DNA of 64,000 nucleotides from positions 2,976,001 through 3,040,000 of the forward strand of contig OZ219753.1 in assembly GCA_964291315.2 (NCBI GenBank), read 5' to 3'. The position numbers were made by a program, and so were the translations under genes. Below the pieces are notes generated by a model. It searched no databases. It was not told the DNA's origin and saw nothing but the letters and a program-made list of their open reading frames with translations. This DNA comes from Candidatus Poribacteria bacterium (GTDB taxonomy: Bacteria > Poribacteria > WGA-4E > WGA-3G). Positions 1-64,000 of this stretch are shown in pieces (position 1 is the stretch's first letter; each line of letters opens with the position of its first letter).

Positions 1-1
1 T

Positions 2-787
2 GTAGCCACAGAGGTGCTTTTAAGGGATACAGCACAAAATTCGGATCTTGTTTTGACTGCGGGATATCAGATAGGAGAGGTACTCGCCCGCATCGCTCCT
101 GAATTTCCGAATGTTAAATTTGCAATTTTCGATGCTGTCCTCGATATTCCAAATGTGGTTTCTGTGAACTATAAGTCCAACGAGGGATCGTTTCTAGTCG
201 GGGCACTCGCAGCTTTAAAATCGGAAAGTAACAAAATCGGTTATATCGGAGGCGCGGATGTTCCGCTGTTACAAGAATTCGAAGCCGGTTATATTGCGGG
301 AATACAAAAGATCAATCCAGAGGCAGAAGTTACCGTAGAATACATTAGCAAAGATGCAACAGGTTTCAATCAACGTGAAAGAGCAAAAGCAATCGCTTTA
401 TCACAATATGCAAGCGGGATTGATGTGATCTACGCTGTTGCCGGCGGATCCGGCCAAGGCGTACTTGAAGCGGCGCGGGAGCAAAAACAGTTCATCATTT
501 GGGTTGATTCCAACGGCAACCATCTTGCCCCAGGGCTAGTCTTGACAAGTATGATAAAAGAAATATCTTCATCCGTGCAGCACATCGTCGGAGAAACCGC
601 AGCGGGCAATTTTATGGCAGGCATCCGTCTTTTTGGTATAGAAGATGGTGGTGTTAGTTATGCAGTTGACGAGCACAACCGTCCCCTACTTTCCGAGGAT
701 ATCATAGCGACTGTCGAATCGTTAAAAGCAAAAATTATTACTGGCGAAATCGTCGTTCCAAACACAGTTCTGCTTCCGCGCGAATAG
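2..787 (+). CDS. BMP family ABC transporter substrate-binding protein (5' truncated by window edge)
   Basis: Motifs EGSFLVGALAA, KIGYIGG, GIDVIYAVAGGSGQGV, IWVDSN, LTSMIK typical of Bmp/PnrA; frame open from window start. Confidence 0.9.
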   Translation, partial: VATEVLLRDTAQNSDLVLTAGYQIGEVLARIAPEFPNVKFAIFDAVLDIPNVVSVNYKSNEGSFLVGALAALKSESNKIGYIGGADVPLLQEFEAGYIAGIQKINPEAEVTVEYISKDATGFNQRERAKAIALSQYASGIDVIYAVAGGSGQGVLEAAREQKQFIIWVDSNGNHLAPGLVLTSMIKEISSSVQHIVGETAAGNFMAGIRLFGIEDGGVSYAVDEHNRPLLSEDIIATVESLKAKIITGEIVVPNTVLLPRE

Positions 788-904
788 CACCAATAAGGAC
801 ACTATTGTAAAACGGGCAGCTCCGCTTATACTTCAAATTCTCCTCTACAAAACTTTGATCTTTAGCATGAAAACGAGGTAAAAAATAACAATTTGCGAAG
901 AAAG

Positions 905-933
905 TTGACAAACTTCTAAAAACATAGTATAAT
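905..933 (+). promoter_or_regulatory. Consensus sigma70 promoter
   Basis: TTGACA (905-910), 17 bp, TATAAT (928-933) upstream of 1029. Confidence 0.8.
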
Positions 934-1028
934 TTAATAAACTTAATAATTTAGAAGTTATTTTAGATAAAGATAGAAATACCGGATCTAAAATATCAAT
1001 CTCATATTCTTTCAAAAAGGAGAATTTT

Positions 1029-1463
1029 ATGCAGAATCGATCTATAACCGGAAATTCTACGATGAGTCGATACCCATATCCAGAGTTTGAAGGGAAACGA
1101 GGTGTTGGGGTTGGAATCGTCCTAAGTCTAATCACTCTCGGTATCTATGGGCTTTATTGGCGAGGCAAGCAGATAGCGACGCTCAATGCCTGGCTGAAGA
1201 AAAAGGAACATTCTTTTTTCGCGTGGTTTTTTCTTTTAATTATCACCGCTGGTATCTATGGTTTCTATCGTGAGTATCAGATGGCAAACAGCATTAATAC
1301 AATACAGGCTAACAATGGTTTAGTAACCGATGCGAGTCTACCAACTTCCTGTATGTTAGGGATGCTTTTGGGGTTTGGTGTCTTGCCCCTTGCTATTCGG
1401 CAACACCAGATTAACAGGCTCTACACAGAACAAATCTCTACAGAACAAGCCTCTGATGCTTAG
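1029..1463 (+). CDS. DUF4234-like small membrane protein
   Basis: Repeated LSLITLGIYGLYW / LLIITAGIYGFY helices; AAGGAG RBS before ATG. Confidence 0.75.
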   Translation: MQNRSITGNSTMSRYPYPEFEGKRGVGVGIVLSLITLGIYGLYWRGKQIATLNAWLKKKEHSFFAWFFLLIITAGIYGFYREYQMANSINTIQANNGLVTDASLPTSCMLGMLLGFGVLPLAIRQHQINRLYTEQISTEQASDA

Positions 1464-1570
1464 CCGTACATTTCTTAGGTGTTTATCTCTTAACATATTT
1501 GCCTGCATTCGTCATTCTAAGGAGAATCATTGACTTTGAATCGCGTTTATCGTTTACTTATGCAAGACCT

Positions 1571-1599
1571 ATTATAGCATAAAACGATGTGCTTGTCAA
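1571..1599 (-). promoter_or_regulatory. Consensus extended -10 sigma70 promoter on minus strand
   Basis: Minus strand TTGACA-17bp-TATAAT with TGn extension (TTGACAagcacatcgttttaTGcTATAAT). Confidence 0.65.
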
Positions 1600-1623
1600 A
1601 TTAAATAAATCGGAGATATTCTC

Positions 1624-1923
1624 ATGAAAAGGTTTTGTATTTTTATTCAATGTGTTTTATTGTGTTACGCTTTAACGGAGTGGAACCGAGGGTTTTGGAC
1701 AGTGTTAGGTGTATTTGTCTTGTTATCTGTGATGTCTTGGATATTGGTAGGTTTATTATGGCTTGCGGGCTATCTCTTTTTAGAGGATGTCAAAAGCACA
1801 TTCGGTATCACAGATGAACACATGAAGCAGGCAGAAAAAGAAAGCGAGGCGAGGAAGAAAGAAAGGCAGAAAAAGAAAGCTGCAAGAGATAAAGAATGGT
1901 TGAAGGGATTTGAAAAGGAATAG
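1624..1923 (+). CDS. Hypothetical membrane protein with basic C-terminal helix
   Basis: GGAG RBS, two hydrophobic segments, Lys/Glu-rich tail. Confidence 0.6.
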   Translation: MKRFCIFIQCVLLCYALTEWNRGFWTVLGVFVLLSVMSWILVGLLWLAGYLFLEDVKSTFGITDEHMKQAEKESEARKKERQKKKAARDKEWLKGFEKE

Positions 1924-2036
1924 GCGAAAGAGAAATCAGAAAAGGCAGAATGAGCATTATCAATCGCTTTGGCAGATACATCAGAATGGCGGATGCAGGC
2001 ACTCTGGCATATTTTCTTGATCCGCCCTTTGAGATG

Positions 2037-2975
2037 TCAACAAGTATTCTTCACGATTAAAAGTTCGTGAGATTGTTTGACATGATCAGTGCCATCCTCT
2101 ATTCGATTTTTACCAATTCGGGTTTCGCCCTGCCCTAATGTATATTGCCATTGAACTTCACTGATCTGAAAATCGGCATACCACTTTCGGATGGTTGTGC
2201 AGTCGTTATAGGAAAGCACAAAACCGCCCTGGTGTGCATGCAGCAGATCGCGTAGTAATGCATGGTCGAAACCTTTATGATGCACCGGGAAATTTCGTTG
2301 CGGATAGATACCTCGAAACATCTTACCCTCATCAAGATAGTAAGGAGGATCACAATAAAGAAATTCGCCTGGATGCATAGGAATTGTTTCCTCAAAATTC
2401 CCTTGTTCAACAGAAAGCGAAGGACACTTGAAATGGCGCACTTTGTCTACAGCCCGAATGTACTTCTCCGGGGATTGATAAATCTTGGACATCCAACCGA
2501 GGAAACCGGGACCATAGGAAAGATTATGATTAAACCAATAGTGTGCAGCTAACTTCAATGGATCTGAAATGAGGGACTCCTGGGTCCAATGTGCCTTGAG
2601 TCGGGTTTTAATTTTTGCGTACTGTTCTTTTGTCGGCTGCCACTTTTCGAGTTCATCCGCGAGGTTGTGGCTTGAGGAGAGCTGTATCTGCCAATAGTTT
2701 ACGAGAACATCAAAGATGTCGTAACCACGAACCTGCATATGGAGTTCTTTTGCACAGGCAATTTCTACAGACCCACCGCCCATAAATGGAGATATGAGTC
2801 TATCAAGTCCATTCGGTATATGTTCGATGATATGCCCGACACCTAGACTTTTCCCGCCTGCATAGCGCAAGGGCAGCCCATTGTAGCGCGTATATTTAAA
2901 TCTACCTTTACTTTTGAGCTTGTTCAAAAAGCAGTCTTTTATAGGAATTTCCAAAGGGAGCAGCTCTTGTTTCAT
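2037..2975 (-). CDS. Dam-like (D12 class) DNA adenine methyltransferase, orphan
   Basis: PLRYAGGKS, PFMGGGSV (motif I), YCDPPY (motif IV), VLSYND. Confidence 0.9.
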   Translation of the reverse strand: MKQELLPLEIPIKDCFLNKLKSKGRFKYTRYNGLPLRYAGGKSLGVGHIIEHIPNGLDRLISPFMGGGSVEIACAKELHMQVRGYDIFDVLVNYWQIQLSSSHNLADELEKWQPTKEQYAKIKTRLKAHWTQESLISDPLKLAAHYWFNHNLSYGPGFLGWMSKIYQSPEKYIRAVDKVRHFKCPSLSVEQGNFEETIPMHPGEFLYCDPPYYLDEGKMFRGIYPQRNFPVHHKGFDHALLRDLLHAHQGGFVLSYNDCTTIRKWYADFQISEVQWQYTLGQGETRIGKNRIEDGTDHVKQSHELLIVKNTC

Positions 2976-3167
2976 TATGTTTTACCTTCTGACAGATTTT
3001 TAAAATGGCAACCTAGAGGATTCCGCGGTTACCGTTCGCCATTAAGTACAACGGTGGGAAAGCAGACCAAACGGGGCGGTTTCTGTTCACAGCAACTCAT
3101 CTGAATATTAGCTTAGATAGTGTATCAAAAAACAGTAAAAATATAAACAAAAAATCTTGGTCTAGTG

Positions 3168-4841
3168 CTAATCTTCTGAAACAACGAGAAACTGATTGGC
3201 CTCAACATCTTGCAATATCTGAATTTTGCCACAGGGCCAACGCACCCTTAGTATATCAACGACTGTCCTGTCACCCAACCCGAAGTGTAGGCGCAGATCA
3301 CTTTGACTGAGGTATCCAGAGCCACTTTTGACCTCTCGGATCTGTGTTAAGGCTCTAGAAACAGCCGTTACTCGTGCCCCTATGGCATCTCGGTTGCAAT
3401 GTGTGCCGATGAGCCTGATACTTAACCACTGTGCAGTGTCGACTCCGTGGTTTCTCAAAATTGTCGGCGCATCCTTCAGATTAGAGACAACGATATCTAT
3501 ATCGCCATCGTTATCAATATCGCCGAATGCCGCGCCTCTGCTGACTTTCGGCATTGCTATCGTTGGATCGGCGCTTCCGGAAAAATTACCACTTCGGTTA
3601 TTGAGAAAAAGCTGGTTGGGTTGAGCGTAAGTGCCAATTGGATCTATCTCCGCGATATTGTCGTCGATATGACCGTTGGCAATGAAGATATCCTGCCAAC
3701 CGTCGTTGTTAAAATCAACGAAATCCACTCCCCATGCCAAAAATGGGAGGCTTTTCTCGCCGATGCCTTTTGCAAAGCTCACCTCGTCAAAGAAGTCGCC
3801 TTGTGCATTGTGATAGAGGCTATTCGTCTGGTCCTGAAAATTCGTAATCACAATATCGAGGTAGCCGTCGTTGTCGAAATCGCCGAGGTTCGCGCCCATT
3901 CCACTATAAGCTTGTCCGTCTTCGCTAAGCGCGATGCCCGAGAAGAGAGCGTCCTCTGTCATCCGAGCCTTGTCCGAGTTATTGCGATAGAAGTGGTTTG
4001 GCGTGGTATCATTGGCGACAAAGATATCAATGTCACCATCGTTATCCATATCACCACAAACGACGCCTAACCCTTTGCCCTTCGGTTCATTTATCCCGGC
4101 TTGTTCCGAGATATCTGTGAAAGTACCGTCGCCATTGTTAAGGTAGAGCACATCTGAAACCCCGGGCAGCACCTCTGGCGTGCAGTAGGTCCGAATCTCT
4201 TGTCGCGTGCATGCGGGGTCTGTCTCTGGGTCGAATTGGACATAGTTGACGACATAGAGGTCCAGGTTGCCGTCTATGTCTATATCCACGAAAGCACAAC
4301 CGCTGCTGAATTGACTGCCATTTACGCCGGCGTGTTCAGCGACATCTGTAAAAGTGCCGTCTCCGTTGTTACGATAAAGGACGTTCGAGCCGTAATTAGT
4401 TATATAGAAGTCCACAAAACCGTCGTTGTTGTAATCACCGGCGCAGCATCCTAACCCGTAGCCGGTATCTCCGACAGCTGCCTGCGTTGTCACATCAACG
4501 AAAGTGTTGCCATCGTTACGATAGAGCCTGTTTGTGGGTAAGGTTAGGTAGCTGCTCCCGGGTAGGTCGCTGCCGTTGACGAAGTAGATGTCTAAATCGC
4601 CGTCGTTGTCGAAATCAAAGAGGGCAGCCCCACTGCCGATCGGTTCAATGAAGTATTTCTGTCCGCTTTCACCGTTTACGTGATGAAATGCAATTCCGAG
4701 ATCGGTTGTTATATCGGTGAAACGGAGGCTGTGCATTTGCGAAGGAATAGATCGTGCCTTCACGACGTGGGGCAAAGCATGAAGGGCACAGATAACGAGA
4801 AACATCCACATCGTCTGGACCGTTAATTTTCGGCACTTCAT
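3168..4841 (-). CDS. CRTAC1 family FG-GAP repeat / ASPIC-UnbV protein
   Basis: Signal peptide, many DxDNDGxxD repeats, C-terminal GSGYLSQSDLRLHFGLG. Confidence 0.92.
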   Translation of the reverse strand: MKCRKLTVQTMWMFLVICALHALPHVVKARSIPSQMHSLRFTDITTDLGIAFHHVNGESGQKYFIEPIGSGAALFDFDNDGDLDIYFVNGSDLPGSSYLTLPTNRLYRNDGNTFVDVTTQAAVGDTGYGLGCCAGDYNNDGFVDFYITNYGSNVLYRNNGDGTFTDVAEHAGVNGSQFSSGCAFVDIDIDGNLDLYVVNYVQFDPETDPACTRQEIRTYCTPEVLPGVSDVLYLNNGDGTFTDISEQAGINEPKGKGLGVVCGDMDNDGDIDIFVANDTTPNHFYRNNSDKARMTEDALFSGIALSEDGQAYSGMGANLGDFDNDGYLDIVITNFQDQTNSLYHNAQGDFFDEVSFAKGIGEKSLPFLAWGVDFVDFNNDGWQDIFIANGHIDDNIAEIDPIGTYAQPNQLFLNNRSGNFSGSADPTIAMPKVSRGAAFGDIDNDGDIDIVVSNLKDAPTILRNHGVDTAQWLSIRLIGTHCNRDAIGARVTAVSRALTQIREVKSGSGYLSQSDLRLHFGLGDRTVVDILRVRWPCGKIQILQDVEANQFLVVSED

Positions 4842-4843
4842 TA

Positions 4844-5674
4844 TTAATAATTAAAAGCGATCATTTCTTCGCTTTTATTTTGCGTAACATACTGCAACGA
4901 CCTCTTCAAAGTAATCGAGCGAACTGTATAGGTCTCAGGAAGATCAAATATATCCGGATGATTTTGTTCGGATAAGACGATTTTATTGGTTAATTCAATA
5001 GTTCTTAAAAACTGATTGAATTCTTCTAAATCAAGAACGCCATTATAATGACCATTTGTATTATTGAAATAGGGTGGGTCAAGATATAAAAAGGAGTTGT
5101 GGACACAATCAAACGTTCTATAATCCTTGTTCATTAAGGTCAAGTCTTGAATGGTTTTACTCAAATTCAACAGTGAATCGAGACTTACTTTGGGACATGA
5201 GCTGCCTTTTCTAATAGGCGAGTTGAATTTGTTGCGCGAATTAAATCTTATTTTTCCTGAAAACGCGTTTTTCGCAAGATAAAGGAAGTTGGCGGCGCCC
5301 TCCACCCCGTTTTCTAAACATAGATTCCTGACGTGGTAATAATACTCGGTAGAAGCGTTGTTGTAATGTTCGTTATACAGCTCCCATAACCTAAGTGGAG
5401 ATGTTTGAATCTGCTGTATCAGGTTTACAACAATAGGATTATTGTCGTTATAGGTAACGCGATGAGATCCAAACCTATTGCATGCGTACAGAGAGAATGC
5501 CCCACCTCCCCCAAATATATCGTAAATATGACATCCAAGATCATCAGGTATTAGTTTATCAAAAATATCTTTGAAACCTGCTTTACACCCAATGTAAGGT
5601 ATTATCTTTAGATTTGCACGTTTGTTTGTTACAACAAAATCTGATTGCTCTATACTCGCCCGGCCTTCATTCAT
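4844..5674 (-). CDS. Dam-like (D12 class) DNA adenine methyltransferase, orphan
   Basis: IIPYIGCK, DIFGGGGA, YNDNN, LYLDPPY; start moved to ATG 5674 (GGAG RBS; promoter lies at 5733-5761). Confidence 0.88.
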   Translation of the reverse strand: MNEGRASIEQSDFVVTNKRANLKIIPYIGCKAGFKDIFDKLIPDDLGCHIYDIFGGGGAFSLYACNRFGSHRVTYNDNNPIVVNLIQQIQTSPLRLWELYNEHYNNASTEYYYHVRNLCLENGVEGAANFLYLAKNAFSGKIRFNSRNKFNSPIRKGSSCPKVSLDSLLNLSKTIQDLTLMNKDYRTFDCVHNSFLYLDPPYFNNTNGHYNGVLDLEEFNQFLRTIELTNKIVLSEQNHPDIFDLPETYTVRSITLKRSLQYVTQNKSEEMIAFNY

Positions 5675-5732
5675 ATCACTAATTCTCCGGTTCTGTAGAT
5701 AAAGATTTGCCGTACGCCTTTGCACTGCTATT

Positions 5733-5761
5733 ATTATAACAGGCACCCCACTTTTTTTCAA
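5733..5761 (-). promoter_or_regulatory. Sigma70 promoter for the methyltransferase-CRTAC1 unit
   Basis: Minus strand TTGAAA-17bp-TATAAT with TGn extension. Confidence 0.65.
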
Positions 5762-5890
5762 CATATTGTCTCTGTATATGCTATAATGTTTGTTAGGCGT
5801 TGTTGGTTAAGAATTAGGCTTTTATTTAATATTATGGACCGCTCCTTAACCGACACCTAATAATAGAGGACTATAAAAGGAGAATTTCTA

Positions 5891-6862
5891 ATGGCTAATA
5901 CTCTACGTTTTGGCGTTGTCGGTTTAGGTATGGGCATGAACCGTTCCCGTATGATCCACAGCACGGATGGTGCAACGCTCGTTGCTGTAGCGGACCTTGT
6001 TGAAGAACGGCGCAAGACAGCTGAAGAAAACTTCGGTTGCGACAGTCACGATGATGCCCTTGAGATGTTCGACCGTGATGATATCGATGTGGCAATGATC
6101 ATGACTCCGAGTGGACTTCATGGAAAGTTTGGAGAGGAAGCTGCCCGGCGCGGCAAACATGTTATCACAACAAAACCCATGGATGTCAACGTTGAAAATT
6201 GCAACGCCCTCATCAAAACGTGTGAAGACAACGGTGTCAAATTGCTGGTTGACTTCGGTGAACGCTACGGAAAACACAATCGACGGATCAAGCGTGCCCT
6301 CGAAACGGATGCTATCGGTAGCCCGCTTCTCTGTGAACTCCGTATGAAGTGGAAACGTCCGGATAGCTACTACGTCGGTTGGCATGGCACCTGGGAGCTC
6401 GATGGCGGTGGCTCTATCATGAACCAAGGCGTGCACTACATCGATCTCATGCTCTGGTTCATGGGCCCTGTCAGACGGATCATTGGGGCACACTTTGATG
6501 TCTACGATCACGAAAATTGTGAAACTGAGGATATGACTTCGGCGATCCTTGAATTTGAAAGCGGTGCCCTCGGTCACGTCCTGACAACAACGACCTTCCC
6601 CGGCAGTAACGTCTCCATGATTCACATCCACGGAGACAAGGGCATTGTTGGTCTTGGGCCGGAGGTATGGAAGTTCGTTGACGATGATGAGCCCGACATC
6701 GAACTTCCGCCTTATCCGAATAACGTCATCGAGGACGTGATCCAAGTCGTCAATAACGGGGGTTCACCCGCGGTAGACGGCTATGAGGGGAGCCGTTCGG
6801 TCGCCCTGAATATGGCTATCTACGAATGTGCTCGCACCGGCAAAGCAGTTCAGGTGTCATAG
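5891..6862 (+). CDS. Gfo/Idh/MocA family oxidoreductase
   Basis: FGVVGLGMG Rossmann motif, GKHVITTKP, GGGSIMNQGVHYID. Confidence 0.92.
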   Translation: MANTLRFGVVGLGMGMNRSRMIHSTDGATLVAVADLVEERRKTAEENFGCDSHDDALEMFDRDDIDVAMIMTPSGLHGKFGEEAARRGKHVITTKPMDVNVENCNALIKTCEDNGVKLLVDFGERYGKHNRRIKRALETDAIGSPLLCELRMKWKRPDSYYVGWHGTWELDGGGSIMNQGVHYIDLMLWFMGPVRRIIGAHFDVYDHENCETEDMTSAILEFESGALGHVLTTTTFPGSNVSMIHIHGDKGIVGLGPEVWKFVDDDEPDIELPPYPNNVIEDVIQVVNNGGSPAVDGYEGSRSVALNMAIYECARTGKAVQVS

Positions 6863-6871
6863 TCTTTCTAT

Positions 6872-6900
6872 AAGGCGGGTTTCTGTACCCGCCTTTTTCT
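6872..6900 (+). terminator. Intrinsic terminator
   Basis: AAGGCGGGT-ttctgt-ACCCGCCTT followed by T-rich tail. Confidence 0.8.
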
Positions 6901-6941
6901 GAATTTTATTTACGAAACCGAGACGAAACTGTAGAGAAGCC

Positions 6942-8297
6942 ATGAAAACAGCAAAACTGATTACGATGGGTTGCAAGGTTAACCAATACGATACGCAATC
7001 TATGCGCGAGACGCTTCATCACAACGGATATATGCTCCTTGACGACGAGACGTTGGGGCAAGGGGCTGACCTCTACCTCATCAACACCTGCACCGTAACG
7101 AACGCCGCCGACCAGAAGGCACGGCAAGCGATTCGGAGGGCGATCCGCCGGCATCCGAACGCCAAAGTGCTTGTTACGGGCTGCTATGCTGAGAGCGACC
7201 GCGAAACGATTGAAGATATCCCCGGTGTAATGTTTGTTTTTGGTAATCGAGAAAAAGCTCATTTCCAGCGTTACCTCGACCTATTGCACGCTGAAACACA
7301 GGCTCCGCCTGTAGAGGCGAAACACGGTCCGAATTCACTCCTCAGCATAGAGCCCGTTCAGCACGACGCTATCCGCGAACACGCGCGTTTTAGCAAAGGT
7401 GTCAGCGATGCGGGTAAACGGACACGTGCACTCATCAAAGTGCAAGATGGGTGCAGTGCGTTCTGTACGTATTGCATCATCCCGTATGTGCGGGGCCGGA
7501 TGACGAGTCGCCCGCTCCATGACATCACAGACGAGGCACACCGTATCGCCGACAGCGGTATCAAGGAGGTCGTTATCACTGGCGTGCACCTGGGAGCCTA
7601 CGGCATGGATACCGGCAGAGACAGAGATATCGCTGACATCTTAGAGCATATTCACGAGGTTGAAGGAATCGAGCGAATTCGCTTTAGCTCCATTGAACCG
7701 ATGTATTTTCCGGATACCCTCGGTGAACGCATGGCGGCCCTCCCGAAATGCATGCCGCACTTCCATTTACCGCTCCAAGCCGGGTCGGATGAGATATTGC
7801 GGCAGATGCGGAGGCGTTACACAACCGCCCAATTTGCACATCTCGTCGAGAATCTACGTCGTGCGTTTGGCGAAGATGTCGGCATTACCACTGATATGAT
7901 GGTCGGGTTCCCCGGTGAAACGGAGGCACACTTTGAAGAATCGTGCCGATTTGTTGAAGATATCGGGTTCAGTCAACTCCATGTATTCCGTTATTCACCC
8001 CGAAAAGGCACGCCTGCAGCAACTTACGCTGAGCAGGTATTACCAAGCGTCTCTGCTGCACGTAGCCAAGCAATGCTGTCAATCGGTCAACGCCTTAACA
8101 GAGCATTTCGATGTCGGATGCTTGGGAAAAAGAAAGAGGTGCTCATCGAAGCAAGCAGAGAAGGGAAGAATAACCAGCTCGCCGGTTTTACGGACAATTA
8201 TCTTCGGGTGCTCGTGAATGCACCGGAGAGTGCAATCAATCAGATTCGAAGCGTCACTCTCGGTTCATTAGAAGGGGACTGCCTCTCTGCCACGTAA
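6942..8297 (+). CDS. mtaB: tRNA t6A37 methylthiotransferase MtaB (radical SAM)
   Basis: TMGCKVNQYD, INTCTVT, KVQDGCSAFCTYC, C-terminal GFTDNY. Confidence 0.92.
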   Translation: MKTAKLITMGCKVNQYDTQSMRETLHHNGYMLLDDETLGQGADLYLINTCTVTNAADQKARQAIRRAIRRHPNAKVLVTGCYAESDRETIEDIPGVMFVFGNREKAHFQRYLDLLHAETQAPPVEAKHGPNSLLSIEPVQHDAIREHARFSKGVSDAGKRTRALIKVQDGCSAFCTYCIIPYVRGRMTSRPLHDITDEAHRIADSGIKEVVITGVHLGAYGMDTGRDRDIADILEHIHEVEGIERIRFSSIEPMYFPDTLGERMAALPKCMPHFHLPLQAGSDEILRQMRRRYTTAQFAHLVENLRRAFGEDVGITTDMMVGFPGETEAHFEESCRFVEDIGFSQLHVFRYSPRKGTPAATYAEQVLPSVSAARSQAMLSIGQRLNRAFRCRMLGKKKEVLIEASREGKNNQLAGFTDNYLRVLVNAPESAINQIRSVTLGSLEGDCLSAT

Positions 8298-8300
8298 CCT

Positions 8301-10988
8301 TTAAGATTCCTCCGCCTTGGCCTTTAAATCATAGAGTATATTCACGGCATCTAAGGGCGTTATCTGTGCAAGCTCCAGTCGTTGAATTTCTTCGACGAGG
8401 GGGTGCGTCTTCGGTTTAAAGAGGGTCATCTGTAGCGAATCGCTTTGTATTGTTTTGCGTGAAACGCGGCGGCGCGGTTTCGGCATCGTGGGCTGTATTT
8501 TTCGAGGGTGGCCGGTGGCCCCATCTGCCTCGACACTGAGATTGTGCTGTTCAAGTGCCTCAAGTATCTGTTGTGCGCGTGTGATCACGGCTTGGGGCAA
8601 TCCGGCGAGGCGTGCAACGTGGATTCCGTAGCTCTGATCGGCACCGCCTGGTACAACTTTTCGGAGGAAGGTCACCTTCTGCCCGTCTTCATGAACAGCG
8701 ACGTTATAGTTCTTTACGCGTTTATATTTGCTGGCAAGTTCCACCAATTCATGATAGTGCGTCGCAAAGAGGGTTTTTGCGCCCATCCGCTTTTCATCTA
8801 TGAGATATTCCGAGACCGCCCACGCGATGCTGAGCCCGTCAAAGGTACTGGTCCCACGTCCAACTTCGTCGAAAATGACAAGGCTGTTCCGGGTGGCGTT
8901 GTTGAGGATATTCGCGGTCTCGTTCATCTCGACGAGGAAGGTACTCTGTCCCATGACGAGGTTGTCTGATGCTCCGACTCTTGTGAAAATGCGGTCTACG
9001 AGTCCGATTTTCGCGGCAGCAGCAGGCACAAAGCACCCCACTTGTGCCATTAGAACGATGAGCGCGGTCTGTCGGAGATAGGTACTTTTACCGCTCATAT
9101 TTGGTCCTGTGATGATGTGTAGTTGCTGTTCATCGCAGTTGAGTGTTGTATCATTAGGGACAAAACCTTCCTGCGTGAACAGCTGTTCTACTACAGGGTG
9201 TCTGCCGTCCCGGATAATAATCTCGTCCCCGGTTGTCACGGTCGGTTTGACGTAGCTGTATTTCGCTGCGACGTAGGCGAAATTAGCGAGGACATCCAGC
9301 ATTGCGATTGCCGCTGCGATTTTCTGAACGGCTTCTGTAAATTTCGCAGTTTCTTCGCGAATGCGACAGAAGAGCTCATACTCCAAGGTCTGTATGTGAT
9401 CTTCTGCGTTCAGTACCTTCGCCTCTTGTTCTTTGAGTTCAGGGGTGATGAACCGCTCGGAGTGCCGAAGCGTCTGTTTACGGATATAGTCGTCAGGCAC
9501 CATGTGCAGATTCGGTTTGGTCACGTCGATGTAATAACCGAAAACTTGATTGAATCCAATCTTCAAAGACTGAATTCCGCTTCGTTTGCGTTCTGCTTCT
9601 TGCATTGCTGCGATCCACTCTTTTCCTTGCCCGACGATCTGGCGAAGTTCGTCCAATTCCTCGCTATAGCCGTCGCGGATGACACCGCCTTCCCGGATGG
9701 TTGCAGGCGGTTCCGGGTGGATGCCGCGTTCAATTAGATCGACGAGTTCCGGAAGTGTGTCCAAGGTATCATTGAGGGCGTGCAGCATTGCGCACTTACA
9801 GTGCTGCAGGTGTTCTTTAACATCGGGGATTAGGCGGAGGGAGTCTTTGAGTGCATTCAGGTCTCGCCCGTTCACGGAGCCGAGGCTGATGCGAGAGATG
9901 AGTCGCTCGATATCATACATCTGCTTGAGTGCGTCGCGCAGTTCTTCTTGGAGGCCCACTTGGGTTTTAAGCTCGTGTACTGCGCTCAGCCGTTCTTCGA
10001 TTTCCTTTTCGTCAAGCAAGGGTTGCAACAGGCATTGTCGCGTTTTCCGTCCGCCCATTGCTGTCACCGTCTGATCAAGCACTTCAAGGAGCGTGCCTTT
10101 TGTAGAGCCGTCGCGGATAGAGGCAGTTAACTCAAGGTTACGTTGTGTATCGGCATCCAGCACCATAAAATCTGAGAGTGTGTAGGTGTGAAGCGATACG
10201 ATGTGTTCGACTTCCTGTTTTTGTGTCTCATTTAGGTAGTAGATGAGTGCGCCGGCGGCGGAGACGGCAGCCGGTAGGTGCTCACATCCGAACCCGTCGA
10301 GCGAGATTGTCTGGAAATGTTCAAGGAGTTCAGTACGGGCGGTATCCATTTCGAAACGCCAATCAGGCAAGTTATTGAGTGTCACTTTGAGGTCGGTCCT
10401 GAGTCGGTCAAACAGCTCCGGATCCTCAAATGCATCGGAGAAGAGGCATTCTTTCGGTGCAAAGCGGTGGATCTCTGACCAGAGACGCGCTGGATCTGTT
10501 AGCTGGGTCACAAGAAACTCGCCTGTTGAGATATCAGCGACAGCAAACCCGTGGGTGCTTTTGTCACAATAGATGGAGACGATGTAGTTGTTCATCTTAT
10601 GTTCAAGCACTTTCGGATCGGTCACGGTGCCGGGTGTAACGATTCGGACGACATCGCGTTTGACGAGGCGATTTTGGTCGCGGGCAAGTTTTGCATCTTC
10701 GGTCTGCTCCAAAATAGCGACTTTGTGCCCGGCTTTGACGAGTTTATAGAGGTAGGAGTCGAGGGCATGGTGTGGGATCCCCGCCATGGGTGGTGGTGCG
10801 GAATTCTGGCTTTTATGGCTTCTTGCGGTCAGGGCGATCTCAAGCACGCGGGCAATAAGCTCCGCGTCTTCAAAAAAGGCTTCATAGAAATCGCCGACGC
10901 GACAGAGCAGAATCGCGTCTCCATGCTGCTTTTTTACCTGCTTATAGAGTTCCATCAACGACAAGTCTGACTGTTTCGAACGGGACAT
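8301..10988 (-). CDS. mutS: DNA mismatch repair protein MutS
   Basis: GDFYEAF, TGPNMSGKSTY, STFLVEM, DEVGRGTST, FATHYHE, SYGIHVA. Confidence 0.97.
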   Translation of the reverse strand: MSRSKQSDLSLMELYKQVKKQHGDAILLCRVGDFYEAFFEDAELIARVLEIALTARSHKSQNSAPPPMAGIPHHALDSYLYKLVKAGHKVAILEQTEDAKLARDQNRLVKRDVVRIVTPGTVTDPKVLEHKMNNYIVSIYCDKSTHGFAVADISTGEFLVTQLTDPARLWSEIHRFAPKECLFSDAFEDPELFDRLRTDLKVTLNNLPDWRFEMDTARTELLEHFQTISLDGFGCEHLPAAVSAAGALIYYLNETQKQEVEHIVSLHTYTLSDFMVLDADTQRNLELTASIRDGSTKGTLLEVLDQTVTAMGGRKTRQCLLQPLLDEKEIEERLSAVHELKTQVGLQEELRDALKQMYDIERLISRISLGSVNGRDLNALKDSLRLIPDVKEHLQHCKCAMLHALNDTLDTLPELVDLIERGIHPEPPATIREGGVIRDGYSEELDELRQIVGQGKEWIAAMQEAERKRSGIQSLKIGFNQVFGYYIDVTKPNLHMVPDDYIRKQTLRHSERFITPELKEQEAKVLNAEDHIQTLEYELFCRIREETAKFTEAVQKIAAAIAMLDVLANFAYVAAKYSYVKPTVTTGDEIIIRDGRHPVVEQLFTQEGFVPNDTTLNCDEQQLHIITGPNMSGKSTYLRQTALIVLMAQVGCFVPAAAAKIGLVDRIFTRVGASDNLVMGQSTFLVEMNETANILNNATRNSLVIFDEVGRGTSTFDGLSIAWAVSEYLIDEKRMGAKTLFATHYHELVELASKYKRVKNYNVAVHEDGQKVTFLRKVVPGGADQSYGIHVARLAGLPQAVITRAQQILEALEQHNLSVEADGATGHPRKIQPTMPKPRRRVSRKTIQSDSLQMTLFKPKTHPLVEEIQRLELAQITPLDAVNILYDLKAKAEES

Positions 10989-11226
10989 ACGGTTTTCCTT
11001 GCTACGCTGCGCGTGGTTGTCTGTTATACGAGAAGATAATTTTTAATACCGTAGCACAATCTGTATTATATGTCAAATGTATTTTGGTTTTTGATGTTCT
11101 CGGCAAAAAATTAAAGGTGCGATCAGACCATTAGCAGCAAGGAAAGTTAGGGATGCCCATTTGACAAAGAATCTGACAAAGAAGCGGGATTAGAAAAAAC
11201 AGAGAGAAAGGACGGGTATGGAAATA

Positions 11227-14202
11227 TTACCGTTTAGAAGCAAGCAGCTTCTCTAATTCTTGTCCGAGCAGTTGTGGATCTCGACAGACAAAGAACTCCC
11301 ATCTCCCCAGCTCGCCCCAATGGTTGACAGCCGACACCCATCGCTTGGCGGCAGTGTGTTTGGCTTGGGCCTGTTCGGGTTCAAAGCCTTTGATTTCCAG
11401 AACAAGACGCAGCCCGTTTCTGAGATTGACGATGAAATCAGGTTCATAAAAACGGGACCCACCGGCGTGCTCGTAAGGGATACCGAGACCGAGGTGATCG
11501 TTGCGAACGTAGCATTCTACGATTTCGGACTCCTCCAACCGGAATGTGGCAGCGCGTTCCCAGGTATCCGTATCCAGCACGACCTGATTCACATGACTGC
11601 GTTGTGCCTGCGTACACGGGCGTGATGTAAGAAAATCCACATCAGCAGACGTGCCGATAGGTGCATAACGATTCAGGATAGGCAGGAGCGGGATTTCACC
11701 CTTCGTCTCATCGGGTTGTATTGCGCTCATGAGACGTTCTACGATAGCTGCAACGTACTTCTCTTGTCCGAGTTCACGCGGGTCGCATCCGCGGAAATTC
11801 ACCTTCGTTTTGACATAGGCATCAACGAACTTAAAAACCTGCGGGAAGAGACGGTGTCGGGAGAGCCATCGGAGTCTCGGATGGCTTTTCGGGTCTGGAG
11901 CGGTTTGGCTATCCCCCACCAATTTACAGACAATTCGGTGTGCGATTTGAAATTTGATGGCTTGGAGGTGTATACTGTCGTAATAGGCTTGCCGGTCTTG
12001 GCGTTCTGCGACACCCGGCCCTGACGTAGTAGGGGCACCGGTTTCATATCCAACCGAGGGTTTGACATATAGGGCAGTCGGGTTAAGCTCGGGTTGGATG
12101 TGCAACGGTTCCGTAGATTCGATATCGGCCTTGATCTCGTTTTTTTCGAGAGCGAAGGCGTATCCTTCAACAATTGGAAATCGGATTTCAAGATGTTTAC
12201 GGTCGGAGAGGGCTCGGACGTGATTTTTGGGCTTGTCGTCCGGGACACGCGCGTTCGTGGCTCTACCTTTAAACGGTATCACTGAAAAGGGGATGCCGTA
12301 GACATCGACGTACTCCTCGGTAAGGAGTCCCGTTTCTGGGTCGGGGGTGTAGCTCATCCGGCGTAACCCGCGTCCGACAACCTGTTCACAGAGCAGTTGG
12401 CTGGTGAAAGCGCGGAGTCCGAGGATATGTGTAACGTTATTGGCATCCCAGCCTTCATTGAGCATTGCAACGGAGACGACGCATCGGATCTGTTCGCCGG
12501 GGTGGCCGGGTTTCCCGATTGTAGCGACGATTTGGCGTAGGTCTTGGGCAGCTTGGCTGCGGTTTCTATTTGGGTCCTCGCTTTCTGCCGCTGCCAACAT
12601 TTTGCTATCAATGCGTAGGGTTCGTTTCACTGTCTCGCTGTTTGAAAGGAGTTCTGGAAAAATTGTTCCTTGCTGATAGACTGTTTTTGTCCCTTTCTTT
12701 TTTCGCCGGTTGCGACTGTTCCCGTTTTCATCAACGGCTTCGACGGTTCGTTCTCCGGAAATCCGTTGATAAAAATACGCTGCGATGTTGGTATCCGCAC
12801 AGACGACGATTAAGACAGGCGGTGTCTTCTCTTGTGCGTCTGATGCGTCTTGGATGTATTCGAATCGTTCTTTCCACTGGCTGGCAAGGGTGATGAGTGC
12901 GGTTTCCGCCTCGCGGTAGATGGTTTCTGGAGTTGAGGCTTCGCCTGCGGCTCGGAGCCCGTCTCCAATTGTTTTCCACAGTCGGAAGAACTTTGGTTCG
13001 GGTCTGCCGGTGGTGTCGCTGACTGGGATTCGCGGTATCTTGGTGATACCGCTCTCAATAGCGTCCACTAGACCGAAGTCGCTGACGAGCCAGGGAAAGG
13101 GTACCCCCTCGGGATATCCGCTTCCGTGGATGTAGAAGGGTGTAGCGGAGAGATCAACACAGAATTTCACACCACACGCGCGGTTGAACGTGTCTAATCC
13201 TCTGACCCAGACAGTGGCATCCTGCCGTTCCTTCTTTTCCGCAGCGGAGAGGCGTTCATCAGTCTCTGCGGGGCGGTAGGCGTGATGTCCCTCGTCGTTG
13301 AGCACCATAATCGGTGCCCGGTCGTAGAGTTCTCCTAAGATGCGCTTCGCAAAAGCGTCCGGTGTTTCCTCGCCCTTATTGACAACTGTATAGGTTTGGC
13401 CGCCTTCGGCATGTGCCGATTCGAGTGTGAATTGATGCCAATTGGTGACGAGTACTTTTCCGGTATTGAGGAGGGCTCGGAGTTTGGTCGGGATGAGTTC
13501 AAATGCGTCGTAGTAATTATTGTCGGCTTCGGGGCGCAAAACCTTAAGTCGTTCTTTGATAGTGAGGTTTGGACAGACGACGAGCGCTGCGTGCGGGAAA
13601 CGTTCATCCGAGGTGACTTTGCCGCGGTTGCAAAACGCCCAGGCGATGAGCATCGCCATCACGACAGTTTTGCCGCTGCCGGTTGCCATTTTGCATCCGT
13701 AACGGATAAGTGCTGGAATGTCCGGTGCGTTGTTGGGTGTATCTACCAGGGTAGCGAGATTTTCATCGGTGAATTGCGGTGTGAAGCCGATTCGTTTTCC
13801 GCCTTGCCGTATTTCAGCGAGGTAGATGATTGTTTCGACGGCTTCTCGTTGGCAGAAAAAGAGTCGTCTTAGCAGGTCTTCGCGCGCCCAATGTCGGAGG
13901 AGTTCGCGGGTGATGGGTGTGGCGTTTCGGTAGTTTGTTTCCCGCCAGCGTTCTACATCTGCGCGGAGTGCGTTGACGAGGGGCAGGTCGTCCCACTCTT
14001 CTTCTCGAAACATTTGGAGCTGTTCGCTGCCGGTGCGCTGCGTCTTGTACCAGTAGCCTGCGTCGCGCCGTCCGGACTGTTTGACGGCTTCGCCGGTGAG
14101 GGTATCGTAAATCCAGTGTGCGGTCGGTTTTTCGTACGGGCTGCACAGAATGGGTTGCTCTACAGGTTGGATCGGGATGTCGGATTGGTTTTGGCTGCGT
14201 AT
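11227..14202 (-). CDS. res: Type III restriction enzyme Res-like subunit (SF2 helicase plus C-terminal PD-(D/E)XK nuclease)
   Basis: MATGSGKT, NDEGHH, SATP, EGWDA, QVVGRGLRR, YEPDFIV..LEIKG; frame stays open upstream of 14013 to an ATA at 14202 behind an AAGAGG RBS. Confidence 0.88.
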   Translation of the reverse strand: MRSQNQSDIPIQPVEQPILCSPYEKPTAHWIYDTLTGEAVKQSGRRDAGYWYKTQRTGSEQLQMFREEEWDDLPLVNALRADVERWRETNYRNATPITRELLRHWAREDLLRRLFFCQREAVETIIYLAEIRQGGKRIGFTPQFTDENLATLVDTPNNAPDIPALIRYGCKMATGSGKTVVMAMLIAWAFCNRGKVTSDERFPHAALVVCPNLTIKERLKVLRPEADNNYYDAFELIPTKLRALLNTGKVLVTNWHQFTLESAHAEGGQTYTVVNKGEETPDAFAKRILGELYDRAPIMVLNDEGHHAYRPAETDERLSAAEKKERQDATVWVRGLDTFNRACGVKFCVDLSATPFYIHGSGYPEGVPFPWLVSDFGLVDAIESGITKIPRIPVSDTTGRPEPKFFRLWKTIGDGLRAAGEASTPETIYREAETALITLASQWKERFEYIQDASDAQEKTPPVLIVVCADTNIAAYFYQRISGERTVEAVDENGNSRNRRKKKGTKTVYQQGTIFPELLSNSETVKRTLRIDSKMLAAAESEDPNRNRSQAAQDLRQIVATIGKPGHPGEQIRCVVSVAMLNEGWDANNVTHILGLRAFTSQLLCEQVVGRGLRRMSYTPDPETGLLTEEYVDVYGIPFSVIPFKGRATNARVPDDKPKNHVRALSDRKHLEIRFPIVEGYAFALEKNEIKADIESTEPLHIQPELNPTALYVKPSVGYETGAPTTSGPGVAERQDRQAYYDSIHLQAIKFQIAHRIVCKLVGDSQTAPDPKSHPRLRWLSRHRLFPQVFKFVDAYVKTKVNFRGCDPRELGQEKYVAAIVERLMSAIQPDETKGEIPLLPILNRYAPIGTSADVDFLTSRPCTQAQRSHVNQVVLDTDTWERAATFRLEESEIVECYVRNDHLGLGIPYEHAGGSRFYEPDFIVNLRNGLRLVLEIKGFEPEQAQAKHTAAKRWVSAVNHWGELGRWEFFVCRDPQLLGQELEKLLASKR

Positions 14203-14347
14203 GTTAGTAACCTCTTTTTGCGCTTTCCAATCACTTACAAATTTGGGTTCTGTTCGCTTTCAAACTTATACCATTATCTCAATAAAGCGGCGCACTCCGG
14301 CTAAATACAACTTTTGTCTCTTACTAACACAGCTTCGCGGCTATATC

Positions 14348-14626
14348 CTACTTTGGAGAAATATTATTGTCATCTGCCCCATCTTCAAGTTTTCTCCTGG
14401 CCTGACGTGCCTCGAATTCCTTTTTGAAACTTGACAACTTCTTGCAACATGCACATTTCTTCTGAGCACGCAAACGTGCTGGTTCGGATTTAACCGATAT
14501 GCTGCTTTCTGACCTAGTTCCGTGTGCAGCAAGATACAATAAAATTACACAAGCGGCCAATATCGATACGACTAAATAGAATCTTCCGTGATTTTGAAAT
14601 AGTCTCTTCATAGTTCCCCTAATCAA
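14348..14626 (-). CDS. Small membrane-anchored protein with KKCACCKK motif
   Basis: N-terminal hydrophobic helix; overlaps the stop of the upstream gene. Confidence 0.6.
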   Translation of the reverse strand: MIRGTMKRLFQNHGRFYLVVSILAACVILLYLAAHGTRSESSISVKSEPARLRAQKKCACCKKLSSFKKEFEARQARRKLEDGADDNNISPK

Positions 14627-15201
14627 GACCCGTTTTCCGAGATCTCATATTCAATTTTACAATCAGTTAATTCACGACCGTTTGCTACTAATTCGGCACC
14701 CAATTCGTTCCAAAAACGAATATCTGCTTCAAGTTCTGCAATATGTGCCTTTGTAGTAAGTTTAAGATCTTTTATCATTTCCAACTTAAGATTTAGCAGC
14801 TGCAGCATATCAGGTATAGTTGTTTCACCTGCCATGTCCATTCTAGCACTTATTCTGGCAATTTTTTCGGCTAAAGGATGCCCGTAATACATCCAGTTAT
14901 AATATTCTATATAGGCTTTTAGTGCCTCGTTTGGACGTGTTTCTCGCAGTTTTATATACTTTTTTCGTGCTGCTCTGGATTTCTTCCAGCGTGTGCTCCG
15001 ATCAGCAAATTCATATAATTCCTGTTGTGTTGAGAATTCTTCATCAGCCGAAGTTTTTTCGACAGTTGAGAATTCTTCATCAGCCGAACTTTTTTCGACA
15101 AAGGTATGTTCTACACCCCCATCGTCTCGACCGCAGCCTATCTGCGATATCAAAACACTACAAATTGACATAACGAGTAAGGAAATTTTTGTCCAACGCA
15201 T
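14623..15201 (-). CDS. Putative lipoprotein, paralog of 15213..15743
   Basis: Signal peptide ending QIGC; shares RWKKSRAARK..YIEY.NWM.YGHPLA..IPDML with its neighbour. Confidence 0.75.
   Translation of the reverse strand: MRWTKISLLVMSICSVLISQIGCGRDDGGVEHTFVEKSSADEEFSTVEKTSADEEFSTQQELYEFADRSTRWKKSRAARKKYIKLRETRPNEALKAYIEYYNWMYYGHPLAEKIARISARMDMAGETTIPDMLQLLNLKLEMIKDLKLTTKAHIAELEADIRFWNELGAELVANGRELTDCKIEYEISENGS
15029..15100. repeat. 36-bp tandem duplication (2 copies, 1 mismatch)
   Basis: gttgagaattcttcatcagccgaa(g/c)ttttttcgaca x2; encodes EK(S/T)SADEEFST. Confidence 0.95.
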
Positions 15202-15212
15202 TATTGATTCTC

Positions 15213-15743
15213 CTAATCAATGCCTTCGCCGATTTCATACTGGATCTCAAAATCAGCTGGGTCTTCACCGTGACTTTTTAGGTCTTCGGCAAGTTCAGTC
15301 CAAAAAAGAATATTTTCCTCAAGTTCCTCAATATGTTTCTTGCGGCTTTGAAGATCATGCTCCATTTCCAATTCAAAATTCAAGAGCTTGAGCATATCAG
15401 GTATATTTGTTTTCCCTGCCATATCCATTTTAGCACTCAGTTTTGCGATTTCTGTTGCTAAGGGATGCCCATAATGCATCCAATTACGATATTCAATATA
15501 TGCATTCAAAGCGGCATCTGGATATTTATCTCGCAATCTCATATACCTTTTGCGTGCTGCCCTAGACTTTTTCCAGCGAATCTCATGATCAGCAGTTTCA
15601 TAGCGTTTTTGTTTCGTTAGCACTTCTGCATCGGCTATGTTTTGTTCAATGAGTGCCTCTTCCACGTCATCTGAACATCCTATTTGGCATCCGATAACAC
15701 AGCAAATTAATAGTGCTAACAAATACATCTTAGTCGATTGCAT
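15213..15743 (-). CDS. Putative lipoprotein, paralog of 14623..15201
   Basis: Signal peptide ending QIGC; clear similarity to the downstream gene. Confidence 0.75.
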   Translation of the reverse strand: MQSTKMYLLALLICCVIGCQIGCSDDVEEALIEQNIADAEVLTKQKRYETADHEIRWKKSRAARKRYMRLRDKYPDAALNAYIEYRNWMHYGHPLATEIAKLSAKMDMAGKTNIPDMLKLLNFELEMEHDLQSRKKHIEELEENILFWTELAEDLKSHGEDPADFEIQYEIGEGID

Positions 15744-15762
15744 ACTCAGTTATCCTATTAAT

Positions 15763-15788
15763 GCCGCCAACCCTTTCAAGTTGGCGGC
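15763..15788 (-). terminator. GC-rich hairpin (terminator or mRNA-stabilising stem)
   Basis: GCCGCCAAC-cctttcaa-GTTGGCGGC perfect 9-bp stem; weak U tail. Confidence 0.55.
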
Positions 15789-15807
15789 GGCCAGGTTCCG
15801 TTACCAA

Positions 15808-15981
15808 TTAATCACAAGCATTGTTATGATAAAATGGATTCCAATGCCATACTGTATCACACACTGTTTTTGTTGCTATTCGGTATTCTGATTTTATCGA
15901 ACCCCAGGTTGTCCCTCCATAAGGGCCATCGTAAAATTCTACCTCAACAGTCCTGCAGTAGAAATTATCGACAATTTCCAA
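15808..15981 (-). CDS. Possible small Cys/Trp-rich peptide or gene remnant
   Basis: Frame open 16056 to 15808; from TTG 15981 reads 57 aa LEIVDNFYCRTVEVEFYDGPYGGTTWGSIKSEYRIATKTVCDTVWHWNPFYHNNACD; lies between a promoter and a hairpin; no ATG or clear RBS. Confidence 0.35.
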   Translation of the reverse strand: MEIVDNFYCRTVEVEFYDGPYGGTTWGSIKSEYRIATKTVCDTVWHWNPFYHNNACD

Positions 15982-16087
15982 AAATAGGCATATACTTAAG
16001 GCGAGAGTTTTAGGTGAAGTAATAAATGGATGGATTAGAGGACCCTCATAACACTCTTAATCCATACATATTCAAGTATCAATGAAT

Positions 16088-16116
16088 ATAATAACATAGA
16101 CCGTAAAAAAAGTCAA
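16088..16116 (-). promoter_or_regulatory. Promoter of the inserted cassette
   Basis: Minus strand TTGACT-17bp-TATTAT with TGn extension. Confidence 0.55.
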
Positions 16117-16197
16117 GAAAAAAATCGCACTAATAGTCTCCTCTTCGAGATCCTAAAAACCGGGCACAAAACCCCTACTGAAAAAAAAGTTTCTTTT

Positions 16198-17409
16198 TTA
16201 ATACCGCTGGTCTGCCAGACTATGCAGACTCATCACCTCATTTCCGCGCGGGTCGATGACTTTGACAGCGACCTGTTTATGCGGTCCGGGACGGAACGGG
16301 AACGACGTTGTGCCGCTGAAACGCTCAAACTGCTCTTCGTCAATAACGCCTCTCAAGGCACGGGCGATCTTCTTCCACGCGGTCTTGTCCGGAAAGAAGG
16401 CTTGTGTGATGCAGAACGTGCGCCCATCGTAGTCGGTATCCACAAACCACGCCGCCACCTTATCCGCACCCGCAGAGCGCACGGTGTTGTCTGACGGGTC
16501 GTAGATGTCCACGCCCTCCATCTTGACAATATATTCCTCTTCGCCGGCTTCCTCAAGGGTTGTGCGGGGCATTCCGAAGACGGTAAAGAGCTGGGTTGAG
16601 GGTGTCTGCTTGAGGAGTCCGCCCATTGCGACGTCGGGGTTGATGTGTGCCATGTGGATACGGACCCTGGGGTTCGGATCGTCTTGGATAACTGCTTGTG
16701 CGGCGCCGTCAAAACTGAACCCCGCGAAGACGAGTTCATCGTAGCCGCGGCGGGAGGCGATGGGCAGACACGCCTCGACTTGCATTGCGGTGATGGGGCC
16801 GTGCTGTGGTCCAAATGCGACGGCGACGGAGGATTCAGTATCGCAGTGTTTCCAAGTGCCTTCTGCGTGGAGGATATCGGCTTCGAGGGGGTCGAGGGTG
16901 TCGAATTTCAAGGTGTTGTTATCAGGGAATCGCACGCCGTCGTGTCGGAGGTGATGTATCATCTGTTCGAGGTATGCCTCTGCATTGACTGCTTGGTGCG
17001 TGTCGGTCTCGGCATCAAAAGTAGTATCGACTTCTTCGGGTTGTGCTGCGATAGGTGAATCAAGGTCGAGCGACTCTTCTGCGGGTTGCACTGCCTCTAC
17101 GGTGAAGGGACCGGTGACGCGCACTCGTTTTCTGTCGATGTGTGGCTGATCGACAAGTTCTTCGGTTTCAGATGCTGCGGCGATGCATGCGTTGACGTCG
17201 TTCATCTTTGCTTGCCACGCTTTGCGGTAGTCTACGAGAGCGTGTTGGAGTGGTTTTGGCCAGTCGGGGTCTGTATCGAAGGGTACTTGCCAGTCGTTCC
17301 AATGTGTATCTGGGAGGTGCCAGCGGCATCTGTCTGCGTCTGTGATGGCAGTTTTGCCGTGTTTTTTCTGCTTATGTTTGAGTTTTGCGAGGAGTTTTAT
17401 GCGAAGCGG
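16198..17409 (-). CDS. mod: Type III Mod-like DNA methyltransferase, C-terminal part (out of frame after poly-C tract)
   Basis: Open frame from the tract: PLRIKLLAKL..WQVPFDTDPDWP..RVTGPFTVEAV..WFVDTDYDG..AVKVIDPRGNEVM. Confidence 0.85.
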   Translation of the reverse strand, partial: PLRIKLLAKLKHKQKKHGKTAITDADRCRWHLPDTHWNDWQVPFDTDPDWPKPLQHALVDYRKAWQAKMNDVNACIAAASETEELVDQPHIDRKRVRVTGPFTVEAVQPAEESLDLDSPIAAQPEEVDTTFDAETDTHQAVNAEAYLEQMIHHLRHDGVRFPDNNTLKFDTLDPLEADILHAEGTWKHCDTESSVAVAFGPQHGPITAMQVEACLPIASRRGYDELVFAGFSFDGAAQAVIQDDPNPRVRIHMAHINPDVAMGGLLKQTPSTQLFTVFGMPRTTLEEAGEEEYIVKMEGVDIYDPSDNTVRSAGADKVAAWFVDTDYDGRTFCITQAFFPDKTAWKKIARALRGVIDEEQFERFSGTTSFPFRPGPHKQVAVKVIDPRGNEVMSLHSLADQRY

Positions 17410-19153
17410 GGGGGGTAATCTGTGATAAGTTGTTGTTCAGAGCATCCAACTTCTCTTTCAATATCGGCTCATGCTTGGCAAATATCGGATCCAGGGCAGT
17501 GTTTTGAGCGATACTTTTGAGGGTGATATGTGGAACCTGTTTATTGATGAAGCCACCCGCGATGCCTTTCGACTCATCCTTGAGTTTGTAGTAATCAAAG
17601 GCTCCTGTCAATAAGCGTTGTCGGGCTAGAGCAACAGCCACGCGGCTGGTATCAATCGTTATCCAGCGTCTGCCCCACTGCTCAGCAACATAGGCAGTGC
17701 TGCCGCTTCCACAAGTTGGATCGAGGACAAGATCACCGGGATCTGTGGTCATGAGAAGGCAGCGTTCAATGACTTTTGTTGAGGTTTGAACAACATATCT
17801 ACGATCATGAGCGCCTCCTACATCATTCCATAGATGATCAAGCCGCTTGACAGGAAAATCAGAATATTTCTGTACATAACCCGGCCTTACTCCAGAACCC
17901 CACACTCTGTCGGCAGCTAGCAATGACTTCATTCCAGCCTCAGTAGTTTTCCAACTGTACCGCCCTCGCTTGATAACTCGACCTTCAAAATGAAAGTCGT
18001 AGTAACAAGACTGGCCATAACCCGTAGACAACAGGTTACCAAGTGTGAATGGAACAGCACCATCCGGTAGCAGCGACGGTTTTTGCTGTTCCTCTCGAGT
18101 CATTTGACGTTTGGTTCCATCAGCTAACTCAACATATTTATATGATGTCCCTTCGCCGATATCCTTTGAGATAAACAATGGGCGGTATTTGCATTTGCTT
18201 TTGTTTATCGCAAACCACAAAATATAGTCACAACGACTAACAAGCAACTTGCTACCTAACGGGGAAGTCTTAGTAAAGGTTATCAAACTTACAAAATTCT
18301 CACTTCCGAAAACTTCGTCCATGACACACCGCACCCGATGCACATTCTCATCTCCTATCTGCACAAAAATACTGCCGCTATCGGTCAACAACTCCTTCGC
18401 AACAATCAACCGATCCCGCAGATACGCAAGATATGAGTGGATACCCAAACGCCACGTATCCCGATACGCCTTGATCTGCTCACGCTCACGCGTCAAGTCC
18501 TGGGGACGCTCTCTTACGTCCCGCTGAAAAGTGCTCGGTTGGAAGTTAGAGGCAAACTTGATACCATACGGCGGGTCTATGTAGATCATCTGCACCTTGC
18601 CTCCGAGATTTTCACGTTGTGCAAGGGAACTCATCACCGTGAGACTATCCCCAAGAATGAGGCGATTCGCCCAATCCACATCGTGCTGGTAAAAGTCAAC
18701 AGCTGTGCTGTAATCCTGCTGCGGATCAGCGAAGAGTTCACGTTGGACGTTTTGGCGCTTTGCGGTTTTCAAGATTGCTTTGCTGCTGATGCGTTCGTGG
18801 ATGTGGAGTGCCACGGGGTCGACGCTGAGGGCGGCTGTCTCCTGTTTGCCTGCCCATTCAAGCCAGGGGGCGTGGTGTCGGAGTGCCTCGGCGAGGGTCT
18901 TTGCCTCCTCTGCGGAGAGGGCGCGCTGCTGTGCGGTGTGGAGGAGTTCGGGGAGTTTGTCTGCGTCTGCGTCTGGGTCGGATCGGAGGCGGGGTGGCAG
19001 GTGTGGGTTGTATGCGTATTGCCGTTTCGGGGGCTCTTGGATCTTCCCTTGTGCGGCGATGCCTGCGGGCGGGTTATTCTTTCGCGTAGCGGTGGCGTGT
19101 CGGTAGTCAGCTACGTGTTTTTTTGTTTTGGGCGTAGTTCTTTTTTTGGACAT
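17372..19153 (-). CDS. mod: Type III Mod-like DNA adenine methyltransferase, N-terminal part (frameshift-truncated)
   Basis: NRLILGDSL, QMIYIDPPYGI (motif IV), target recognition region, VLDPTCGSGSTAYVAEQWGRRW (motif I); beta-class motif order. Confidence 0.9.
   Translation of the reverse strand: MSKKRTTPKTKKHVADYRHATATRKNNPPAGIAAQGKIQEPPKRQYAYNPHLPPRLRSDPDADADKLPELLHTAQQRALSAEEAKTLAEALRHHAPWLEWAGKQETAALSVDPVALHIHERISSKAILKTAKRQNVQRELFADPQQDYSTAVDFYQHDVDWANRLILGDSLTVMSSLAQRENLGGKVQMIYIDPPYGIKFASNFQPSTFQRDVRERPQDLTREREQIKAYRDTWRLGIHSYLAYLRDRLIVAKELLTDSGSIFVQIGDENVHRVRCVMDEVFGSENFVSLITFTKTSPLGSKLLVSRCDYILWFAINKSKCKYRPLFISKDIGEGTSYKYVELADGTKRQMTREEQQKPSLLPDGAVPFTLGNLLSTGYGQSCYYDFHFEGRVIKRGRYSWKTTEAGMKSLLAADRVWGSGVRPGYVQKYSDFPVKRLDHLWNDVGGAHDRRYVVQTSTKVIERCLLMTTDPGDLVLDPTCGSGSTAYVAEQWGRRWITIDTSRVAVALARQRLLTGAFDYYKLKDESKGIAGGFINKQVPHITLKSIAQNTALDPIFAKHEPILKEKLDALNNNLSQITPPASHKTPRKTQT
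17408..17415 (+). repeat. G8 homopolymer tract at mod frameshift
   Basis: aagc GGGGGGGG taatc; G7 fuses both parts into 984 aa. Confidence 0.9.
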
Positions 19154-19196
19154 CGTGTCTCCTCTTTTAGAAAAATTTGTGATAAACAGAAATATA

Positions 19197-19225
19197 AATA
19201 TAGCAGATAGGTGTTTTTAGGTCAA
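19197..19225 (-). promoter_or_regulatory. Promoter of mod
   Basis: Minus strand TTGACC-17bp-TATATT with TGn extension. Confidence 0.55.
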
Positions 19226-19286
19226 CGGAAAAGTAAGGGGTGTGATAGGGTGGGTACCAACCTATAGGAAAAGGGGAAATTGAGAG

Positions 19287-19359
19287 CTCCCCCAGACGGA
19301 CTCGAACCGCCGACACGATGGTTAACAGCCATCTGCTCTACCAACTGAGCTATGGGGGA
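19287..19359 (-). tRNA. tRNA-Asn (GTT), CCA not encoded
   Basis: TCCCCCA/TGGGGGA acceptor stem, AGCTCAGTTGGTAGAGC D-arm, CT-GTT-AA anticodon loop, GGTTCGAGTCC T-arm; 73 nt. Confidence 0.97.
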
Positions 19360-19371
19360 ATATTGGTATTA

Positions 19372-19485
19372 ATTATAACCTATTTTGCTATCGTTTGCAA
19401 ATTAAATTTCACTTTTTCTGGAGCGCGCGCGAAACAGGCTGACCTTAATTATACCCAAATTCGCGAACGCTTGCAAATTAAATTT
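19372..19485 (-). promoter_or_regulatory. Tandem duplicated promoters for tRNA-Asn
   Basis: Two TTGCAA-17bp-TATAAT (19400-19372 and 19476-19448), each preceded by AAATTTAAT. Confidence 0.7.
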
Positions 19486-19528
19486 GTGGGCCGTTATCCA
19501 ATAGGCAAGAACGGATTTGAATCTTAAA

Positions 19529-21868
19529 CTATTCCACAGAAAAGATGGCTGTTTTACCAGTTGCGATCCATCTTGCAAGCACGCTCTGTTCGGGAATGCT
19601 TACGTTCCTATGCTCAAACGGTTCCGCTCCGAAGTTAGCGAATATTTCCACTGTATCGCTAAACGTCGTGCGTTGGATTAATCGGTCGGGGCTTATCCAC
19701 TCGAAATGCGTCATCGGCTGTCCGCCGATTTGTCGATGCAAGGGCGAGAAGAAGGCGTAGTATCGTTTTATCCACTTTCTATGCTTTGAAAACCTAGGTA
19801 TGTTCAGATGATACAACGGCGGTACATTGTAGAGCAGCTCTAAGAGTGCTACTGTTGCGACTGCATTTTTAAACTTAAGGCTGCTGTATCCCCAATGATG
19901 CGTGGTTATCACCGAATCGTGAAACACCGTTTGGTAAAGCGGGAGACGGAAGCGAGGGTCATAATAGAGATAAAAATAACGCGATTTGAGAGGTACCTGT
20001 TTGACGTGGATTGCCGGTGCCTCGGGGGGCCAGTATCCGCCTACATAGTAAGGCGAGTTTTTGTCGTTCATATCTGGATCTCCCCAACCGATGACAGGGC
20101 TCATCATCCCGTGTGCGAAATGGATTGTTCCTGCAGCGTAGGCTGAACCGCCTTCTGAGCCGACAACTAGGTCGTGTGTATTGCGAATCCACGTCATACG
20201 TGCCAACCGCGCCTTCATGTCGTCGAGCTGAGTCGCGGGATGCGAAGGCGAATAATCGTCAAAGAGTTCACCGTAAGCGTCACAGTCTATGAACCATGAG
20301 TTAAAGCCGTTTGGCATCTGTGCAAGGATACTGTTGACGCGATTTTCGACATAAGGCTTTGCGGCGATCGGGCTTAAGTGGTAACCTTTCTGCTTAAATC
20401 CCTTGCTTTTCGTTCCATCGGCGTTGACAATCGCTCCACTTTCATAAAGGGATGCGTCGAACTGTGCGGTTTCCCATGTATCTTTTTCGTTTGGCGGGTG
20501 GATGCTGTGATAAGAGTCGTAGGGGGCAACCAAGTAGCCGAGTCTTTTCGCTTTTGCAACGGCAGCGGGGTGTCGGAACCCCTCTTGCCATGTGTCAAGA
20601 CCGAGCCAGAGTCTATCTAGTCCATTTTCTGAAAGACGTTGCAAGAGTTTGACAGAGAACCCGTCTCCCCATTCATCAGGGTGGCGTAGGACGTTCGGAA
20701 ACGCTGCGTAGAGCAGGAGAACGTTGCGGCGGTAGAGCTCCGTCAGCGAGAGTGTAGCGGGGACTCTAGAGCAGAGTTCCTGCGTTTCCGGTGTAAGAGA
20801 GATACCTAACCAAGCCGTGGGGTTGTAAAAATTTGGTTTCTCCAGCTGCTTACTTATCGCGCGGCTCATAACCCGCAGGGCGTAATTAGAAGGACGATCC
20901 GATTGGGCAATCTCTTGGAGGGCTTTCCGCGCTGCTGCGTTTAGTTGTGAAAAGAGGCGGGATTCAACGTTTTGTGCTGTCCATTGATCTCCGCCACGGT
21001 TGAGCTTTACAGCGAACGTCTTCCAATCCGTCACGTCGTATCGGCTGAGCAATTTACCACCCCAGAGGTAGGCGTGCGCAGCACCTAGCAATTTCTCTGC
21101 CTCAGGGGTCTGTTTGATCTTCTCAGCAAACGGAACGAACTCACCCTCCTGCTGTAGCCATCGTCGATATTTCTTGGCAGGTGCAACGGGCGACGCTTCA
21201 GTGAGTGATATTCGGAGTCCGTATCTTTTCTCCTCCCAATTCGGGGTGAAGGTGTGTGATACCTGCATCCCCAACGCGGCTCCTTTTTCAGTCTTATCGA
21301 ACAGAATCTGGTTGTTGAAAGGATTCGTTAAAATATAGGTGAGGGTTCTTTCCCGGAGATCCAGTCCCCAAAACGGCATAGAGAGTCCCGCCGTTGTGTT
21401 TATCGGGCCCTGTTCAGTGAGAAAATCTTGCCATGTTTGATCATGTTTCGGCACGTAGCTTCCTTCAAAAAAAGGGAAAATATAGGCGTGGATAGGCTCA
21501 GTGTCTTCGATGATCGGCCACACTAAAGTTCGCGTATCGTTTGCCGGAGCGTCCTGAACGAATTCAAAGCTGAGTGAGTCCGCTGTTAGTTGCGTATGGA
21601 GTGTCAGAAAACGTTCAGGCAATTTCCAAGTGGCGGTGTCGATTTCTTGAGAGAGAGCCGTTGCACTGCCTAATCCTGTCTGTCCGGATGAAATCCCGAT
21701 CGTGATATCGGTGTGCGCGGGATAGGCGTTGACAGCAAGCGTCTCGAGAATAATCTCAACGTCCCAGAGGTCATTGCTGAGCCGAATCTTTTCAGGCGGG
21801 ATGCCTATCCCTATAGAAGTCAGCAGAAACATCCCAACTGCTAGAAAGTAAAGCTGTGGTTTAAACAT
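19529..21868 (-). CDS. Secreted glycoside hydrolase, GH129/GH101-like
   Basis: Signal peptide; GYLVAPYDSYH, WFIDCDAYGE, VVGSEGG, RLPLYQTVFHDSVI, LLYNVPP. Confidence 0.7.
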   Translation of the reverse strand: MFKPQLYFLAVGMFLLTSIGIGIPPEKIRLSNDLWDVEIILETLAVNAYPAHTDITIGISSGQTGLGSATALSQEIDTATWKLPERFLTLHTQLTADSLSFEFVQDAPANDTRTLVWPIIEDTEPIHAYIFPFFEGSYVPKHDQTWQDFLTEQGPINTTAGLSMPFWGLDLRERTLTYILTNPFNNQILFDKTEKGAALGMQVSHTFTPNWEEKRYGLRISLTEASPVAPAKKYRRWLQQEGEFVPFAEKIKQTPEAEKLLGAAHAYLWGGKLLSRYDVTDWKTFAVKLNRGGDQWTAQNVESRLFSQLNAAARKALQEIAQSDRPSNYALRVMSRAISKQLEKPNFYNPTAWLGISLTPETQELCSRVPATLSLTELYRRNVLLLYAAFPNVLRHPDEWGDGFSVKLLQRLSENGLDRLWLGLDTWQEGFRHPAAVAKAKRLGYLVAPYDSYHSIHPPNEKDTWETAQFDASLYESGAIVNADGTKSKGFKQKGYHLSPIAAKPYVENRVNSILAQMPNGFNSWFIDCDAYGELFDDYSPSHPATQLDDMKARLARMTWIRNTHDLVVGSEGGSAYAAGTIHFAHGMMSPVIGWGDPDMNDKNSPYYVGGYWPPEAPAIHVKQVPLKSRYFYLYYDPRFRLPLYQTVFHDSVITTHHWGYSSLKFKNAVATVALLELLYNVPPLYHLNIPRFSKHRKWIKRYYAFFSPLHRQIGGQPMTHFEWISPDRLIQRTTFSDTVEIFANFGAEPFEHRNVSIPEQSVLARWIATGKTAIFSVE

Positions 21869-21923
21869 TTGTAGATATCCACGGTGAGAGGCAGCGTTTG
21901 AAAGGTGCCTGTGTGAAAGTCCG

Positions 21924-22682
21924 CTATTTTGATAGTTCCTCCCATAAGGCGCGATAGTAATTCATGACACGCATGGGGTCAGTGCTGCCTGGGATTTCTG
22001 CAAGCGTATAACCTGCGTACCCTGACGTTTTCAAGGCGGTAAAGAGCTCGCGCCATGGATACTCGCGGCGATAGAGTTCCGTGATATGCACCAGACCGAT
22101 TTTGTCCTTCACTAGCTCAAAGTTGTTTTGGATAGAACCGTCTTCGACTTCAGCGAAGTTGGAATTCCAACAGACGTAGACGTTATCGTGGTCGGCGACA
22201 TCAATAATGGTTCGGATGTGTCGGAGTTCAGACGTGCCACTGCCGTGTACTTCCAGGCGGATCTGAACGCCGAGGTTGGCAGCGAATTCGCCACACTCTC
22301 GTAGTGCCAATCCGATTTGCACCAATGTTTTTTCGACAGGTACTTCCACGGGGAGCCCGTTCGGACGCACCTTAACGCCGGGGGCCCCGACATCCGCCGC
22401 CAGTTGCGAATACAGCTTTGTGCCTTCTATGTTCTGACGGACGATCGCTTGATCTACAACGTGATAGTCAAACGCAGAACCTAAACCGGCAATCTCAATT
22501 GGGGAATCCTCAAATTGTTGTTTCACAGCTGCTCGTTCACTTGTTGAGCGCTCGACTTCAACGCCGTGTGCATGCGTTGTCCGCAACTCCACGCCCTCGA
22601 ATCCTGTCGCCACACACGTTTCAATAATTGTAGCGATATCCCAATTTTTTGCCATGTTATATGTAACCAAACCGAGTTTCAT
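21924..22682 (-). CDS. Sugar phosphate isomerase/epimerase (xylose isomerase-like TIM barrel)
   Basis: GFEGVELR, IRLEVHG, VHITE, YTLAE metal-binding pattern. Confidence 0.85.
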   Translation of the reverse strand: MKLGLVTYNMAKNWDIATIIETCVATGFEGVELRTTHAHGVEVERSTSERAAVKQQFEDSPIEIAGLGSAFDYHVVDQAIVRQNIEGTKLYSQLAADVGAPGVKVRPNGLPVEVPVEKTLVQIGLALRECGEFAANLGVQIRLEVHGSGTSELRHIRTIIDVADHDNVYVCWNSNFAEVEDGSIQNNFELVKDKIGLVHITELYRREYPWRELFTALKTSGYAGYTLAEIPGSTDPMRVMNYYRALWEELSK

Positions 22683-22691
22683 AAACTCTCC

Positions 22692-23264
22692 TTATTCAAA
22701 AAGTTGTGCAACTTGACACGTGAATCCCTCTATAACCTCTTCACCGGTAAGCGTGTCGTCAATGGTGAGCGTTTTGATGTCCGTTTGTGAGCGATAGCAG
22801 GTTACCGTTTTCCCGACCGGTTCGATAACCCACACAAGCGGAGTGCCGGCATCCAGATAGGCAAATGCCTTTTCAACTACCCGATATTGAATATCCGTTG
22901 GTGAAACAACTTCAACGGCGAGGTCGGGCGGCACAAGGGATACCTGCCGTCTGTTCTCAGGCAACTGTGCTGTCGAAACAAACGCGATATCCGGTTTAAC
23001 TACCCGATCCCGCAGCTTGAAGTTAGTATCCGCCGGATACAAACGTCCCAACCGATGCTCACGAACATGCAAACTTAAAAGAAAACTGAGATTCATACTA
23101 ATATCCCCGTGTTCCATTGTCGGTGGTGTCATCGGTATTAATTTCCCTGTCACATATTCGTACCCCTCTAAATCGGATTGACAAAATTCATCTAGCGTCA
23201 TGTCGGTCTCTATCGGTGCAAGGGATATCGCTGCTTGTTCATAACCGTTTTTTTGGGTATTCAT
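22692..23264 (-). CDS. Uma2 family endonuclease
   Basis: KPDIAFV, PDLAVEVVSP, YLDAGTPLVWVIEP; ATG 23264 behind GGAGG. Confidence 0.92.
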   Translation of the reverse strand: MNTQKNGYEQAAISLAPIETDMTLDEFCQSDLEGYEYVTGKLIPMTPPTMEHGDISMNLSFLLSLHVREHRLGRLYPADTNFKLRDRVVKPDIAFVSTAQLPENRRQVSLVPPDLAVEVVSPTDIQYRVVEKAFAYLDAGTPLVWVIEPVGKTVTCYRSQTDIKTLTIDDTLTGEEVIEGFTCQVAQLFE

Positions 23265-23300
23265 CAAGGTTCCTCCGCCTTCAACGCGTGCTGTTTTCAA

Positions 23301-23329
23301 TTGCATCCCACGCGATTTTTTGCTATAAT
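23301..23329 (+). promoter_or_regulatory. Sigma70 promoter
   Basis: TTGCAT-17bp-TATAAT with TGn extension. Confidence 0.65.
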
Positions 23330-23368
23330 GTTCGTCAGAAGATCAAAAAGTTTAAGGAGAACCCCCAC

Positions 23369-24196
23369 ATGGCTTACGTGCTTGAAGACGAATTTGGTGA
23401 TATTATTGGTAAAGCCCGGCGCGGTCAACACCTGTCTCAGCGTCAAACCGCCACCGCTGCTGGCATCACAGAGGCAGACCTCAAGCGTATGGAAAAGTAT
23501 ACCTTAAAACCGACAGAATCGCAAGTTTTTCGGCTTGCAGCGGCACTCAATTTAGACGGAACGAAATTGCTTGATATTGCGAGAGAGGCCTGGGAGCCAG
23601 CTCCGCTTCAACAAGCAAGCGATGCGAATCTAGAGGTTATCACGATCCGTGCGCCCGTTGGGGGGTGGCCCGTGAATGCCTATCTGTTGGTATGCAATGC
23701 CAGCGATGCCGCTGCAGTTATTGACACGGCTGCACACCCGGATCTAATTTTGGCAGAAGTCGACGCGCGTGCTCTGAAACCGACTGCGATCCTCTTGACG
23801 CACGCCCACAGTGACCACACCGATGGACTACAGCAACTTCAAACCGCTATCGGATGTGAAACGTATATCCATAAGAACGAGCCGAAACCGCAGAGCAACA
23901 AACAGTTGTGTGAAGTTTCACACGCAGATACCCTCTGTGTCGGTGAACTGACAGTAACGGTTCTTAATACACCGGGACATACCCCCGGTGGCTGTAGCTT
24001 CCTCACGGAGAACACAGCATTCGTCGGGGATGCGATCTTCGCAGGTTCAATTGGGGGTCCTAATATCTCTTATCAGGCTGAAATTGAGAGCGTGCGGGAC
24101 AACCTCTTGTCGCTTCCAGCTAGGGTTAGACTTTTCCCGGGGCACGGCCCTGCCACGACTGTGGGCGATGAGAAATTACACAACCCGTTTTTCTAA
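23369..24196 (+). CDS. Metallo-beta-lactamase fold hydrolase with N-terminal XRE-type HTH
   Basis: THAHSDH, TPGHTPG, GDAIF, PGHG; N-terminal IGKARRGQHLSQ..AGIT..LKRME; AAGGAG RBS before ATG 23369. Confidence 0.88.
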   Translation: MAYVLEDEFGDIIGKARRGQHLSQRQTATAAGITEADLKRMEKYTLKPTESQVFRLAAALNLDGTKLLDIAREAWEPAPLQQASDANLEVITIRAPVGGWPVNAYLLVCNASDAAAVIDTAAHPDLILAEVDARALKPTAILLTHAHSDHTDGLQQLQTAIGCETYIHKNEPKPQSNKQLCEVSHADTLCVGELTVTVLNTPGHTPGGCSFLTENTAFVGDAIFAGSIGGPNISYQAEIESVRDNLLSLPARVRLFPGHGPATTVGDEKLHNPFF

Positions 24197-24328
24197 TTTT
24201 TCGAGATATACGAATTATTTTATCATGCAGAGGCGGTTAAAATTGCGTAAAGCGGCTGGGTGATGCTTGGATCATCCGCAAGGCGCAATAAAACGGTAGC
24301 CGGATTTAATCGTAAAAAAAATAAAAAA

Positions 24329-25351
24329 TTGCTTTCGTATCTACTGCAACGTTTTCTCTCTATGGGTTTATCGCTATTAGCGGTATCGCTTCTTGTGTTT
24401 TTGATGGTACATCTGATTCCGGGCGATGCCGCTGTCGCTATTTTGGGAGAACGTGCCACCGAAAAAGCACTCACTGAACTCCGACAAGAAATGGGATTGG
24501 ACAAACCGCTCTACTACCAATATGCCAAATTCTTGTCGGATATCGCACATTTGGACTTCGGACGTTCCTTTAAAACAAAACAACCTGTCATAGACGAAAT
24601 CAGGCGCTATTTTCCCGCAACTGTTGAATTAACTCTCGCAGCGATGGCGTTTTCGATTGTTTTCGGCATCGCCGCAGGGGTGATAGCTGCCGTCTCACGT
24701 GGAACGTTTTGGGACTATTTTACCATGTCCGTCTCCCTCGCTGGAATTTCTATGCCCATTTTCTGGCTGGGTTTGATGCTTATCTTATTGTTCTCCTATT
24801 TTTTCTCGATACTTCCAAGTACAGGACGCTTGGATGTGATTTTAGATTTAGAGATTCAATCGCGCACCGGTCTCTACCTGATTGATACGCTTCTTGCGGG
24901 TAACTTTGGGGCTTTCCGCAACGCGATCGCGCATCTAATACTTCCTGCGGTCACGTTGGGCACTATCCCGTTGGCAATTATTGCCCGGATGACTCGGTCG
25001 AGTCTACTTGAGGTGCTGAATCAACCGTATATTAGGACGGCCTACGCGAAGGGTTTGTCGGGGTGGAAGGTCATCGGCAAACACGCCATGAAAAATAGTA
25101 TGGTGCCTGTTTTGACAATCATCGGATTGGAGTTTGGCTATCTCATGGGTGGGGCTATCCTGACCGAGCACATCTTCTCGTGGCCCGGGCTGGGTTCGTG
25201 GTTGCGCGCCGCCGTTGAAGCTCGCGATGTGCGCGCCGTACAAGGGGGCGTGCTTTTCGTTGCAACGGTTTTTATGGTCGTCAATCTTCTTGTGGATCTG
25301 CTGTATGTCTATTTCGATCCGCGTATCCGGGTGGAGGACGCTGCCAGATGA
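24329..25351 (+). CDS. Peptide/nickel ABC transporter permease (DppB/OppB family)
   Basis: LIPGD, DFGRS, ARMTRSSLLEVL, YIRTAYAKGL, DPRI; TTG start at 24329 inferred. Confidence 0.92.
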   Translation: MLSYLLQRFLSMGLSLLAVSLLVFLMVHLIPGDAAVAILGERATEKALTELRQEMGLDKPLYYQYAKFLSDIAHLDFGRSFKTKQPVIDEIRRYFPATVELTLAAMAFSIVFGIAAGVIAAVSRGTFWDYFTMSVSLAGISMPIFWLGLMLILLFSYFFSILPSTGRLDVILDLEIQSRTGLYLIDTLLAGNFGAFRNAIAHLILPAVTLGTIPLAIIARMTRSSLLEVLNQPYIRTAYAKGLSGWKVIGKHAMKNSMVPVLTIIGLEFGYLMGGAILTEHIFSWPGLGSWLRAAVEARDVRAVQGGVLFVATVFMVVNLLVDLLYVYFDPRIRVEDAAR

Positions 25352-26202
25352 GTTCCCCGGCAACCGATGCGAATCAAGAATACGTGTTTCGGCGGTTACG
25401 TCGACACCGTTCTGCTATCATCGGTGCCTCTATTATCCTATTTCTTGTGTTGGTTGCCATTTTTGCCCCGTTCATCGCGACGCATGATCCGAGGCATGCC
25501 GATGTCGCTGAACGGCTTAAAGGTTGGTCAGCTGCCCACTATCTCGGCACCGATGGGGTTGGACGCGACATTTTCAGCAGGGTCGTCTACGGGACGCGCA
25601 TCTCGCTGAAGGTTGGACTGATCGCGATGACCTTCTCGCTCGGGTTTGGCACGTTGTTCGGGGCAATCGCTGGGTATTACGGTGGTAAACTCGACAACCT
25701 GACTATGCGACTCATGGACATGATGCTTGCGATGCCGAGCATCCTCCTTGCAATGGTTATTGTCACTATTTTAGGACAGAGTCTCACGAATGCGATCATC
25801 GCTGTTTCGATTGTTTATATCCCGCAATATGCTCGAATTTTACGGGCTGCTGTCCTGAAAGTTCGCGAATTAGACTACGTCGTCGCTGCGCGGGTGATAG
25901 GTGCGAGCGACCTCCGTATCCTGCTGACGACTGTTCTCCCGAACTGTATCGCCCCTCTGATTGTGCAAGCCACTTTGGGGATTGGTGCAGCGATTCTAGA
26001 CGCGGCGGGGCTCAGTTTTTTAGGACTCGGCGCGGAGATCGGTGAACCGGAGTGGGGGGCGATGCTCAATGAAAACAGAAAGTTTATCCGCCGCGCCCCG
26101 CTTACCGTCACTGCTCCGGGGATCGCTATTTTTCTTATCGTTTTAGGGTTCAACCTCCTCGGTGATGCCCTCCGGGACGTGCTTGACCCACAGATAGATT
26201 GA
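25348..26202 (+). CDS. Peptide/nickel ABC transporter permease (DppC/OppC family)
   Basis: LGTDGVGRDIFSR, LSFLGLG, EWGAML, GDALRDVLDP. Confidence 0.92.
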   Translation: MSSPATDANQEYVFRRLRRHRSAIIGASIILFLVLVAIFAPFIATHDPRHADVAERLKGWSAAHYLGTDGVGRDIFSRVVYGTRISLKVGLIAMTFSLGFGTLFGAIAGYYGGKLDNLTMRLMDMMLAMPSILLAMVIVTILGQSLTNAIIAVSIVYIPQYARILRAAVLKVRELDYVVAARVIGASDLRILLTTVLPNCIAPLIVQATLGIGAAILDAAGLSFLGLGAEIGEPEWGAMLNENRKFIRRAPLTVTAPGIAIFLIVLGFNLLGDALRDVLDPQID

Positions 26203-26305
26203 GAGTAGTTGTCAAGAAGCCTTGTTGTAGATGTCGACTGCAGTAGTCGTTTATAAATAGATAATTCTGCTTGATATTTTCAGTCGTTTGAGATACCCTA
26301 TCTAC

Positions 26306-27127
26306 ATGCCAACAAACGTTCCCAAAAAACAGATTCAATCCACGGGCAATTTTCGTGCTCTTCCTGTCGACGTGCCGGAGAATTTGACTAACATCCGAGT
26401 CATTCTTTCTGAACCGCGCGAGCCCGGAAACATCGGCTCAGTCGCCCGGGTTGTAAAAGGAATGGGGTTGTCACAGCTCTATTTAGTGAACCCTGTCTCA
26501 TTCCAGGATGTGGATGCCTCGTGGTATATGGCGCACGGTGCACAAGATATTCTTGAAAGCTGCCACGTCGTGGCAGAGCTCAAAGATGCACTTGAGGGTA
26601 TCCAATATCTTGTCGGAACGACACACCGTCGCCGCGATATCCGTCTGCCACAACCTGTTTCTGCCCGTGAGGCTGCACAGACAATCGCTGCCATTTCGCA
26701 AGATAAATGCGTTGCGCTCCTATTCGGACGCGAAGATTTTGGTTTGTCTACGGATCAACTCAGTCTGTGCCAATTGACGGCAAGCGTGCCTATGGCTACC
26801 AAAAACCCGTCTCTGAACCTGGCGCAAGCGGTCCAAATTTTCGCCTATGAGGTTTTCGTGGCGAGTTTAGAGGAGTACCCGCCGTCCGAGATAGACTATG
26901 CTGAAATCAACGCCTTAGAAGAATTCTACGCACGCGTCACGCGTCTGCTCGATAAAGTAGGCATGTCGCCGTATAATGGCGAGTGGGAAACGTATCTGAA
27001 GTCGTTGCGGCGTGTCTTCTCCCGCGCCCCCTTGGAGCCGAGGGACATCGCCACACTCGACATGATTTTCTCTACGACGTATCGACATATTGAGCGGTTA
27101 GAGAAAAAAAAGGAAACGACACAGTAA
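26306..27127 (+). CDS. trmJ: TrmJ/SpoU family tRNA/rRNA methyltransferase
   Basis: PGNIGSVAR, LLFGREDFGL, SLNLAQAV..YE. Confidence 0.8.
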   Translation: MPTNVPKKQIQSTGNFRALPVDVPENLTNIRVILSEPREPGNIGSVARVVKGMGLSQLYLVNPVSFQDVDASWYMAHGAQDILESCHVVAELKDALEGIQYLVGTTHRRRDIRLPQPVSAREAAQTIAAISQDKCVALLFGREDFGLSTDQLSLCQLTASVPMATKNPSLNLAQAVQIFAYEVFVASLEEYPPSEIDYAEINALEEFYARVTRLLDKVGMSPYNGEWETYLKSLRRVFSRAPLEPRDIATLDMIFSTTYRHIERLEKKKETTQ

Positions 27128-27213
27128 GTATCTTGCGGTGTTACGGCTTTAACTTTCAGAGAATAGACAATATGCAGTAGAATTTGCAGCACTGCTTTGT
27201 AATAGCGAAAAAG

Positions 27214-28821
27214 ATGAAAACCTTTGGCACCTATGGCCCCGTGAATCCGAGAGAGCATTATGTCGTTTCCCGCACTGCTGAGCTTGCTGACTTCATCAAC
27301 CGCGTCAAGCAGGGCCGGTACATCGTTATCTTCGCGCCCCGGCAGACCGGCAAAACCACGTTTTTTCAATGGGCTCTTGAGGCGCTCGCCGCGGATCCTA
27401 CCAACGTCTATTTCCCTATCGAACTCAATTTTGAAGTGTATGAGGACTATACCGCCCCTGATTTTTATGTCTCACTCTATCAAAGGATTTGTAGGGAAAT
27501 TTTGCGCGTCTTCCGGGAACGACAACGTACGCTCCCTGAAACTTTGAGGCAGCTCTTAGCAGATACAGCGTTAACTGATCACATCGCAATGATGGAATTC
27601 TTTGAACAGCTTGCAGAAATGCTTGCAGGCGACAAGATTATCCTCATCATCGACGAATTTGATGGAATTCCGCGTGCTGTTGTGAGCGGTTTCCTGCACG
27701 CCCTCCGTCACATTTACGTTCACAGTGCTAGACCTCGATGCCTGCACAGTGTCGGGATTGTGGGGGTAAAGAATATCATGCAACTCAACCTGAATAGATC
27801 TATTTCCCCGTTCAATATCCAAGACGAATTTGAACTACCGAATTTCACGTGCAATCAGGTACAGCAGCTCCTTGGACAATATACAGCTGAAACCGGACAA
27901 CCCTTTGCCTCTGGAGTCAGCGAAGCTATTCATAAACAGACGGCCGGACAACCTTTACTCGTCAATCGCTTTGCGCAGATTCTTACCGAACAGATGACTA
28001 TTCCGAAAAGTGAACCTATTACAATGGAACACTTCTCAAACGCCCACGGACAGCTTCTACTCGAACGCAACACAAATATTGAGCATTTGGTGGCGAATAT
28101 TCGTAAGGACCGGCGATTTGAAGACCTCCTTATGAAAATCGTTTCTTATGACGAAGGGATCGCCTTTAATCCGTACAATGAAACTATAAGCGAACTCGCC
28201 ACCTATGGAGTCATTACAAAAGGGAGTGAGGGGCGTTGTGAAATCGTTAACCCAATTTACTATTACTGTATCATGCAAACATTCAAACCTACTGTGAACG
28301 GCTTAGAAAGAGATTACTTTTCCGATGACACCGGCGCAGGATTTCAGAGCTACCTCACCCGCAGTGGACATATCCGCATGCAGGCGCTCCTCGATAATTT
28401 CCGAGACTTTATTGCACGCGTAGGCTTCAAAATTCTTCAAGTGCCTGAAACACCACAAGAATATGTTGGGCAGTACCTACTCTTCGCCTATCTTGAGCAG
28501 TGTGTGCAGAGTGTGGGTGGCATGATGTACCTGGAGGTGCAAACAGGGCGCGGCCGGATGGACATCCTGGTTCTCCATAATCGCCGAAAATATATCGTCG
28601 AAACAAAAATATGGGGCGGAAATGCCCGCTATCAAGCAGGCAAAGTACAACTCGCGGCATATCTCAAACAAGAAAGGGCCGCAGAAGGATACTACCTCGT
28701 CTTCGATCACCGTGCGAAGCCAGAACCCTGTGTAGAAACAGAGACAATAGACGGTTTAACCCTCCGGAGCTACGTCATTCCTGTCGTACAAGAAGTCCCT
28801 TCGCAACAGGCACCTGTGTAA
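27214..28821 (+). CDS. AAA ATPase with C-terminal PD-(D/E)XK nuclease-like domain
   Basis: APRQTGKTT, IIDEFD, SPFNI, GRMDILV..IVETK, QLAAYL. Confidence 0.85.
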   Translation: MKTFGTYGPVNPREHYVVSRTAELADFINRVKQGRYIVIFAPRQTGKTTFFQWALEALAADPTNVYFPIELNFEVYEDYTAPDFYVSLYQRICREILRVFRERQRTLPETLRQLLADTALTDHIAMMEFFEQLAEMLAGDKIILIIDEFDGIPRAVVSGFLHALRHIYVHSARPRCLHSVGIVGVKNIMQLNLNRSISPFNIQDEFELPNFTCNQVQQLLGQYTAETGQPFASGVSEAIHKQTAGQPLLVNRFAQILTEQMTIPKSEPITMEHFSNAHGQLLLERNTNIEHLVANIRKDRRFEDLLMKIVSYDEGIAFNPYNETISELATYGVITKGSEGRCEIVNPIYYYCIMQTFKPTVNGLERDYFSDDTGAGFQSYLTRSGHIRMQALLDNFRDFIARVGFKILQVPETPQEYVGQYLLFAYLEQCVQSVGGMMYLEVQTGRGRMDILVLHNRRKYIVETKIWGGNARYQAGKVQLAAYLKQERAAEGYYLVFDHRAKPEPCVETETIDGLTLRSYVIPVVQEVPSQQAPV

Positions 28822-29050
28822 CCTAGGGCGAGAGAAGTTTGCTTCTTCTGGTAGGTGGGATTTAGAAATCACGCCCGGCCCGCTGTAGAAGAAAACTCCG
28901 ATTCCCACCATCTTTCAAATAATTCCGCAACCCCTTAAAACGAAATGAGCCGAGAAGGTTAAAGATTATGGTTGAATCGAAACGCGGATTAAGGTATACT
29001 ATAGCGTAATAATCAGATTTAGCATAGTCGGATCGGAAGGAATCCTTCAG

Positions 29051-31351
29051 ATGATGCGGATTGATAGTCAGGCAAAAACAATTAGGCAATTGCTTGCGAA
29101 CACCAAGTATAAGTTGGATTATTACCAGCGCGAATACAGCTGGCAGACTACACATGTGACAGAGCTTCTTAATGATCTCTCTGACAAATTCTCGTATAGT
29201 TACGAGGTTGAGCATGAAGCTGTTGACGTGGAGGGTTATGAACATTACTTCCTCGGTTCAATTATTATTAGCGACGATAGTGGTCAACGTTACGTTGTTG
29301 ATGGACAGCAACGACTCACAACGTTAACACTTCTCCTTATCAGAATCTACCACTTGTTGGAGGAAGGGGCTCTGAAAAACCAGGTAGACCAGCTTATCTA
29401 CTCGATGAGTTTCGGAAAGGAAGGATTCAACTTGGATGTTCCAGAGTGGCGTGGTGTCATGCAAGCACTCTACGAGGGCAGTTCCTTTGATGAAAGCACC
29501 CAGCCGAAGTCTGTTCAGAACATCGCTCTCCGTTACCGCGACATTGAAAATGACTTCGACATTGAAAAGGAATTTGAGATGCAGAATCAGGCGCTCCCAT
29601 GTTTTGTCTACTGGTTGCTTGAAAATGTCTATTTGGTGGAAATTACTGCCTTCGAATCTAAAGACGCTTACATGATCTTTGAGACAGTGAACGACCGGGG
29701 GTTGTCGCTGACTCCTGCCGATATGCTTCGCGGGTATCTGCTCTCAAATATAGAAGAACCCGAGCTTAGAGATGAATCGAGCAGGGTCTGGGATGAACAG
29801 AGCCAAGCACTCAAACAGCTGGGACAAGAGATGGAATCGAACGTGATCAAGGCCTGGTTGCGCTGTCAGTACGCCAACCACGGACGTGACTTTGACAGGA
29901 TCGGCTCTGAATTTCATCGCTGGGTTCGCGACTCAGAAAGTAACCTACAGCTCTGTTCGGGCAGTGACTTTGCATATTTTATTGAAAGCGATTTCGCCTT
30001 TTACAGTCGTTGGTATCGTCGTTTACAGGCAGCTGGTAAGGAACTTCAGCCAAAACTTGAATCTGTGTTTTACGTCACACAGAACATTACGTTCCACTAT
30101 CCGTTTCTGTTGGCTCCATTGCGCGTTGAAGATTCGGAGGAGGAGTGTATTCGAAAGATACAGATTGTCGCTACATATATTGACATTTTAATCTGCCGCC
30201 GCATATGGAATCTCCTCCCTATAACCCAGAGGCTACTTGTAGATCCGATGTTTCCGCTCATCCCAGCGATTCGAGGCAAGAGCAGCAGCGAATTGAGGGA
30301 TATACTATACGGGCAGTTTGATGCTCAGAATCAAAGCAAAATACCCGGGCCCGAAATACCTGCTTTTGATAGGAATAGTTTATTTTCTTTACAAGGTAAT
30401 AATCTTAAGAAGGTCCACTTTATTCTTGCCCGCATGATTGACTATATAGAGGTCCAATCGGGGAAATCTTCGCGTTACCCAGAGTATGTAAAAAGCACTG
30501 GAAACAATAGCTATGAGATAGAGCATATCTGGGCGAATCACCCCGAGCATCACTTAGATGAATTCCCTCATGAATACGAATTTGACGCATATCGCAATCG
30601 CATAGGCGGTCTGCTCCTTCTACCTAAGAAGAACAACGCCAGTTATGGCGATTTGCCCTATGAAGGAAAGCGTAAGCATTACATCAAGGAGAACTTACTT
30701 GCCCTGAGTCTTCATGAAATAGCTTACGAGAACAATCCTGGTTTTAAACAGTTCATTGAAAAGAGTGGTCTTTCGTTCAAGTCACATTCCAAATTCAAGA
30801 AGGCAGATCTGGACGCGCGCCAAAAACTCTATCTGCAGCTCGCGAAACGGATATGGAATCCCGAGCGGTTAAGGTTAACCTATGCTCAAGAACCTGACCT
30901 CGTTATTGAGGAGGAAGAGACGGAGTACTCTCAAGAACGTGAACCCGCTGTGTGGACAGCAGAGAAAATTAGGAGTTTGATCCCCCCGGAACGGAGACAC
31001 CAATACGAAACCTTATATAATGGAAGTAAGATTTCAGAATTCTATAGGCGTGTTGCTGAATTGCAGGATATGATTCATCAGAGGGGGTGGGACAGAGTTC
31101 GTACCCCGGAATTTCGGCAAAACTATTGTAGTTTTTACGTTAAGTCAAAAGCTGTGTTCGGTGTCAATCTATTTGGGGCACCGAGGTTTTGGATTTTGTT
31201 AACCACAGAAGAAGCTGAACGATTTAGGAGCGCATGTGAATTTGAAGCTCACTATTCACGAGGGACATGGGCTCTTTATCCACAGCATGCCACATTAGAT
31301 GCCCTTCTACCGATCCTTGAATTTGCTTATAAAAAATATGAGAGGTATTGA
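29051..31351 (+). CDS. GmrSD-type (DUF262 plus DUF1524/HNH) modification-dependent endonuclease with extra C-terminal domain
   Basis: YQREYSW, VDGQQRLTT, FETVNDRG, IEHIWA..IGGLLLLPKKNNAS. Confidence 0.88.
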   Translation: MMRIDSQAKTIRQLLANTKYKLDYYQREYSWQTTHVTELLNDLSDKFSYSYEVEHEAVDVEGYEHYFLGSIIISDDSGQRYVVDGQQRLTTLTLLLIRIYHLLEEGALKNQVDQLIYSMSFGKEGFNLDVPEWRGVMQALYEGSSFDESTQPKSVQNIALRYRDIENDFDIEKEFEMQNQALPCFVYWLLENVYLVEITAFESKDAYMIFETVNDRGLSLTPADMLRGYLLSNIEEPELRDESSRVWDEQSQALKQLGQEMESNVIKAWLRCQYANHGRDFDRIGSEFHRWVRDSESNLQLCSGSDFAYFIESDFAFYSRWYRRLQAAGKELQPKLESVFYVTQNITFHYPFLLAPLRVEDSEEECIRKIQIVATYIDILICRRIWNLLPITQRLLVDPMFPLIPAIRGKSSSELRDILYGQFDAQNQSKIPGPEIPAFDRNSLFSLQGNNLKKVHFILARMIDYIEVQSGKSSRYPEYVKSTGNNSYEIEHIWANHPEHHLDEFPHEYEFDAYRNRIGGLLLLPKKNNASYGDLPYEGKRKHYIKENLLALSLHEIAYENNPGFKQFIEKSGLSFKSHSKFKKADLDARQKLYLQLAKRIWNPERLRLTYAQEPDLVIEEEETEYSQEREPAVWTAEKIRSLIPPERRHQYETLYNGSKISEFYRRVAELQDMIHQRGWDRVRTPEFRQNYCSFYVKSKAVFGVNLFGAPRFWILLTTEEAERFRSACEFEAHYSRGTWALYPQHATLDALLPILEFAYKKYERY

Positions 31352-31396
31352 GGGCGTTGCCGCTGCGGATGTTTCCGTTGCGAACCCCACTTAAAC

Positions 31397-34300
31397 ATGC
31401 GACACATCAAACCCATCGTCTGGTTGATCTTTATCTTTTCAGGTGCCAGTGGTCTCATTTATCAGGTCATCTGGATGCGCCAACTCACGCTCATCTTCGG
31501 GAGCACTGTCTTCGCGACGAGCACTGTCCTAACAGCGTTCATGGCAGGACTTGCCCTCGGCAGCTTCTATTTCGGTCGGAAGATTGATGAAAGTGGGCGG
31601 TCACCGCTGCGGGTCTACGCACTTCTTGAGGCCGGCATCGGGGCGTTCTGTCTGGTGTGGCCCCTCATTCTATCCGTACTCGGTGCGGTCTATGTGCTAA
31701 TTCATCGCAATATCACATCGGAGTTCTATACCCTCTCCCTGATCCGATTCGTGTTGACGTTCATGGTGATACTGATTCCATCAACACTGATGGGCGGCAC
31801 GCTGCCTGTGCTAACCCGGTTTTTTGTAAAGAAATTGGAGGATCTCGGTACGAACATCGGCGTGCTGTATGCCCTTAACACATTCGGGGCGGTTATTGGA
31901 ACGCTGGCAGCAGGATTTTTTATGATCGAAGCCTTCGGTATTCGATGGACCCTCGGCATCGGCATCGCTATTAACTTCGCTGTGGCAGCGATTGCCCTGG
32001 TGTTGGCGCAGCGGGTATCGGGCACAGAAGATGTCGGCAGCTACCAAGGCCCCCTTGCAGAAGATACAGAGATTCCCCAACCTCCACATGCCGAAAATCG
32101 TGAACCCATGGCTGACAGCCGTTTGGCATTGTGGGCAATAGGTATTTCTGGGTTCTGTGCTTTGGCTTACGAGGTGTTGTGGACGCGTATCATGGTCTTC
32201 TTTCTGGGGAGCACGACGTATGCATTTGCAACGATGCTTGCAGCGTTCCTGTTCGGTATTGCACTTGGGAGTATGGTGCTCGCGCGTTGGGTAGACCGGA
32301 TAAAGCAACCTGTTGCTGTTTTCGGTATTGTTCAGCTCGGCATCGGGCTCTTTTCGCTTATCCTGATGCCAGCGTTTGAGGAGCTGTACGGGGTGACTCG
32401 CGCTCTGCAATCCACCTTCGGTAGCAGTAGATTCTGGGCGTTCTTTTCCTGTTTCCTTGTCATGTGTCTCCCGACCTTCTTGATGGGTGCGAGTTTTCCG
32501 CTTGTGACGAAGATCTACACCGGCAGTGAACGTCAGCTCGGCAAAAGCATCGGCAACGTCTATGCAGTCAACACAGTTGGAAGCATCGTGGGGGCGTTCT
32601 GTGCAGGATTTATCCTGATTCCGCTTCTCGGCATCCGGCCGAGTATCGTACTGATGGTAGCATTGAATACGGGGATCGGGTGTCTGCTTGTGCTAAAAAG
32701 CGGGCAGCGCGCCTTCTCCGGTGGCTCATTGCTACAAGGAGTGAGCATCGGTATCCCGATTCTCAACGTTGGGTTGGCAGTCATTCTGCTGCTTACGTTG
32801 AATCAACCGCTTTTTCTCAAGAGCGCGATTTTCAAGACACAACGCCCCGGGGATACGCTTGTGGATTACAACGAAGAGGTCGATGCGACAGTAACAACTT
32901 TGAAAGACGACGAATCGGTTTATCGTCTCTACGTGGATACAAATCAGGCAGCAGATGCATCGCGTTGGGATTCGCCGTCGCATCGCGTCATTGCGCATCT
33001 GCCGCTGCTACTACATCCACGTCCGAAGCGGGCGCTCGTCGTTGGGTTCGGGATGGGACTAACCTCCTACTCGATAACACAGCATGGGGTGCGGGTTGAC
33101 GCGGTAGAACTGTCCAAGGGCGTAATTTCAGCTGCACAGAAACATTTCACACACGTCAACGGAAATGTATTTACAAGCCCGTTATTTGACTATAAAATCA
33201 ACGATGGCCGGAACCACATCTTAATGACGAGGGCGAAATACGATATGATTTCGACAGGTATCATCCATCCGCTGGTGAGTGCGGGGAGTTCGAACATCTA
33301 CACTGCTGACTTCTATCGTTTGTGCAGGCGTATTCTCAGCGAGGACGGGATCATGTGCCAGTGGGTGCCTTTACATCGCTTACCTGAAACCCACTATAAG
33401 ATGATAGTGCGCACCTTCATTGAGGTGTTCCCGCATACGACGCTCTGGTACAAATATACCCCCGACTTTGTGATTCTCATCGGCACACCAGAGCCGCTGC
33501 GGATTGATTACAGAAACTTCATCACACGTGCAAAGATAGCTAGTATTCGGGAAGGACTCGCCGCTGATGATTTAGACGGTTTGTCCCTGCTTGATTCTTT
33601 TATGATGGGTCCAGAGAAGGTACGCAAGTACGTAGGCCCTGGCCCTATCCACACAGACAATCGTCCGCGACTGGAATTCTTCCGTGGTGCTGATCTCACA
33701 GAAACAACAACGCAGAACGTCAAAGGCATGGCGGAGTATCGCGAACGGGTTTTACCGTACCTCACCAACTACGGTCCAACGCTCCCCGAAATGAAAACCG
33801 TCCGATTAAACCTCGACACCTATTTTAGAGCCACACAGAAATTAATTCTCGGACAGATCGCTTATGCCAGCGCGCAGTACCAGAATGCTGCAACGCTCAT
33901 GAACGAAGCGGTGGGGATTAATCCTCTTGATGACACGCTCCGCTATAATTTCGGAGTTGTCGCGGGCTTGATTCGTGAGGGTGAAAACGAGGAACTCCGA
34001 CAGATTGAACAACAGGTGCAGCAGACGATGGCACAAAACCCTGATGACATTCAGGGGCATCTACATTTGGCGACGTTGTATGAAATGCAAGGGGAACTCG
34101 GAAAAGCGAGCAGAGAACTTGAGGAATTCCTCAGACAGGATCCCAGCAGATCCGATATCTATCTGCTCTTAGGTCCCTTATACGAACGTCAAGAACGTTA
34201 TAGAGAGGCGCTCCGCACTTATGAACGGCTGGAACGGCAAGAGCGAACGTTATCACTGCCAGCCCCGATTTTCGCAGCCATGGCTCAACTTCACTTGCAG

Positions 34301-34546
34301 CTGGGAAATCTGGACGAAGCCGAAACCTATGCAGAGAAAGGTGTCGCTGTAGATCTCAATTCGTGGCGTTCCTATTATATTCTTGGAAACGTTTACGCAG
34401 CCACAAACCAACCTCAAAAACAGATTGAAAATTACGACAACGCTTTGAAAGCGCTCGATCGAATCATCCAAGGCTCCGCAGAGAGAGATGATTTAGAGAG
34501 CGCCAAAGAGCATCTTCAAAATGAACTCGACCAATTAAAAAAATAG
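31397..34546 (+). CDS. Fused MFS-like membrane domain / spermidine synthase-like methyltransferase with TPR repeats
   Basis: SGASGLIYQVIW, LYALNTFGA, ALVVGFGMG, DGRNH, C-terminal TPR-like helices. Confidence 0.88.
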   Translation: MRHIKPIVWLIFIFSGASGLIYQVIWMRQLTLIFGSTVFATSTVLTAFMAGLALGSFYFGRKIDESGRSPLRVYALLEAGIGAFCLVWPLILSVLGAVYVLIHRNITSEFYTLSLIRFVLTFMVILIPSTLMGGTLPVLTRFFVKKLEDLGTNIGVLYALNTFGAVIGTLAAGFFMIEAFGIRWTLGIGIAINFAVAAIALVLAQRVSGTEDVGSYQGPLAEDTEIPQPPHAENREPMADSRLALWAIGISGFCALAYEVLWTRIMVFFLGSTTYAFATMLAAFLFGIALGSMVLARWVDRIKQPVAVFGIVQLGIGLFSLILMPAFEELYGVTRALQSTFGSSRFWAFFSCFLVMCLPTFLMGASFPLVTKIYTGSERQLGKSIGNVYAVNTVGSIVGAFCAGFILIPLLGIRPSIVLMVALNTGIGCLLVLKSGQRAFSGGSLLQGVSIGIPILNVGLAVILLLTLNQPLFLKSAIFKTQRPGDTLVDYNEEVDATVTTLKDDESVYRLYVDTNQAADASRWDSPSHRVIAHLPLLLHPRPKRALVVGFGMGLTSYSITQHGVRVDAVELSKGVISAAQKHFTHVNGNVFTSPLFDYKINDGRNHILMTRAKYDMISTGIIHPLVSAGSSNIYTADFYRLCRRILSEDGIMCQWVPLHRLPETHYKMIVRTFIEVFPHTTLWYKYTPDFVILIGTPEPLRIDYRNFITRAKIASIREGLAADDLDGLSLLDSFMMGPEKVRKYVGPGPIHTDNRPRLEFFRGADLTETTTQNVKGMAEYRERVLPYLTNYGPTLPEMKTVRLNLDTYFRATQKLILGQIAYASAQYQNAATLMNEAVGINPLDDTLRYNFGVVAGLIREGENEELRQIEQQVQQTMAQNPDDIQGHLHLATLYEMQGELGKASRELEEFLRQDPSRSDIYLLLGPLYERQERYREALRTYERLERQERTLSLPAPIFAAMAQLHLQLGNLDEAETYAEKGVAVDLNSWRSYYILGNVYAATNQPQKQIENYDNALKALDRIIQGSAERDDLESAKEHLQNELDQLKK

Positions 34547-34811
34547 GTATGGACTGTCGGTTATCAGTTATTGTTAGGCGTGTAACAAGTTGCCCTTTTT
34601 CGTACGCCACAAACGTCTCTTGATCAACACTGGTAACTAAAGACCCTTAAGATAGGAGGAATAGGTATCGGTTACAGGTTTTCAGATGTTTATTGTCGGT
34701 GAAGAGATGCTTTGAAAAATGCTATCCAAACTTTGGATATACAGAAAAGCGGTAAATTTTTAAAAAAGCACCTTTTTATTTAACTGAGAATCATAGCCCT
34801 ATAGACACATC

Positions 34812-36821
34812 ATGACCCAAGAACTTTCTTTAAAACGAACCCACTATTGCGGTGACCTACGTCTAGCAGACGCGGGCACTCAGGCGAGTCTTAACGGTTG
34901 GGTGAAGCGTCGTCGCGACCACGGTGGGATCATCTTCGTTGATCTACGCGACAGAACGGGTATCACGCAAGTCGTCTTTGACCCGCAAATTGACGAGGAA
35001 GCACACACTATCGCGGAGGCTGTCAGAAGCGAATATGTCTTGCATGTCAGCGGCACCGTCCGTGAACGGGAACCGGGTGAACTCCTTTTTCATGCAGATG
35101 CGGCTTACCAAGGAGAGCTGAGTAGTGGTAATCTGTCTCCGGCGTTCTGTGCGTTGTTCTCCGATGTTGCCCCGAAATATGCTCTTTCCGGTGCCATTGA
35201 AATCGCAACGCGAGTGCCTAGTGAGCGTTGGCTACTCATGGACAGAGAAAATAATCGGACGTATCACATCGAAAAGGGAGAAAGCGGGCTCAGTATCTAC
35301 CAAGGCACTGTTAACCCTGAGCTCAACACTGGTGAGATTGAGCTCGCCGTGGGGGTGCTGAACATCTTGAACAGTGCGAAAACACCGCCGTTTCCAGTTG
35401 AAGACGACATCGACGTAGCGGAGGATATTCGGATGCGCCATCGTTTCATCGATTTACGTCGTCCTGAGATGCAGAAGACTTTGGCGATACGTCATAAGGC
35501 AGCACTCGCTGCGCGCAACTACATGAACGAACAGGGATTTTTGGAAATAGAGACTCCTATCTTGATGAACAGTACACCCGAGGGTGCGCGCGATGTGCTT
35601 GTTCCGAGTCGCCATTATCCTGGGAAGTTTTATGCCCTGCCGCAATCTCCGCAGCAATTCAAGCAAATTCTCATGATGAGCGGGGTCGATCGCTATTTTC
35701 AGATCGCGCGATGCTTCCGGGATGAGGATACGCGCTCCGATAGACAGCTGGAATTCACACAACTTGACATTGAGATGTCATTCGCGGGTGCGGACGATGT
35801 ACTTCAAGTAACCGAAGGTCTGATGAAGCGCATCTTTGAGGAAGCAGGGAACATCCGTCTCCAACCCCCGTTCATGAGACTTTCTTACTCGGAGTCGGTG
35901 GCACGTTTTGGAAACGATAAACCCGATACACGATTCGGCATGGAGCTAACGGAGCTGTCGGATGTGATGAGAGACTGCGATTTTCAGGTATTCAACCGGA
36001 CTTTGGAGACCGGTGGACAGGTCAAAGCCATCGCCGCCCCGGGCGGTGCAGACTTCTCCCGCAAAGAGATCGAGGATTTAACGAAGTTCGTGGCTATCTA
36101 CCGAGCAAAGGGTTTGGCATGGGTTAAAGTTACGGCAGACGGGTTTTCTTCCGGTATCGTCAAGTTTTTCACAAGAGAACAACTTGAAACCGCCAGAGCG
36201 CGGACGGGGGCGAAGCCGGGCGATATCCTCTTTTTTGTCGCTGACAAGCCGAGTATCGTCGCCGATGCCCTCGGTAATCTGCGTCTCCATCTCGGAAAAC
36301 AGCTTAACCTTATTGATGAAGCCCAATACAATTTCTTGTGGATTGTTGACTATCCGCTCTTTGAATGGAACGCGGAAGAGAATCGCTATGAACCGTTCCA
36401 CCACCTATTTACGGGATGCACGGAAGAGACTTTACCGCTGCTAGACACCGATCCGGGGGGTGTCCAAAGCCAACACTACGATCTCGTCTGCAACGGTTAT
36501 GAAATCTGTAGCGGGAGTGTCAGGATCCATCAGTGGGATGTCCAACAGAAAGTTTTCGATATTTTGGGGATTACCCCCGAAGAGGTTAAAAACCGTTTTG
36601 GGTATTTCATAGATGCGCTGGCGTATGGTACCCCGCCGCATGCGGGGATCGCCCCGGGCTTGGACCGCATTGTCATGCTCATACGCAACGAGGAAAACAT
36701 CCGGGAAGTCATCGCGTTTCCGAAATCACAACAAGGACTTTGCCCGCTGACACAGGCCCCCTCGGTTGTAACAGATGCACAATTAGAGGAATTGTCCATT
36801 CGTGTTGATGCCCAATTCTAA
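34812..36821 (+). CDS. aspS: Aspartate-tRNA ligase, likely non-discriminating, with ~76-aa insertion
   Basis: RTHYCG, RRDHGG, PEGARD, LPQSPQQFKQ, CFRDED, PPHAGIAPGLDR. Confidence 0.96.
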   Translation: MTQELSLKRTHYCGDLRLADAGTQASLNGWVKRRRDHGGIIFVDLRDRTGITQVVFDPQIDEEAHTIAEAVRSEYVLHVSGTVREREPGELLFHADAAYQGELSSGNLSPAFCALFSDVAPKYALSGAIEIATRVPSERWLLMDRENNRTYHIEKGESGLSIYQGTVNPELNTGEIELAVGVLNILNSAKTPPFPVEDDIDVAEDIRMRHRFIDLRRPEMQKTLAIRHKAALAARNYMNEQGFLEIETPILMNSTPEGARDVLVPSRHYPGKFYALPQSPQQFKQILMMSGVDRYFQIARCFRDEDTRSDRQLEFTQLDIEMSFAGADDVLQVTEGLMKRIFEEAGNIRLQPPFMRLSYSESVARFGNDKPDTRFGMELTELSDVMRDCDFQVFNRTLETGGQVKAIAAPGGADFSRKEIEDLTKFVAIYRAKGLAWVKVTADGFSSGIVKFFTREQLETARARTGAKPGDILFFVADKPSIVADALGNLRLHLGKQLNLIDEAQYNFLWIVDYPLFEWNAEENRYEPFHHLFTGCTEETLPLLDTDPGGVQSQHYDLVCNGYEICSGSVRIHQWDVQQKVFDILGITPEEVKNRFGYFIDALAYGTPPHAGIAPGLDRIVMLIRNEENIREVIAFPKSQQGLCPLTQAPSVVTDAQLEELSIRVDAQF

Positions 36822-36927
36822 GGCAAGCCGCTTGTGATTGTCGGAAACCATCGTCTGAACTTGAACGCTTAGACGTTAAGATATCTTTTATTAATTATTA
36901 GACACCAACCTCATAAAAAGGTAAAAT

Positions 36928-39201
36928 TTGATGCAACGTACAAAAAAACGACATATTTTCATTGGTAGTGCTCTGCTTTTCTTGATAGCACTGAACACAC
37001 CTGCACAGACCGTCAACATTCCTGACGCTAATCTACGTAAAGCGATTAACGAGGAGCTTGGGAAGCCCGCAGATGCCCAGCTTACACAGGCCGAGATGGC
37101 AAGGTTAACCAGTCTCAATGCGAATGCTAAAGAGGTCAAGAATTTAAGAGGGCTTGAAGCTGCAATAAGACTGGAAGTTTTATATCTTAACCGCAACCAA
37201 ATAACTAACCTATCGCCTATTGCAGGATTGGTTAGATTAAATCGGATAGAATTAGGCCATAACACTATATCGGATATATCCCCCCTTGAAGCCCTTATCA
37301 GCTTGGAGAACCTACGCATTGACAATAATTCGGTATCGGATATATCCCCCCTTGAAGCCCTTATTAGTCTACGGAGCATAAATATTGGGCATAACGTTGT
37401 GTCCGATTGGTCTCCCCTTGCGGGTTTAATGAAACTCGATTACATAGCGATAAGTCACAACCCTGTTGCAGATCTGTCGCCTCTTACAGGACTCAGGAAC
37501 CTAAGAACCTTTCACTCTTGGGGTACACGTATATTAGACATTGCGCCGTTGTCTAAATCTCCGAAGATTCAGGAGATAAGTATTTGCGGAGGAGACATAT
37601 CGGACATCTCGTCCTTGGAAGGGGTAACAAGTTTGAGAGACCTCTATCTTCCAAACAACGATGTCACTGACATTTCCGCTTTGGCGAGTTTAACAGGCCT
37701 GACACGCCTAGGTCTTAAAGACAATGAAGTGTCGAATATATCAGTCCTTAAAAAGTTAAGAGGTCTGACCTGGGTGGACCTGAGAGCTAACGCAATTTCA
37801 GATGTTACTCCACTTTCAGAGCTATCTAATTTGAGCTGGTTAGATATTAGTCTAAATAGTATAACGGACGTATCCGCTCTCACCTTTTTACCTAACCTAA
37901 GATGGTTGGGGCTTAACAAAAATCCGATAGCGGATCTATCCACTTTAGAAAGGTTTTCCACGAAGACGGCTATCTCACATTCGGATTTCGCTCCCACTCC
38001 TTTCCCAGAAGCCGGCCCGAAAATAGAGGATCACTGGTTATGGGTGATTGTGCCAGGGACAGCGATTGGCAAGGCCGATCTACTCGCGCGAGCAAGCGGT
38101 GGGGCCGCAACAGAGGTAAAGGTCGCTACGTTTGGCGCGAAAGAAGACAAGGCAGTCGGCAGCAGCGTCTGGACAGCTCATCGGCTCCCGGCCACGGGCG
38201 GAGATAACCTCAATGAAATGACGGATGCCCTCGGTTGGGGATCCGGTTCGGAGATATATGACCATGTGGTCTACGGATCTGTCTCGTTAGAGTCGCCCCG
38301 TCAACAGAAAACGACGATGCTCGTCGGCAGCGATGACGAGGTAAAGGTCTGGCTTAACGGCGAAGTGGTCCATTACAACCCCGTGCTTCGCGGCGCTGGA
38401 GATTATCAAGATGCATTCCCGGTCAAGCTGAAGAAAGGAACAAATGTGCTATTAGTCGCGGTTAGCAACCGCGGACATGGCGCATTCAGTGGTTTCTTCG
38501 GTTTCGCGAAGGACACAGACTACACGCTAAACGCCCCAAGCACCCCGATTAAAATAGAGGTTGCTACATGGGACGTGAACAGAGACGGACTGGTGAACAT
38601 TTTAGACCTGATTCTGGTGGCTCGGGACTTAGGAAAGACCGCCCGGGAGGCTCTCTCAAGAACGGACGTAAACGGTGACGGAAAGCGAAACATCTTAGAC
38701 CTGAGGCTTGTGGCTCAACATTTAAACGAGGCATCGGGTGCTGCTGCCCCGGCCGCGGCGACCTCGGACGAATTTACAAGCACAGACCCAATTTCGGCAG
38801 AAAGGGTCAGAGCCTGGATAGCACAGGCTCAAGCGCAAAGCGACGGTTCCCTCGTCTTCCGGCAAGGTATTGCGAATCTCAAACGTCTCCTCGCCTCTCT
38901 GGTCCCTGACAGAACCGCAGTGCTGCCCAATTACCCCAACCCGTTCAATCCAGAGACGTGGATACCGTATCAACTCGCTGAAGCAACCGAGGTCACAGTG
39001 CATATTTACGCAGCTAACGGAGCCCTGGTTCGGACGTTGGATCTCGGACATCAGCCGGCAGGACGCTATCAGGAACCGAGCCGCGCAGCATATTGGAACG
39101 GCGAAAATGAGATCGGTGAACCTGTCGCAAGCGGGGTGTATTTTTATACACTCACCGCAGCAGACTTCACCGCTACGAGAAAAATGGTGATACTGAAGTA
39201 A
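36928..39201 (+). CDS. Secreted internalin-like LRR protein with beta-sandwich, dockerin and FlgD-like C-terminal domain
   Basis: IPDANLR cap, 22-aa LRRs, DVNRDG/DVNGDG dockerin, YPNPFNPETWIPYQL..WNGEN..ASGVYFY. Confidence 0.9.
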   Translation: MMQRTKKRHIFIGSALLFLIALNTPAQTVNIPDANLRKAINEELGKPADAQLTQAEMARLTSLNANAKEVKNLRGLEAAIRLEVLYLNRNQITNLSPIAGLVRLNRIELGHNTISDISPLEALISLENLRIDNNSVSDISPLEALISLRSINIGHNVVSDWSPLAGLMKLDYIAISHNPVADLSPLTGLRNLRTFHSWGTRILDIAPLSKSPKIQEISICGGDISDISSLEGVTSLRDLYLPNNDVTDISALASLTGLTRLGLKDNEVSNISVLKKLRGLTWVDLRANAISDVTPLSELSNLSWLDISLNSITDVSALTFLPNLRWLGLNKNPIADLSTLERFSTKTAISHSDFAPTPFPEAGPKIEDHWLWVIVPGTAIGKADLLARASGGAATEVKVATFGAKEDKAVGSSVWTAHRLPATGGDNLNEMTDALGWGSGSEIYDHVVYGSVSLESPRQQKTTMLVGSDDEVKVWLNGEVVHYNPVLRGAGDYQDAFPVKLKKGTNVLLVAVSNRGHGAFSGFFGFAKDTDYTLNAPSTPIKIEVATWDVNRDGLVNILDLILVARDLGKTAREALSRTDVNGDGKRNILDLRLVAQHLNEASGAAAPAAATSDEFTSTDPISAERVRAWIAQAQAQSDGSLVFRQGIANLKRLLASLVPDRTAVLPNYPNPFNPETWIPYQLAEATEVTVHIYAANGALVRTLDLGHQPAGRYQEPSRAAYWNGENEIGEPVASGVYFYTLTAADFTATRKMVILK
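37268..37364. repeat. 31-bp identical repeat at 66-bp period (recent LRR duplication)
   Basis: tatcggatatatccccccttgaagcccttat at 37268 and 37334. Confidence 0.9.
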
Positions 39202-39288
39202 GATGAAAATAGCTATCAGCAGTTCGCGAAATATCTTCTACACTGCCTGAGAACCTACAATCAATAGCGACCGCAGAGGAGAAACTGT

Positions 39289-42200
39289 ATGAAACACGTC
39301 ATCACAATTAGTTGCCTTCTCCTACTTATCGTAGGATATCAGACCGTTGAGGCACAAGGGAAGTTCCCACCACAGGTACAGGCTATTTTTGAACGGAATT
39401 GCCTTAACTGCCATGGCCCACATGGTGCTTTTACAGAGCAGATTGTTATTGAATCTCGGGACAGGTTGATTAGCTCGGGGTCTGTTGTGCCCGGGCGCCC
39501 TTCGCAATCCGAACTCTATACACGGCTGCTGGAGGAGGATTCGGCAAAACGGATGCCGCTGGGGCAACCTCCGCTCACGCCGGCTGCGATTAACACCATC
39601 CGACAGTGGATTGACGCAGGCGCGCGAAGTGTGAACAATGGTCATCCAAGAGACTTCATTCCGAACGATGCGATGCTTGCTGCTATGCAGCGCCATCTGG
39701 CGACGCTTGATGGGTTTGATCGTCCTTACGCGCGTTATTTCACAACAACGCACCTCTACAACGCCGGTGAGGCCGCTGGTGCCCTGAGTGCGTATCAGGT
39801 CGCCCTCTCAAAACTGGTCAACAGCCTCTCCTGGGGGTTCGAAATACACAACCCAGAGCCTATTGGCGCGAAGAACACGATCTTCTACATTGATCTGCGT
39901 GACTACGAATGGGACAGAGTCGATGCCTGGACAGAGATAGAAAACGCCTATCCGTATGCTATCGAGTACAATGAAGTGACCCAATCCGAGGAGCTTGCAA
40001 AGCTGACCGACCTGCAAACACAGATGAAATGCGAAGTGCCCTTTGTTCATGTGGATTGGTTCTTGGCAAACGCCGCCTTACCGCCGCTATATCACGACAT
40101 TCTGGATTTGCCAAAGACAGATCGGGAGTTGGAACGCAAGCTGGACGTAGATGTTCAACGTAACCTCCAGACTGCGCCGGGCGTGCGCGTCTGGCGTGCG
40201 GGCTTCAACGACTCGGGGGTTTCAAACAACAATCGTGTTGTGGAACGGCACACCTCTCGCTATGGTGCGTATTGGAAGAGCTATGACTTCGCAGGTAGCA
40301 CGGGAACACAGAACGTTTTCACGCATCCGTTGTCTTTCAAAGCGGATGGGGGTGAGATCATCTTCAATCTGCCGAACGGTCTGCAGGCGTACTATATCCT
40401 AGACGCGTCAGGGAATCGTTTAAACTCGGCCCCCCCGGAGATTGTTATTGATCCGTCGGCGCGTGATCCTATTGTCCACAATGGTTTGTCGTGTATCGGC
40501 TGCCACACGGAAGGGACCAAGAGGTTTGAGGACGAGGTGCGTGGGGTCATAAACCGGACGGTGAATCCGGGTTTTGACAAGGCGCAAGCATTGCGTCTAT
40601 ACGTAGAGCGGGCGACGATAGAGGGTCTTCTTGCACAGGATAGCGAACGTTATAGGGTTGCCTTGGAGGCGACAGGCGGCGTTTTTGGCGGTATTGAGCC
40701 CGTGCATCGGTTTCATGAGGCATTTCGGGGGCCTGTTGAAGCCCCGGAGGCTGCTGCGGCTGTAGATATGAAGACGGAGGCGTTCCTTGCAGAGATTCGA
40801 AACAAACCAAGCCTACAGCGTTTAGGGTTGACTCCCTTGTTAAGCGGTGGGACTGTGAAGCGGGACGTTTGGACGGAACGGTTCAAGGACGTGGTTTTAG
40901 AGATCTTTTCACCAAATGGGCCTGTGGACTGCCATGAAACAGATACGTGTGATCCACCTCCCCCCGACACACTAGACCCGAACCTCCGAGCAGCGATTGT
41001 GGAAGCCCTCAGGCTAGCACCAAGCGAGTTAATTACTGAGGAAACTATGAAACGTTTGACGCGTTTGGTCGCCGATCGTAAAGGCATCCGTCACCTAACA
41101 AGGCTGGATGAGGCAATAAACCTGGAGCGGATAGAGCTCCGCTACAATGCCATCTCCGACCTCACGCCCCTGAAAGATTTGAGACGATTGAACGATATCA
41201 AGTTACGCGGGAACAGAATAACCGATGTATCGCCGCTGGCCGGGTTGATTAATGTAGGTTGGCTCGGGCTCGAAGATAACGAAATTACGGATGTATCGCC
41301 GCTGCGGGAGCTGGTCAAATTGAACGGGATAGGGATCAGCGGGAATCCGGTATCGGATATCTCCGCTCTGGCGAGTCTGATCAGCTTGGAAGGCATCGCG
41401 GCGTGGAACACGTCTATTTCAGACTTCTCGGCTTTAGCCAGATTGCCGAGACTCCGATGGATAGAATTTGGCAACGATAAGTCAATAACAAGATTGCCAT
41501 CTCTGAAGGAGTTAGGTGGGCTCAGGCGGTTGGAAATTAACAACTGCAGCATCTCGGATATCTCCGCCCTGGCTGCATTAACACAGTTAACCACATTAAA
41601 ATTAAACGGCAATTTTATATCGGATCTATCGCCGCTCACACAGTTGAAAAACTTAACCGATCTGCATCTTACCCGAAATATCATATCGGACGTGTCACCG
41701 CTGCGAGGGTTAACCGGATTGCGAGAGCTGTATCTTGATGAAAACATTATATCGGAGGTATCGCCCCTTGCAAGGTTAACTAACTTGAATACCTTACAGC
41801 TTAAAGGGAACGCGATATCCGACTTCTCACCTTTGAAAGGCTTGCCCGCCGACACTTATGTCGGGATGGAGAGAAACCCTGCGTTCCCAACGGGCGGCCC
41901 CAAAATAGCCGGACCTTGGCTATGGGCAATCGTTCCCAGTGCAGGTTTTTTAGAGGGTAAAGATTTGCTTGCTCAAGCAACCAACGGAGCAGTGACAGAA
42001 GAGAAGGTCTCTACCAATGGCGCGACGGCGGGCAAGGCTGTCGGCGACAGCCTCTGGATTTCCAGTACTATCAAGACAGGATATGGGAACAATCTTAACG
42101 AAGTGCTAGATCTCTTCGACCTTGAAATAAGTGAAGGCGATAAATGGGAATGGGTCATGTATGGCGTTGTGATCTTGGATTCACCACGGGAACAAAAGGT

Positions 42201-43458
42201 AACGATGTTTGCCGGGAGTGATAACAATCACAAGGCTTGGCTCAATGGAAAGTTAGTTAACGAAAATTATCATTGGCATAACGGCTACCAAGAGGTTTTC
42301 CCTGTCACGTTGAAACAGGGGAAAAATGTTCTCCTAACGGCTGTTCACACTTGGGGTGGCGGTTGGAGCGGTCATTTTGGATTTGCTCCTGACACAGAAT
42401 ATAATGTTATTTCGCCTGTAGGGGCTCGATTCGCTTGGTCCACAGCAACAAAGAAAGTTGGTGTTGGCGACACATTCACCCTTCATTTCACGGCAGAAGA
42501 TGCGGCTGATTTAGCAGGATGGCAGACTGATATTATATTTGATCCGGCGGTCATAAGGGCGAAAAAGGTGAACGAGGGAGGCTTTCTGAAGCAGGGCAAC
42601 CAGCAAACCTTCTTTAAGGCAGGCGAGATAAAAAATGCTCTTGGCAAAATCGTCGGAGTGCAAGCTGCACGAATAGCTGAAAACGGAGGCAGTGGAGAAG
42701 GTGCGCTGTTTTCAGTCAGATTCACCGCCAAGGCACCTGGAAAGAGTCGTGTGTTGCTACGCAACTTCTCTGCTGGTTCCAGTACTGGTAAAGGGATAGC
42801 TGGGGATCTGTTCGATATTGTTGTAGAGGTCGCCGCACCGCCGTGGGATGTCAATCAGGATGGTGTGACCGATGCCGCTGATGTAACATTGGTTAGAAAG
42901 GCCCGCGGACAATCCCCACCCAGAAACCCGCGTACCGATGTCAACAAGGACGGGGTTGTTAACGAAAAGGATGTCGCTGTTGTTACAGCGCACCTTGGGG
43001 AGGGCGCAGATCGGGCAGCACCGCCGCACGTTAAATTCCCGCTCGGTTTTACCCGTGAAATGGTTGAACAGACGCTCGACATCCTGCGGAGAACAGATGA
43101 TGGTTCCGTTGTGTTCCAACGCGGTATAACAAACCTTAAACATCTCTTAGCAGCTTTTATACCAGAAGAAACCGTCCTATTTCACAACTATCCGAACCCG
43201 TTCAATCCAGAGACGTGGATACCGTATCAACTCGCTGAATCTGCAAATGTAACGTTTCATATCTACAGCGCTAATGGGTTCTTGGTGCGAAGGTTGGAGC
43301 TGGGGCATCAAACCGCTGGTATCTATCAACATCGGAGTCGGGCAGCGCATTGGGATGGCAGGAATGAGGCTGGTGAACCTGTCGCAAGCGGGGTGTATTT
43401 CTACAGGCTCACGGCAGGCAACTTCACTGATACAAGAAAAATGCTAATAATGAAATAG
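39289..43458 (+). CDS. Secreted dihaem c-type cytochrome - LRR - cohesin - dockerin - FlgD-like fusion protein
   Basis: CLNCH and CIGCH, planctomycete-cytochrome-like N-terminus (..RMPLG..IRQWIDAGA), LRRs, VGDTFTL..cohesin, DVNQDG/DVNKDG, YPNPFNPETW. Confidence 0.85.
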   Translation: MKHVITISCLLLLIVGYQTVEAQGKFPPQVQAIFERNCLNCHGPHGAFTEQIVIESRDRLISSGSVVPGRPSQSELYTRLLEEDSAKRMPLGQPPLTPAAINTIRQWIDAGARSVNNGHPRDFIPNDAMLAAMQRHLATLDGFDRPYARYFTTTHLYNAGEAAGALSAYQVALSKLVNSLSWGFEIHNPEPIGAKNTIFYIDLRDYEWDRVDAWTEIENAYPYAIEYNEVTQSEELAKLTDLQTQMKCEVPFVHVDWFLANAALPPLYHDILDLPKTDRELERKLDVDVQRNLQTAPGVRVWRAGFNDSGVSNNNRVVERHTSRYGAYWKSYDFAGSTGTQNVFTHPLSFKADGGEIIFNLPNGLQAYYILDASGNRLNSAPPEIVIDPSARDPIVHNGLSCIGCHTEGTKRFEDEVRGVINRTVNPGFDKAQALRLYVERATIEGLLAQDSERYRVALEATGGVFGGIEPVHRFHEAFRGPVEAPEAAAAVDMKTEAFLAEIRNKPSLQRLGLTPLLSGGTVKRDVWTERFKDVVLEIFSPNGPVDCHETDTCDPPPPDTLDPNLRAAIVEALRLAPSELITEETMKRLTRLVADRKGIRHLTRLDEAINLERIELRYNAISDLTPLKDLRRLNDIKLRGNRITDVSPLAGLINVGWLGLEDNEITDVSPLRELVKLNGIGISGNPVSDISALASLISLEGIAAWNTSISDFSALARLPRLRWIEFGNDKSITRLPSLKELGGLRRLEINNCSISDISALAALTQLTTLKLNGNFISDLSPLTQLKNLTDLHLTRNIISDVSPLRGLTGLRELYLDENIISEVSPLARLTNLNTLQLKGNAISDFSPLKGLPADTYVGMERNPAFPTGGPKIAGPWLWAIVPSAGFLEGKDLLAQATNGAVTEEKVSTNGATAGKAVGDSLWISSTIKTGYGNNLNEVLDLFDLEISEGDKWEWVMYGVVILDSPREQKVTMFAGSDNNHKAWLNGKLVNENYHWHNGYQEVFPVTLKQGKNVLLTAVHTWGGGWSGHFGFAPDTEYNVISPVGARFAWSTATKKVGVGDTFTLHFTAEDAADLAGWQTDIIFDPAVIRAKKVNEGGFLKQGNQQTFFKAGEIKNALGKIVGVQAARIAENGGSGEGALFSVRFTAKAPGKSRVLLRNFSAGSSTGKGIAGDLFDIVVEVAAPPWDVNQDGVTDAADVTLVRKARGQSPPRNPRTDVNKDGVVNEKDVAVVTAHLGEGADRAAPPHVKFPLGFTREMVEQTLDILRRTDDGSVVFQRGITNLKHLLAAFIPEETVLFHNYPNPFNPETWIPYQLAESANVTFHIYSANGFLVRRLELGHQTAGIYQHRSRAAHWDGRNEAGEPVASGVYFYRLTAGNFTDTRKMLIMK

Positions 43459-43474
43459 TGATAGTTAGCGCCCA

Positions 43475-43527
43475 GTAGTTAAAGGGAGCATTGCCCGTTC
43501 GCGGCGCGCGATGAATTGCGGCACTAC
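43475..43527. repeat. Degenerate inverted pair of GTAG-type REP-like elements
   Basis: Plus GTAGttaaagggagcattgcccg and minus GTAGtgccgcaattcatcgcgcg facing each other in an intergenic gap. Confidence 0.45.
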
Positions 43528-43578
43528 AAACGGGATTTCAATTCAGAAAATCAGTAATAAAAAGGAGTCAAATACGCT

Positions 43579-45162
43579 ATGAATGAGGAAAAAAGCAAGC
43601 CAAAGGTCAGTCTCGGTCTACTTTACGGGATTGTCATTGCAATTGTGGCTGGTGCCTTTATCGGTGGATTTGTGCCAGACTTCGCTGTCCACACAACTAT
43701 ACTCGGTGAGATATTCTTGAACCTATTGAAGATGATAGTCGTGCCACTTGTTGTCTTGTCGATGGTAGTCGGTATAACAAATTTAGGCGATATTCGTAAC
43801 ATCGGTTCCATCGGTGGGCGAACGGTTGTGTACTACATGGCGACGACTGGGCTTGCTGTTATCACCGGTATGATTCTCGTCAACATCATTGCGCCGGGTA
43901 AAGGGCTTTCACAAGGTGAACAACGTCCTGATCTCAACTACACCCTCTCTGGTGTTGAGAAACTCACCCTTCAGATGGATAGACAATTTGTTCGGACCTA
44001 TAACGATAAATATATTATCACGCTCACGGATCAGAACGTGCGTGGCGAGGTGGAGTCAATTTCGGGGAGAACCGTCACAGTAAAATCGTGGCAGCTTTTG
44101 TCTGAAGAGGCGCAATACGTCACAACGGACAGCGGTGACCGTCTATTGTTCATTGAAGGGAGTCCGACTCGGATAGAACTGCAGAACAGTGGCTCTGGCA
44201 TTAACATCGATCTGCCGATTGCTACAAGTATGTCCGATAAGACGGAACGGACGATGGGCGGCACTCTCAAAGAGGTATTTCTCGGCAACGCGGAGACCGG
44301 TAAGGAGGGCATGATCCCCTCGAACGTTTTCAAGGCGATGGTGAGAACTGATATTCTACCGTTAATCTTTTTCTCTCTGCTCATCGGTGCTGCGTTGTCT
44401 ACACTCGGTGAGCTGGGGAAGCCCGTTGTTGCGGTGATTTCGGGATTAAATGAAGCCGTGATGAAACTGGTTCACTGGATAATGTATGTTGCCCCGTTCG
44501 GTATTTTCGGCTTGGTGGCGGGTAGAATTGGTGAGGCAAAAGGGTTTGCAGGCTTTTGGCCCGAGCTTGTCGCGGTGGGCAAGTACAGTGCTACAGTGCT
44601 GTTAGGTCTCGGCTTGCACGGTATCGTTGTTTTACCGCTGCTCCTGTTATTCCTCGGCCGTAAAAATCCGCTCACCTATTTTAAGGGGATGGCGACCGCT
44701 ATACTCAACGCTTTTTCAACTGCGAGTTCAAGTGCAACGTTACCGTTAACAATGGAGGGTGTAGAGAATCAGAATGGCGTTTCGAGGCGCACCGCCACTT
44801 TCGTTCTGCCTCTGGGAGCAACCATCAACATGGATGGCACTGCCCTCTATGAGGCGATTGCGGTTATGTTTATCGCACAAGTCTATGCGATTTCCATGGA
44901 TCCGGCGCAACAAATCGTTGTCGTGCTTACGGCGACTTTAGCGGCTATTGGTGCGGCGGGAATCCCCGAAGCAGGCCTTGTCACAATGGTTATTGTCCTC
45001 CGAGCCGTCGATCTCCCGGTTGAAGGCATAACGCTTATACTTTCTATTGATTGGCTTCTCGACCGATTCCGGACTGCAATTAACGTCTGGGGCGACAGCA
45101 TCGGAGCGGGCGTAATTGAAAGATATGAATCTAGAAACTCATCTGAAGCAACTGTAACATAA
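43579..45162 (+). CDS. Dicarboxylate/amino acid:cation symporter (glutamate/aspartate type)
   Basis: FSTASSSATLP, GATINMDGTALY, AAIGAAGIP, DRFRTAINVWGD. Confidence 0.92.
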   Translation: MNEEKSKPKVSLGLLYGIVIAIVAGAFIGGFVPDFAVHTTILGEIFLNLLKMIVVPLVVLSMVVGITNLGDIRNIGSIGGRTVVYYMATTGLAVITGMILVNIIAPGKGLSQGEQRPDLNYTLSGVEKLTLQMDRQFVRTYNDKYIITLTDQNVRGEVESISGRTVTVKSWQLLSEEAQYVTTDSGDRLLFIEGSPTRIELQNSGSGINIDLPIATSMSDKTERTMGGTLKEVFLGNAETGKEGMIPSNVFKAMVRTDILPLIFFSLLIGAALSTLGELGKPVVAVISGLNEAVMKLVHWIMYVAPFGIFGLVAGRIGEAKGFAGFWPELVAVGKYSATVLLGLGLHGIVVLPLLLLFLGRKNPLTYFKGMATAILNAFSTASSSATLPLTMEGVENQNGVSRRTATFVLPLGATINMDGTALYEAIAVMFIAQVYAISMDPAQQIVVVLTATLAAIGAAGIPEAGLVTMVIVLRAVDLPVEGITLILSIDWLLDRFRTAINVWGDSIGAGVIERYESRNSSEATVT

Positions 45163-45184
45163 CAGTCATAACTGATAGGTATTT

Positions 45185-47422
45185 ATGAAATCCCAAAACG
45201 ATATAGCCTCACAACAACCAGCACTGACTGGTGCAACTATCCTTGCAATCATCGGTGTCGTGTTTGCTGCAGGGTGGATAGCGTTCGCCTACTACAAAGG
45301 TAATACTGACCACAGTGATCGCATACTGTTATTACACCCGGTAGTGCCGATATTGCTGATTCTGCTTCTCGCGCGAATTTACCGCTGGATCGAAATAAAG
45401 AGTATCATCATTTTGGAAATCCTAATGATAGGCGTGTGGCTTTTCATCCGCCTATTGGGGGCCTTAACCCCTTTCATCCTAGGATTCTGTTTCGCCTATA
45501 TCTTCAGATTTCTCTGGAACACCCTCCCGTTCAAAAAGGAGCATCAGCGCGCTATCACTACTGTGCTGATTCTCGTGGTTTGTGGAGTCGCTTTTTTCTA
45601 CACCGGAAGACAAGTGAGTAGGCAAGCGAGACAAATGGGCAGTGGATTGATGAAGTTTTATCACGAAACCGTTCTACCTTATGTCAATGGGGAGGTCTTT
45701 AAGGCTATCACCGTGGGTTTTGATTCGCTCGCTGGCAAAGACGAAGAGGCAAATGCGGTTAACGGAGAAAAACGACAAACAGAGATTCTCTATGTTGCTA
45801 CGAACCACGGTGTCTACAGAATTCAACAGGGTGCGAGAGATGCCCTCGTCCGCGTCGGTATCACAAACGGCGCGATCCTCGGTAAGCAGATACAGGCACT
45901 TGCCATGGGCGAAAATGTCATCTATGCTGGGACACAAAAAGGGTTGTACAGATACTTTGAGGTTCTGCCTGCGGAGCCCGTTGAGGTCGTTCGTGCTAAT
46001 GGAAACGTTCAGAAAATCCAGCCGCAAATCTGGCACAAGGTGGAAGGGACCCCTTTTGATGCTAAGTCTGTTCAAGCCATCGATACGCCAGATTGGGATA
46101 GGACTCAACTCTACGTCGGAACTCAAGAAGGACTTTATGCGAGCAAAGACTTAGGGCAAACATGGCATGAAGTCGCGCCTACTCTTTATGAAGATAAATC
46201 GATCGTCAGCATCACTTCTATTGAGGATACCAGTGCCAATAGAATAACTTACGTTGCTAGTACAACGCAGACTGATCCAGAAGCCCCGCAGCAACCTATA
46301 GAAACGGCGATACATTGGCATCTTGAAGGAACCGCTCTGGATTGGGAGCCACTGCCGCCGATAACGCAAATTGTCTACGCACTTGCAGGCGAAGAAACAG
46401 CAGACCGAAATGTCGGTAGCAACGCTCAAGTTGAGCTATACGCTGGCACGCCGGATGGGCTCCATACATGGAACAGTCTCGATGGTTGGCAGAAAGTAGG
46501 GGGCGCAAGCGGAATTACGTTTCTAGCGTCCGCACCTTCAGGGTTATACGCCGGGGATTCCATGGTTATCCGACATCGTATTGAATCGACCGCGGGGTGG
46601 AAACCTTTTACTATAAATAAGAAAGGTATTACTGATACTTATAAGAACGAACCGATTGTTCAGCAGGGACGCGCCTATCTTACGGAAAGGATCCCCACAA
46701 TTGCTCAAACCGGTGGCGAAGTCGTCAAATGGGTTTCCGGATTCGTCAGATCAATTGCTTTTGGATTCGGTGGCTTTCTAGCAACCCTATTGCTTGCATT
46801 CGTCGTCTTTGTCTACGCGAATCAGTCTTTTGATACCTATTTCCGGTCCCTCGTTTCGCTGCTCCCTGAATCCCGTCGTGATACTGTCAAGTGTTATCTA
46901 CGTGAGATTGATAAAAATCTCCAACAATTCTTGAAAGGGCAGGTCACTGTCATCGCGATTATTTCAGCGATCTCTTGCATTGCCTACAGCGTCATCGGTG
47001 TTCCGTTCGCGCTGGTTGTAGGTTTGCTTGCTGGTATCTGTAACGCTATCCCGACCTTTGGCCCCTTTATAGGTGGTGGTTTCGCCTTGCTAGCGATGTT
47101 GATGGGGCTCGCAGCCGGCGATTTCAGTGTTATTGAATTTCTAGTCCGTTCCACAGTGGTGGTCGTTGTTGCCCTGGGAGTCCAAACCATCGACAACTCG
47201 CTGGTTTCCCCGAAAGTCATGAGCGACGCTGTCGATGTAGACCCCTTACTTATCATGTTTGCTGTCATCGTTGGGGCGACTATGCTCGGTTTTTGGGGGG
47301 TGCTGCTTGCAATTCCTATTGTTGTTGTGATAAAATCGGTTATCGCTGTTTCGCGCACTTTAGCAACGGACCAAGGCTTGACGAGCACATCAGCCAAAAC
47401 GAATGCGCTGGAGGGAAAATGA
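45185..47422 (+). CDS. AI-2E family transporter with large beta-propeller-like insertion
   Basis: LTPFILG, QQFLKGQ, NAIPTFGP, QTIDNSLVSPKVM, GFWGVLLAIP; central YxGTxxGLY repeats. Confidence 0.85.
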   Translation: MKSQNDIASQQPALTGATILAIIGVVFAAGWIAFAYYKGNTDHSDRILLLHPVVPILLILLLARIYRWIEIKSIIILEILMIGVWLFIRLLGALTPFILGFCFAYIFRFLWNTLPFKKEHQRAITTVLILVVCGVAFFYTGRQVSRQARQMGSGLMKFYHETVLPYVNGEVFKAITVGFDSLAGKDEEANAVNGEKRQTEILYVATNHGVYRIQQGARDALVRVGITNGAILGKQIQALAMGENVIYAGTQKGLYRYFEVLPAEPVEVVRANGNVQKIQPQIWHKVEGTPFDAKSVQAIDTPDWDRTQLYVGTQEGLYASKDLGQTWHEVAPTLYEDKSIVSITSIEDTSANRITYVASTTQTDPEAPQQPIETAIHWHLEGTALDWEPLPPITQIVYALAGEETADRNVGSNAQVELYAGTPDGLHTWNSLDGWQKVGGASGITFLASAPSGLYAGDSMVIRHRIESTAGWKPFTINKKGITDTYKNEPIVQQGRAYLTERIPTIAQTGGEVVKWVSGFVRSIAFGFGGFLATLLLAFVVFVYANQSFDTYFRSLVSLLPESRRDTVKCYLREIDKNLQQFLKGQVTVIAIISAISCIAYSVIGVPFALVVGLLAGICNAIPTFGPFIGGGFALLAMLMGLAAGDFSVIEFLVRSTVVVVVALGVQTIDNSLVSPKVMSDAVDVDPLLIMFAVIVGATMLGFWGVLLAIPIVVVIKSVIAVSRTLATDQGLTSTSAKTNALEGK

Positions 47423-48843
47423 TGGAAACCACACGTCCGATTATTGCGATTGTTGGCAGGCCAAATGTCGGAAAGTCATCGCTCTTCAATCGGATTACCG
47501 CATCTGCCTGGGTACGTCCACAACAGACAAACCTCGAGTTTGCAGACACCGATGAGGCGATCCCGCGCAACAAAACGCGGAACGTCAGGAAATCGCGCGT
47601 TTCGCGTAAGATGGCTGTCGTCCATGATCTCCCTGGCGTAACGCGCGATAGGAATTACGCGGATGTTCAATGGAAGGACCGGTCTTTTACTGTTGTTGAT
47701 ACGGGCGGCTTGGATGTGGACCCCGAGGATCGTCTGATAGATAACGTGCAATTGCAGGTAGATGCCGCCCTAGCTGAAGCGAGTCTCGTTTTGTTAGTTG
47801 TCGATGCGCGCACTGGTGTTATGCCACACGACTTAATTGTTGCCAATAAACTCAGAGCCGCTGGCAAACCTATCTTCCTCGTTGTCAACAAGGTAGATAG
47901 CGAGCGGTTCCGTAATGAAGCGGCGGAGTTCTATGCACTCGGATTCCCTGAACCGATCTGGACATCGTGTGTCCAAAACGAAGGGATCCAAGAACTGCTC
48001 GACCACGTCGTGGATGCGCTACCGCATACTGATGCAACAGTGGATAATACCGATGCCGCGATCAAAATCGCGATTGTCGGCAGGCCGAATGTCGGGAAAT
48101 CATCACTTATTAATAACTTGTTAGGCGCGGAACGAATGATTGTCGACGATCGGCCCGGCACAACACGCGACGCTGTAAATATACGACTTGTTCACGACAA
48201 TGTGCCTTTTGAGGTAGTTGACACTGCCGGGATGCGCCGGAAATCCGCTATTAACGATGAACTCGAATCGGTAACCGTCCAGCGGGCTATCTACAGCATT
48301 CGGCACAGCGATGTCGCTGTCCTTGTGCTTGACGTAACGCAGGAAATCGCGCAGCAAGATAAGACAATCGCTAGTTTTATTGAACGGCATGGAAAAGCCT
48401 CTGTTTTGGTTTTGAATAAGTGGGATCTTATCAAAAAGGATAACACAACACATCGGGTATTTATGGACAAGCTAGACGTTCAACTCCGGCAACTCTATTA
48501 TGTTCCCCGTGTTTTTGTTTCTGCTATTACTGGTCAGCGGGTTACCCATATATTGGAAATTGCGCTTGAGGTGTATCGCGAGTATTGCACTCGTATCCCG
48601 ACTCCAGATCTTAACCAGTTACTCTTAGAGTTGCGAAACGTGCATCCGCCACCACGAGTCAAGGGCGTACGGCCGGCTCTTAAATATATCACACAGGTAG
48701 AGACAAAACCGCCTACCTTTCTCATCTTCGGACGAAATCTGCATCGGATACGTCCACCTTACGAGGCCTACCTTGTCAATAACATTCGGGAGGAATTCGG
48801 ATTCAACGGCACACCGATACGCATTTTTTATCGCCGATCATAA
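47419..48843 (+). CDS. der: Ribosome biogenesis GTPase Der (EngA)
   Basis: Two GRPNVGKSS, GVTRDR/GTTRD, DTGG/DTAG, NKVD/NKWD, C-terminal FGFNGTPI. Confidence 0.95.
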   Translation: MMETTRPIIAIVGRPNVGKSSLFNRITASAWVRPQQTNLEFADTDEAIPRNKTRNVRKSRVSRKMAVVHDLPGVTRDRNYADVQWKDRSFTVVDTGGLDVDPEDRLIDNVQLQVDAALAEASLVLLVVDARTGVMPHDLIVANKLRAAGKPIFLVVNKVDSERFRNEAAEFYALGFPEPIWTSCVQNEGIQELLDHVVDALPHTDATVDNTDAAIKIAIVGRPNVGKSSLINNLLGAERMIVDDRPGTTRDAVNIRLVHDNVPFEVVDTAGMRRKSAINDELESVTVQRAIYSIRHSDVAVLVLDVTQEIAQQDKTIASFIERHGKASVLVLNKWDLIKKDNTTHRVFMDKLDVQLRQLYYVPRVFVSAITGQRVTHILEIALEVYREYCTRIPTPDLNQLLLELRNVHPPPRVKGVRPALKYITQVETKPPTFLIFGRNLHRIRPPYEAYLVNNIREEFGFNGTPIRIFYRRS

Positions 48844-48854
48844 AGGAGGAATTC

Positions 48855-49829
48855 TTGGCACAACAGAGAGTTTTTATCACACGTCCTGTTCGAGAAGAAA
48901 TCCTAGCTAAGATTGCTGAGGCGTGTGAAGTTGAGATGTGGCATACAAGCGCGATCCTACCGCCTATCGCTGAAAAAATTCCGCAGCTCGATGGACTCAT
49001 GACATACGGACATGAACTGGTATCCCCGGAGATGATCGCTTCCGCGCGCAATCTCAAAGTTATTTCTGTTGTTGGTGTCGGCTATGATCACATCCACGTC
49101 GGAGCGTGCAAGGAAAGAGGGATTGCTGTCGGGCATACGCCAGGTGTCCTCAGCGATACAACCGCCGACATGACAATGGCACTGCTCCTCGCCGCCTCGC
49201 GGCAGATTGTTCCTGCCCATGATCACGTCCAAGCCAAGAGGTGGCTATACTTCGATCCCAACATCCTCTGGGGGTATGATGTACATCACGCGACGCTTGG
49301 CATTGTCGGCATGGGACGCATCGGTTACGCTGTCGCAAAACGCGCTTTGGGCTTTGATATGCGGGTCCTCTATTACAAACGCGAGCGCAGACATGACTGG
49401 GAGGAAGAACTCGGTGTCGAATACGCTGACATGGAGCGGCTCCTTCAATCTTCCGACTTCGTCACACTACACGTTCCGCTGACAGAAGAAACAATTTGTA
49501 TGATTGGAAAGGCGGAGCTTGAACTGATGAAAAATACGGCAATCTTGGTGAACATCGCTAGAGGTCCTGTTATTGATCACTACGCCTTGTACGACGCGCT
49601 CACAACCGGTCAAATTGCCGGCGCTGCTCTTGACGTAACCGAACCTGAACCGCTTAATATCGACCATCCGCTCCTTGGTTTAGATAACGTTATTATCGCC
49701 CCGCATCTGGGCAGTGCTACTATCCAAACGCGAACGAAAATGATGACGATGGCGATGGAGAACCTGCTCGCTGGATTGAAGAAGGAACCGCTGCCCTATG
49801 GTATTCCTCAGCCCGATGTATCCGAATAG
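48855..49829 (+). CDS. D-2-hydroxyacid dehydrogenase (glyoxylate/hydroxypyruvate reductase type)
   Basis: VGYDHI, TPGVL, GMGRIG, NIARG, LDVTEPEP, PHLGSAT. Confidence 0.9.
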   Translation: MAQQRVFITRPVREEILAKIAEACEVEMWHTSAILPPIAEKIPQLDGLMTYGHELVSPEMIASARNLKVISVVGVGYDHIHVGACKERGIAVGHTPGVLSDTTADMTMALLLAASRQIVPAHDHVQAKRWLYFDPNILWGYDVHHATLGIVGMGRIGYAVAKRALGFDMRVLYYKRERRHDWEEELGVEYADMERLLQSSDFVTLHVPLTEETICMIGKAELELMKNTAILVNIARGPVIDHYALYDALTTGQIAGAALDVTEPEPLNIDHPLLGLDNVIIAPHLGSATIQTRTKMMTMAMENLLAGLKKEPLPYGIPQPDVSE

Positions 49830-49877
49830 CAGATGTGCTGCCTCAATTTTATAAATCCTATATTGTAAGGAGCCTAA

Positions 49878-51203
49878 ATGCTACTTGAAAGATTGTTTCA
49901 GTTGAAAGAAAGCGGCACCACGGTGAAACGTGAGCTGATTGCGGGGCTCACAAATTTTATGGCGATTTCATACATAATCTTTGTGCAACCTTCGCTGTTT
50001 TCACAAGTAGGCATGGATCCTGGGGCTGTCATGGTTGCAACCTGTGTATCGAGCGCGATTGCTTCGTTTTTCATGGCGTTTCTGACCAATTATCCTGTTG
50101 TGTTAGCCCCTGGGATGGGGCTCAACGCCTACTTTGTTTTTGAAGTTTGCCAGGGCTTAAACTTACCGTGGCAGGAAGCGTTAGGCATCGTTTTTATAGC
50201 AGGCATGTTGTTCTTCATTCTCTCATTTGTTGGGATCCGTGAGGCGGTGATGAATGCTCTCCCTCCTTCACTTCAGAATGCTATCGCTATCGGGATTGGA
50301 CTGTTTATCGCGCTCATCGGTCTACAGATGAGTGGGATAATTACAAGGCATCCCGCCACGTTTGTAACTCGGAGCGATCTTTTATCGACGCCTGTGTTGC
50401 TTTCTCTTTTCGGTATTGCTGTGACGCTCGCGCTCTTGGCGCGTAAAGTGCGAGGTGCTATTCTCATCGGAATCCTTGTGGCCACTGTCCCGAACCTCAT
50501 ATTTGGGCTTGCCCAGTACGAGGGGGTCGCCGCACCGCCACCTCCCCTTGAACCGACGTTTTTCAAGCTGCGATTTCCGAATGTTTTTGCCAAACTAGAA
50601 CTGATCTCCGTAATTTTTGTTTTCTTTGCTATAGACATGTTTGATAGTATCGGCACGCTCACGGCTATCGGTTACAGAGCGGAATTGCTTGAGGAAGGGA
50701 AACTTGCAAAAGCGAAGCGTGCTCTTTTAACAGACGCAGGTAGTACGGTTGGAGGTGCTTTACTCGGCACCTCAACTGTCACATGTTATATTGAGAGCAC
50801 CACGGGTATTACTGTGGGCGGACGGACAGGGCTCACTGCTGTCTTTACAGGGATTTTTATGCTGCTCTCCATTACGTTCTATCCGCTCGTTAAGATCGTA
50901 GGCGGAGCATACATTGTAGAAGGTATCCAACTCCATCCGATTATCGCCCCTGCGCTCATTATCGTTGGCGGACTGATGCTCAGAAATGTTAACCAGATCG
51001 ATTGGGATGACATCACAGAATCGATCCCGGCGTTCCTTACGATACTGATGATGCCCCTCTCGTTTAGCATTACAGATGGTATCGGTTTTGGACTCATCTC
51101 TTTGGCGTTCCTCAAGTTGGTCACGGGGCGTGGAAAAGAGGTGAATCCTATTATCTATTACTTCGCACTCTTCTTCATTGCCTGTTACATCGGAGATCTA
51201 TAG
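49878..51203 (+). CDS. NCS2/AzgA family nucleobase permease
   Basis: LAPGMGLNAYF, DMFDSIGT, YIESTTG, GGRTGLTA, SITDG. Confidence 0.92.
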   Translation: MLLERLFQLKESGTTVKRELIAGLTNFMAISYIIFVQPSLFSQVGMDPGAVMVATCVSSAIASFFMAFLTNYPVVLAPGMGLNAYFVFEVCQGLNLPWQEALGIVFIAGMLFFILSFVGIREAVMNALPPSLQNAIAIGIGLFIALIGLQMSGIITRHPATFVTRSDLLSTPVLLSLFGIAVTLALLARKVRGAILIGILVATVPNLIFGLAQYEGVAAPPPPLEPTFFKLRFPNVFAKLELISVIFVFFAIDMFDSIGTLTAIGYRAELLEEGKLAKAKRALLTDAGSTVGGALLGTSTVTCYIESTTGITVGGRTGLTAVFTGIFMLLSITFYPLVKIVGGAYIVEGIQLHPIIAPALIIVGGLMLRNVNQIDWDDITESIPAFLTILMMPLSFSITDGIGFGLISLAFLKLVTGRGKEVNPIIYYFALFFIACYIGDL

Positions 51204-51323
51204 GCGGGAGCTCCTCCTAAATCAGACAGCTGTGGCTGCAGTCGGTGTTGAAAAAACACGTCCACAAAAAGATACCGTGAGTGCAGCACTTTCAAAACAC
51301 GCGCACAAAGGAATAATATTATA

Positions 51324-54300
51324 ATGCCCCGTATTTTTGATAACATTGATCACCACTTATTACCTGCCCTGCAACAGGCACTTAAAACTGCCACCCATGC
51401 TGACTTCTGTGTCGGTTATTTCAACCTTCGCGGCTGGAAAGGACTCGCTGCTCATATTGAAAATTGGAAGGGCGGTGACGGGGAATGCTGCCGTTTGCTC
51501 GTTGGGATGCAACGGCTGCCCGAGGAGGAGCTCCGAAAAGTCAAGCGACTCGGTCAGCAAAATGTTGGAATAGACAACCAAACCGCCCTCCGTATCAGAC
51601 AGAGATTAGCGGAGGAGTTTCGAGAACAGTTGACTGTCGGTGTACCAACAGGCACAGACGAAATCGGCTTACGTCAATTGGCAAAACAGTTGCGTGCCGA
51701 AAAAGTAAAGGTAAAGCTTTTTCTGGAACATCCTCTTCATGCAAAACTCTATCTCATCTACCGCCATGACCTGATCGCGCCGACCGTGGGTTATCTTGGC
51801 AGCAGTAACCTAACGCTGGCGGGTCTTTCGCGGCAGGGTGAGCTGAACGTTGACATCGTTGACGCGGATGCTTGCGAAAAATTAAAGGGATGGTTTGAAG
51901 ACCGATGGAACGCCCGATGGTGCATCGATATTTCTAAGGAATTGGTCGAAATTATTGAGCAGAGTTGGGCGCGTGAAGAGCGGGTCTCGCCATATCACAT
52001 CTATGTCAAAATGGCGTACCATTTGTCGCAAGAGGCGCGTGCTGGGTTAACTGAATTTCAGATTCCCCGCGAATTTCAGGATAAATTGTTTGAGTTCCAA
52101 ACGGCGGCGGTCAAAATCGCAGCACATCATCTCAACAAACGCGGAGGGGTTCTCATCGGGGATGTCGTCGGACTCGGCAAAACACTTATGGGAACGGCAC
52201 TTGCACGTATACAAGAAGACGATTATGATCTTGAAACGTTAATTATTTGCCCCAAAAACCTCGTCAACATGTGGGAGAGCTATCGAGAAGAGTACCGTCT
52301 ACGCGGAAGAGTGCTTTCGATGAGCCGCGTTATCAATGAGTTACCAGACCTTCGCCGCTACCGCCTTGTTATGATTGATGAGAGTCACAACCTCAGAAAC
52401 CGGGAAGGTAAACGCTACCGCGCTATTCAGGAATATATCCATGAAAATGAAAGTAAGGTTATCCTCCTCTCCGCAACCCCTTACAACAAAACCTATCTCG
52501 ATCTTTCCAATCAACTCCGTCTATTTCTAGAGGAAACCGAAGACCTCGGTATTAGACCGGAGCAATATATCAAGAGTCTAGGCGGCGAAACGGAGTTCAT
52601 TCGGAAACATCAAAGCGGGGTGCGTACGCTTTCAGCGTTTGAACAGAGCGAATATATCGACGATTGGCGCGAACTCATGCGCCGCTACCTTGTACGCCGA
52701 ACGCGTGGTTTTATCATGCAAAACTATGCAGAAACGGACCCACAGACAGCACAGAAATTTCTTTTGTTTAGCGATGGTAAACGTTCCTATTTCCCGACAC
52801 GTCTGCCTAGAACAGTAAAGTTCGCCATTGATGAGCAAAACTGTGATGACACCTACGCGCAGCTATACTCGTCTTCTGTCGTGAATGTCATTGGCAGCCT
52901 TAAGCTTGCACGGTATGGTCTCGCGAATTACATTGTCGATACAGACACACAAACGCTCACTTCAAATGAGGTAACCAGCCTACAAAATCTCTCTCGTGCC
53001 GGACAGCGGTTAATGGGGTTTTGTCGGACGAACCTTTTTAAACGGCTTGAAAGTAGTGGGCAGGCGTTCATCCAATCCGTTGACCGGCATATCCTCCGAA
53101 ACTATGTTTTTCTTCACGCCATTGAAAACCAAAAACCGCTACCGATTGGATCGCAAAATGCGGATATGCTGGATTCTCGGTTTGAAGATAGAGATGCTGA
53201 TGATGCCACGCTCATATTAGATGCTGGTGATGACGATGACATACAGATAGATAGCACAAATTCACAGACGAACTCATACACAACCTCTGATTATCAGCAA
53301 CGCGCCGCGGCTATCTATCAACTCTACACGACGAAGTATAAAAATCGGTTTAAATGGCTGCGCCCCAGTCTCTTTCATGCCGTGCTTCAGGAAGAGCTGA
53401 CCGGGGATGCAGTCGCACTCATCCAGGTATTGCAACAATACGGTACATGGGACCCCGAAAAGGACGCGAAGCTCAACGCCCTTCAGGCGCTCTTAACCGA
53501 AATACATCCAGGGGATAAGGTTCTAATTTTCACGCAATTTGCGGATACGGTGCAGTATCTGACAGATGCCCTTTCAGCGCGCGGGTTGGCGAAAATCGCC
53601 CCTGCAACCGGCAATTCAGCAGATCCCACGGTTTTAGCATACCGTTTTAGTCCTGTCAGCAACGGCAAACGGAGTACGGTTAAGTCGGAAGACGAATTGC
53701 GGGTGCTTATTAGCACCGATGTGCTGAGTGAAGGGCAGAATTTACAGGATTGTTCAATCGTTGTCAACTATGACTTGCCGTGGGCGATTATACGTTTGGT
53801 CCAACGCGCCGGCAGGGTTGATAGAATTGGGCAAACTGCGGAAAAGATCTTGTGTTATTCATTTCTACCTGCGGATGGGGTCGAGCGCATTATTAACTTG
53901 CGGGACCGCGTCCGCACGCGCCTCCAACAGAATAAGGAAGTTGTCGGCACAGACGAAGCTTTCTTTGAGGACGATGCGGAAGAGGGCAGCCAAACGATCG
54001 TTAATCTCTACAACGAAAAGGCGGGGCTGCTTGATGATGAGCGAGATACCGATGTAGATCTCGCCTCTCACGCGTACCAGATATGGAAAAACGCTATTAC
54101 GCAAGAGCCACATTTAGAAAAGATTGTCTCTGACCTTCCATCTGTTGTTTATTCAACGCAGCCGCATACACCCACCGATAGCGAACCTGAAGGTGCACTC
54201 GTCTATATCCGTACAGGCCAAGAAAACGACGCACTCGCTTGGATAGATAGAGACGGCTCGAACGTAACGGAATCCCAGTTTGCTATTCTGCAAGCGGCAG

Positions 54301-54719
54301 CGTGTGGACCCGATACTGAGGCACTCCACCCCCTTGAAGAGCATCATCGCCTCGTCGAGGAAGCGGCAAAGATGATTGTCTCTGAAGAACGATCTGTTGG
54401 CGGACAGCTCGGACGCCCCTCGGGGGCCCGGTTCCGCACCTATGAACGCTTGAAGGACTACGTTTCATCGGTTGAAGGTACACTCTTTGCAACACCGCAG
54501 CTCAAAAAGGTTATCGAGAATATTTACCGGCACCCGCTGCGACAAAGAGCGACCGATACCCTCAACCGTCAACTCCGCAGCGGTATCTCTAATGAAGACC
54601 TTGTAGCACTGGTGATCGATTTATGGGAAACGGATCGACTCTGTATTATTGATACGGAACAGCAAACGCGAGAACCACAAATTGTGTGTTCATTAGGGCT
54701 CCGCACAAAGGATGCATAA
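51324..54719 (+). CDS. PLD-family nuclease fused to SNF2-type helicase
   Basis: VGYF, HAKLY..GSSNLT (HKD-type), [33 protein letters not shown]. Confidence 0.9.
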
Positions 54720-54745
54720 ACCTACGCGCCCTCCGAAAAACAGTG

Positions 54746-54774
54746 TTGAAAGCCATCTCGTTATCGTGTATAAT
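54746..54774 (+). promoter_or_regulatory. Internal promoter for the methyltransferase
   Basis: TTGAAA-17bp-TATAAT. Confidence 0.65.
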
Positions 54775-54804
54775 GTGTGAAAACGAATGAATAGGAGAAC
54801 GTCT

Positions 54805-56928
54805 ATGCTTCATCGAGAACAAATTCTTGAATATCTTAGAGCGACTAACTTTAGCGCTCTCTTCACCCAAGCACTCGGTTGGGATCACTACACACAGGCG
54901 CTAAATATCAGCGTAGACACCACCGAGTGGTACCTCTCCGCAGTCGCAGAGAAACGCGGCATGATCGTCTTTGAATGCCACGCAACAGACGCAGATGGAC
55001 AACTCCCCAAGTATGCGCTGCGCCGGAAGATCCAGCAGCAAGTTGCTCGCTCCGCCTATGAGCATATTATCATCTACACCGATGCAAGCAAAACAACGCA
55101 CCTCTGGCAGTGGGTCAGACGAGAGCCGGGCAAGCCGGATGCGTGCCGAGAACACCGGTATCACACGGCACAATCGGGGGAGTCGCTGATACAAAAGTTA
55201 GAGCCGATCGCCTTCAGTCTTGACGAAGAGGCCGAACTGACGCTCTCTGACGTGACAGGGCGCGTCGGGAGCGCGTTCTATGCGGAGCGGGTGACCAAGA
55301 AGTTTTACGATCGCTTCAAGCGAGAGCAGACGGCGTTCTTATCGTTCCTCACGGGCATCCCGGATGCCGAGGTGCAGCGCGCATATGTCTCTATCCTGCT
55401 GAATCGGCTGATGTTCATCTACTTCATTCAGAAGAAGGGGTTTCTCAACAGTGACCCAGACTATCTGCGGCACACGTTGACGGAGACGCAAAAGAGTGGC
55501 AGCGACCGGTACTATAGAGCGTTTCTCTGTCCGCTGTTCTTTGAAGGGTTTGCAAAGCCGGAGGCGGAACGGGGCAGAGCTGTGGTTGGGCTCCTCGGGG
55601 ATGTGCCGTATCTCAACGGCGGCATCTTTGAGCAGCACGCCATAGAGACGCATCACGGGGAGCGTATTGAGATCCCGGATGCGGCGTTTGAGCAGCTCTT
55701 CGGCTTCTTTGATGAGTATCAGTGGCATTTGGACGATCGCCCGTTGAAAAACGACACGGAGATCAACCCGGATGTGCTGGGATATATCTTTGAGAAATAC
55801 ATCAACCAGAAGCAGATGGGTGCCTACTACACGAAGGAAGACATCACCGAGTATATCAGCAAGAACACGATTATTCCGTTTCTCTTTGATGCGGCGCGTC
55901 GGTCGTGTGAGATAGCGTTTGCGGCGGATGGTACGGTGTGGCAGCTGCTGCGAGATGCCCCGGAGCGCTATATCTACCCGGCTGTGAGCAAAGGTGCTGT
56001 GTTAGAGTTGCCGCCCCATATCGCTGCGGGGGTTGCGGATGTCTCTAAGCGCACAGATTGGAACACTGTTGCGCCTTCCGAGTATGCCTTGCCGACCGAG
56101 ATATGGCGGGAAGTCGTTGCGAGACGACAACGCTACGAGATGCTGCGTGCGAAGCTGGTCAACGGAGACATCGGGAGCATCAACGATCTGATTACCTACA
56201 ATCTAGATGTCCGTCAGTTCGCACAAGACGTAATCGCAGGCTGTGAGGGTCCTGAGCTGCTGCGTGCGTTTTGGCAGGCGATCAGACACATCAGCATCCT
56301 GGATCCGACGTGTGGCTCGGGGGCGTTCCTCTTCGCCGCTGTGAATATCCTCGTGCCGCTCTATGAGGCGTGTCTCGACCGAATGCAAGCCTTTCTCAAC
56401 GACGACTCGGGTGCCGGCCGGCGCTATGCTGACTTCCGAGAGACGCTCGGGCGTATAGAGCAGCATCCGAACAGAGCCTATTTTATTCTCAAGTCTATTG
56501 TGATAAATAACCTCTACGGTGTGGACATCATGGCGGAGGCGGTTGAAATCTGTAAGCTCCGGCTCTTCCTGAAGATGGTCTCACAGATTGAAGATGTGCG
56601 GCAGATAGAACCGTTGCCAGACATCGACTTCAACATCCAGTCGGGGAATAGTCTCGTCGGGTTCTCGACGTATGATGCGGTAGAGCGAGCGGTGACGGGC
56701 AAGCTGGACTTTGACAACACGATGCGGCGGCTTCGGGAGAAGGCAGAGGATGTGGATGCGTTGTTCCAAGCGTTTCGCAGGCAACAGACGGCGTTAGGCG
56801 GGGTCGTGACGCGTGCGGATAAGCAGGCATTGCGAGAGAGACTGGGTGTCTTAGAAGATGAGTTGAACATCTATCTTGCGGGTGAGTATGGCGTGAACAC
56901 TTCACATAATATAAGCGGGGGGGGGTAA
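54805..56928 (+). CDS. Eco57I-like gamma-class DNA adenine methyltransferase, N-terminal part (frameshift-truncated)
   Basis: LNRLMFIYFIQKKG, PYLNGGIF, GAYYT, LDPTCGSGAF, NLYGVD, GNSL; ends GGG-stop at a G9 tract, before NPPY. Confidence 0.88.
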   Translation: MLHREQILEYLRATNFSALFTQALGWDHYTQALNISVDTTEWYLSAVAEKRGMIVFECHATDADGQLPKYALRRKIQQQVARSAYEHIIIYTDASKTTHLWQWVRREPGKPDACREHRYHTAQSGESLIQKLEPIAFSLDEEAELTLSDVTGRVGSAFYAERVTKKFYDRFKREQTAFLSFLTGIPDAEVQRAYVSILLNRLMFIYFIQKKGFLNSDPDYLRHTLTETQKSGSDRYYRAFLCPLFFEGFAKPEAERGRAVVGLLGDVPYLNGGIFEQHAIETHHGERIEIPDAAFEQLFGFFDEYQWHLDDRPLKNDTEINPDVLGYIFEKYINQKQMGAYYTKEDITEYISKNTIIPFLFDAARRSCEIAFAADGTVWQLLRDAPERYIYPAVSKGAVLELPPHIAAGVADVSKRTDWNTVAPSEYALPTEIWREVVARRQRYEMLRAKLVNGDIGSINDLITYNLDVRQFAQDVIAGCEGPELLRAFWQAIRHISILDPTCGSGAFLFAAVNILVPLYEACLDRMQAFLNDDSGAGRRYADFRETLGRIEQHPNRAYFILKSIVINNLYGVDIMAEAVEICKLRLFLKMVSQIEDVRQIEPLPDIDFNIQSGNSLVGFSTYDAVERAVTGKLDFDNTMRRLREKAEDVDALFQAFRRQQTALGGVVTRADKQALRERLGVLEDELNIYLAGEYGVNTSHNISGGG
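56917..56925 (+). repeat. G9 homopolymer tract at methyltransferase frameshift
   Basis: aagc GGGGGGGGG taatc; G10 or G7 restores one ORF of about 1085 aa. Confidence 0.9.
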
Positions 56929-58061
56929 TCACAGATTACCACAAATGGCTTGACACGCATAAGCCCTTCCACTGGTTTATCGCTTTCTACGGCATCCTTA
57001 AAGACGGCGGATTTGATGTCATTATCGGAAACCCGCCCTACATAGAATATAGCAAAGTCAAAAAGGATTACACAGTAAAAGGATACGAAACCGAAACGTG
57101 CGGCAATTTATACGCCTTTGTGTTTGAAAGAAGTTTTCGGCTGCTTCAAAAGAATGGGTGGAAATCAATGATAATCCCGCATTCCGCATACTGCACCGAT
57201 AGAATGGCACCCCTCCAACTTTTATTCCAGCACCATAAATACGCTGCGTGGATGCAAACATATGCTATGAGTCCGTCGAAGCTATTTATCGGAGCAGATC
57301 AACGGTTGGCAATTTATATTCTTCAACAGAGTTCAAAGGCATCCAATCTGTTGTATACATCCGGCTATAACAGATGGAACGAGATATTTCGCGAATATCT
57401 CTTCAGTGTCGCAGAATACGCAGAGGTTACGCATATCTCATTTCAGAATTCTGTGCCGAAAGTCCATAGTGAGCTCGAGCAAAACGTATGGAAGAAACTA
57501 TCTCAGTTCTTAGCTTTAGGCAAACACCTTGACACGAAGCGGGCTCCTTACACAGCATATTACCATAACGCAGCTCGCTATTGGATTCGAGCAATGAACT
57601 TTGTTCCCTACTTTTGGAACGAGCGAGATGGTGAGAAAATCTCAACTCATATTAAACCGTTGTACTTCAGAACCGAGTTAGAGGCATCTGTCGCCACAGC
57701 AACTTTGAACAGCTCGCTTTTTTATTGGTGGTTTGTTCTTCTTTCTAATTGTCGTGACTTAACCTTGCGTGAGGTTAGAAGTTTTCCGATGGGAATAGCT
57801 CAAATGGAGCAGCAAACCAAGCAGAGCCTTTCCCAGCTGTGCAAGGACTTGATGGTAGATCTAAAGCATCACGCAAAACGCAAGAAAGCGTCCTATAAGA
57901 CCACTGGACAGGTCATCTACGATGAGTTTTATCCGCGGCATTCCAAGCACATTATAGACGAAATAGACCGCGTGCTTGCCAAACATTACGGCTTCAGCGA
58001 TGAGGAATTAGACTTCATCATCAACTATGACATCAAATATCGGGTGGGTTTGAGAGATTGA
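56925..58061 (+). CDS. Eco57I-like methyltransferase, C-terminal part (catalytic NPPY plus target recognition region)
   Basis: Open frame from tract: VITDYHKWLDTHKPFHWF..GGFDVIIGNPPY..GNLYAFVFER..LNSSLFYWW..IDEIDRVLAKHYG. Confidence 0.88.
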   Translation, partial: VITDYHKWLDTHKPFHWFIAFYGILKDGGFDVIIGNPPYIEYSKVKKDYTVKGYETETCGNLYAFVFERSFRLLQKNGWKSMIIPHSAYCTDRMAPLQLLFQHHKYAAWMQTYAMSPSKLFIGADQRLAIYILQQSSKASNLLYTSGYNRWNEIFREYLFSVAEYAEVTHISFQNSVPKVHSELEQNVWKKLSQFLALGKHLDTKRAPYTAYYHNAARYWIRAMNFVPYFWNERDGEKISTHIKPLYFRTELEASVATATLNSSLFYWWFVLLSNCRDLTLREVRSFPMGIAQMEQQTKQSLSQLCKDLMVDLKHHAKRKKASYKTTGQVIYDEFYPRHSKHIIDEIDRVLAKHYGFSDEELDFIINYDIKYRVGLRD

Positions 58062-58138
58062 TGGAGCCGACCCTAATGCCTTTCAGCTTATCTATTGAGA
58101 GTTCGTTTAGCTGACAGCCACTATGCATTAAAATGCCG

Positions 58139-58167
58139 TTGACAGAAACGGAGTGAGATGCTATAAT
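58139..58167 (+). promoter_or_regulatory. Consensus sigma70 promoter of serA
   Basis: TTGACA-17bp-TATAAT with TGn extension. Confidence 0.8.
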
Positions 58168-58222
58168 TTGAGGGTAGTTCGCAAGCAGTGTGCTGCTATG
58201 ATACGGTGGAGGAACCTGTAGT

Positions 58223-59809
58223 ATGAATAAGGTGCTGGTCAGCGACCTGCTGTCACAGCGAGGTTTGGACGTTCTAAAAGAGAGCGGTGAGTTTGAGGTG
58301 GACGTTATCCTCAATCTCTCGAAGGAGAAGTTGCTGGACCGAATCGCTGACTACGATGCTCTGCTTATCAGAAGTGCAACGAAGGTAACGAAGGACATCA
58401 TTGATGCAGCAACGCGGTTGAAAGTCATCGGACGTGCTGGGGTTGGTGTCGATAACATTGATGTACAGGCAGCGACTCAAAAAGGTATTTTGGTTGTTAA
58501 CACGCCAACCGGAAATACGATCGCCGCAGCGGAACACACAATCGCCATGCTATTGGCGTTGGCGCGGAATATAGTGCCAGCAGGAATTTCGCTGAAAAAC
58601 AGGAATTGGCAGCGGAATAATTTCATTGGTGTCGAGTTGTACGGAAAGGTGTTTGGGACTGTTGGACTCGGCAGGATTGGACGGGAAGTAGCGTACCGCG
58701 CCCAGGCCTTTGAGATGCACGTCATCGCTTATGATCCGTACATTTCAGCGGGTGCAGCGGAAAGAATGGGTATTCGGCTGGTGGACCGGGAAACGCTGTT
58801 TCGGGAGGCTGACTATATCTCTGTCCATACCCACTTGAACACCGAGACTTACCACACTATCGGTGCGTTAGAGTTTGATCTGATGAAACCGAGCTGCCGG
58901 CTAGTTAACTGTGCGCGCGGTGGTATTATTGATGAAGAGGCACTTTATCATGCTCTGAAGACAGGTCAACTTGCTGGTGCTGCGCTGGATGTCTTTGAGA
59001 ACGAACCGGCAACCGATACACCGCTATTAGATTTAGAGAATTTTCTCGCCGTTCCCCACCTCGGAGCATCAACATCTGAGGCACAAGAGCATGTCGCCGT
59101 CGAAGTCGCACAACAGGCGATGAATGCCCTCCGCGGCCAACCTGTCGCTAATGCTGTGAATCAGCCCAAGATTGATCCAAGAATCCTTGATATTTTAGGG
59201 CCTTATCTGGAACTCGCCGAAAAGATTGGCAGCTTTCATACGCAGATTGTTGAGGGACAAATATCAGCGATTAAAATCCACTATCGGGGCACCCTCTTCC
59301 AGCAGGAGGATGTGACCCTGGTGACTGTCGCTTTGCAGAAGGGGCTTTTGGCACCCGTGCTTCGGGACGTAAACTATGTAAATGCGCCCTTCCTAGTAAA
59401 GCAACGCGGAATTGCTGTTACAGAAACAAAGAGCGAAACAGAAACCAACTATGTAAACTCCATTGCAATTACAGTTACAACCGATGAACGAGAGTCAATA
59501 ATTGAAGGTACCGCTTTCGGCAGCAAGGACATCCGCATTGTCAAAATAGATCAACTTCATATAAATGTGAGACCCACGGGATACATTCTTCTCATCTATA
59601 ACCGTGACCAACCCGGTATGATAGGGCTCATGGGCACGATCTTAGGCGAGCACGATATCAACATTGCTGACATGGCGGTCGGACGTTCACAGCTCGGGGA
59701 ACAGGCCGTGACGCTTATTAACGTGGACAGTCATGTGCCTCGACACGTCTTGCAAACAATCGCGGCACAAAACAAGATAGATTTTGTTAAACAGGTCTTT
59801 CTACAGTAG
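58223..59809 (+). CDS. serA: D-3-phosphoglycerate dehydrogenase (with ASB and ACT domains)
   Basis: IRSATK, GRAGVGVDNID, AAAEH, NCARGG, PHLGAST, VNYVNA, DQPGMIG. Confidence 0.95.
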   Translation: MNKVLVSDLLSQRGLDVLKESGEFEVDVILNLSKEKLLDRIADYDALLIRSATKVTKDIIDAATRLKVIGRAGVGVDNIDVQAATQKGILVVNTPTGNTIAAAEHTIAMLLALARNIVPAGISLKNRNWQRNNFIGVELYGKVFGTVGLGRIGREVAYRAQAFEMHVIAYDPYISAGAAERMGIRLVDRETLFREADYISVHTHLNTETYHTIGALEFDLMKPSCRLVNCARGGIIDEEALYHALKTGQLAGAALDVFENEPATDTPLLDLENFLAVPHLGASTSEAQEHVAVEVAQQAMNALRGQPVANAVNQPKIDPRILDILGPYLELAEKIGSFHTQIVEGQISAIKIHYRGTLFQQEDVTLVTVALQKGLLAPVLRDVNYVNAPFLVKQRGIAVTETKSETETNYVNSIAITVTTDERESIIEGTAFGSKDIRIVKIDQLHINVRPTGYILLIYNRDQPGMIGLMGTILGEHDINIADMAVGRSQLGEQAVTLINVDSHVPRHVLQTIAAQNKIDFVKQVFLQ

Positions 59810-59868
59810 CGTAGATTTTGTGTCTTTACCGGAATAGTGTATAGACCCATGAAAAAAGGACAGAACAC

Positions 59869-61272
59869 TTGGATGCCAAACAGAAATGCCTATTTATTAA
59901 TAACGAAATTCCGAAGGCAAAATTATTCGAAAGCGAAAAACGGGAGGTACACCGAGACTGCAATACGTCATGGCGTATCTCGCCAGAACCATTTTGGATC
60001 ACTGATACCGACTTAAAATGGTTTGAAGAGCTCGGTCCCCATCTTTTAAGTTTCTATCGAGCATGCAATCTACTCTATTCACAGAGCGTTCGCGGGATTC
60101 AACCTGCCTGGGTGGCTGAATACTTAGAACTCGGGAAACCGGAGATGGTCGTTCAATATGGACGGATGAACCGTTTTAAGAGTCAATTACCTGGGGTACT
60201 ACGTCCCGACATCCTTCCAACTGCTGACGGCATGACGATTACAGAACTAGATTCAATTCCGGGTTTCATTGGGGCGACGGGGTGCCTCGGACGTTTATAT
60301 GCACAACTCGGCTATTCTATTATTGGCGGCAGCGATGGAATGGTGGACGGATACGCCGAGATGATCCGGACTTTGACAAACATAGATGAGCCTACGCTTG
60401 CAATTGTGGTCTCGGATGAATCACAAGATTATTGGGCAGAGATGGTGTGGTTGGCTGCAGCACTTTCTCAAGCGGGAATACAAACCTTCACTGTCAAGCC
60501 ACAAGAGATAATTTTCACTGAAAATGGATTGTTTGTTGAAAGCACATCACGGAAGATAGCAATTGACGTAGTTTACCGATTCTATGAGTTATTTGACTTG
60601 TTGAACATTCCGAAAGTGGAATTAATGTTTTATAGCGCGAAGAAACGGACGGTCGTGATGACCCCGCCCCCCAAAGCGTATTTAGAAGAGAAATTGTGTC
60701 TCGCGCTTTTCCATCATCCTGCACTCCAAACATTTTGGAAACGTCAACTCGGCAGAAAAACTTATCCGTTCTTACAAACAGCGATCCCGGCAACATGGAT
60801 TATGGATGCGCGGCCTCTGCCGCCGCATGCAGTGATTCCGAACTTAGAAGTGAATGGAGAGTCCGTAGCGGATTGGCGGCAGTTAGGTGCTCTAACACAG
60901 CGACAACGGAAAATGGTTATCAAACCCTCGGGTTTTTCCGAATTGGCGTGGGGCAGCCGCGGTGTGGCGATTGGACACGACATCCCAACAGAGGAGTGGG
61001 TAGACATCATTCAGAAAAGCCTTGAGAATTTTGAGAAAAGCCCGCACATCCTCCAGAAGTTCCACACTGCTGAAAGGGTGCGGATGCAGTATTACGATTT
61101 CGAGAGTGGAGATATGCAAGAGATGGCATGCCGCCCGCTACTCCGCCCATACTATTTCGTGGTCGAAAATACGGTGAAACTCGGCGGTATGCAAGCTGCT
61201 GTCTGTCCTGCGGATAAGAAAATCTTACACGGGATGGTGGACTCTATTATCGTGCCGTGTGCACATAAGTAA
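59869..61272 (+). CDS. ATP-grasp-like peptide ligase (circularly permuted / GSP-synthetase-like)
   Basis: LRPDIL..ITELDSIPG, VYRFYELFD, VIKPSG..WGSRGV, ILQKF. Confidence 0.6.
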   Translation: MDAKQKCLFINNEIPKAKLFESEKREVHRDCNTSWRISPEPFWITDTDLKWFEELGPHLLSFYRACNLLYSQSVRGIQPAWVAEYLELGKPEMVVQYGRMNRFKSQLPGVLRPDILPTADGMTITELDSIPGFIGATGCLGRLYAQLGYSIIGGSDGMVDGYAEMIRTLTNIDEPTLAIVVSDESQDYWAEMVWLAAALSQAGIQTFTVKPQEIIFTENGLFVESTSRKIAIDVVYRFYELFDLLNIPKVELMFYSAKKRTVVMTPPPKAYLEEKLCLALFHHPALQTFWKRQLGRKTYPFLQTAIPATWIMDARPLPPHAVIPNLEVNGESVADWRQLGALTQRQRKMVIKPSGFSELAWGSRGVAIGHDIPTEEWVDIIQKSLENFEKSPHILQKFHTAERVRMQYYDFESGDMQEMACRPLLRPYYFVVENTVKLGGMQAAVCPADKKILHGMVDSIIVPCAHK

Positions 61273-61291
61273 CAAGAAAGGTAATTTCAGT

Positions 61292-62116
61292 ATGAAGCTC
61301 AGTGAGCAGCAATTAGCACAGTTCCGCAATGCCGGTTATCTTGCAATTGAGGGGTTTTTTAACGCCACTGAGGCGAAAGCTCTCCGATTGGAATTGGAAC
61401 GGATTTACGATACAGAGCTCAAAAATAGAACAGGTATTAACTGCGCGGTGCAAGCAGACGGTACTAAACGCGACAACGAAGGGGAACGACAGAACCTACA
61501 AGTCATCCCACTCAACAGCCGTAGCGACTTGCACAAAGCCTTGCCATTTCACCCAAAGGTCATCTGCGCCGTTGAGCAGCTCATTGGAGATGAATTTATG
61601 TTAGAGCTAGATCAGGCGTTCTGGAAACCCGCAAAGGTTGGTATCGGCACAAGTTGGCATCAAGATAACGCCTATTTCAAGATCGCGGATCCGTTGCGCG
61701 GCACGGCGATGTGGATCGCTATCCACGACGCGAATGTCGAGAACGGGTGCATGCACGTTATTCCGAGCAGCCATAGAGTGACCTATGAACACTACCGTGA
61801 CCCGTTGAGTGATCACCACATTCGGTGTGATCCGCCTGAAGAGTGTGCAGTGCCGATTGAATTGAAAGCGGGGGGTGTGCTTTTCTTCTGCTACGGTGTG
61901 GCACACTGCACGAAGTCTAACCGCTCTGATACGGAACGCGCAGGAGTCGCGCTTCATTTCCTCCACAACGATTTTGGGGGACGTGAACTCTGGGAAGACA
62001 ACAATACAACCAAACCGATGCTTCGCGGACCCCTTGCAACAGGGGGCGAAACCGAGTTCGGTGAGAAGTTTGAAGGCAGATGGGAAGAGTTGATGAACGC
62101 GGTGCTTCGGAGCTGA
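61292..62116 (+). CDS. Phytanoyl-CoA dioxygenase (PhyH) family Fe(II)/2OG oxygenase
   Basis: WHQD, WIAIHDA..NGCM..PSSH, distal His, N.S...R. Confidence 0.9.
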   Translation: MKLSEQQLAQFRNAGYLAIEGFFNATEAKALRLELERIYDTELKNRTGINCAVQADGTKRDNEGERQNLQVIPLNSRSDLHKALPFHPKVICAVEQLIGDEFMLELDQAFWKPAKVGIGTSWHQDNAYFKIADPLRGTAMWIAIHDANVENGCMHVIPSSHRVTYEHYRDPLSDHHIRCDPPEECAVPIELKAGGVLFFCYGVAHCTKSNRSDTERAGVALHFLHNDFGGRELWEDNNTTKPMLRGPLATGGETEFGEKFEGRWEELMNAVLRS

Positions 62117-62402
62117 CTTTTCCGTATGAGACTTCGCAATTGGCCCCTGTATTTTTTTAACAAACTGACGAGCTACAGACCGATAGCGGAACTCCGCCGA
62201 GAATGGCGGTTAGATTGATATATTTCGCTGCACCACTTCTCTTTCTGAAACCCGCGCGTCCGAGATAATAAAGGCATCGGGTCTGCCGCTGTCCATATCA
62301 GTAAAAAAAATAGGTTGCATTCCCCTGTCTTCGTGGTATGCTCTAACCACTTTCGAACAAGTTCGTATCTTTGATAGAAAAAACCATAGGAGAAGCTGTA
62401 AA

Positions 62403-63194
62403 ATGAAACAGTTATTTGGTTACATCACCCTACTTTGCGCGTTTCTATTTATAACGGTCGGATACATTCAGGCGGATCTAGTGGAAGATCTCATTGTCTA
62501 CTTCACATTTGAAAATGTCAGTGGGAAGAGGATTGTTGATGATTCGGGCAACGGACTTGATGCGGACATCATCGCGAACGCTAAAGTCGTAGACGGGAAA
62601 TATGGGAAGGCAATTTTCATCGAAAAAGAAGGAGCAGACTGTGTGAATGTCCCTGCCTCTGATGAATTGAAAATCACCGGTGAGATCACAATGGCGGCGT
62701 GGATCTATCAGGAAGCTTGGAACAACAATTCCCAATGGTTCGATAAAAACTGCCATAACGGAGGCGAGCACTCTTCTTACGGTATCGGAGCCTTCGAGGA
62801 CGGCGCGAGTTTTAATATGTTTTTAGGAAGCGGCAATTCCAGACCTACCCTGAACAAACCACACAACCTGGACGCAAAGACGTGGCATCACGTCGTCGGC
62901 ACCTACGACGGTGCAACCATGAAGGTCTATGTCGATGGTGAAGTCGCAGCTGAGCAAGACCAAAAGTTTGAATTCAAAGGCACCAATGATCAGGATTTGC
63001 GGATCGGATGCTCCAAGGATAGGCCGCAGTACACTTTCGAGAACGGTTCTATTGACGAAGCCGCTATATGGCGGCGGGCGCTCAGCGAAGATGAAATCAA
63101 GCAAATAATGAACGAAGGTTTCCTTGCAGTTTCGCCGCTTGACAAAACCGCAACCACGTGGGCCAGTATTAAACGCACGATAGGCACACCCTAA
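62403..63194 (+). CDS. Secreted LamG-like jellyroll protein
   Basis: Signal peptide, DDSGNG, GKYGKA, WHHVVGTYDG, IDEAAIWRRALS, C-terminal AVSPLDKTATTWASIK. Confidence 0.9.
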   Translation: MKQLFGYITLLCAFLFITVGYIQADLVEDLIVYFTFENVSGKRIVDDSGNGLDADIIANAKVVDGKYGKAIFIEKEGADCVNVPASDELKITGEITMAAWIYQEAWNNNSQWFDKNCHNGGEHSSYGIGAFEDGASFNMFLGSGNSRPTLNKPHNLDAKTWHHVVGTYDGATMKVYVDGEVAAEQDQKFEFKGTNDQDLRIGCSKDRPQYTFENGSIDEAAIWRRALSEDEIKQIMNEGFLAVSPLDKTATTWASIKRTIGTP

Positions 63195-63281
63195 ACACGA
63201 ACCTTCGTAAACATAAAACGGCATAGGTGTTAACCTTAAAAATGGGAAGCACCTGTGTCCTTTCTATAGGGACAGAAAAAA

Positions 63282-64000
63282 ATGGTAAAGATTGGAATTG
63301 TGGGCATCGGATTTATGGGGATGATTCACTACTACGGAATTCAGCGCGCAGCCGGTGCCGAAGTGGTCGCTATTTGCACACGGGATCCGAAAAAACTGTC
63401 GGGCGATTGGACAGGCATTCAGGGCAATTTTGGACCCCGCGGAGGTATAGAGGACATCTCAAACATCCGAAAATATAGTGAGGTTAACGAACTCCTTGCT
63501 GACGAAGAAATAGACCTCGTTGATATCTGTCTGCCGACACACCTCCACAAACAGGTCACTATGGCATCTCTTGAGGCAGGGAAACATACGCTTGTTGAGA
63601 AACCGATCTCGATCTCTATTGACGACGCGAATGAACTGGTTCAACTTGCAGAAAAAATAGAAGCGACGCGAAAAGCTGTCCTTCAGAACCCATGTTTTCT
63701 AATGGTGGCACACGTCCTACCTTTCTTTGCTGAATACGCTTATGCAAAGCGGGTGGTGGAAGAGGGGAAATATGGAAAACTGCTCGGCGCACATTTCAAA
63801 CGAATTATCTCAAAACCGAGCTGGTCAAGAGATGTCGCCGATATCGAAAAGAGTGGAGGCCCCGGTATTGACTTGCATATTCACGATACCCATTTTATTC
63901 AACTCCTCTGTGGTGTCCCCGATGCTGTGTTCTCGCAAGGCAAAATCGCCAAAGGTAACTTTGTTGACTATCTGACGACACAATACATCTACAACGATAA
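63282..64000 (+). CDS. Gfo/Idh/MocA family oxidoreductase (runs off window end)
   Basis: MVKIGIVGIGFMG, DICLPTHLH, GKHTLVEKP, SGGPGIDLHIHD. Confidence 0.9.
   Translation, partial: MVKIGIVGIGFMGMIHYYGIQRAAGAEVVAICTRDPKKLSGDWTGIQGNFGPRGGIEDISNIRKYSEVNELLADEEIDLVDICLPTHLHKQVTMASLEAGKHTLVEKPISISIDDANELVQLAEKIEATRKAVLQNPCFLMVAHVLPFFAEYAYAKRVVEEGKYGKLLGAHFKRIISKPSWSRDVADIEKSGGPGIDLHIHDTHFIQLLCGVPDAVFSQGKIAKGNFVDYLTTQYIYND

Follow-up and report, generated by a model that had tools for sequence, protein, structure and literature searches.

Frame-breaking poly-G runs with a common flank in methyltransferase genes of a Candidatus Poribacteria genome, probably switches of homopolymeric phase variation

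Two G runs, each interrupting a methyltransferase gene in the window (the whole stretch of 64,000 nucleotides analysed here), are probably homopolymeric-tract phase-variation switches (contingency loci) of the ordinary slipped-strand type, with flanks that appear to have been homogenised across gene families in this lineage. The observation proved far larger than first seen: the two sites are part of a genome-wide set of 33 runs across seven methyltransferase families. Both the scale of this set and its resting state, which is OFF, are unusual, and ordinary phase variation is still our best reading of it. The features of the window are as follows.

17404–17429, no strand: site 1 element, composed of AAGC, G8 (17408–17415) and TAATCTGTGATAAG; reads GATTA-C8-GCTT on the coding (minus) strand
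17372–19153, minus strand: family A gene, part 5' of the run, 593 aa, of which residues 187–510 form a complete N6_N4 methyltransferase domain
16198–17403, minus strand: family A gene, part 3' of the run, 401 aa in the other frame, PADLOC profile positions 614–980 of 983
17770–18290, minus strand: variable cassette of family A (specificity region), the sole stretch where the 6 paralogs differ
56913–56940, no strand: site 2 element, composed of AAGC, G9 (56917–56925) and TAATC-ACA-GATTACC; TAA at 56926–56928 is the stop in the G9 frame
54787–56928, plus strand: family B gene, part 5' of the run, 713 aa, a Type IIG enzyme as far as methyltransferase motif I (inclusive), covering positions 3–719 of 1100 in the PADLOC REase_MTase_IIG profile (PDLC03628)
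56928–58061, plus strand: family B gene, part 3' of the run, 377 aa, containing the NPPY motif as well as the C-terminal specificity part, PADLOC profile positions 725–1095 of 1100
57085–57950, plus strand: variable region of family B, mean pairwise identity 0.35–0.69
51324–54719, plus strand: neighbour of the window's family B copy, a 1131-aa PLD(HKD)+SNF2 helicase-nuclease outside the repeated unit

Read directly, both elements have the sequences and lengths given in the original prediction: positions 17404–17429 are AAGC, G8, TAATC, TGT and GATAAG, and site 2 holds the perfect 7+3+7 palindrome GGTAATC-ACA-GATTACC at 56924–56940. The 13-mer said to be shared, ATCACAGATTACC, is indeed present on the coding strands at both sites. 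The pattern AAGC-G6+(0-5)-TAATC has two matches in the window versus none in 100 shuffles. The hairpin at site 2 (-5.4 kcal/mol, z -3.4, with 1 of 200 shuffles as good) is confined to the family of that site, and no hairpin is common to all runs. At site 1 the gene on the minus strand, which reads ...LSQITPPAS, requires C7 or C10 for the long frame; the plus-strand gene at site 2 reads ...NISGGG followed by a stop and needs G7 or G10.

The gene classes predicted from the window were also recovered. Family A belongs to the Type III Mod class, being a beta-class N6/N4 methyltransferase whose specificity region is central and variable. Its upstream part, in a frame that ends 11 codons past the run, matches PF01555 (N6_N4_Mtase) at residues 187–510, covers profile positions 6–612 of 983 in PADLOC MTase_III (PDLC03632), and has the Type III Mod subunits 6k0w, 4zcf and 7dsu as its PDB relatives. 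Among the six paralogs, mean pairwise identity is 0.16–0.59 in 17770–18290 versus 0.79–0.99 elsewhere in 16209–19115. As for an adjoining Res partner, no ORF of at least 120 aa was common to the ±9 kb neighbourhoods of the six copies.

The C-terminal half of family A, in an AF2 model with a mean pLDDT of 82.4, is laid out as a helical start, a PD-(D/E)xK-nuclease-like alpha/beta domain (approximately residues 137–276) and a beta-sandwich. Foldseek alone returned no match for it at E ≤ 0.001. VIA-align, run against 48,161 chains, gave six with Z ≥ 8, five of them named endonucleases and the sixth, 1y88, a protein of unknown function; the best matches were 2vld (Z 10.5, rmsd 2.3, 100 aligned), 1y88 (9.7), MspJI (8.8), LlaBIII (8.7), AspBHI (8.7) and PaqCI (8.4). 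The predicted alpha/beta core is therefore superposable on known nucleases, in line with a PD-(D/E)xK nuclease fold. Residues conserved among 47 aligned sequences include A and G within HAEG, F.FD within FSFD, and a D and LK within NPD..LLK; any catalytic D...(D/E)xK residues among them would be putative. Because the break follows a complete methyltransferase and precedes this nuclease-like half, the OFF state of site 1 probably keeps methylation and loses only the C-terminal function.

Judged by its sequence, family B is a Type IIG-like single polypeptide, in which a gamma-class methyltransferase (motif I, then NPPY) is joined to a specificity domain; it matches PDLC03628 from end to end, and Pfam finds Eco57I and MmeI_Mtase in it. 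Its break lies between methyltransferase motifs I and IV, and the OFF state should abolish methylation because it takes away motif IV (NPPY) together with the C-terminal part for specificity. Outside the variable region, identity is 0.85–1.00 over most of 54769–57082, one bin (56387–56434) being at 0.72. The PLD(HKD)+SNF2 neighbour is absent beside each of the other six family B copies.

Across the 4.4-Mb genome, AAGC-G8/9-TAATC has 22 exact copies (26 with a relaxed pattern), against none of a backward-read control of the element, so its suspected non-randomness lies far beyond chance. None was found in 40 relatives, and the matches to AAGC-Gn-TAATC in genome, metagenome and viral collections were chance G7 ones only. 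The proposed link to methyltransferases was borne out: all 33 AGC-Gn-TA(A/T)T runs sit in or upstream of such genes, 28 of them inside ORFs of five paralog families (A, B, C, D and G) and five upstream of two further methyltransferase families. Among G/C runs of at least 8 (n = 65), AGC precedes 34 and TAA follows 45, and 33 lie at methyltransferase loci with one flank consensus; G/C runs of 5 to 7 have no AGC/TAA flank preference. The 14-mer TAATCTGTGATAAG stands directly after G8 in 19 of its 19 occurrences, never alone, and has no extra template copy. The run sites of the five families are non-homologous and occur in both orientations; protein homology, as had been argued from the two sites, is no explanation of the match.

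Every one of the 28 in-ORF copies is out of frame, 22 at a length of 8 and six at 9, and would be in frame only at 7 or 10, as predicted for the two sites of the window. Under phase variation, replication slippage would alter the length of the run, G7 or G10 giving one long reading frame and G8 or G9 a truncated product. Run length differs between paralogs within families B and G. Between species, orthologous alleles range from G8 to G11, some of them interrupted, and other loci of the genus have runs of up to G15. Length variation within a population would be hidden in the contigs of public sequencing runs, which break at these repeats. Two observations sit less easily with phase variation: all 28 copies are OFF, where free drift should leave a third of them ON (and nine of ten run-bearing alleles in other species are split as well), and the spread of run lengths in the genome studied is narrow, with 8 and 9 alone.

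Long-read assemblies are known to be error-prone at homopolymers, and with every copy out of frame one might think of miscalled runs with true lengths of 7 or 10, or of pseudogenes, the more so as two copies are further damaged, one of family B at C1:360080, whose upstream frame is open over only 227 aa, and one of family D at C4:2332208 (651 aa downstream). We regard such artefact or decay as very improbable. Assembly error is unlikely because A/T runs of 8–9 nt (n = 380) are rarely at frame junctions (three, against 117 in frame inside long ORFs and 260 at neither), unlike G/C runs of 8–9 (n = 63), with 23 at junctions; ten of the latter, each 8 nt long, lie in frame inside long ORFs. Public gene calls show the same split genes, and nine of the ten run-bearing alleles examined in other species are split too, in independent assemblies. 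As for decay, dN/dS 3' of the run is 0.20 for family A (6 paralogs), 0.30 for B (7 paralogs), 0.26 for C, 0.32 for D and 0.35 for G. Such purifying selection downstream of the break points to switches and not to dead genes.

Selection on both halves (upstream, dN/dS is 0.17–0.31 for families B, C, D and G) might also be expected if the runs were fixed slippery sites for programmed recoding, where slipping of RNA polymerase or the ribosome would yield a low, constant amount of full-length enzyme and the flanks would be the recoding signal. All 28 copies are one slip from the long frame (+1 at G8, -1 at G9), the spread of lengths is narrow, and the TAA directly after the G9 run is a context that could favour a slip. 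We nevertheless hold recoding to be unlikely. Opposite shifts would be needed within one family (B has two copies at G8 and five at G9, and G one of each), contrary to a single fixed direction; the element is reversed in family A, so an RNA-level signal would differ there; and orthologs have G9–G11, interrupted runs or no run.

Phase variation being the preferred reading, the shared flanks probably have two sources. The first is descent within each family, with the run at the same site in orthologs. Among eight aligned family A loci, three have C9–C11 at the same site, with GCAA for the GCTT and AATTA for the GATTA of the genome studied here (labelled G000, the other G-numbers being relatives); the other five lack the run, read L-A-E-V/I-T-P-D/E and equal the C7 form in length. 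Same-site runs with different flanks were found for family B in G042 and G003, for C in G003, G073 and G048, and for D in G048 and G022. The second source would be a lineage-specific homogenisation across families, in which runs served one another as templates for short-patch copying (by gene conversion or template switching). AAGC or AGC plus TAATC occurs in all four families (A–D) in G000 only, and one flank sequence in four families of this genome alone points to such copying. The right flank of family D in G000 is that of its own family C in 18 of the first 19 nt, and the D alleles of two other species differ. The 25 nt AGC-G8-TAATCTGTGATAAG are identical in families A and C, which are coded on opposite strands. 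Overall, the homogenised flanks would be most simply explained by short-patch copying between runs.

Selection may add to this. The families coded on the G strand share phase and peptide (AGC GGG GGG G.. GTA ATC, giving S-G-G-(G)-V-I-x-D), and since TAATCTGTGATAAG has stops in both wrong frames, 19 of the 22 copies in families B, C, D and G run on by 0 or 2 codons only. The three exceptions are a family G copy at G9, with 13 codons, and two G8 copies of family B, with 8 and 11. What may be favoured is a Ser-Gly-Gly-Gly linker with stops directly behind it in either wrong frame, and convergent selection, instead of copying, could have shaped the flanks; the copying part is drawn from pattern only. 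In family A, where these 25 nt lie on the other strand, the stop-codon argument is inapplicable.

The original prediction saw in the element a dedicated cis-element that installs an ON/OFF switch and possibly marks a crossover point. The frame switch stands, but installation as a ready-made cassette does not agree with the orthologs, which have the run at the same site with other flanks. A trans-acting protein that recognises AAGC-Gn-TAATC and sets run length, or promotes the exchange of specificity modules at the run, would suit a motif specific to this genome (22 copies versus 0 in 40 relatives), confined to methyltransferase loci and independent of orientation, as well as the convergence of four families' flanks in this lineage only. 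We consider it improbable. No candidate factor was found among recombinases and reverse transcriptases. The lack of a visible recombinase in the window extends to the whole genome, rated 95.2% complete, which has no match to PF00589 (tyrosine recombinase; controls positive 14/14) or PF00239 (serine recombinase; controls positive 12/14). Nor is the run a crossover point: paralog identity is unbroken there, the pair of bins on either side of 17408 being at 0.95 and 0.97 (six paralogs) and the pair at 56917 at 0.91 and 0.96 (seven). Identity breaks instead at about 17770, 18290, 57085 and 57950, so that the cassettes lie approximately 360 nt (A) and 160 nt (B) from the run. The flank never occurs without a run, and AAGC-Gn-TAATC-NNN-GATTA-Cn, the full palindrome of which the two sites had been thought complementary halves, is nowhere in the genome.

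A site-specific recombination switch or shufflon finds no support, given the lack of a recombinase match together with the unbroken identity at the run. A MITE-like insertion might be suggested by the run-bearing alleles of families B, C and D, which are longer than run-less orthologs by approximately 6–7, 18 and 23 codons, respectively; against it stand the equal lengths in family A, the runs of other species with other flanks, the absence of the flank without a run, and a repeated unit that is the gene itself.

It is tempting to suppose, though we would give it little credence, that AAGC-Gn-TAATC is a genome-specific, orientation-independent address for a dedicated factor or for run-templated copying, which would spread a default-OFF switch among unrelated restriction-modification genes and control the timing of run-length change. 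Switching of a library of approximately 30 specificities would then be directed and not purely stochastic.

Ordinary phase variation can be compared with several known systems, as far as the cited accounts go. Inversion or shufflon switching of Type I hsdS (PMC9881135) serves the same purpose, altering the methylation and restriction repertoire within a clone, but it depends on inverted repeats and on a site-specific recombinase, and both are missing here. Closer are the Type III mod phasevarions of Haemophilus, Neisseria, Moraxella and Helicobacter pylori (modH, poly-G), which likewise have a simple repeat in a Type III-class methyltransferase ORF and allelic specificity cassettes between conserved flanks, as in our families A, C and G (PMC1976455, PMC5700931). 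Also as in those systems, a res (ResIII) gene follows three mod copies in a row at one tandem family C locus. What differs here is that 13 such genes occur in one genome, all poly-G and all OFF, and that the run of family A lies past a complete methyltransferase domain, before a nuclease-like half and with no res neighbour. The effect proposed for family A resembles homopolymer C-terminal switching in Helicobacter canadensis (PMC2823697), where the C-terminal part of the protein is altered, not abolished, by a run close to a domain boundary; unlike there, what is switched here is a conserved, nuclease-like module of 400 aa in a restriction-modification enzyme.

For families B and D, the counterpart is cj0031 of Campylobacter jejuni, a phase-variable Type IIG restriction-modification gene in which an intragenic poly-G run switches a single-polypeptide enzyme (PMC4889913). 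According to that account, C. jejuni has one such gene, whereas the genome studied here has 15, spread over two families, with run positions that are non-homologous (approximately 470 residues apart in aligned coordinates) and flanks shared with Type III-class genes. More broadly, the poly-G/C phasome of C. jejuni comprises tens of G/C runs of 8–10 per genome, in ORFs and promoters (PMC3401435, PMC6321876); a common flank across unrelated genes is not described in the parts of these two papers considered, which is not a full check. Modal tract length is attributed there to the mutational pattern: when the cj1139 tract was changed from G8 to G11, deletions took over from insertions as the main kind of mutation (PMC3401435). 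Were the mutational pattern to set modal length here as in C. jejuni, the resting length of 8–9 would be explained.

Direct reading of the window bore out the original prediction that one and the same element lies in two different methyltransferase genes. At site 1 (17404-17429) it reads AAGC, G8 (17408-17415), TAATC, TGT and GATAAG, and at site 2 (56913-56940) AAGC, G9 (56917-56925), TAATC, ACA and GATTACC; the joint AAGC-Gn-TAATC pattern has two matches in the window versus none in 100 shuffles. The gene classes also stood. According to domain and PADLOC assignments, site 1 belongs to an N6_N4 (beta-class) methyltransferase of the Type III class and site 2 to an Eco57I/MmeI-like enzyme of the Type IIG class. 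Frame reading agreed with the further claim that both genes are in frame at a run length of 7 or 10. The features concerned, together with neighbors of the site 1 gene, are as follows.

Features of the window around the two sites
17372-19153, minus strand: first part of the site 1 gene, 593 aa; the rest, down to 16198, is in a different frame, and C7 or C10 would make the gene whole (the run is C on the coding strand)
54787-56928, plus strand: first part of the site 2 gene, ending at the TAA directly after G9
56928-58061, plus strand: second part of the site 2 gene, its continuation; whole gene at G7 or G10
14623-15743, minus strand: two adjacent ORFs of 192 and 176 aa (mutual DNA identity 72%, no Pfam or PADLOC family) just downstream of the site 1 gene and absent from the other five copies of its family
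19529-21868, minus strand: 779-aa GH129-family glycoside hydrolase adjoining the site 1 gene

The palindrome at site 2 is real and folds at -5.4 kcal/mol (z -3.4). A hairpin as a general feature was rejected, being confined to site 2; site 1 (on both strands) and family D, another methyltransferase family, folded no better than shuffles. The run was also dismissed as a promoter module, as a sigma-70 scan of site 1, site 2 and locus E (where the run lies upstream of a methyltransferase gene) placed no site over the run.

The assembly holding the window (4.40 Mb, 48% G+C, four contigs) contains 112 G/C runs of at least 7 nt: 47 of 7, 45 of 8, 18 of 9 and 2 of 10, so nearly as many of 8 as of 7. 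The 65 runs of at least 8 nt are preceded by AGC in 34 cases and followed by TAA in 45; runs of 5, 6 or 7 nt in the genome have no favored flank. The exact AAGC-G(7-11)-TAATC motif occurs 22 times in the genome versus zero for its backward-read control, and the relaxed form G8-TAATY-NNN-GAT 26 times. Methyltransferase loci hold 33 of the 65 long runs. The others, sorted by a rough motif rule, are 16 promoter-type runs before secreted-protein paralogs and 16 further ones.

Long runs at methyltransferase loci of the genome
Family A, 6 copies: gene type as at site 1; run is C on the coding strand
Family B, 7 copies: gene type as at site 2
Family C, 5 copies: classical Type III mod; three in tandem, then a ResIII gene
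Family D, 8 copies: second Type IIG family
Family G, 2 copies: mod genes like those of family C
E runs, 3 copies: DUF1156 methyltransferase-like gene of 929 aa, with the run about 220 nt upstream
H runs, 2 copies: N6_N4 methyltransferase gene of 485 aa, with the run about 470 nt upstream

The DUF1156 gene has six genome copies, three of them with an E run, and an Rfam search of loci E and H gave no match. A terminator-like hairpin with a T run (C4:2402925-2402956, positions 526-557 of locus L137) lies between an E-type run and the DUF1156 gene start, so the run may belong to a short leader transcript rather than to the promoter. The tandem Type III array (C1:317912-328650; loci L001 and L138) comprises three mod genes, each split at a G8, with a 486-aa ORF on the opposite strand between the second and third and an 883-aa ResIII gene at the end, overlapping the last mod. 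Overall, the methyltransferase load of this genome is exceptionally large, with 69 matches to PF01555 (N6_N4) and 52 to PF07669 (Eco57I), some of them paired fragments of a single gene. Among these are about twenty intact Eco57I-like ORFs, some 1030-1070 aa long, that have no run. It is also worth mentioning a family of C8-C10 runs whose non-coding surroundings are conserved (...TTTTTAGCGATTA-Cn-T.ACTTCACA...TAAGT...; locus L005), for example at C4:330232, 775135, 2769968, 1202798 and 2059155. They lie 67-280 nt upstream of signal-peptide proteins starting MKRTV.ALSTLAA...AEWQ, recur in other species of the genus, and are probably phase-variable promoters.

Are the split genes switches or debris? 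None of the 28 intragenic copies is in frame: 22 have length 8 and 6 have length 9, and a length of 7 or 10 would restore the frame in every one. Among paralogs, the part after the run has a dN/dS of 0.20 in A, 0.30 in B, 0.26 in C, 0.32 in D and 0.35 in G; the part before it has 0.17-0.31 in B, C, D and G. This evidence supports reading the runs as ON/OFF switches, as originally predicted, and not as decaying genes. In the G-coded families, the run begins at codon position 1 after AGC, the ON peptide is S-G-G-(G)-V-I-x-D, and the 3' flank supplies TAA in one wrong frame and TGA plus TAA in the other. Translation in a wrong frame runs on for 0 or 2 codons in 19 of 22 G-coded copies, for 8, 11 and 13 in the remaining three, and for 11 codons in family A. 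A general homopolymer error of the assembly is unlikely, since 117 of 380 A/T runs of 8 or 9 nt are in frame in long ORFs and only 3 at frame junctions (260 are neither), and ten G/C runs of 8 are in frame. The main rival, programmed slippage at the runs, is weakened, as copies of the same family would require opposite shifts.

It is important to note that none of the 28 copies is ON, while about one third would be expected under free drift. PMC3401435 reports a modal length of 9 for G runs in C. jejuni, and a change from mainly insertions to mainly deletions as the cj1139 tract goes from G8 to G11. By analogy, it is plausible that 8-9 is the resting length of such runs, which would account for the all-OFF state. 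In that case, reading frames would be arranged with the resting lengths as OFF states, and costly or self-damaging specificities would stay rare. The genome looks like a silent specificity library from which rare cells draw.

The original prediction also held that protein homology is not behind the match, and the wider set of families agrees. The run comes after the complete methyltransferase domain in family A and before it in C and G. B and D are distant relatives, and the D run aligns with about residue 230-250 of B, whose own run is at residue 713. The coding strand of the run is the C strand in A and the G strand elsewhere. Homology cannot explain a shared element at non-homologous positions and on opposite strands, yet flank sequence is shared. 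A and C share 25 identical nt (AGC-G8-TAATCTGTGATAAG), and C and D about 38 nt with two or three differences. The 14-mer TAATCT[GC]TGATAAG occurs 19 times in the genome, always directly after G8 and never alone, and no intermediate forms with G4 to G6 were found there. Contigs from four of five public sequencing runs were compared with 15000-21000; none bridges 17408-17415, and no insertion or deletion was seen there. A loose end at 17408 with a family C left flank, in one of these sets (X5), is not a chimera, as it involves just the 25 nt common to C and A. A reverse-transcriptase origin from a template was likewise discarded, since all motif copies are accounted for and no spare template is left. 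The genome does encode a 368-aa reverse transcriptase ORF in two copies (C4:495366-496007 and C3:32128-32769), each with a G7 or G8 run about 4.5 kb away whose flank is its own (ATAT-Gn-TAAGT).

In the genome, the 22 copies are tied to methyltransferase loci. The exact motif is absent from all 40 relatives searched, of which 24 belong to the genus and 16 to the order. Two of 64 further genomes of the genus have a single match each to the relaxed pattern, and both matches are family A orthologs. Scans of sequence collections, which may omit records of the window's own genome, for AAGC-G7-(0-4)-TAATC-NNN-GAT returned 4 genome, 5 metagenome and 0 viral stretches; all nine were set aside as chance, being G7 plus filler. 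Other species of the genus also have many long G runs, with different flanks.

Orthologs bear on the history of the switches. Family A has matches in 41 of 65 genomes. In the eight of nine fetched loci that could be aligned (L027 had no nucleotide match), five have no run and read L-A-E-V/I-T-P-D/E-I-R, equal in length to the C7 form, and three (G045, G075, G077) are split by C9-C11 at the same place, with ...CACAAATTA-Cn-(A)(C)GCAA... versus ...CACAGATTA-C8-GCTT in this genome. In family D (10 of 11 loci read), orthologs without a run are about 23 codons shorter at the switch site; the alleles of G048 (GATAAGC-G11-AGGCAG) and G022 (GATAAGT-GGGGAGGGGGG-ACAGAG) are split. An intact family D ortholog (L069, genome G056) has, at the place of the G run in other alleles, four tandem units of about 45 nt containing TGATAA(G/A)..GGGG..TTAGATCC and encoding P-L-I-N-R-T-E-G-L-D-P-S-x-N repeats. 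Family B (12 of 13 loci read) has eight orthologs without a run, about 6-7 codons shorter, along with an allele open through the run in G042 (ATAAGT-GGGGAGGGGGGGG-TAAATC) and a split one in G003 (GTAAGT-G8-TAAAAC). Family C (11 of 15 foreign loci read) has eight without a run, about 18 codons shorter, and three split alleles in G003, G073 and G048 (G8-TAATTTGCC, G11-TAATCTATAATAAGT and G9-TAATACATGATAAGT, respectively). One of the 10 run-bearing alleles examined in other species is open. These alignments indicate that the switch site is old in each family, each with its own ancestral flanks.

In the present genome alone, the runs of all four families A-D lie between AAGC or AGC and TAATC. Its family D right flank equals its own family C flank in 18 of the first 19 nt, unlike D alleles elsewhere, and its family C left flank (GATAAGAGC) is closer to the D-type GATAAGC than to C alleles elsewhere. 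In the family A tree, its six copies form one clade (100/100) on a long branch; such a topology implies amplification or homogenization within this lineage. By the same tree, the family A run may have had a single origin. Such a pattern induces us to infer that the flanks evolve in concert through short-patch copying between runs, possibly assisted by selection for a stop-flanked Ser-Gly linker.

The suggestion that the run marks a crossover point, with the two sites as halves of a longer palindrome, was not supported. Across the six A copies, pairwise identity averages 0.95 and 0.97 in the bins flanking 17408, and the sole drop is in 17770-18290; across the seven B copies, the averages around 56917 are 0.91 and 0.96, with the sole drop from about 57085 to 57950. 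Identity is therefore unbroken at the run. The repeated unit is the gene itself (16209-19115 for A, 54769-58067 for B); the neighborhoods of the A, B and D copies have nothing in common, and the PLD+SNF2 gene adjoining the window's B copy lies outside the unit. The full palindrome AAGC-Gn-TAATC-N-GATTA-Cn does not occur in the genome. Nor did the whole genome match PF00589 (tyrosine recombinase; 14 of 14 control genomes did), hence no Xer-type recombinase either, or PF00239 (serine recombinase; 12 of 14 controls), which speaks against a recombinase. For a genome of 4.4 Mb that is rated 95% complete, finding neither is unusual.

What each switch would turn off differs between the two sites. At site 2, the break falls between motif I and NPPY, so the G8/G9 product of 713 aa has neither the NPPY motif IV nor the specificity part. 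At site 1, the 593-aa product retains the whole methyltransferase domain (residues 187-510), and the 401-aa remainder matches the same PADLOC family profile (983 positions) from 614 to 980. This part is fused in most relatives; in public data it is often a separate ORF call, and several such calls start with the run-derived PP(P). Its model, built from 47 sequences, has a mean pLDDT of 82.4, with residues 93-138 disordered. A Foldseek search against the PDB gave no match at E <= 0.001 and a PDB sequence search nothing below E 0.28. A wide structural search found six chains that match residues of about 137-276 with Z of at least 8. Five are endonucleases, namely NucS 2vld (Z 10.5, rmsd 2.3, 100 aligned), MspJI, LlaBIII, AspBHI and PaqCI, and one, 1y88, has no known function. 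C-terminal to this nuclease-like domain comes a beta-sandwich. No canonical catalytic motif could be placed in the 401-aa part. No res gene lies near any of the six family A copies, which suggests, as a lead, that a single family A gene may make the whole restriction-modification enzyme. The switch in this gene would take away only the nuclease-like half. With the switch so placed, a cell could start restricting without passing through an unmethylated state, which would be a simple way round self-restriction in phase-variable systems.

Overall, the sequences support a homopolymer switch at both sites, while the crossover or recombinase reading is not supported. The system is probably of a known kind, the homopolymer phase variation of restriction-modification genes, in which single-gene switches are textbook matter. 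In a search of titles and abstracts, we found no description of a common flank of poly-G switches across methyltransferase families. If short-patch copying is true, contingency loci evolve in concert, which would be a new point on how switches are made and kept. We consider three things to go beyond the textbook cases: judging from the sequences, a genome-specific flank common to unrelated gene families and 28 genes that differ in specificity cassette, all with a G run of their own, as an apparently default-OFF library; and, as modeled, one family whose switch would part methylation from a nuclease-like module.
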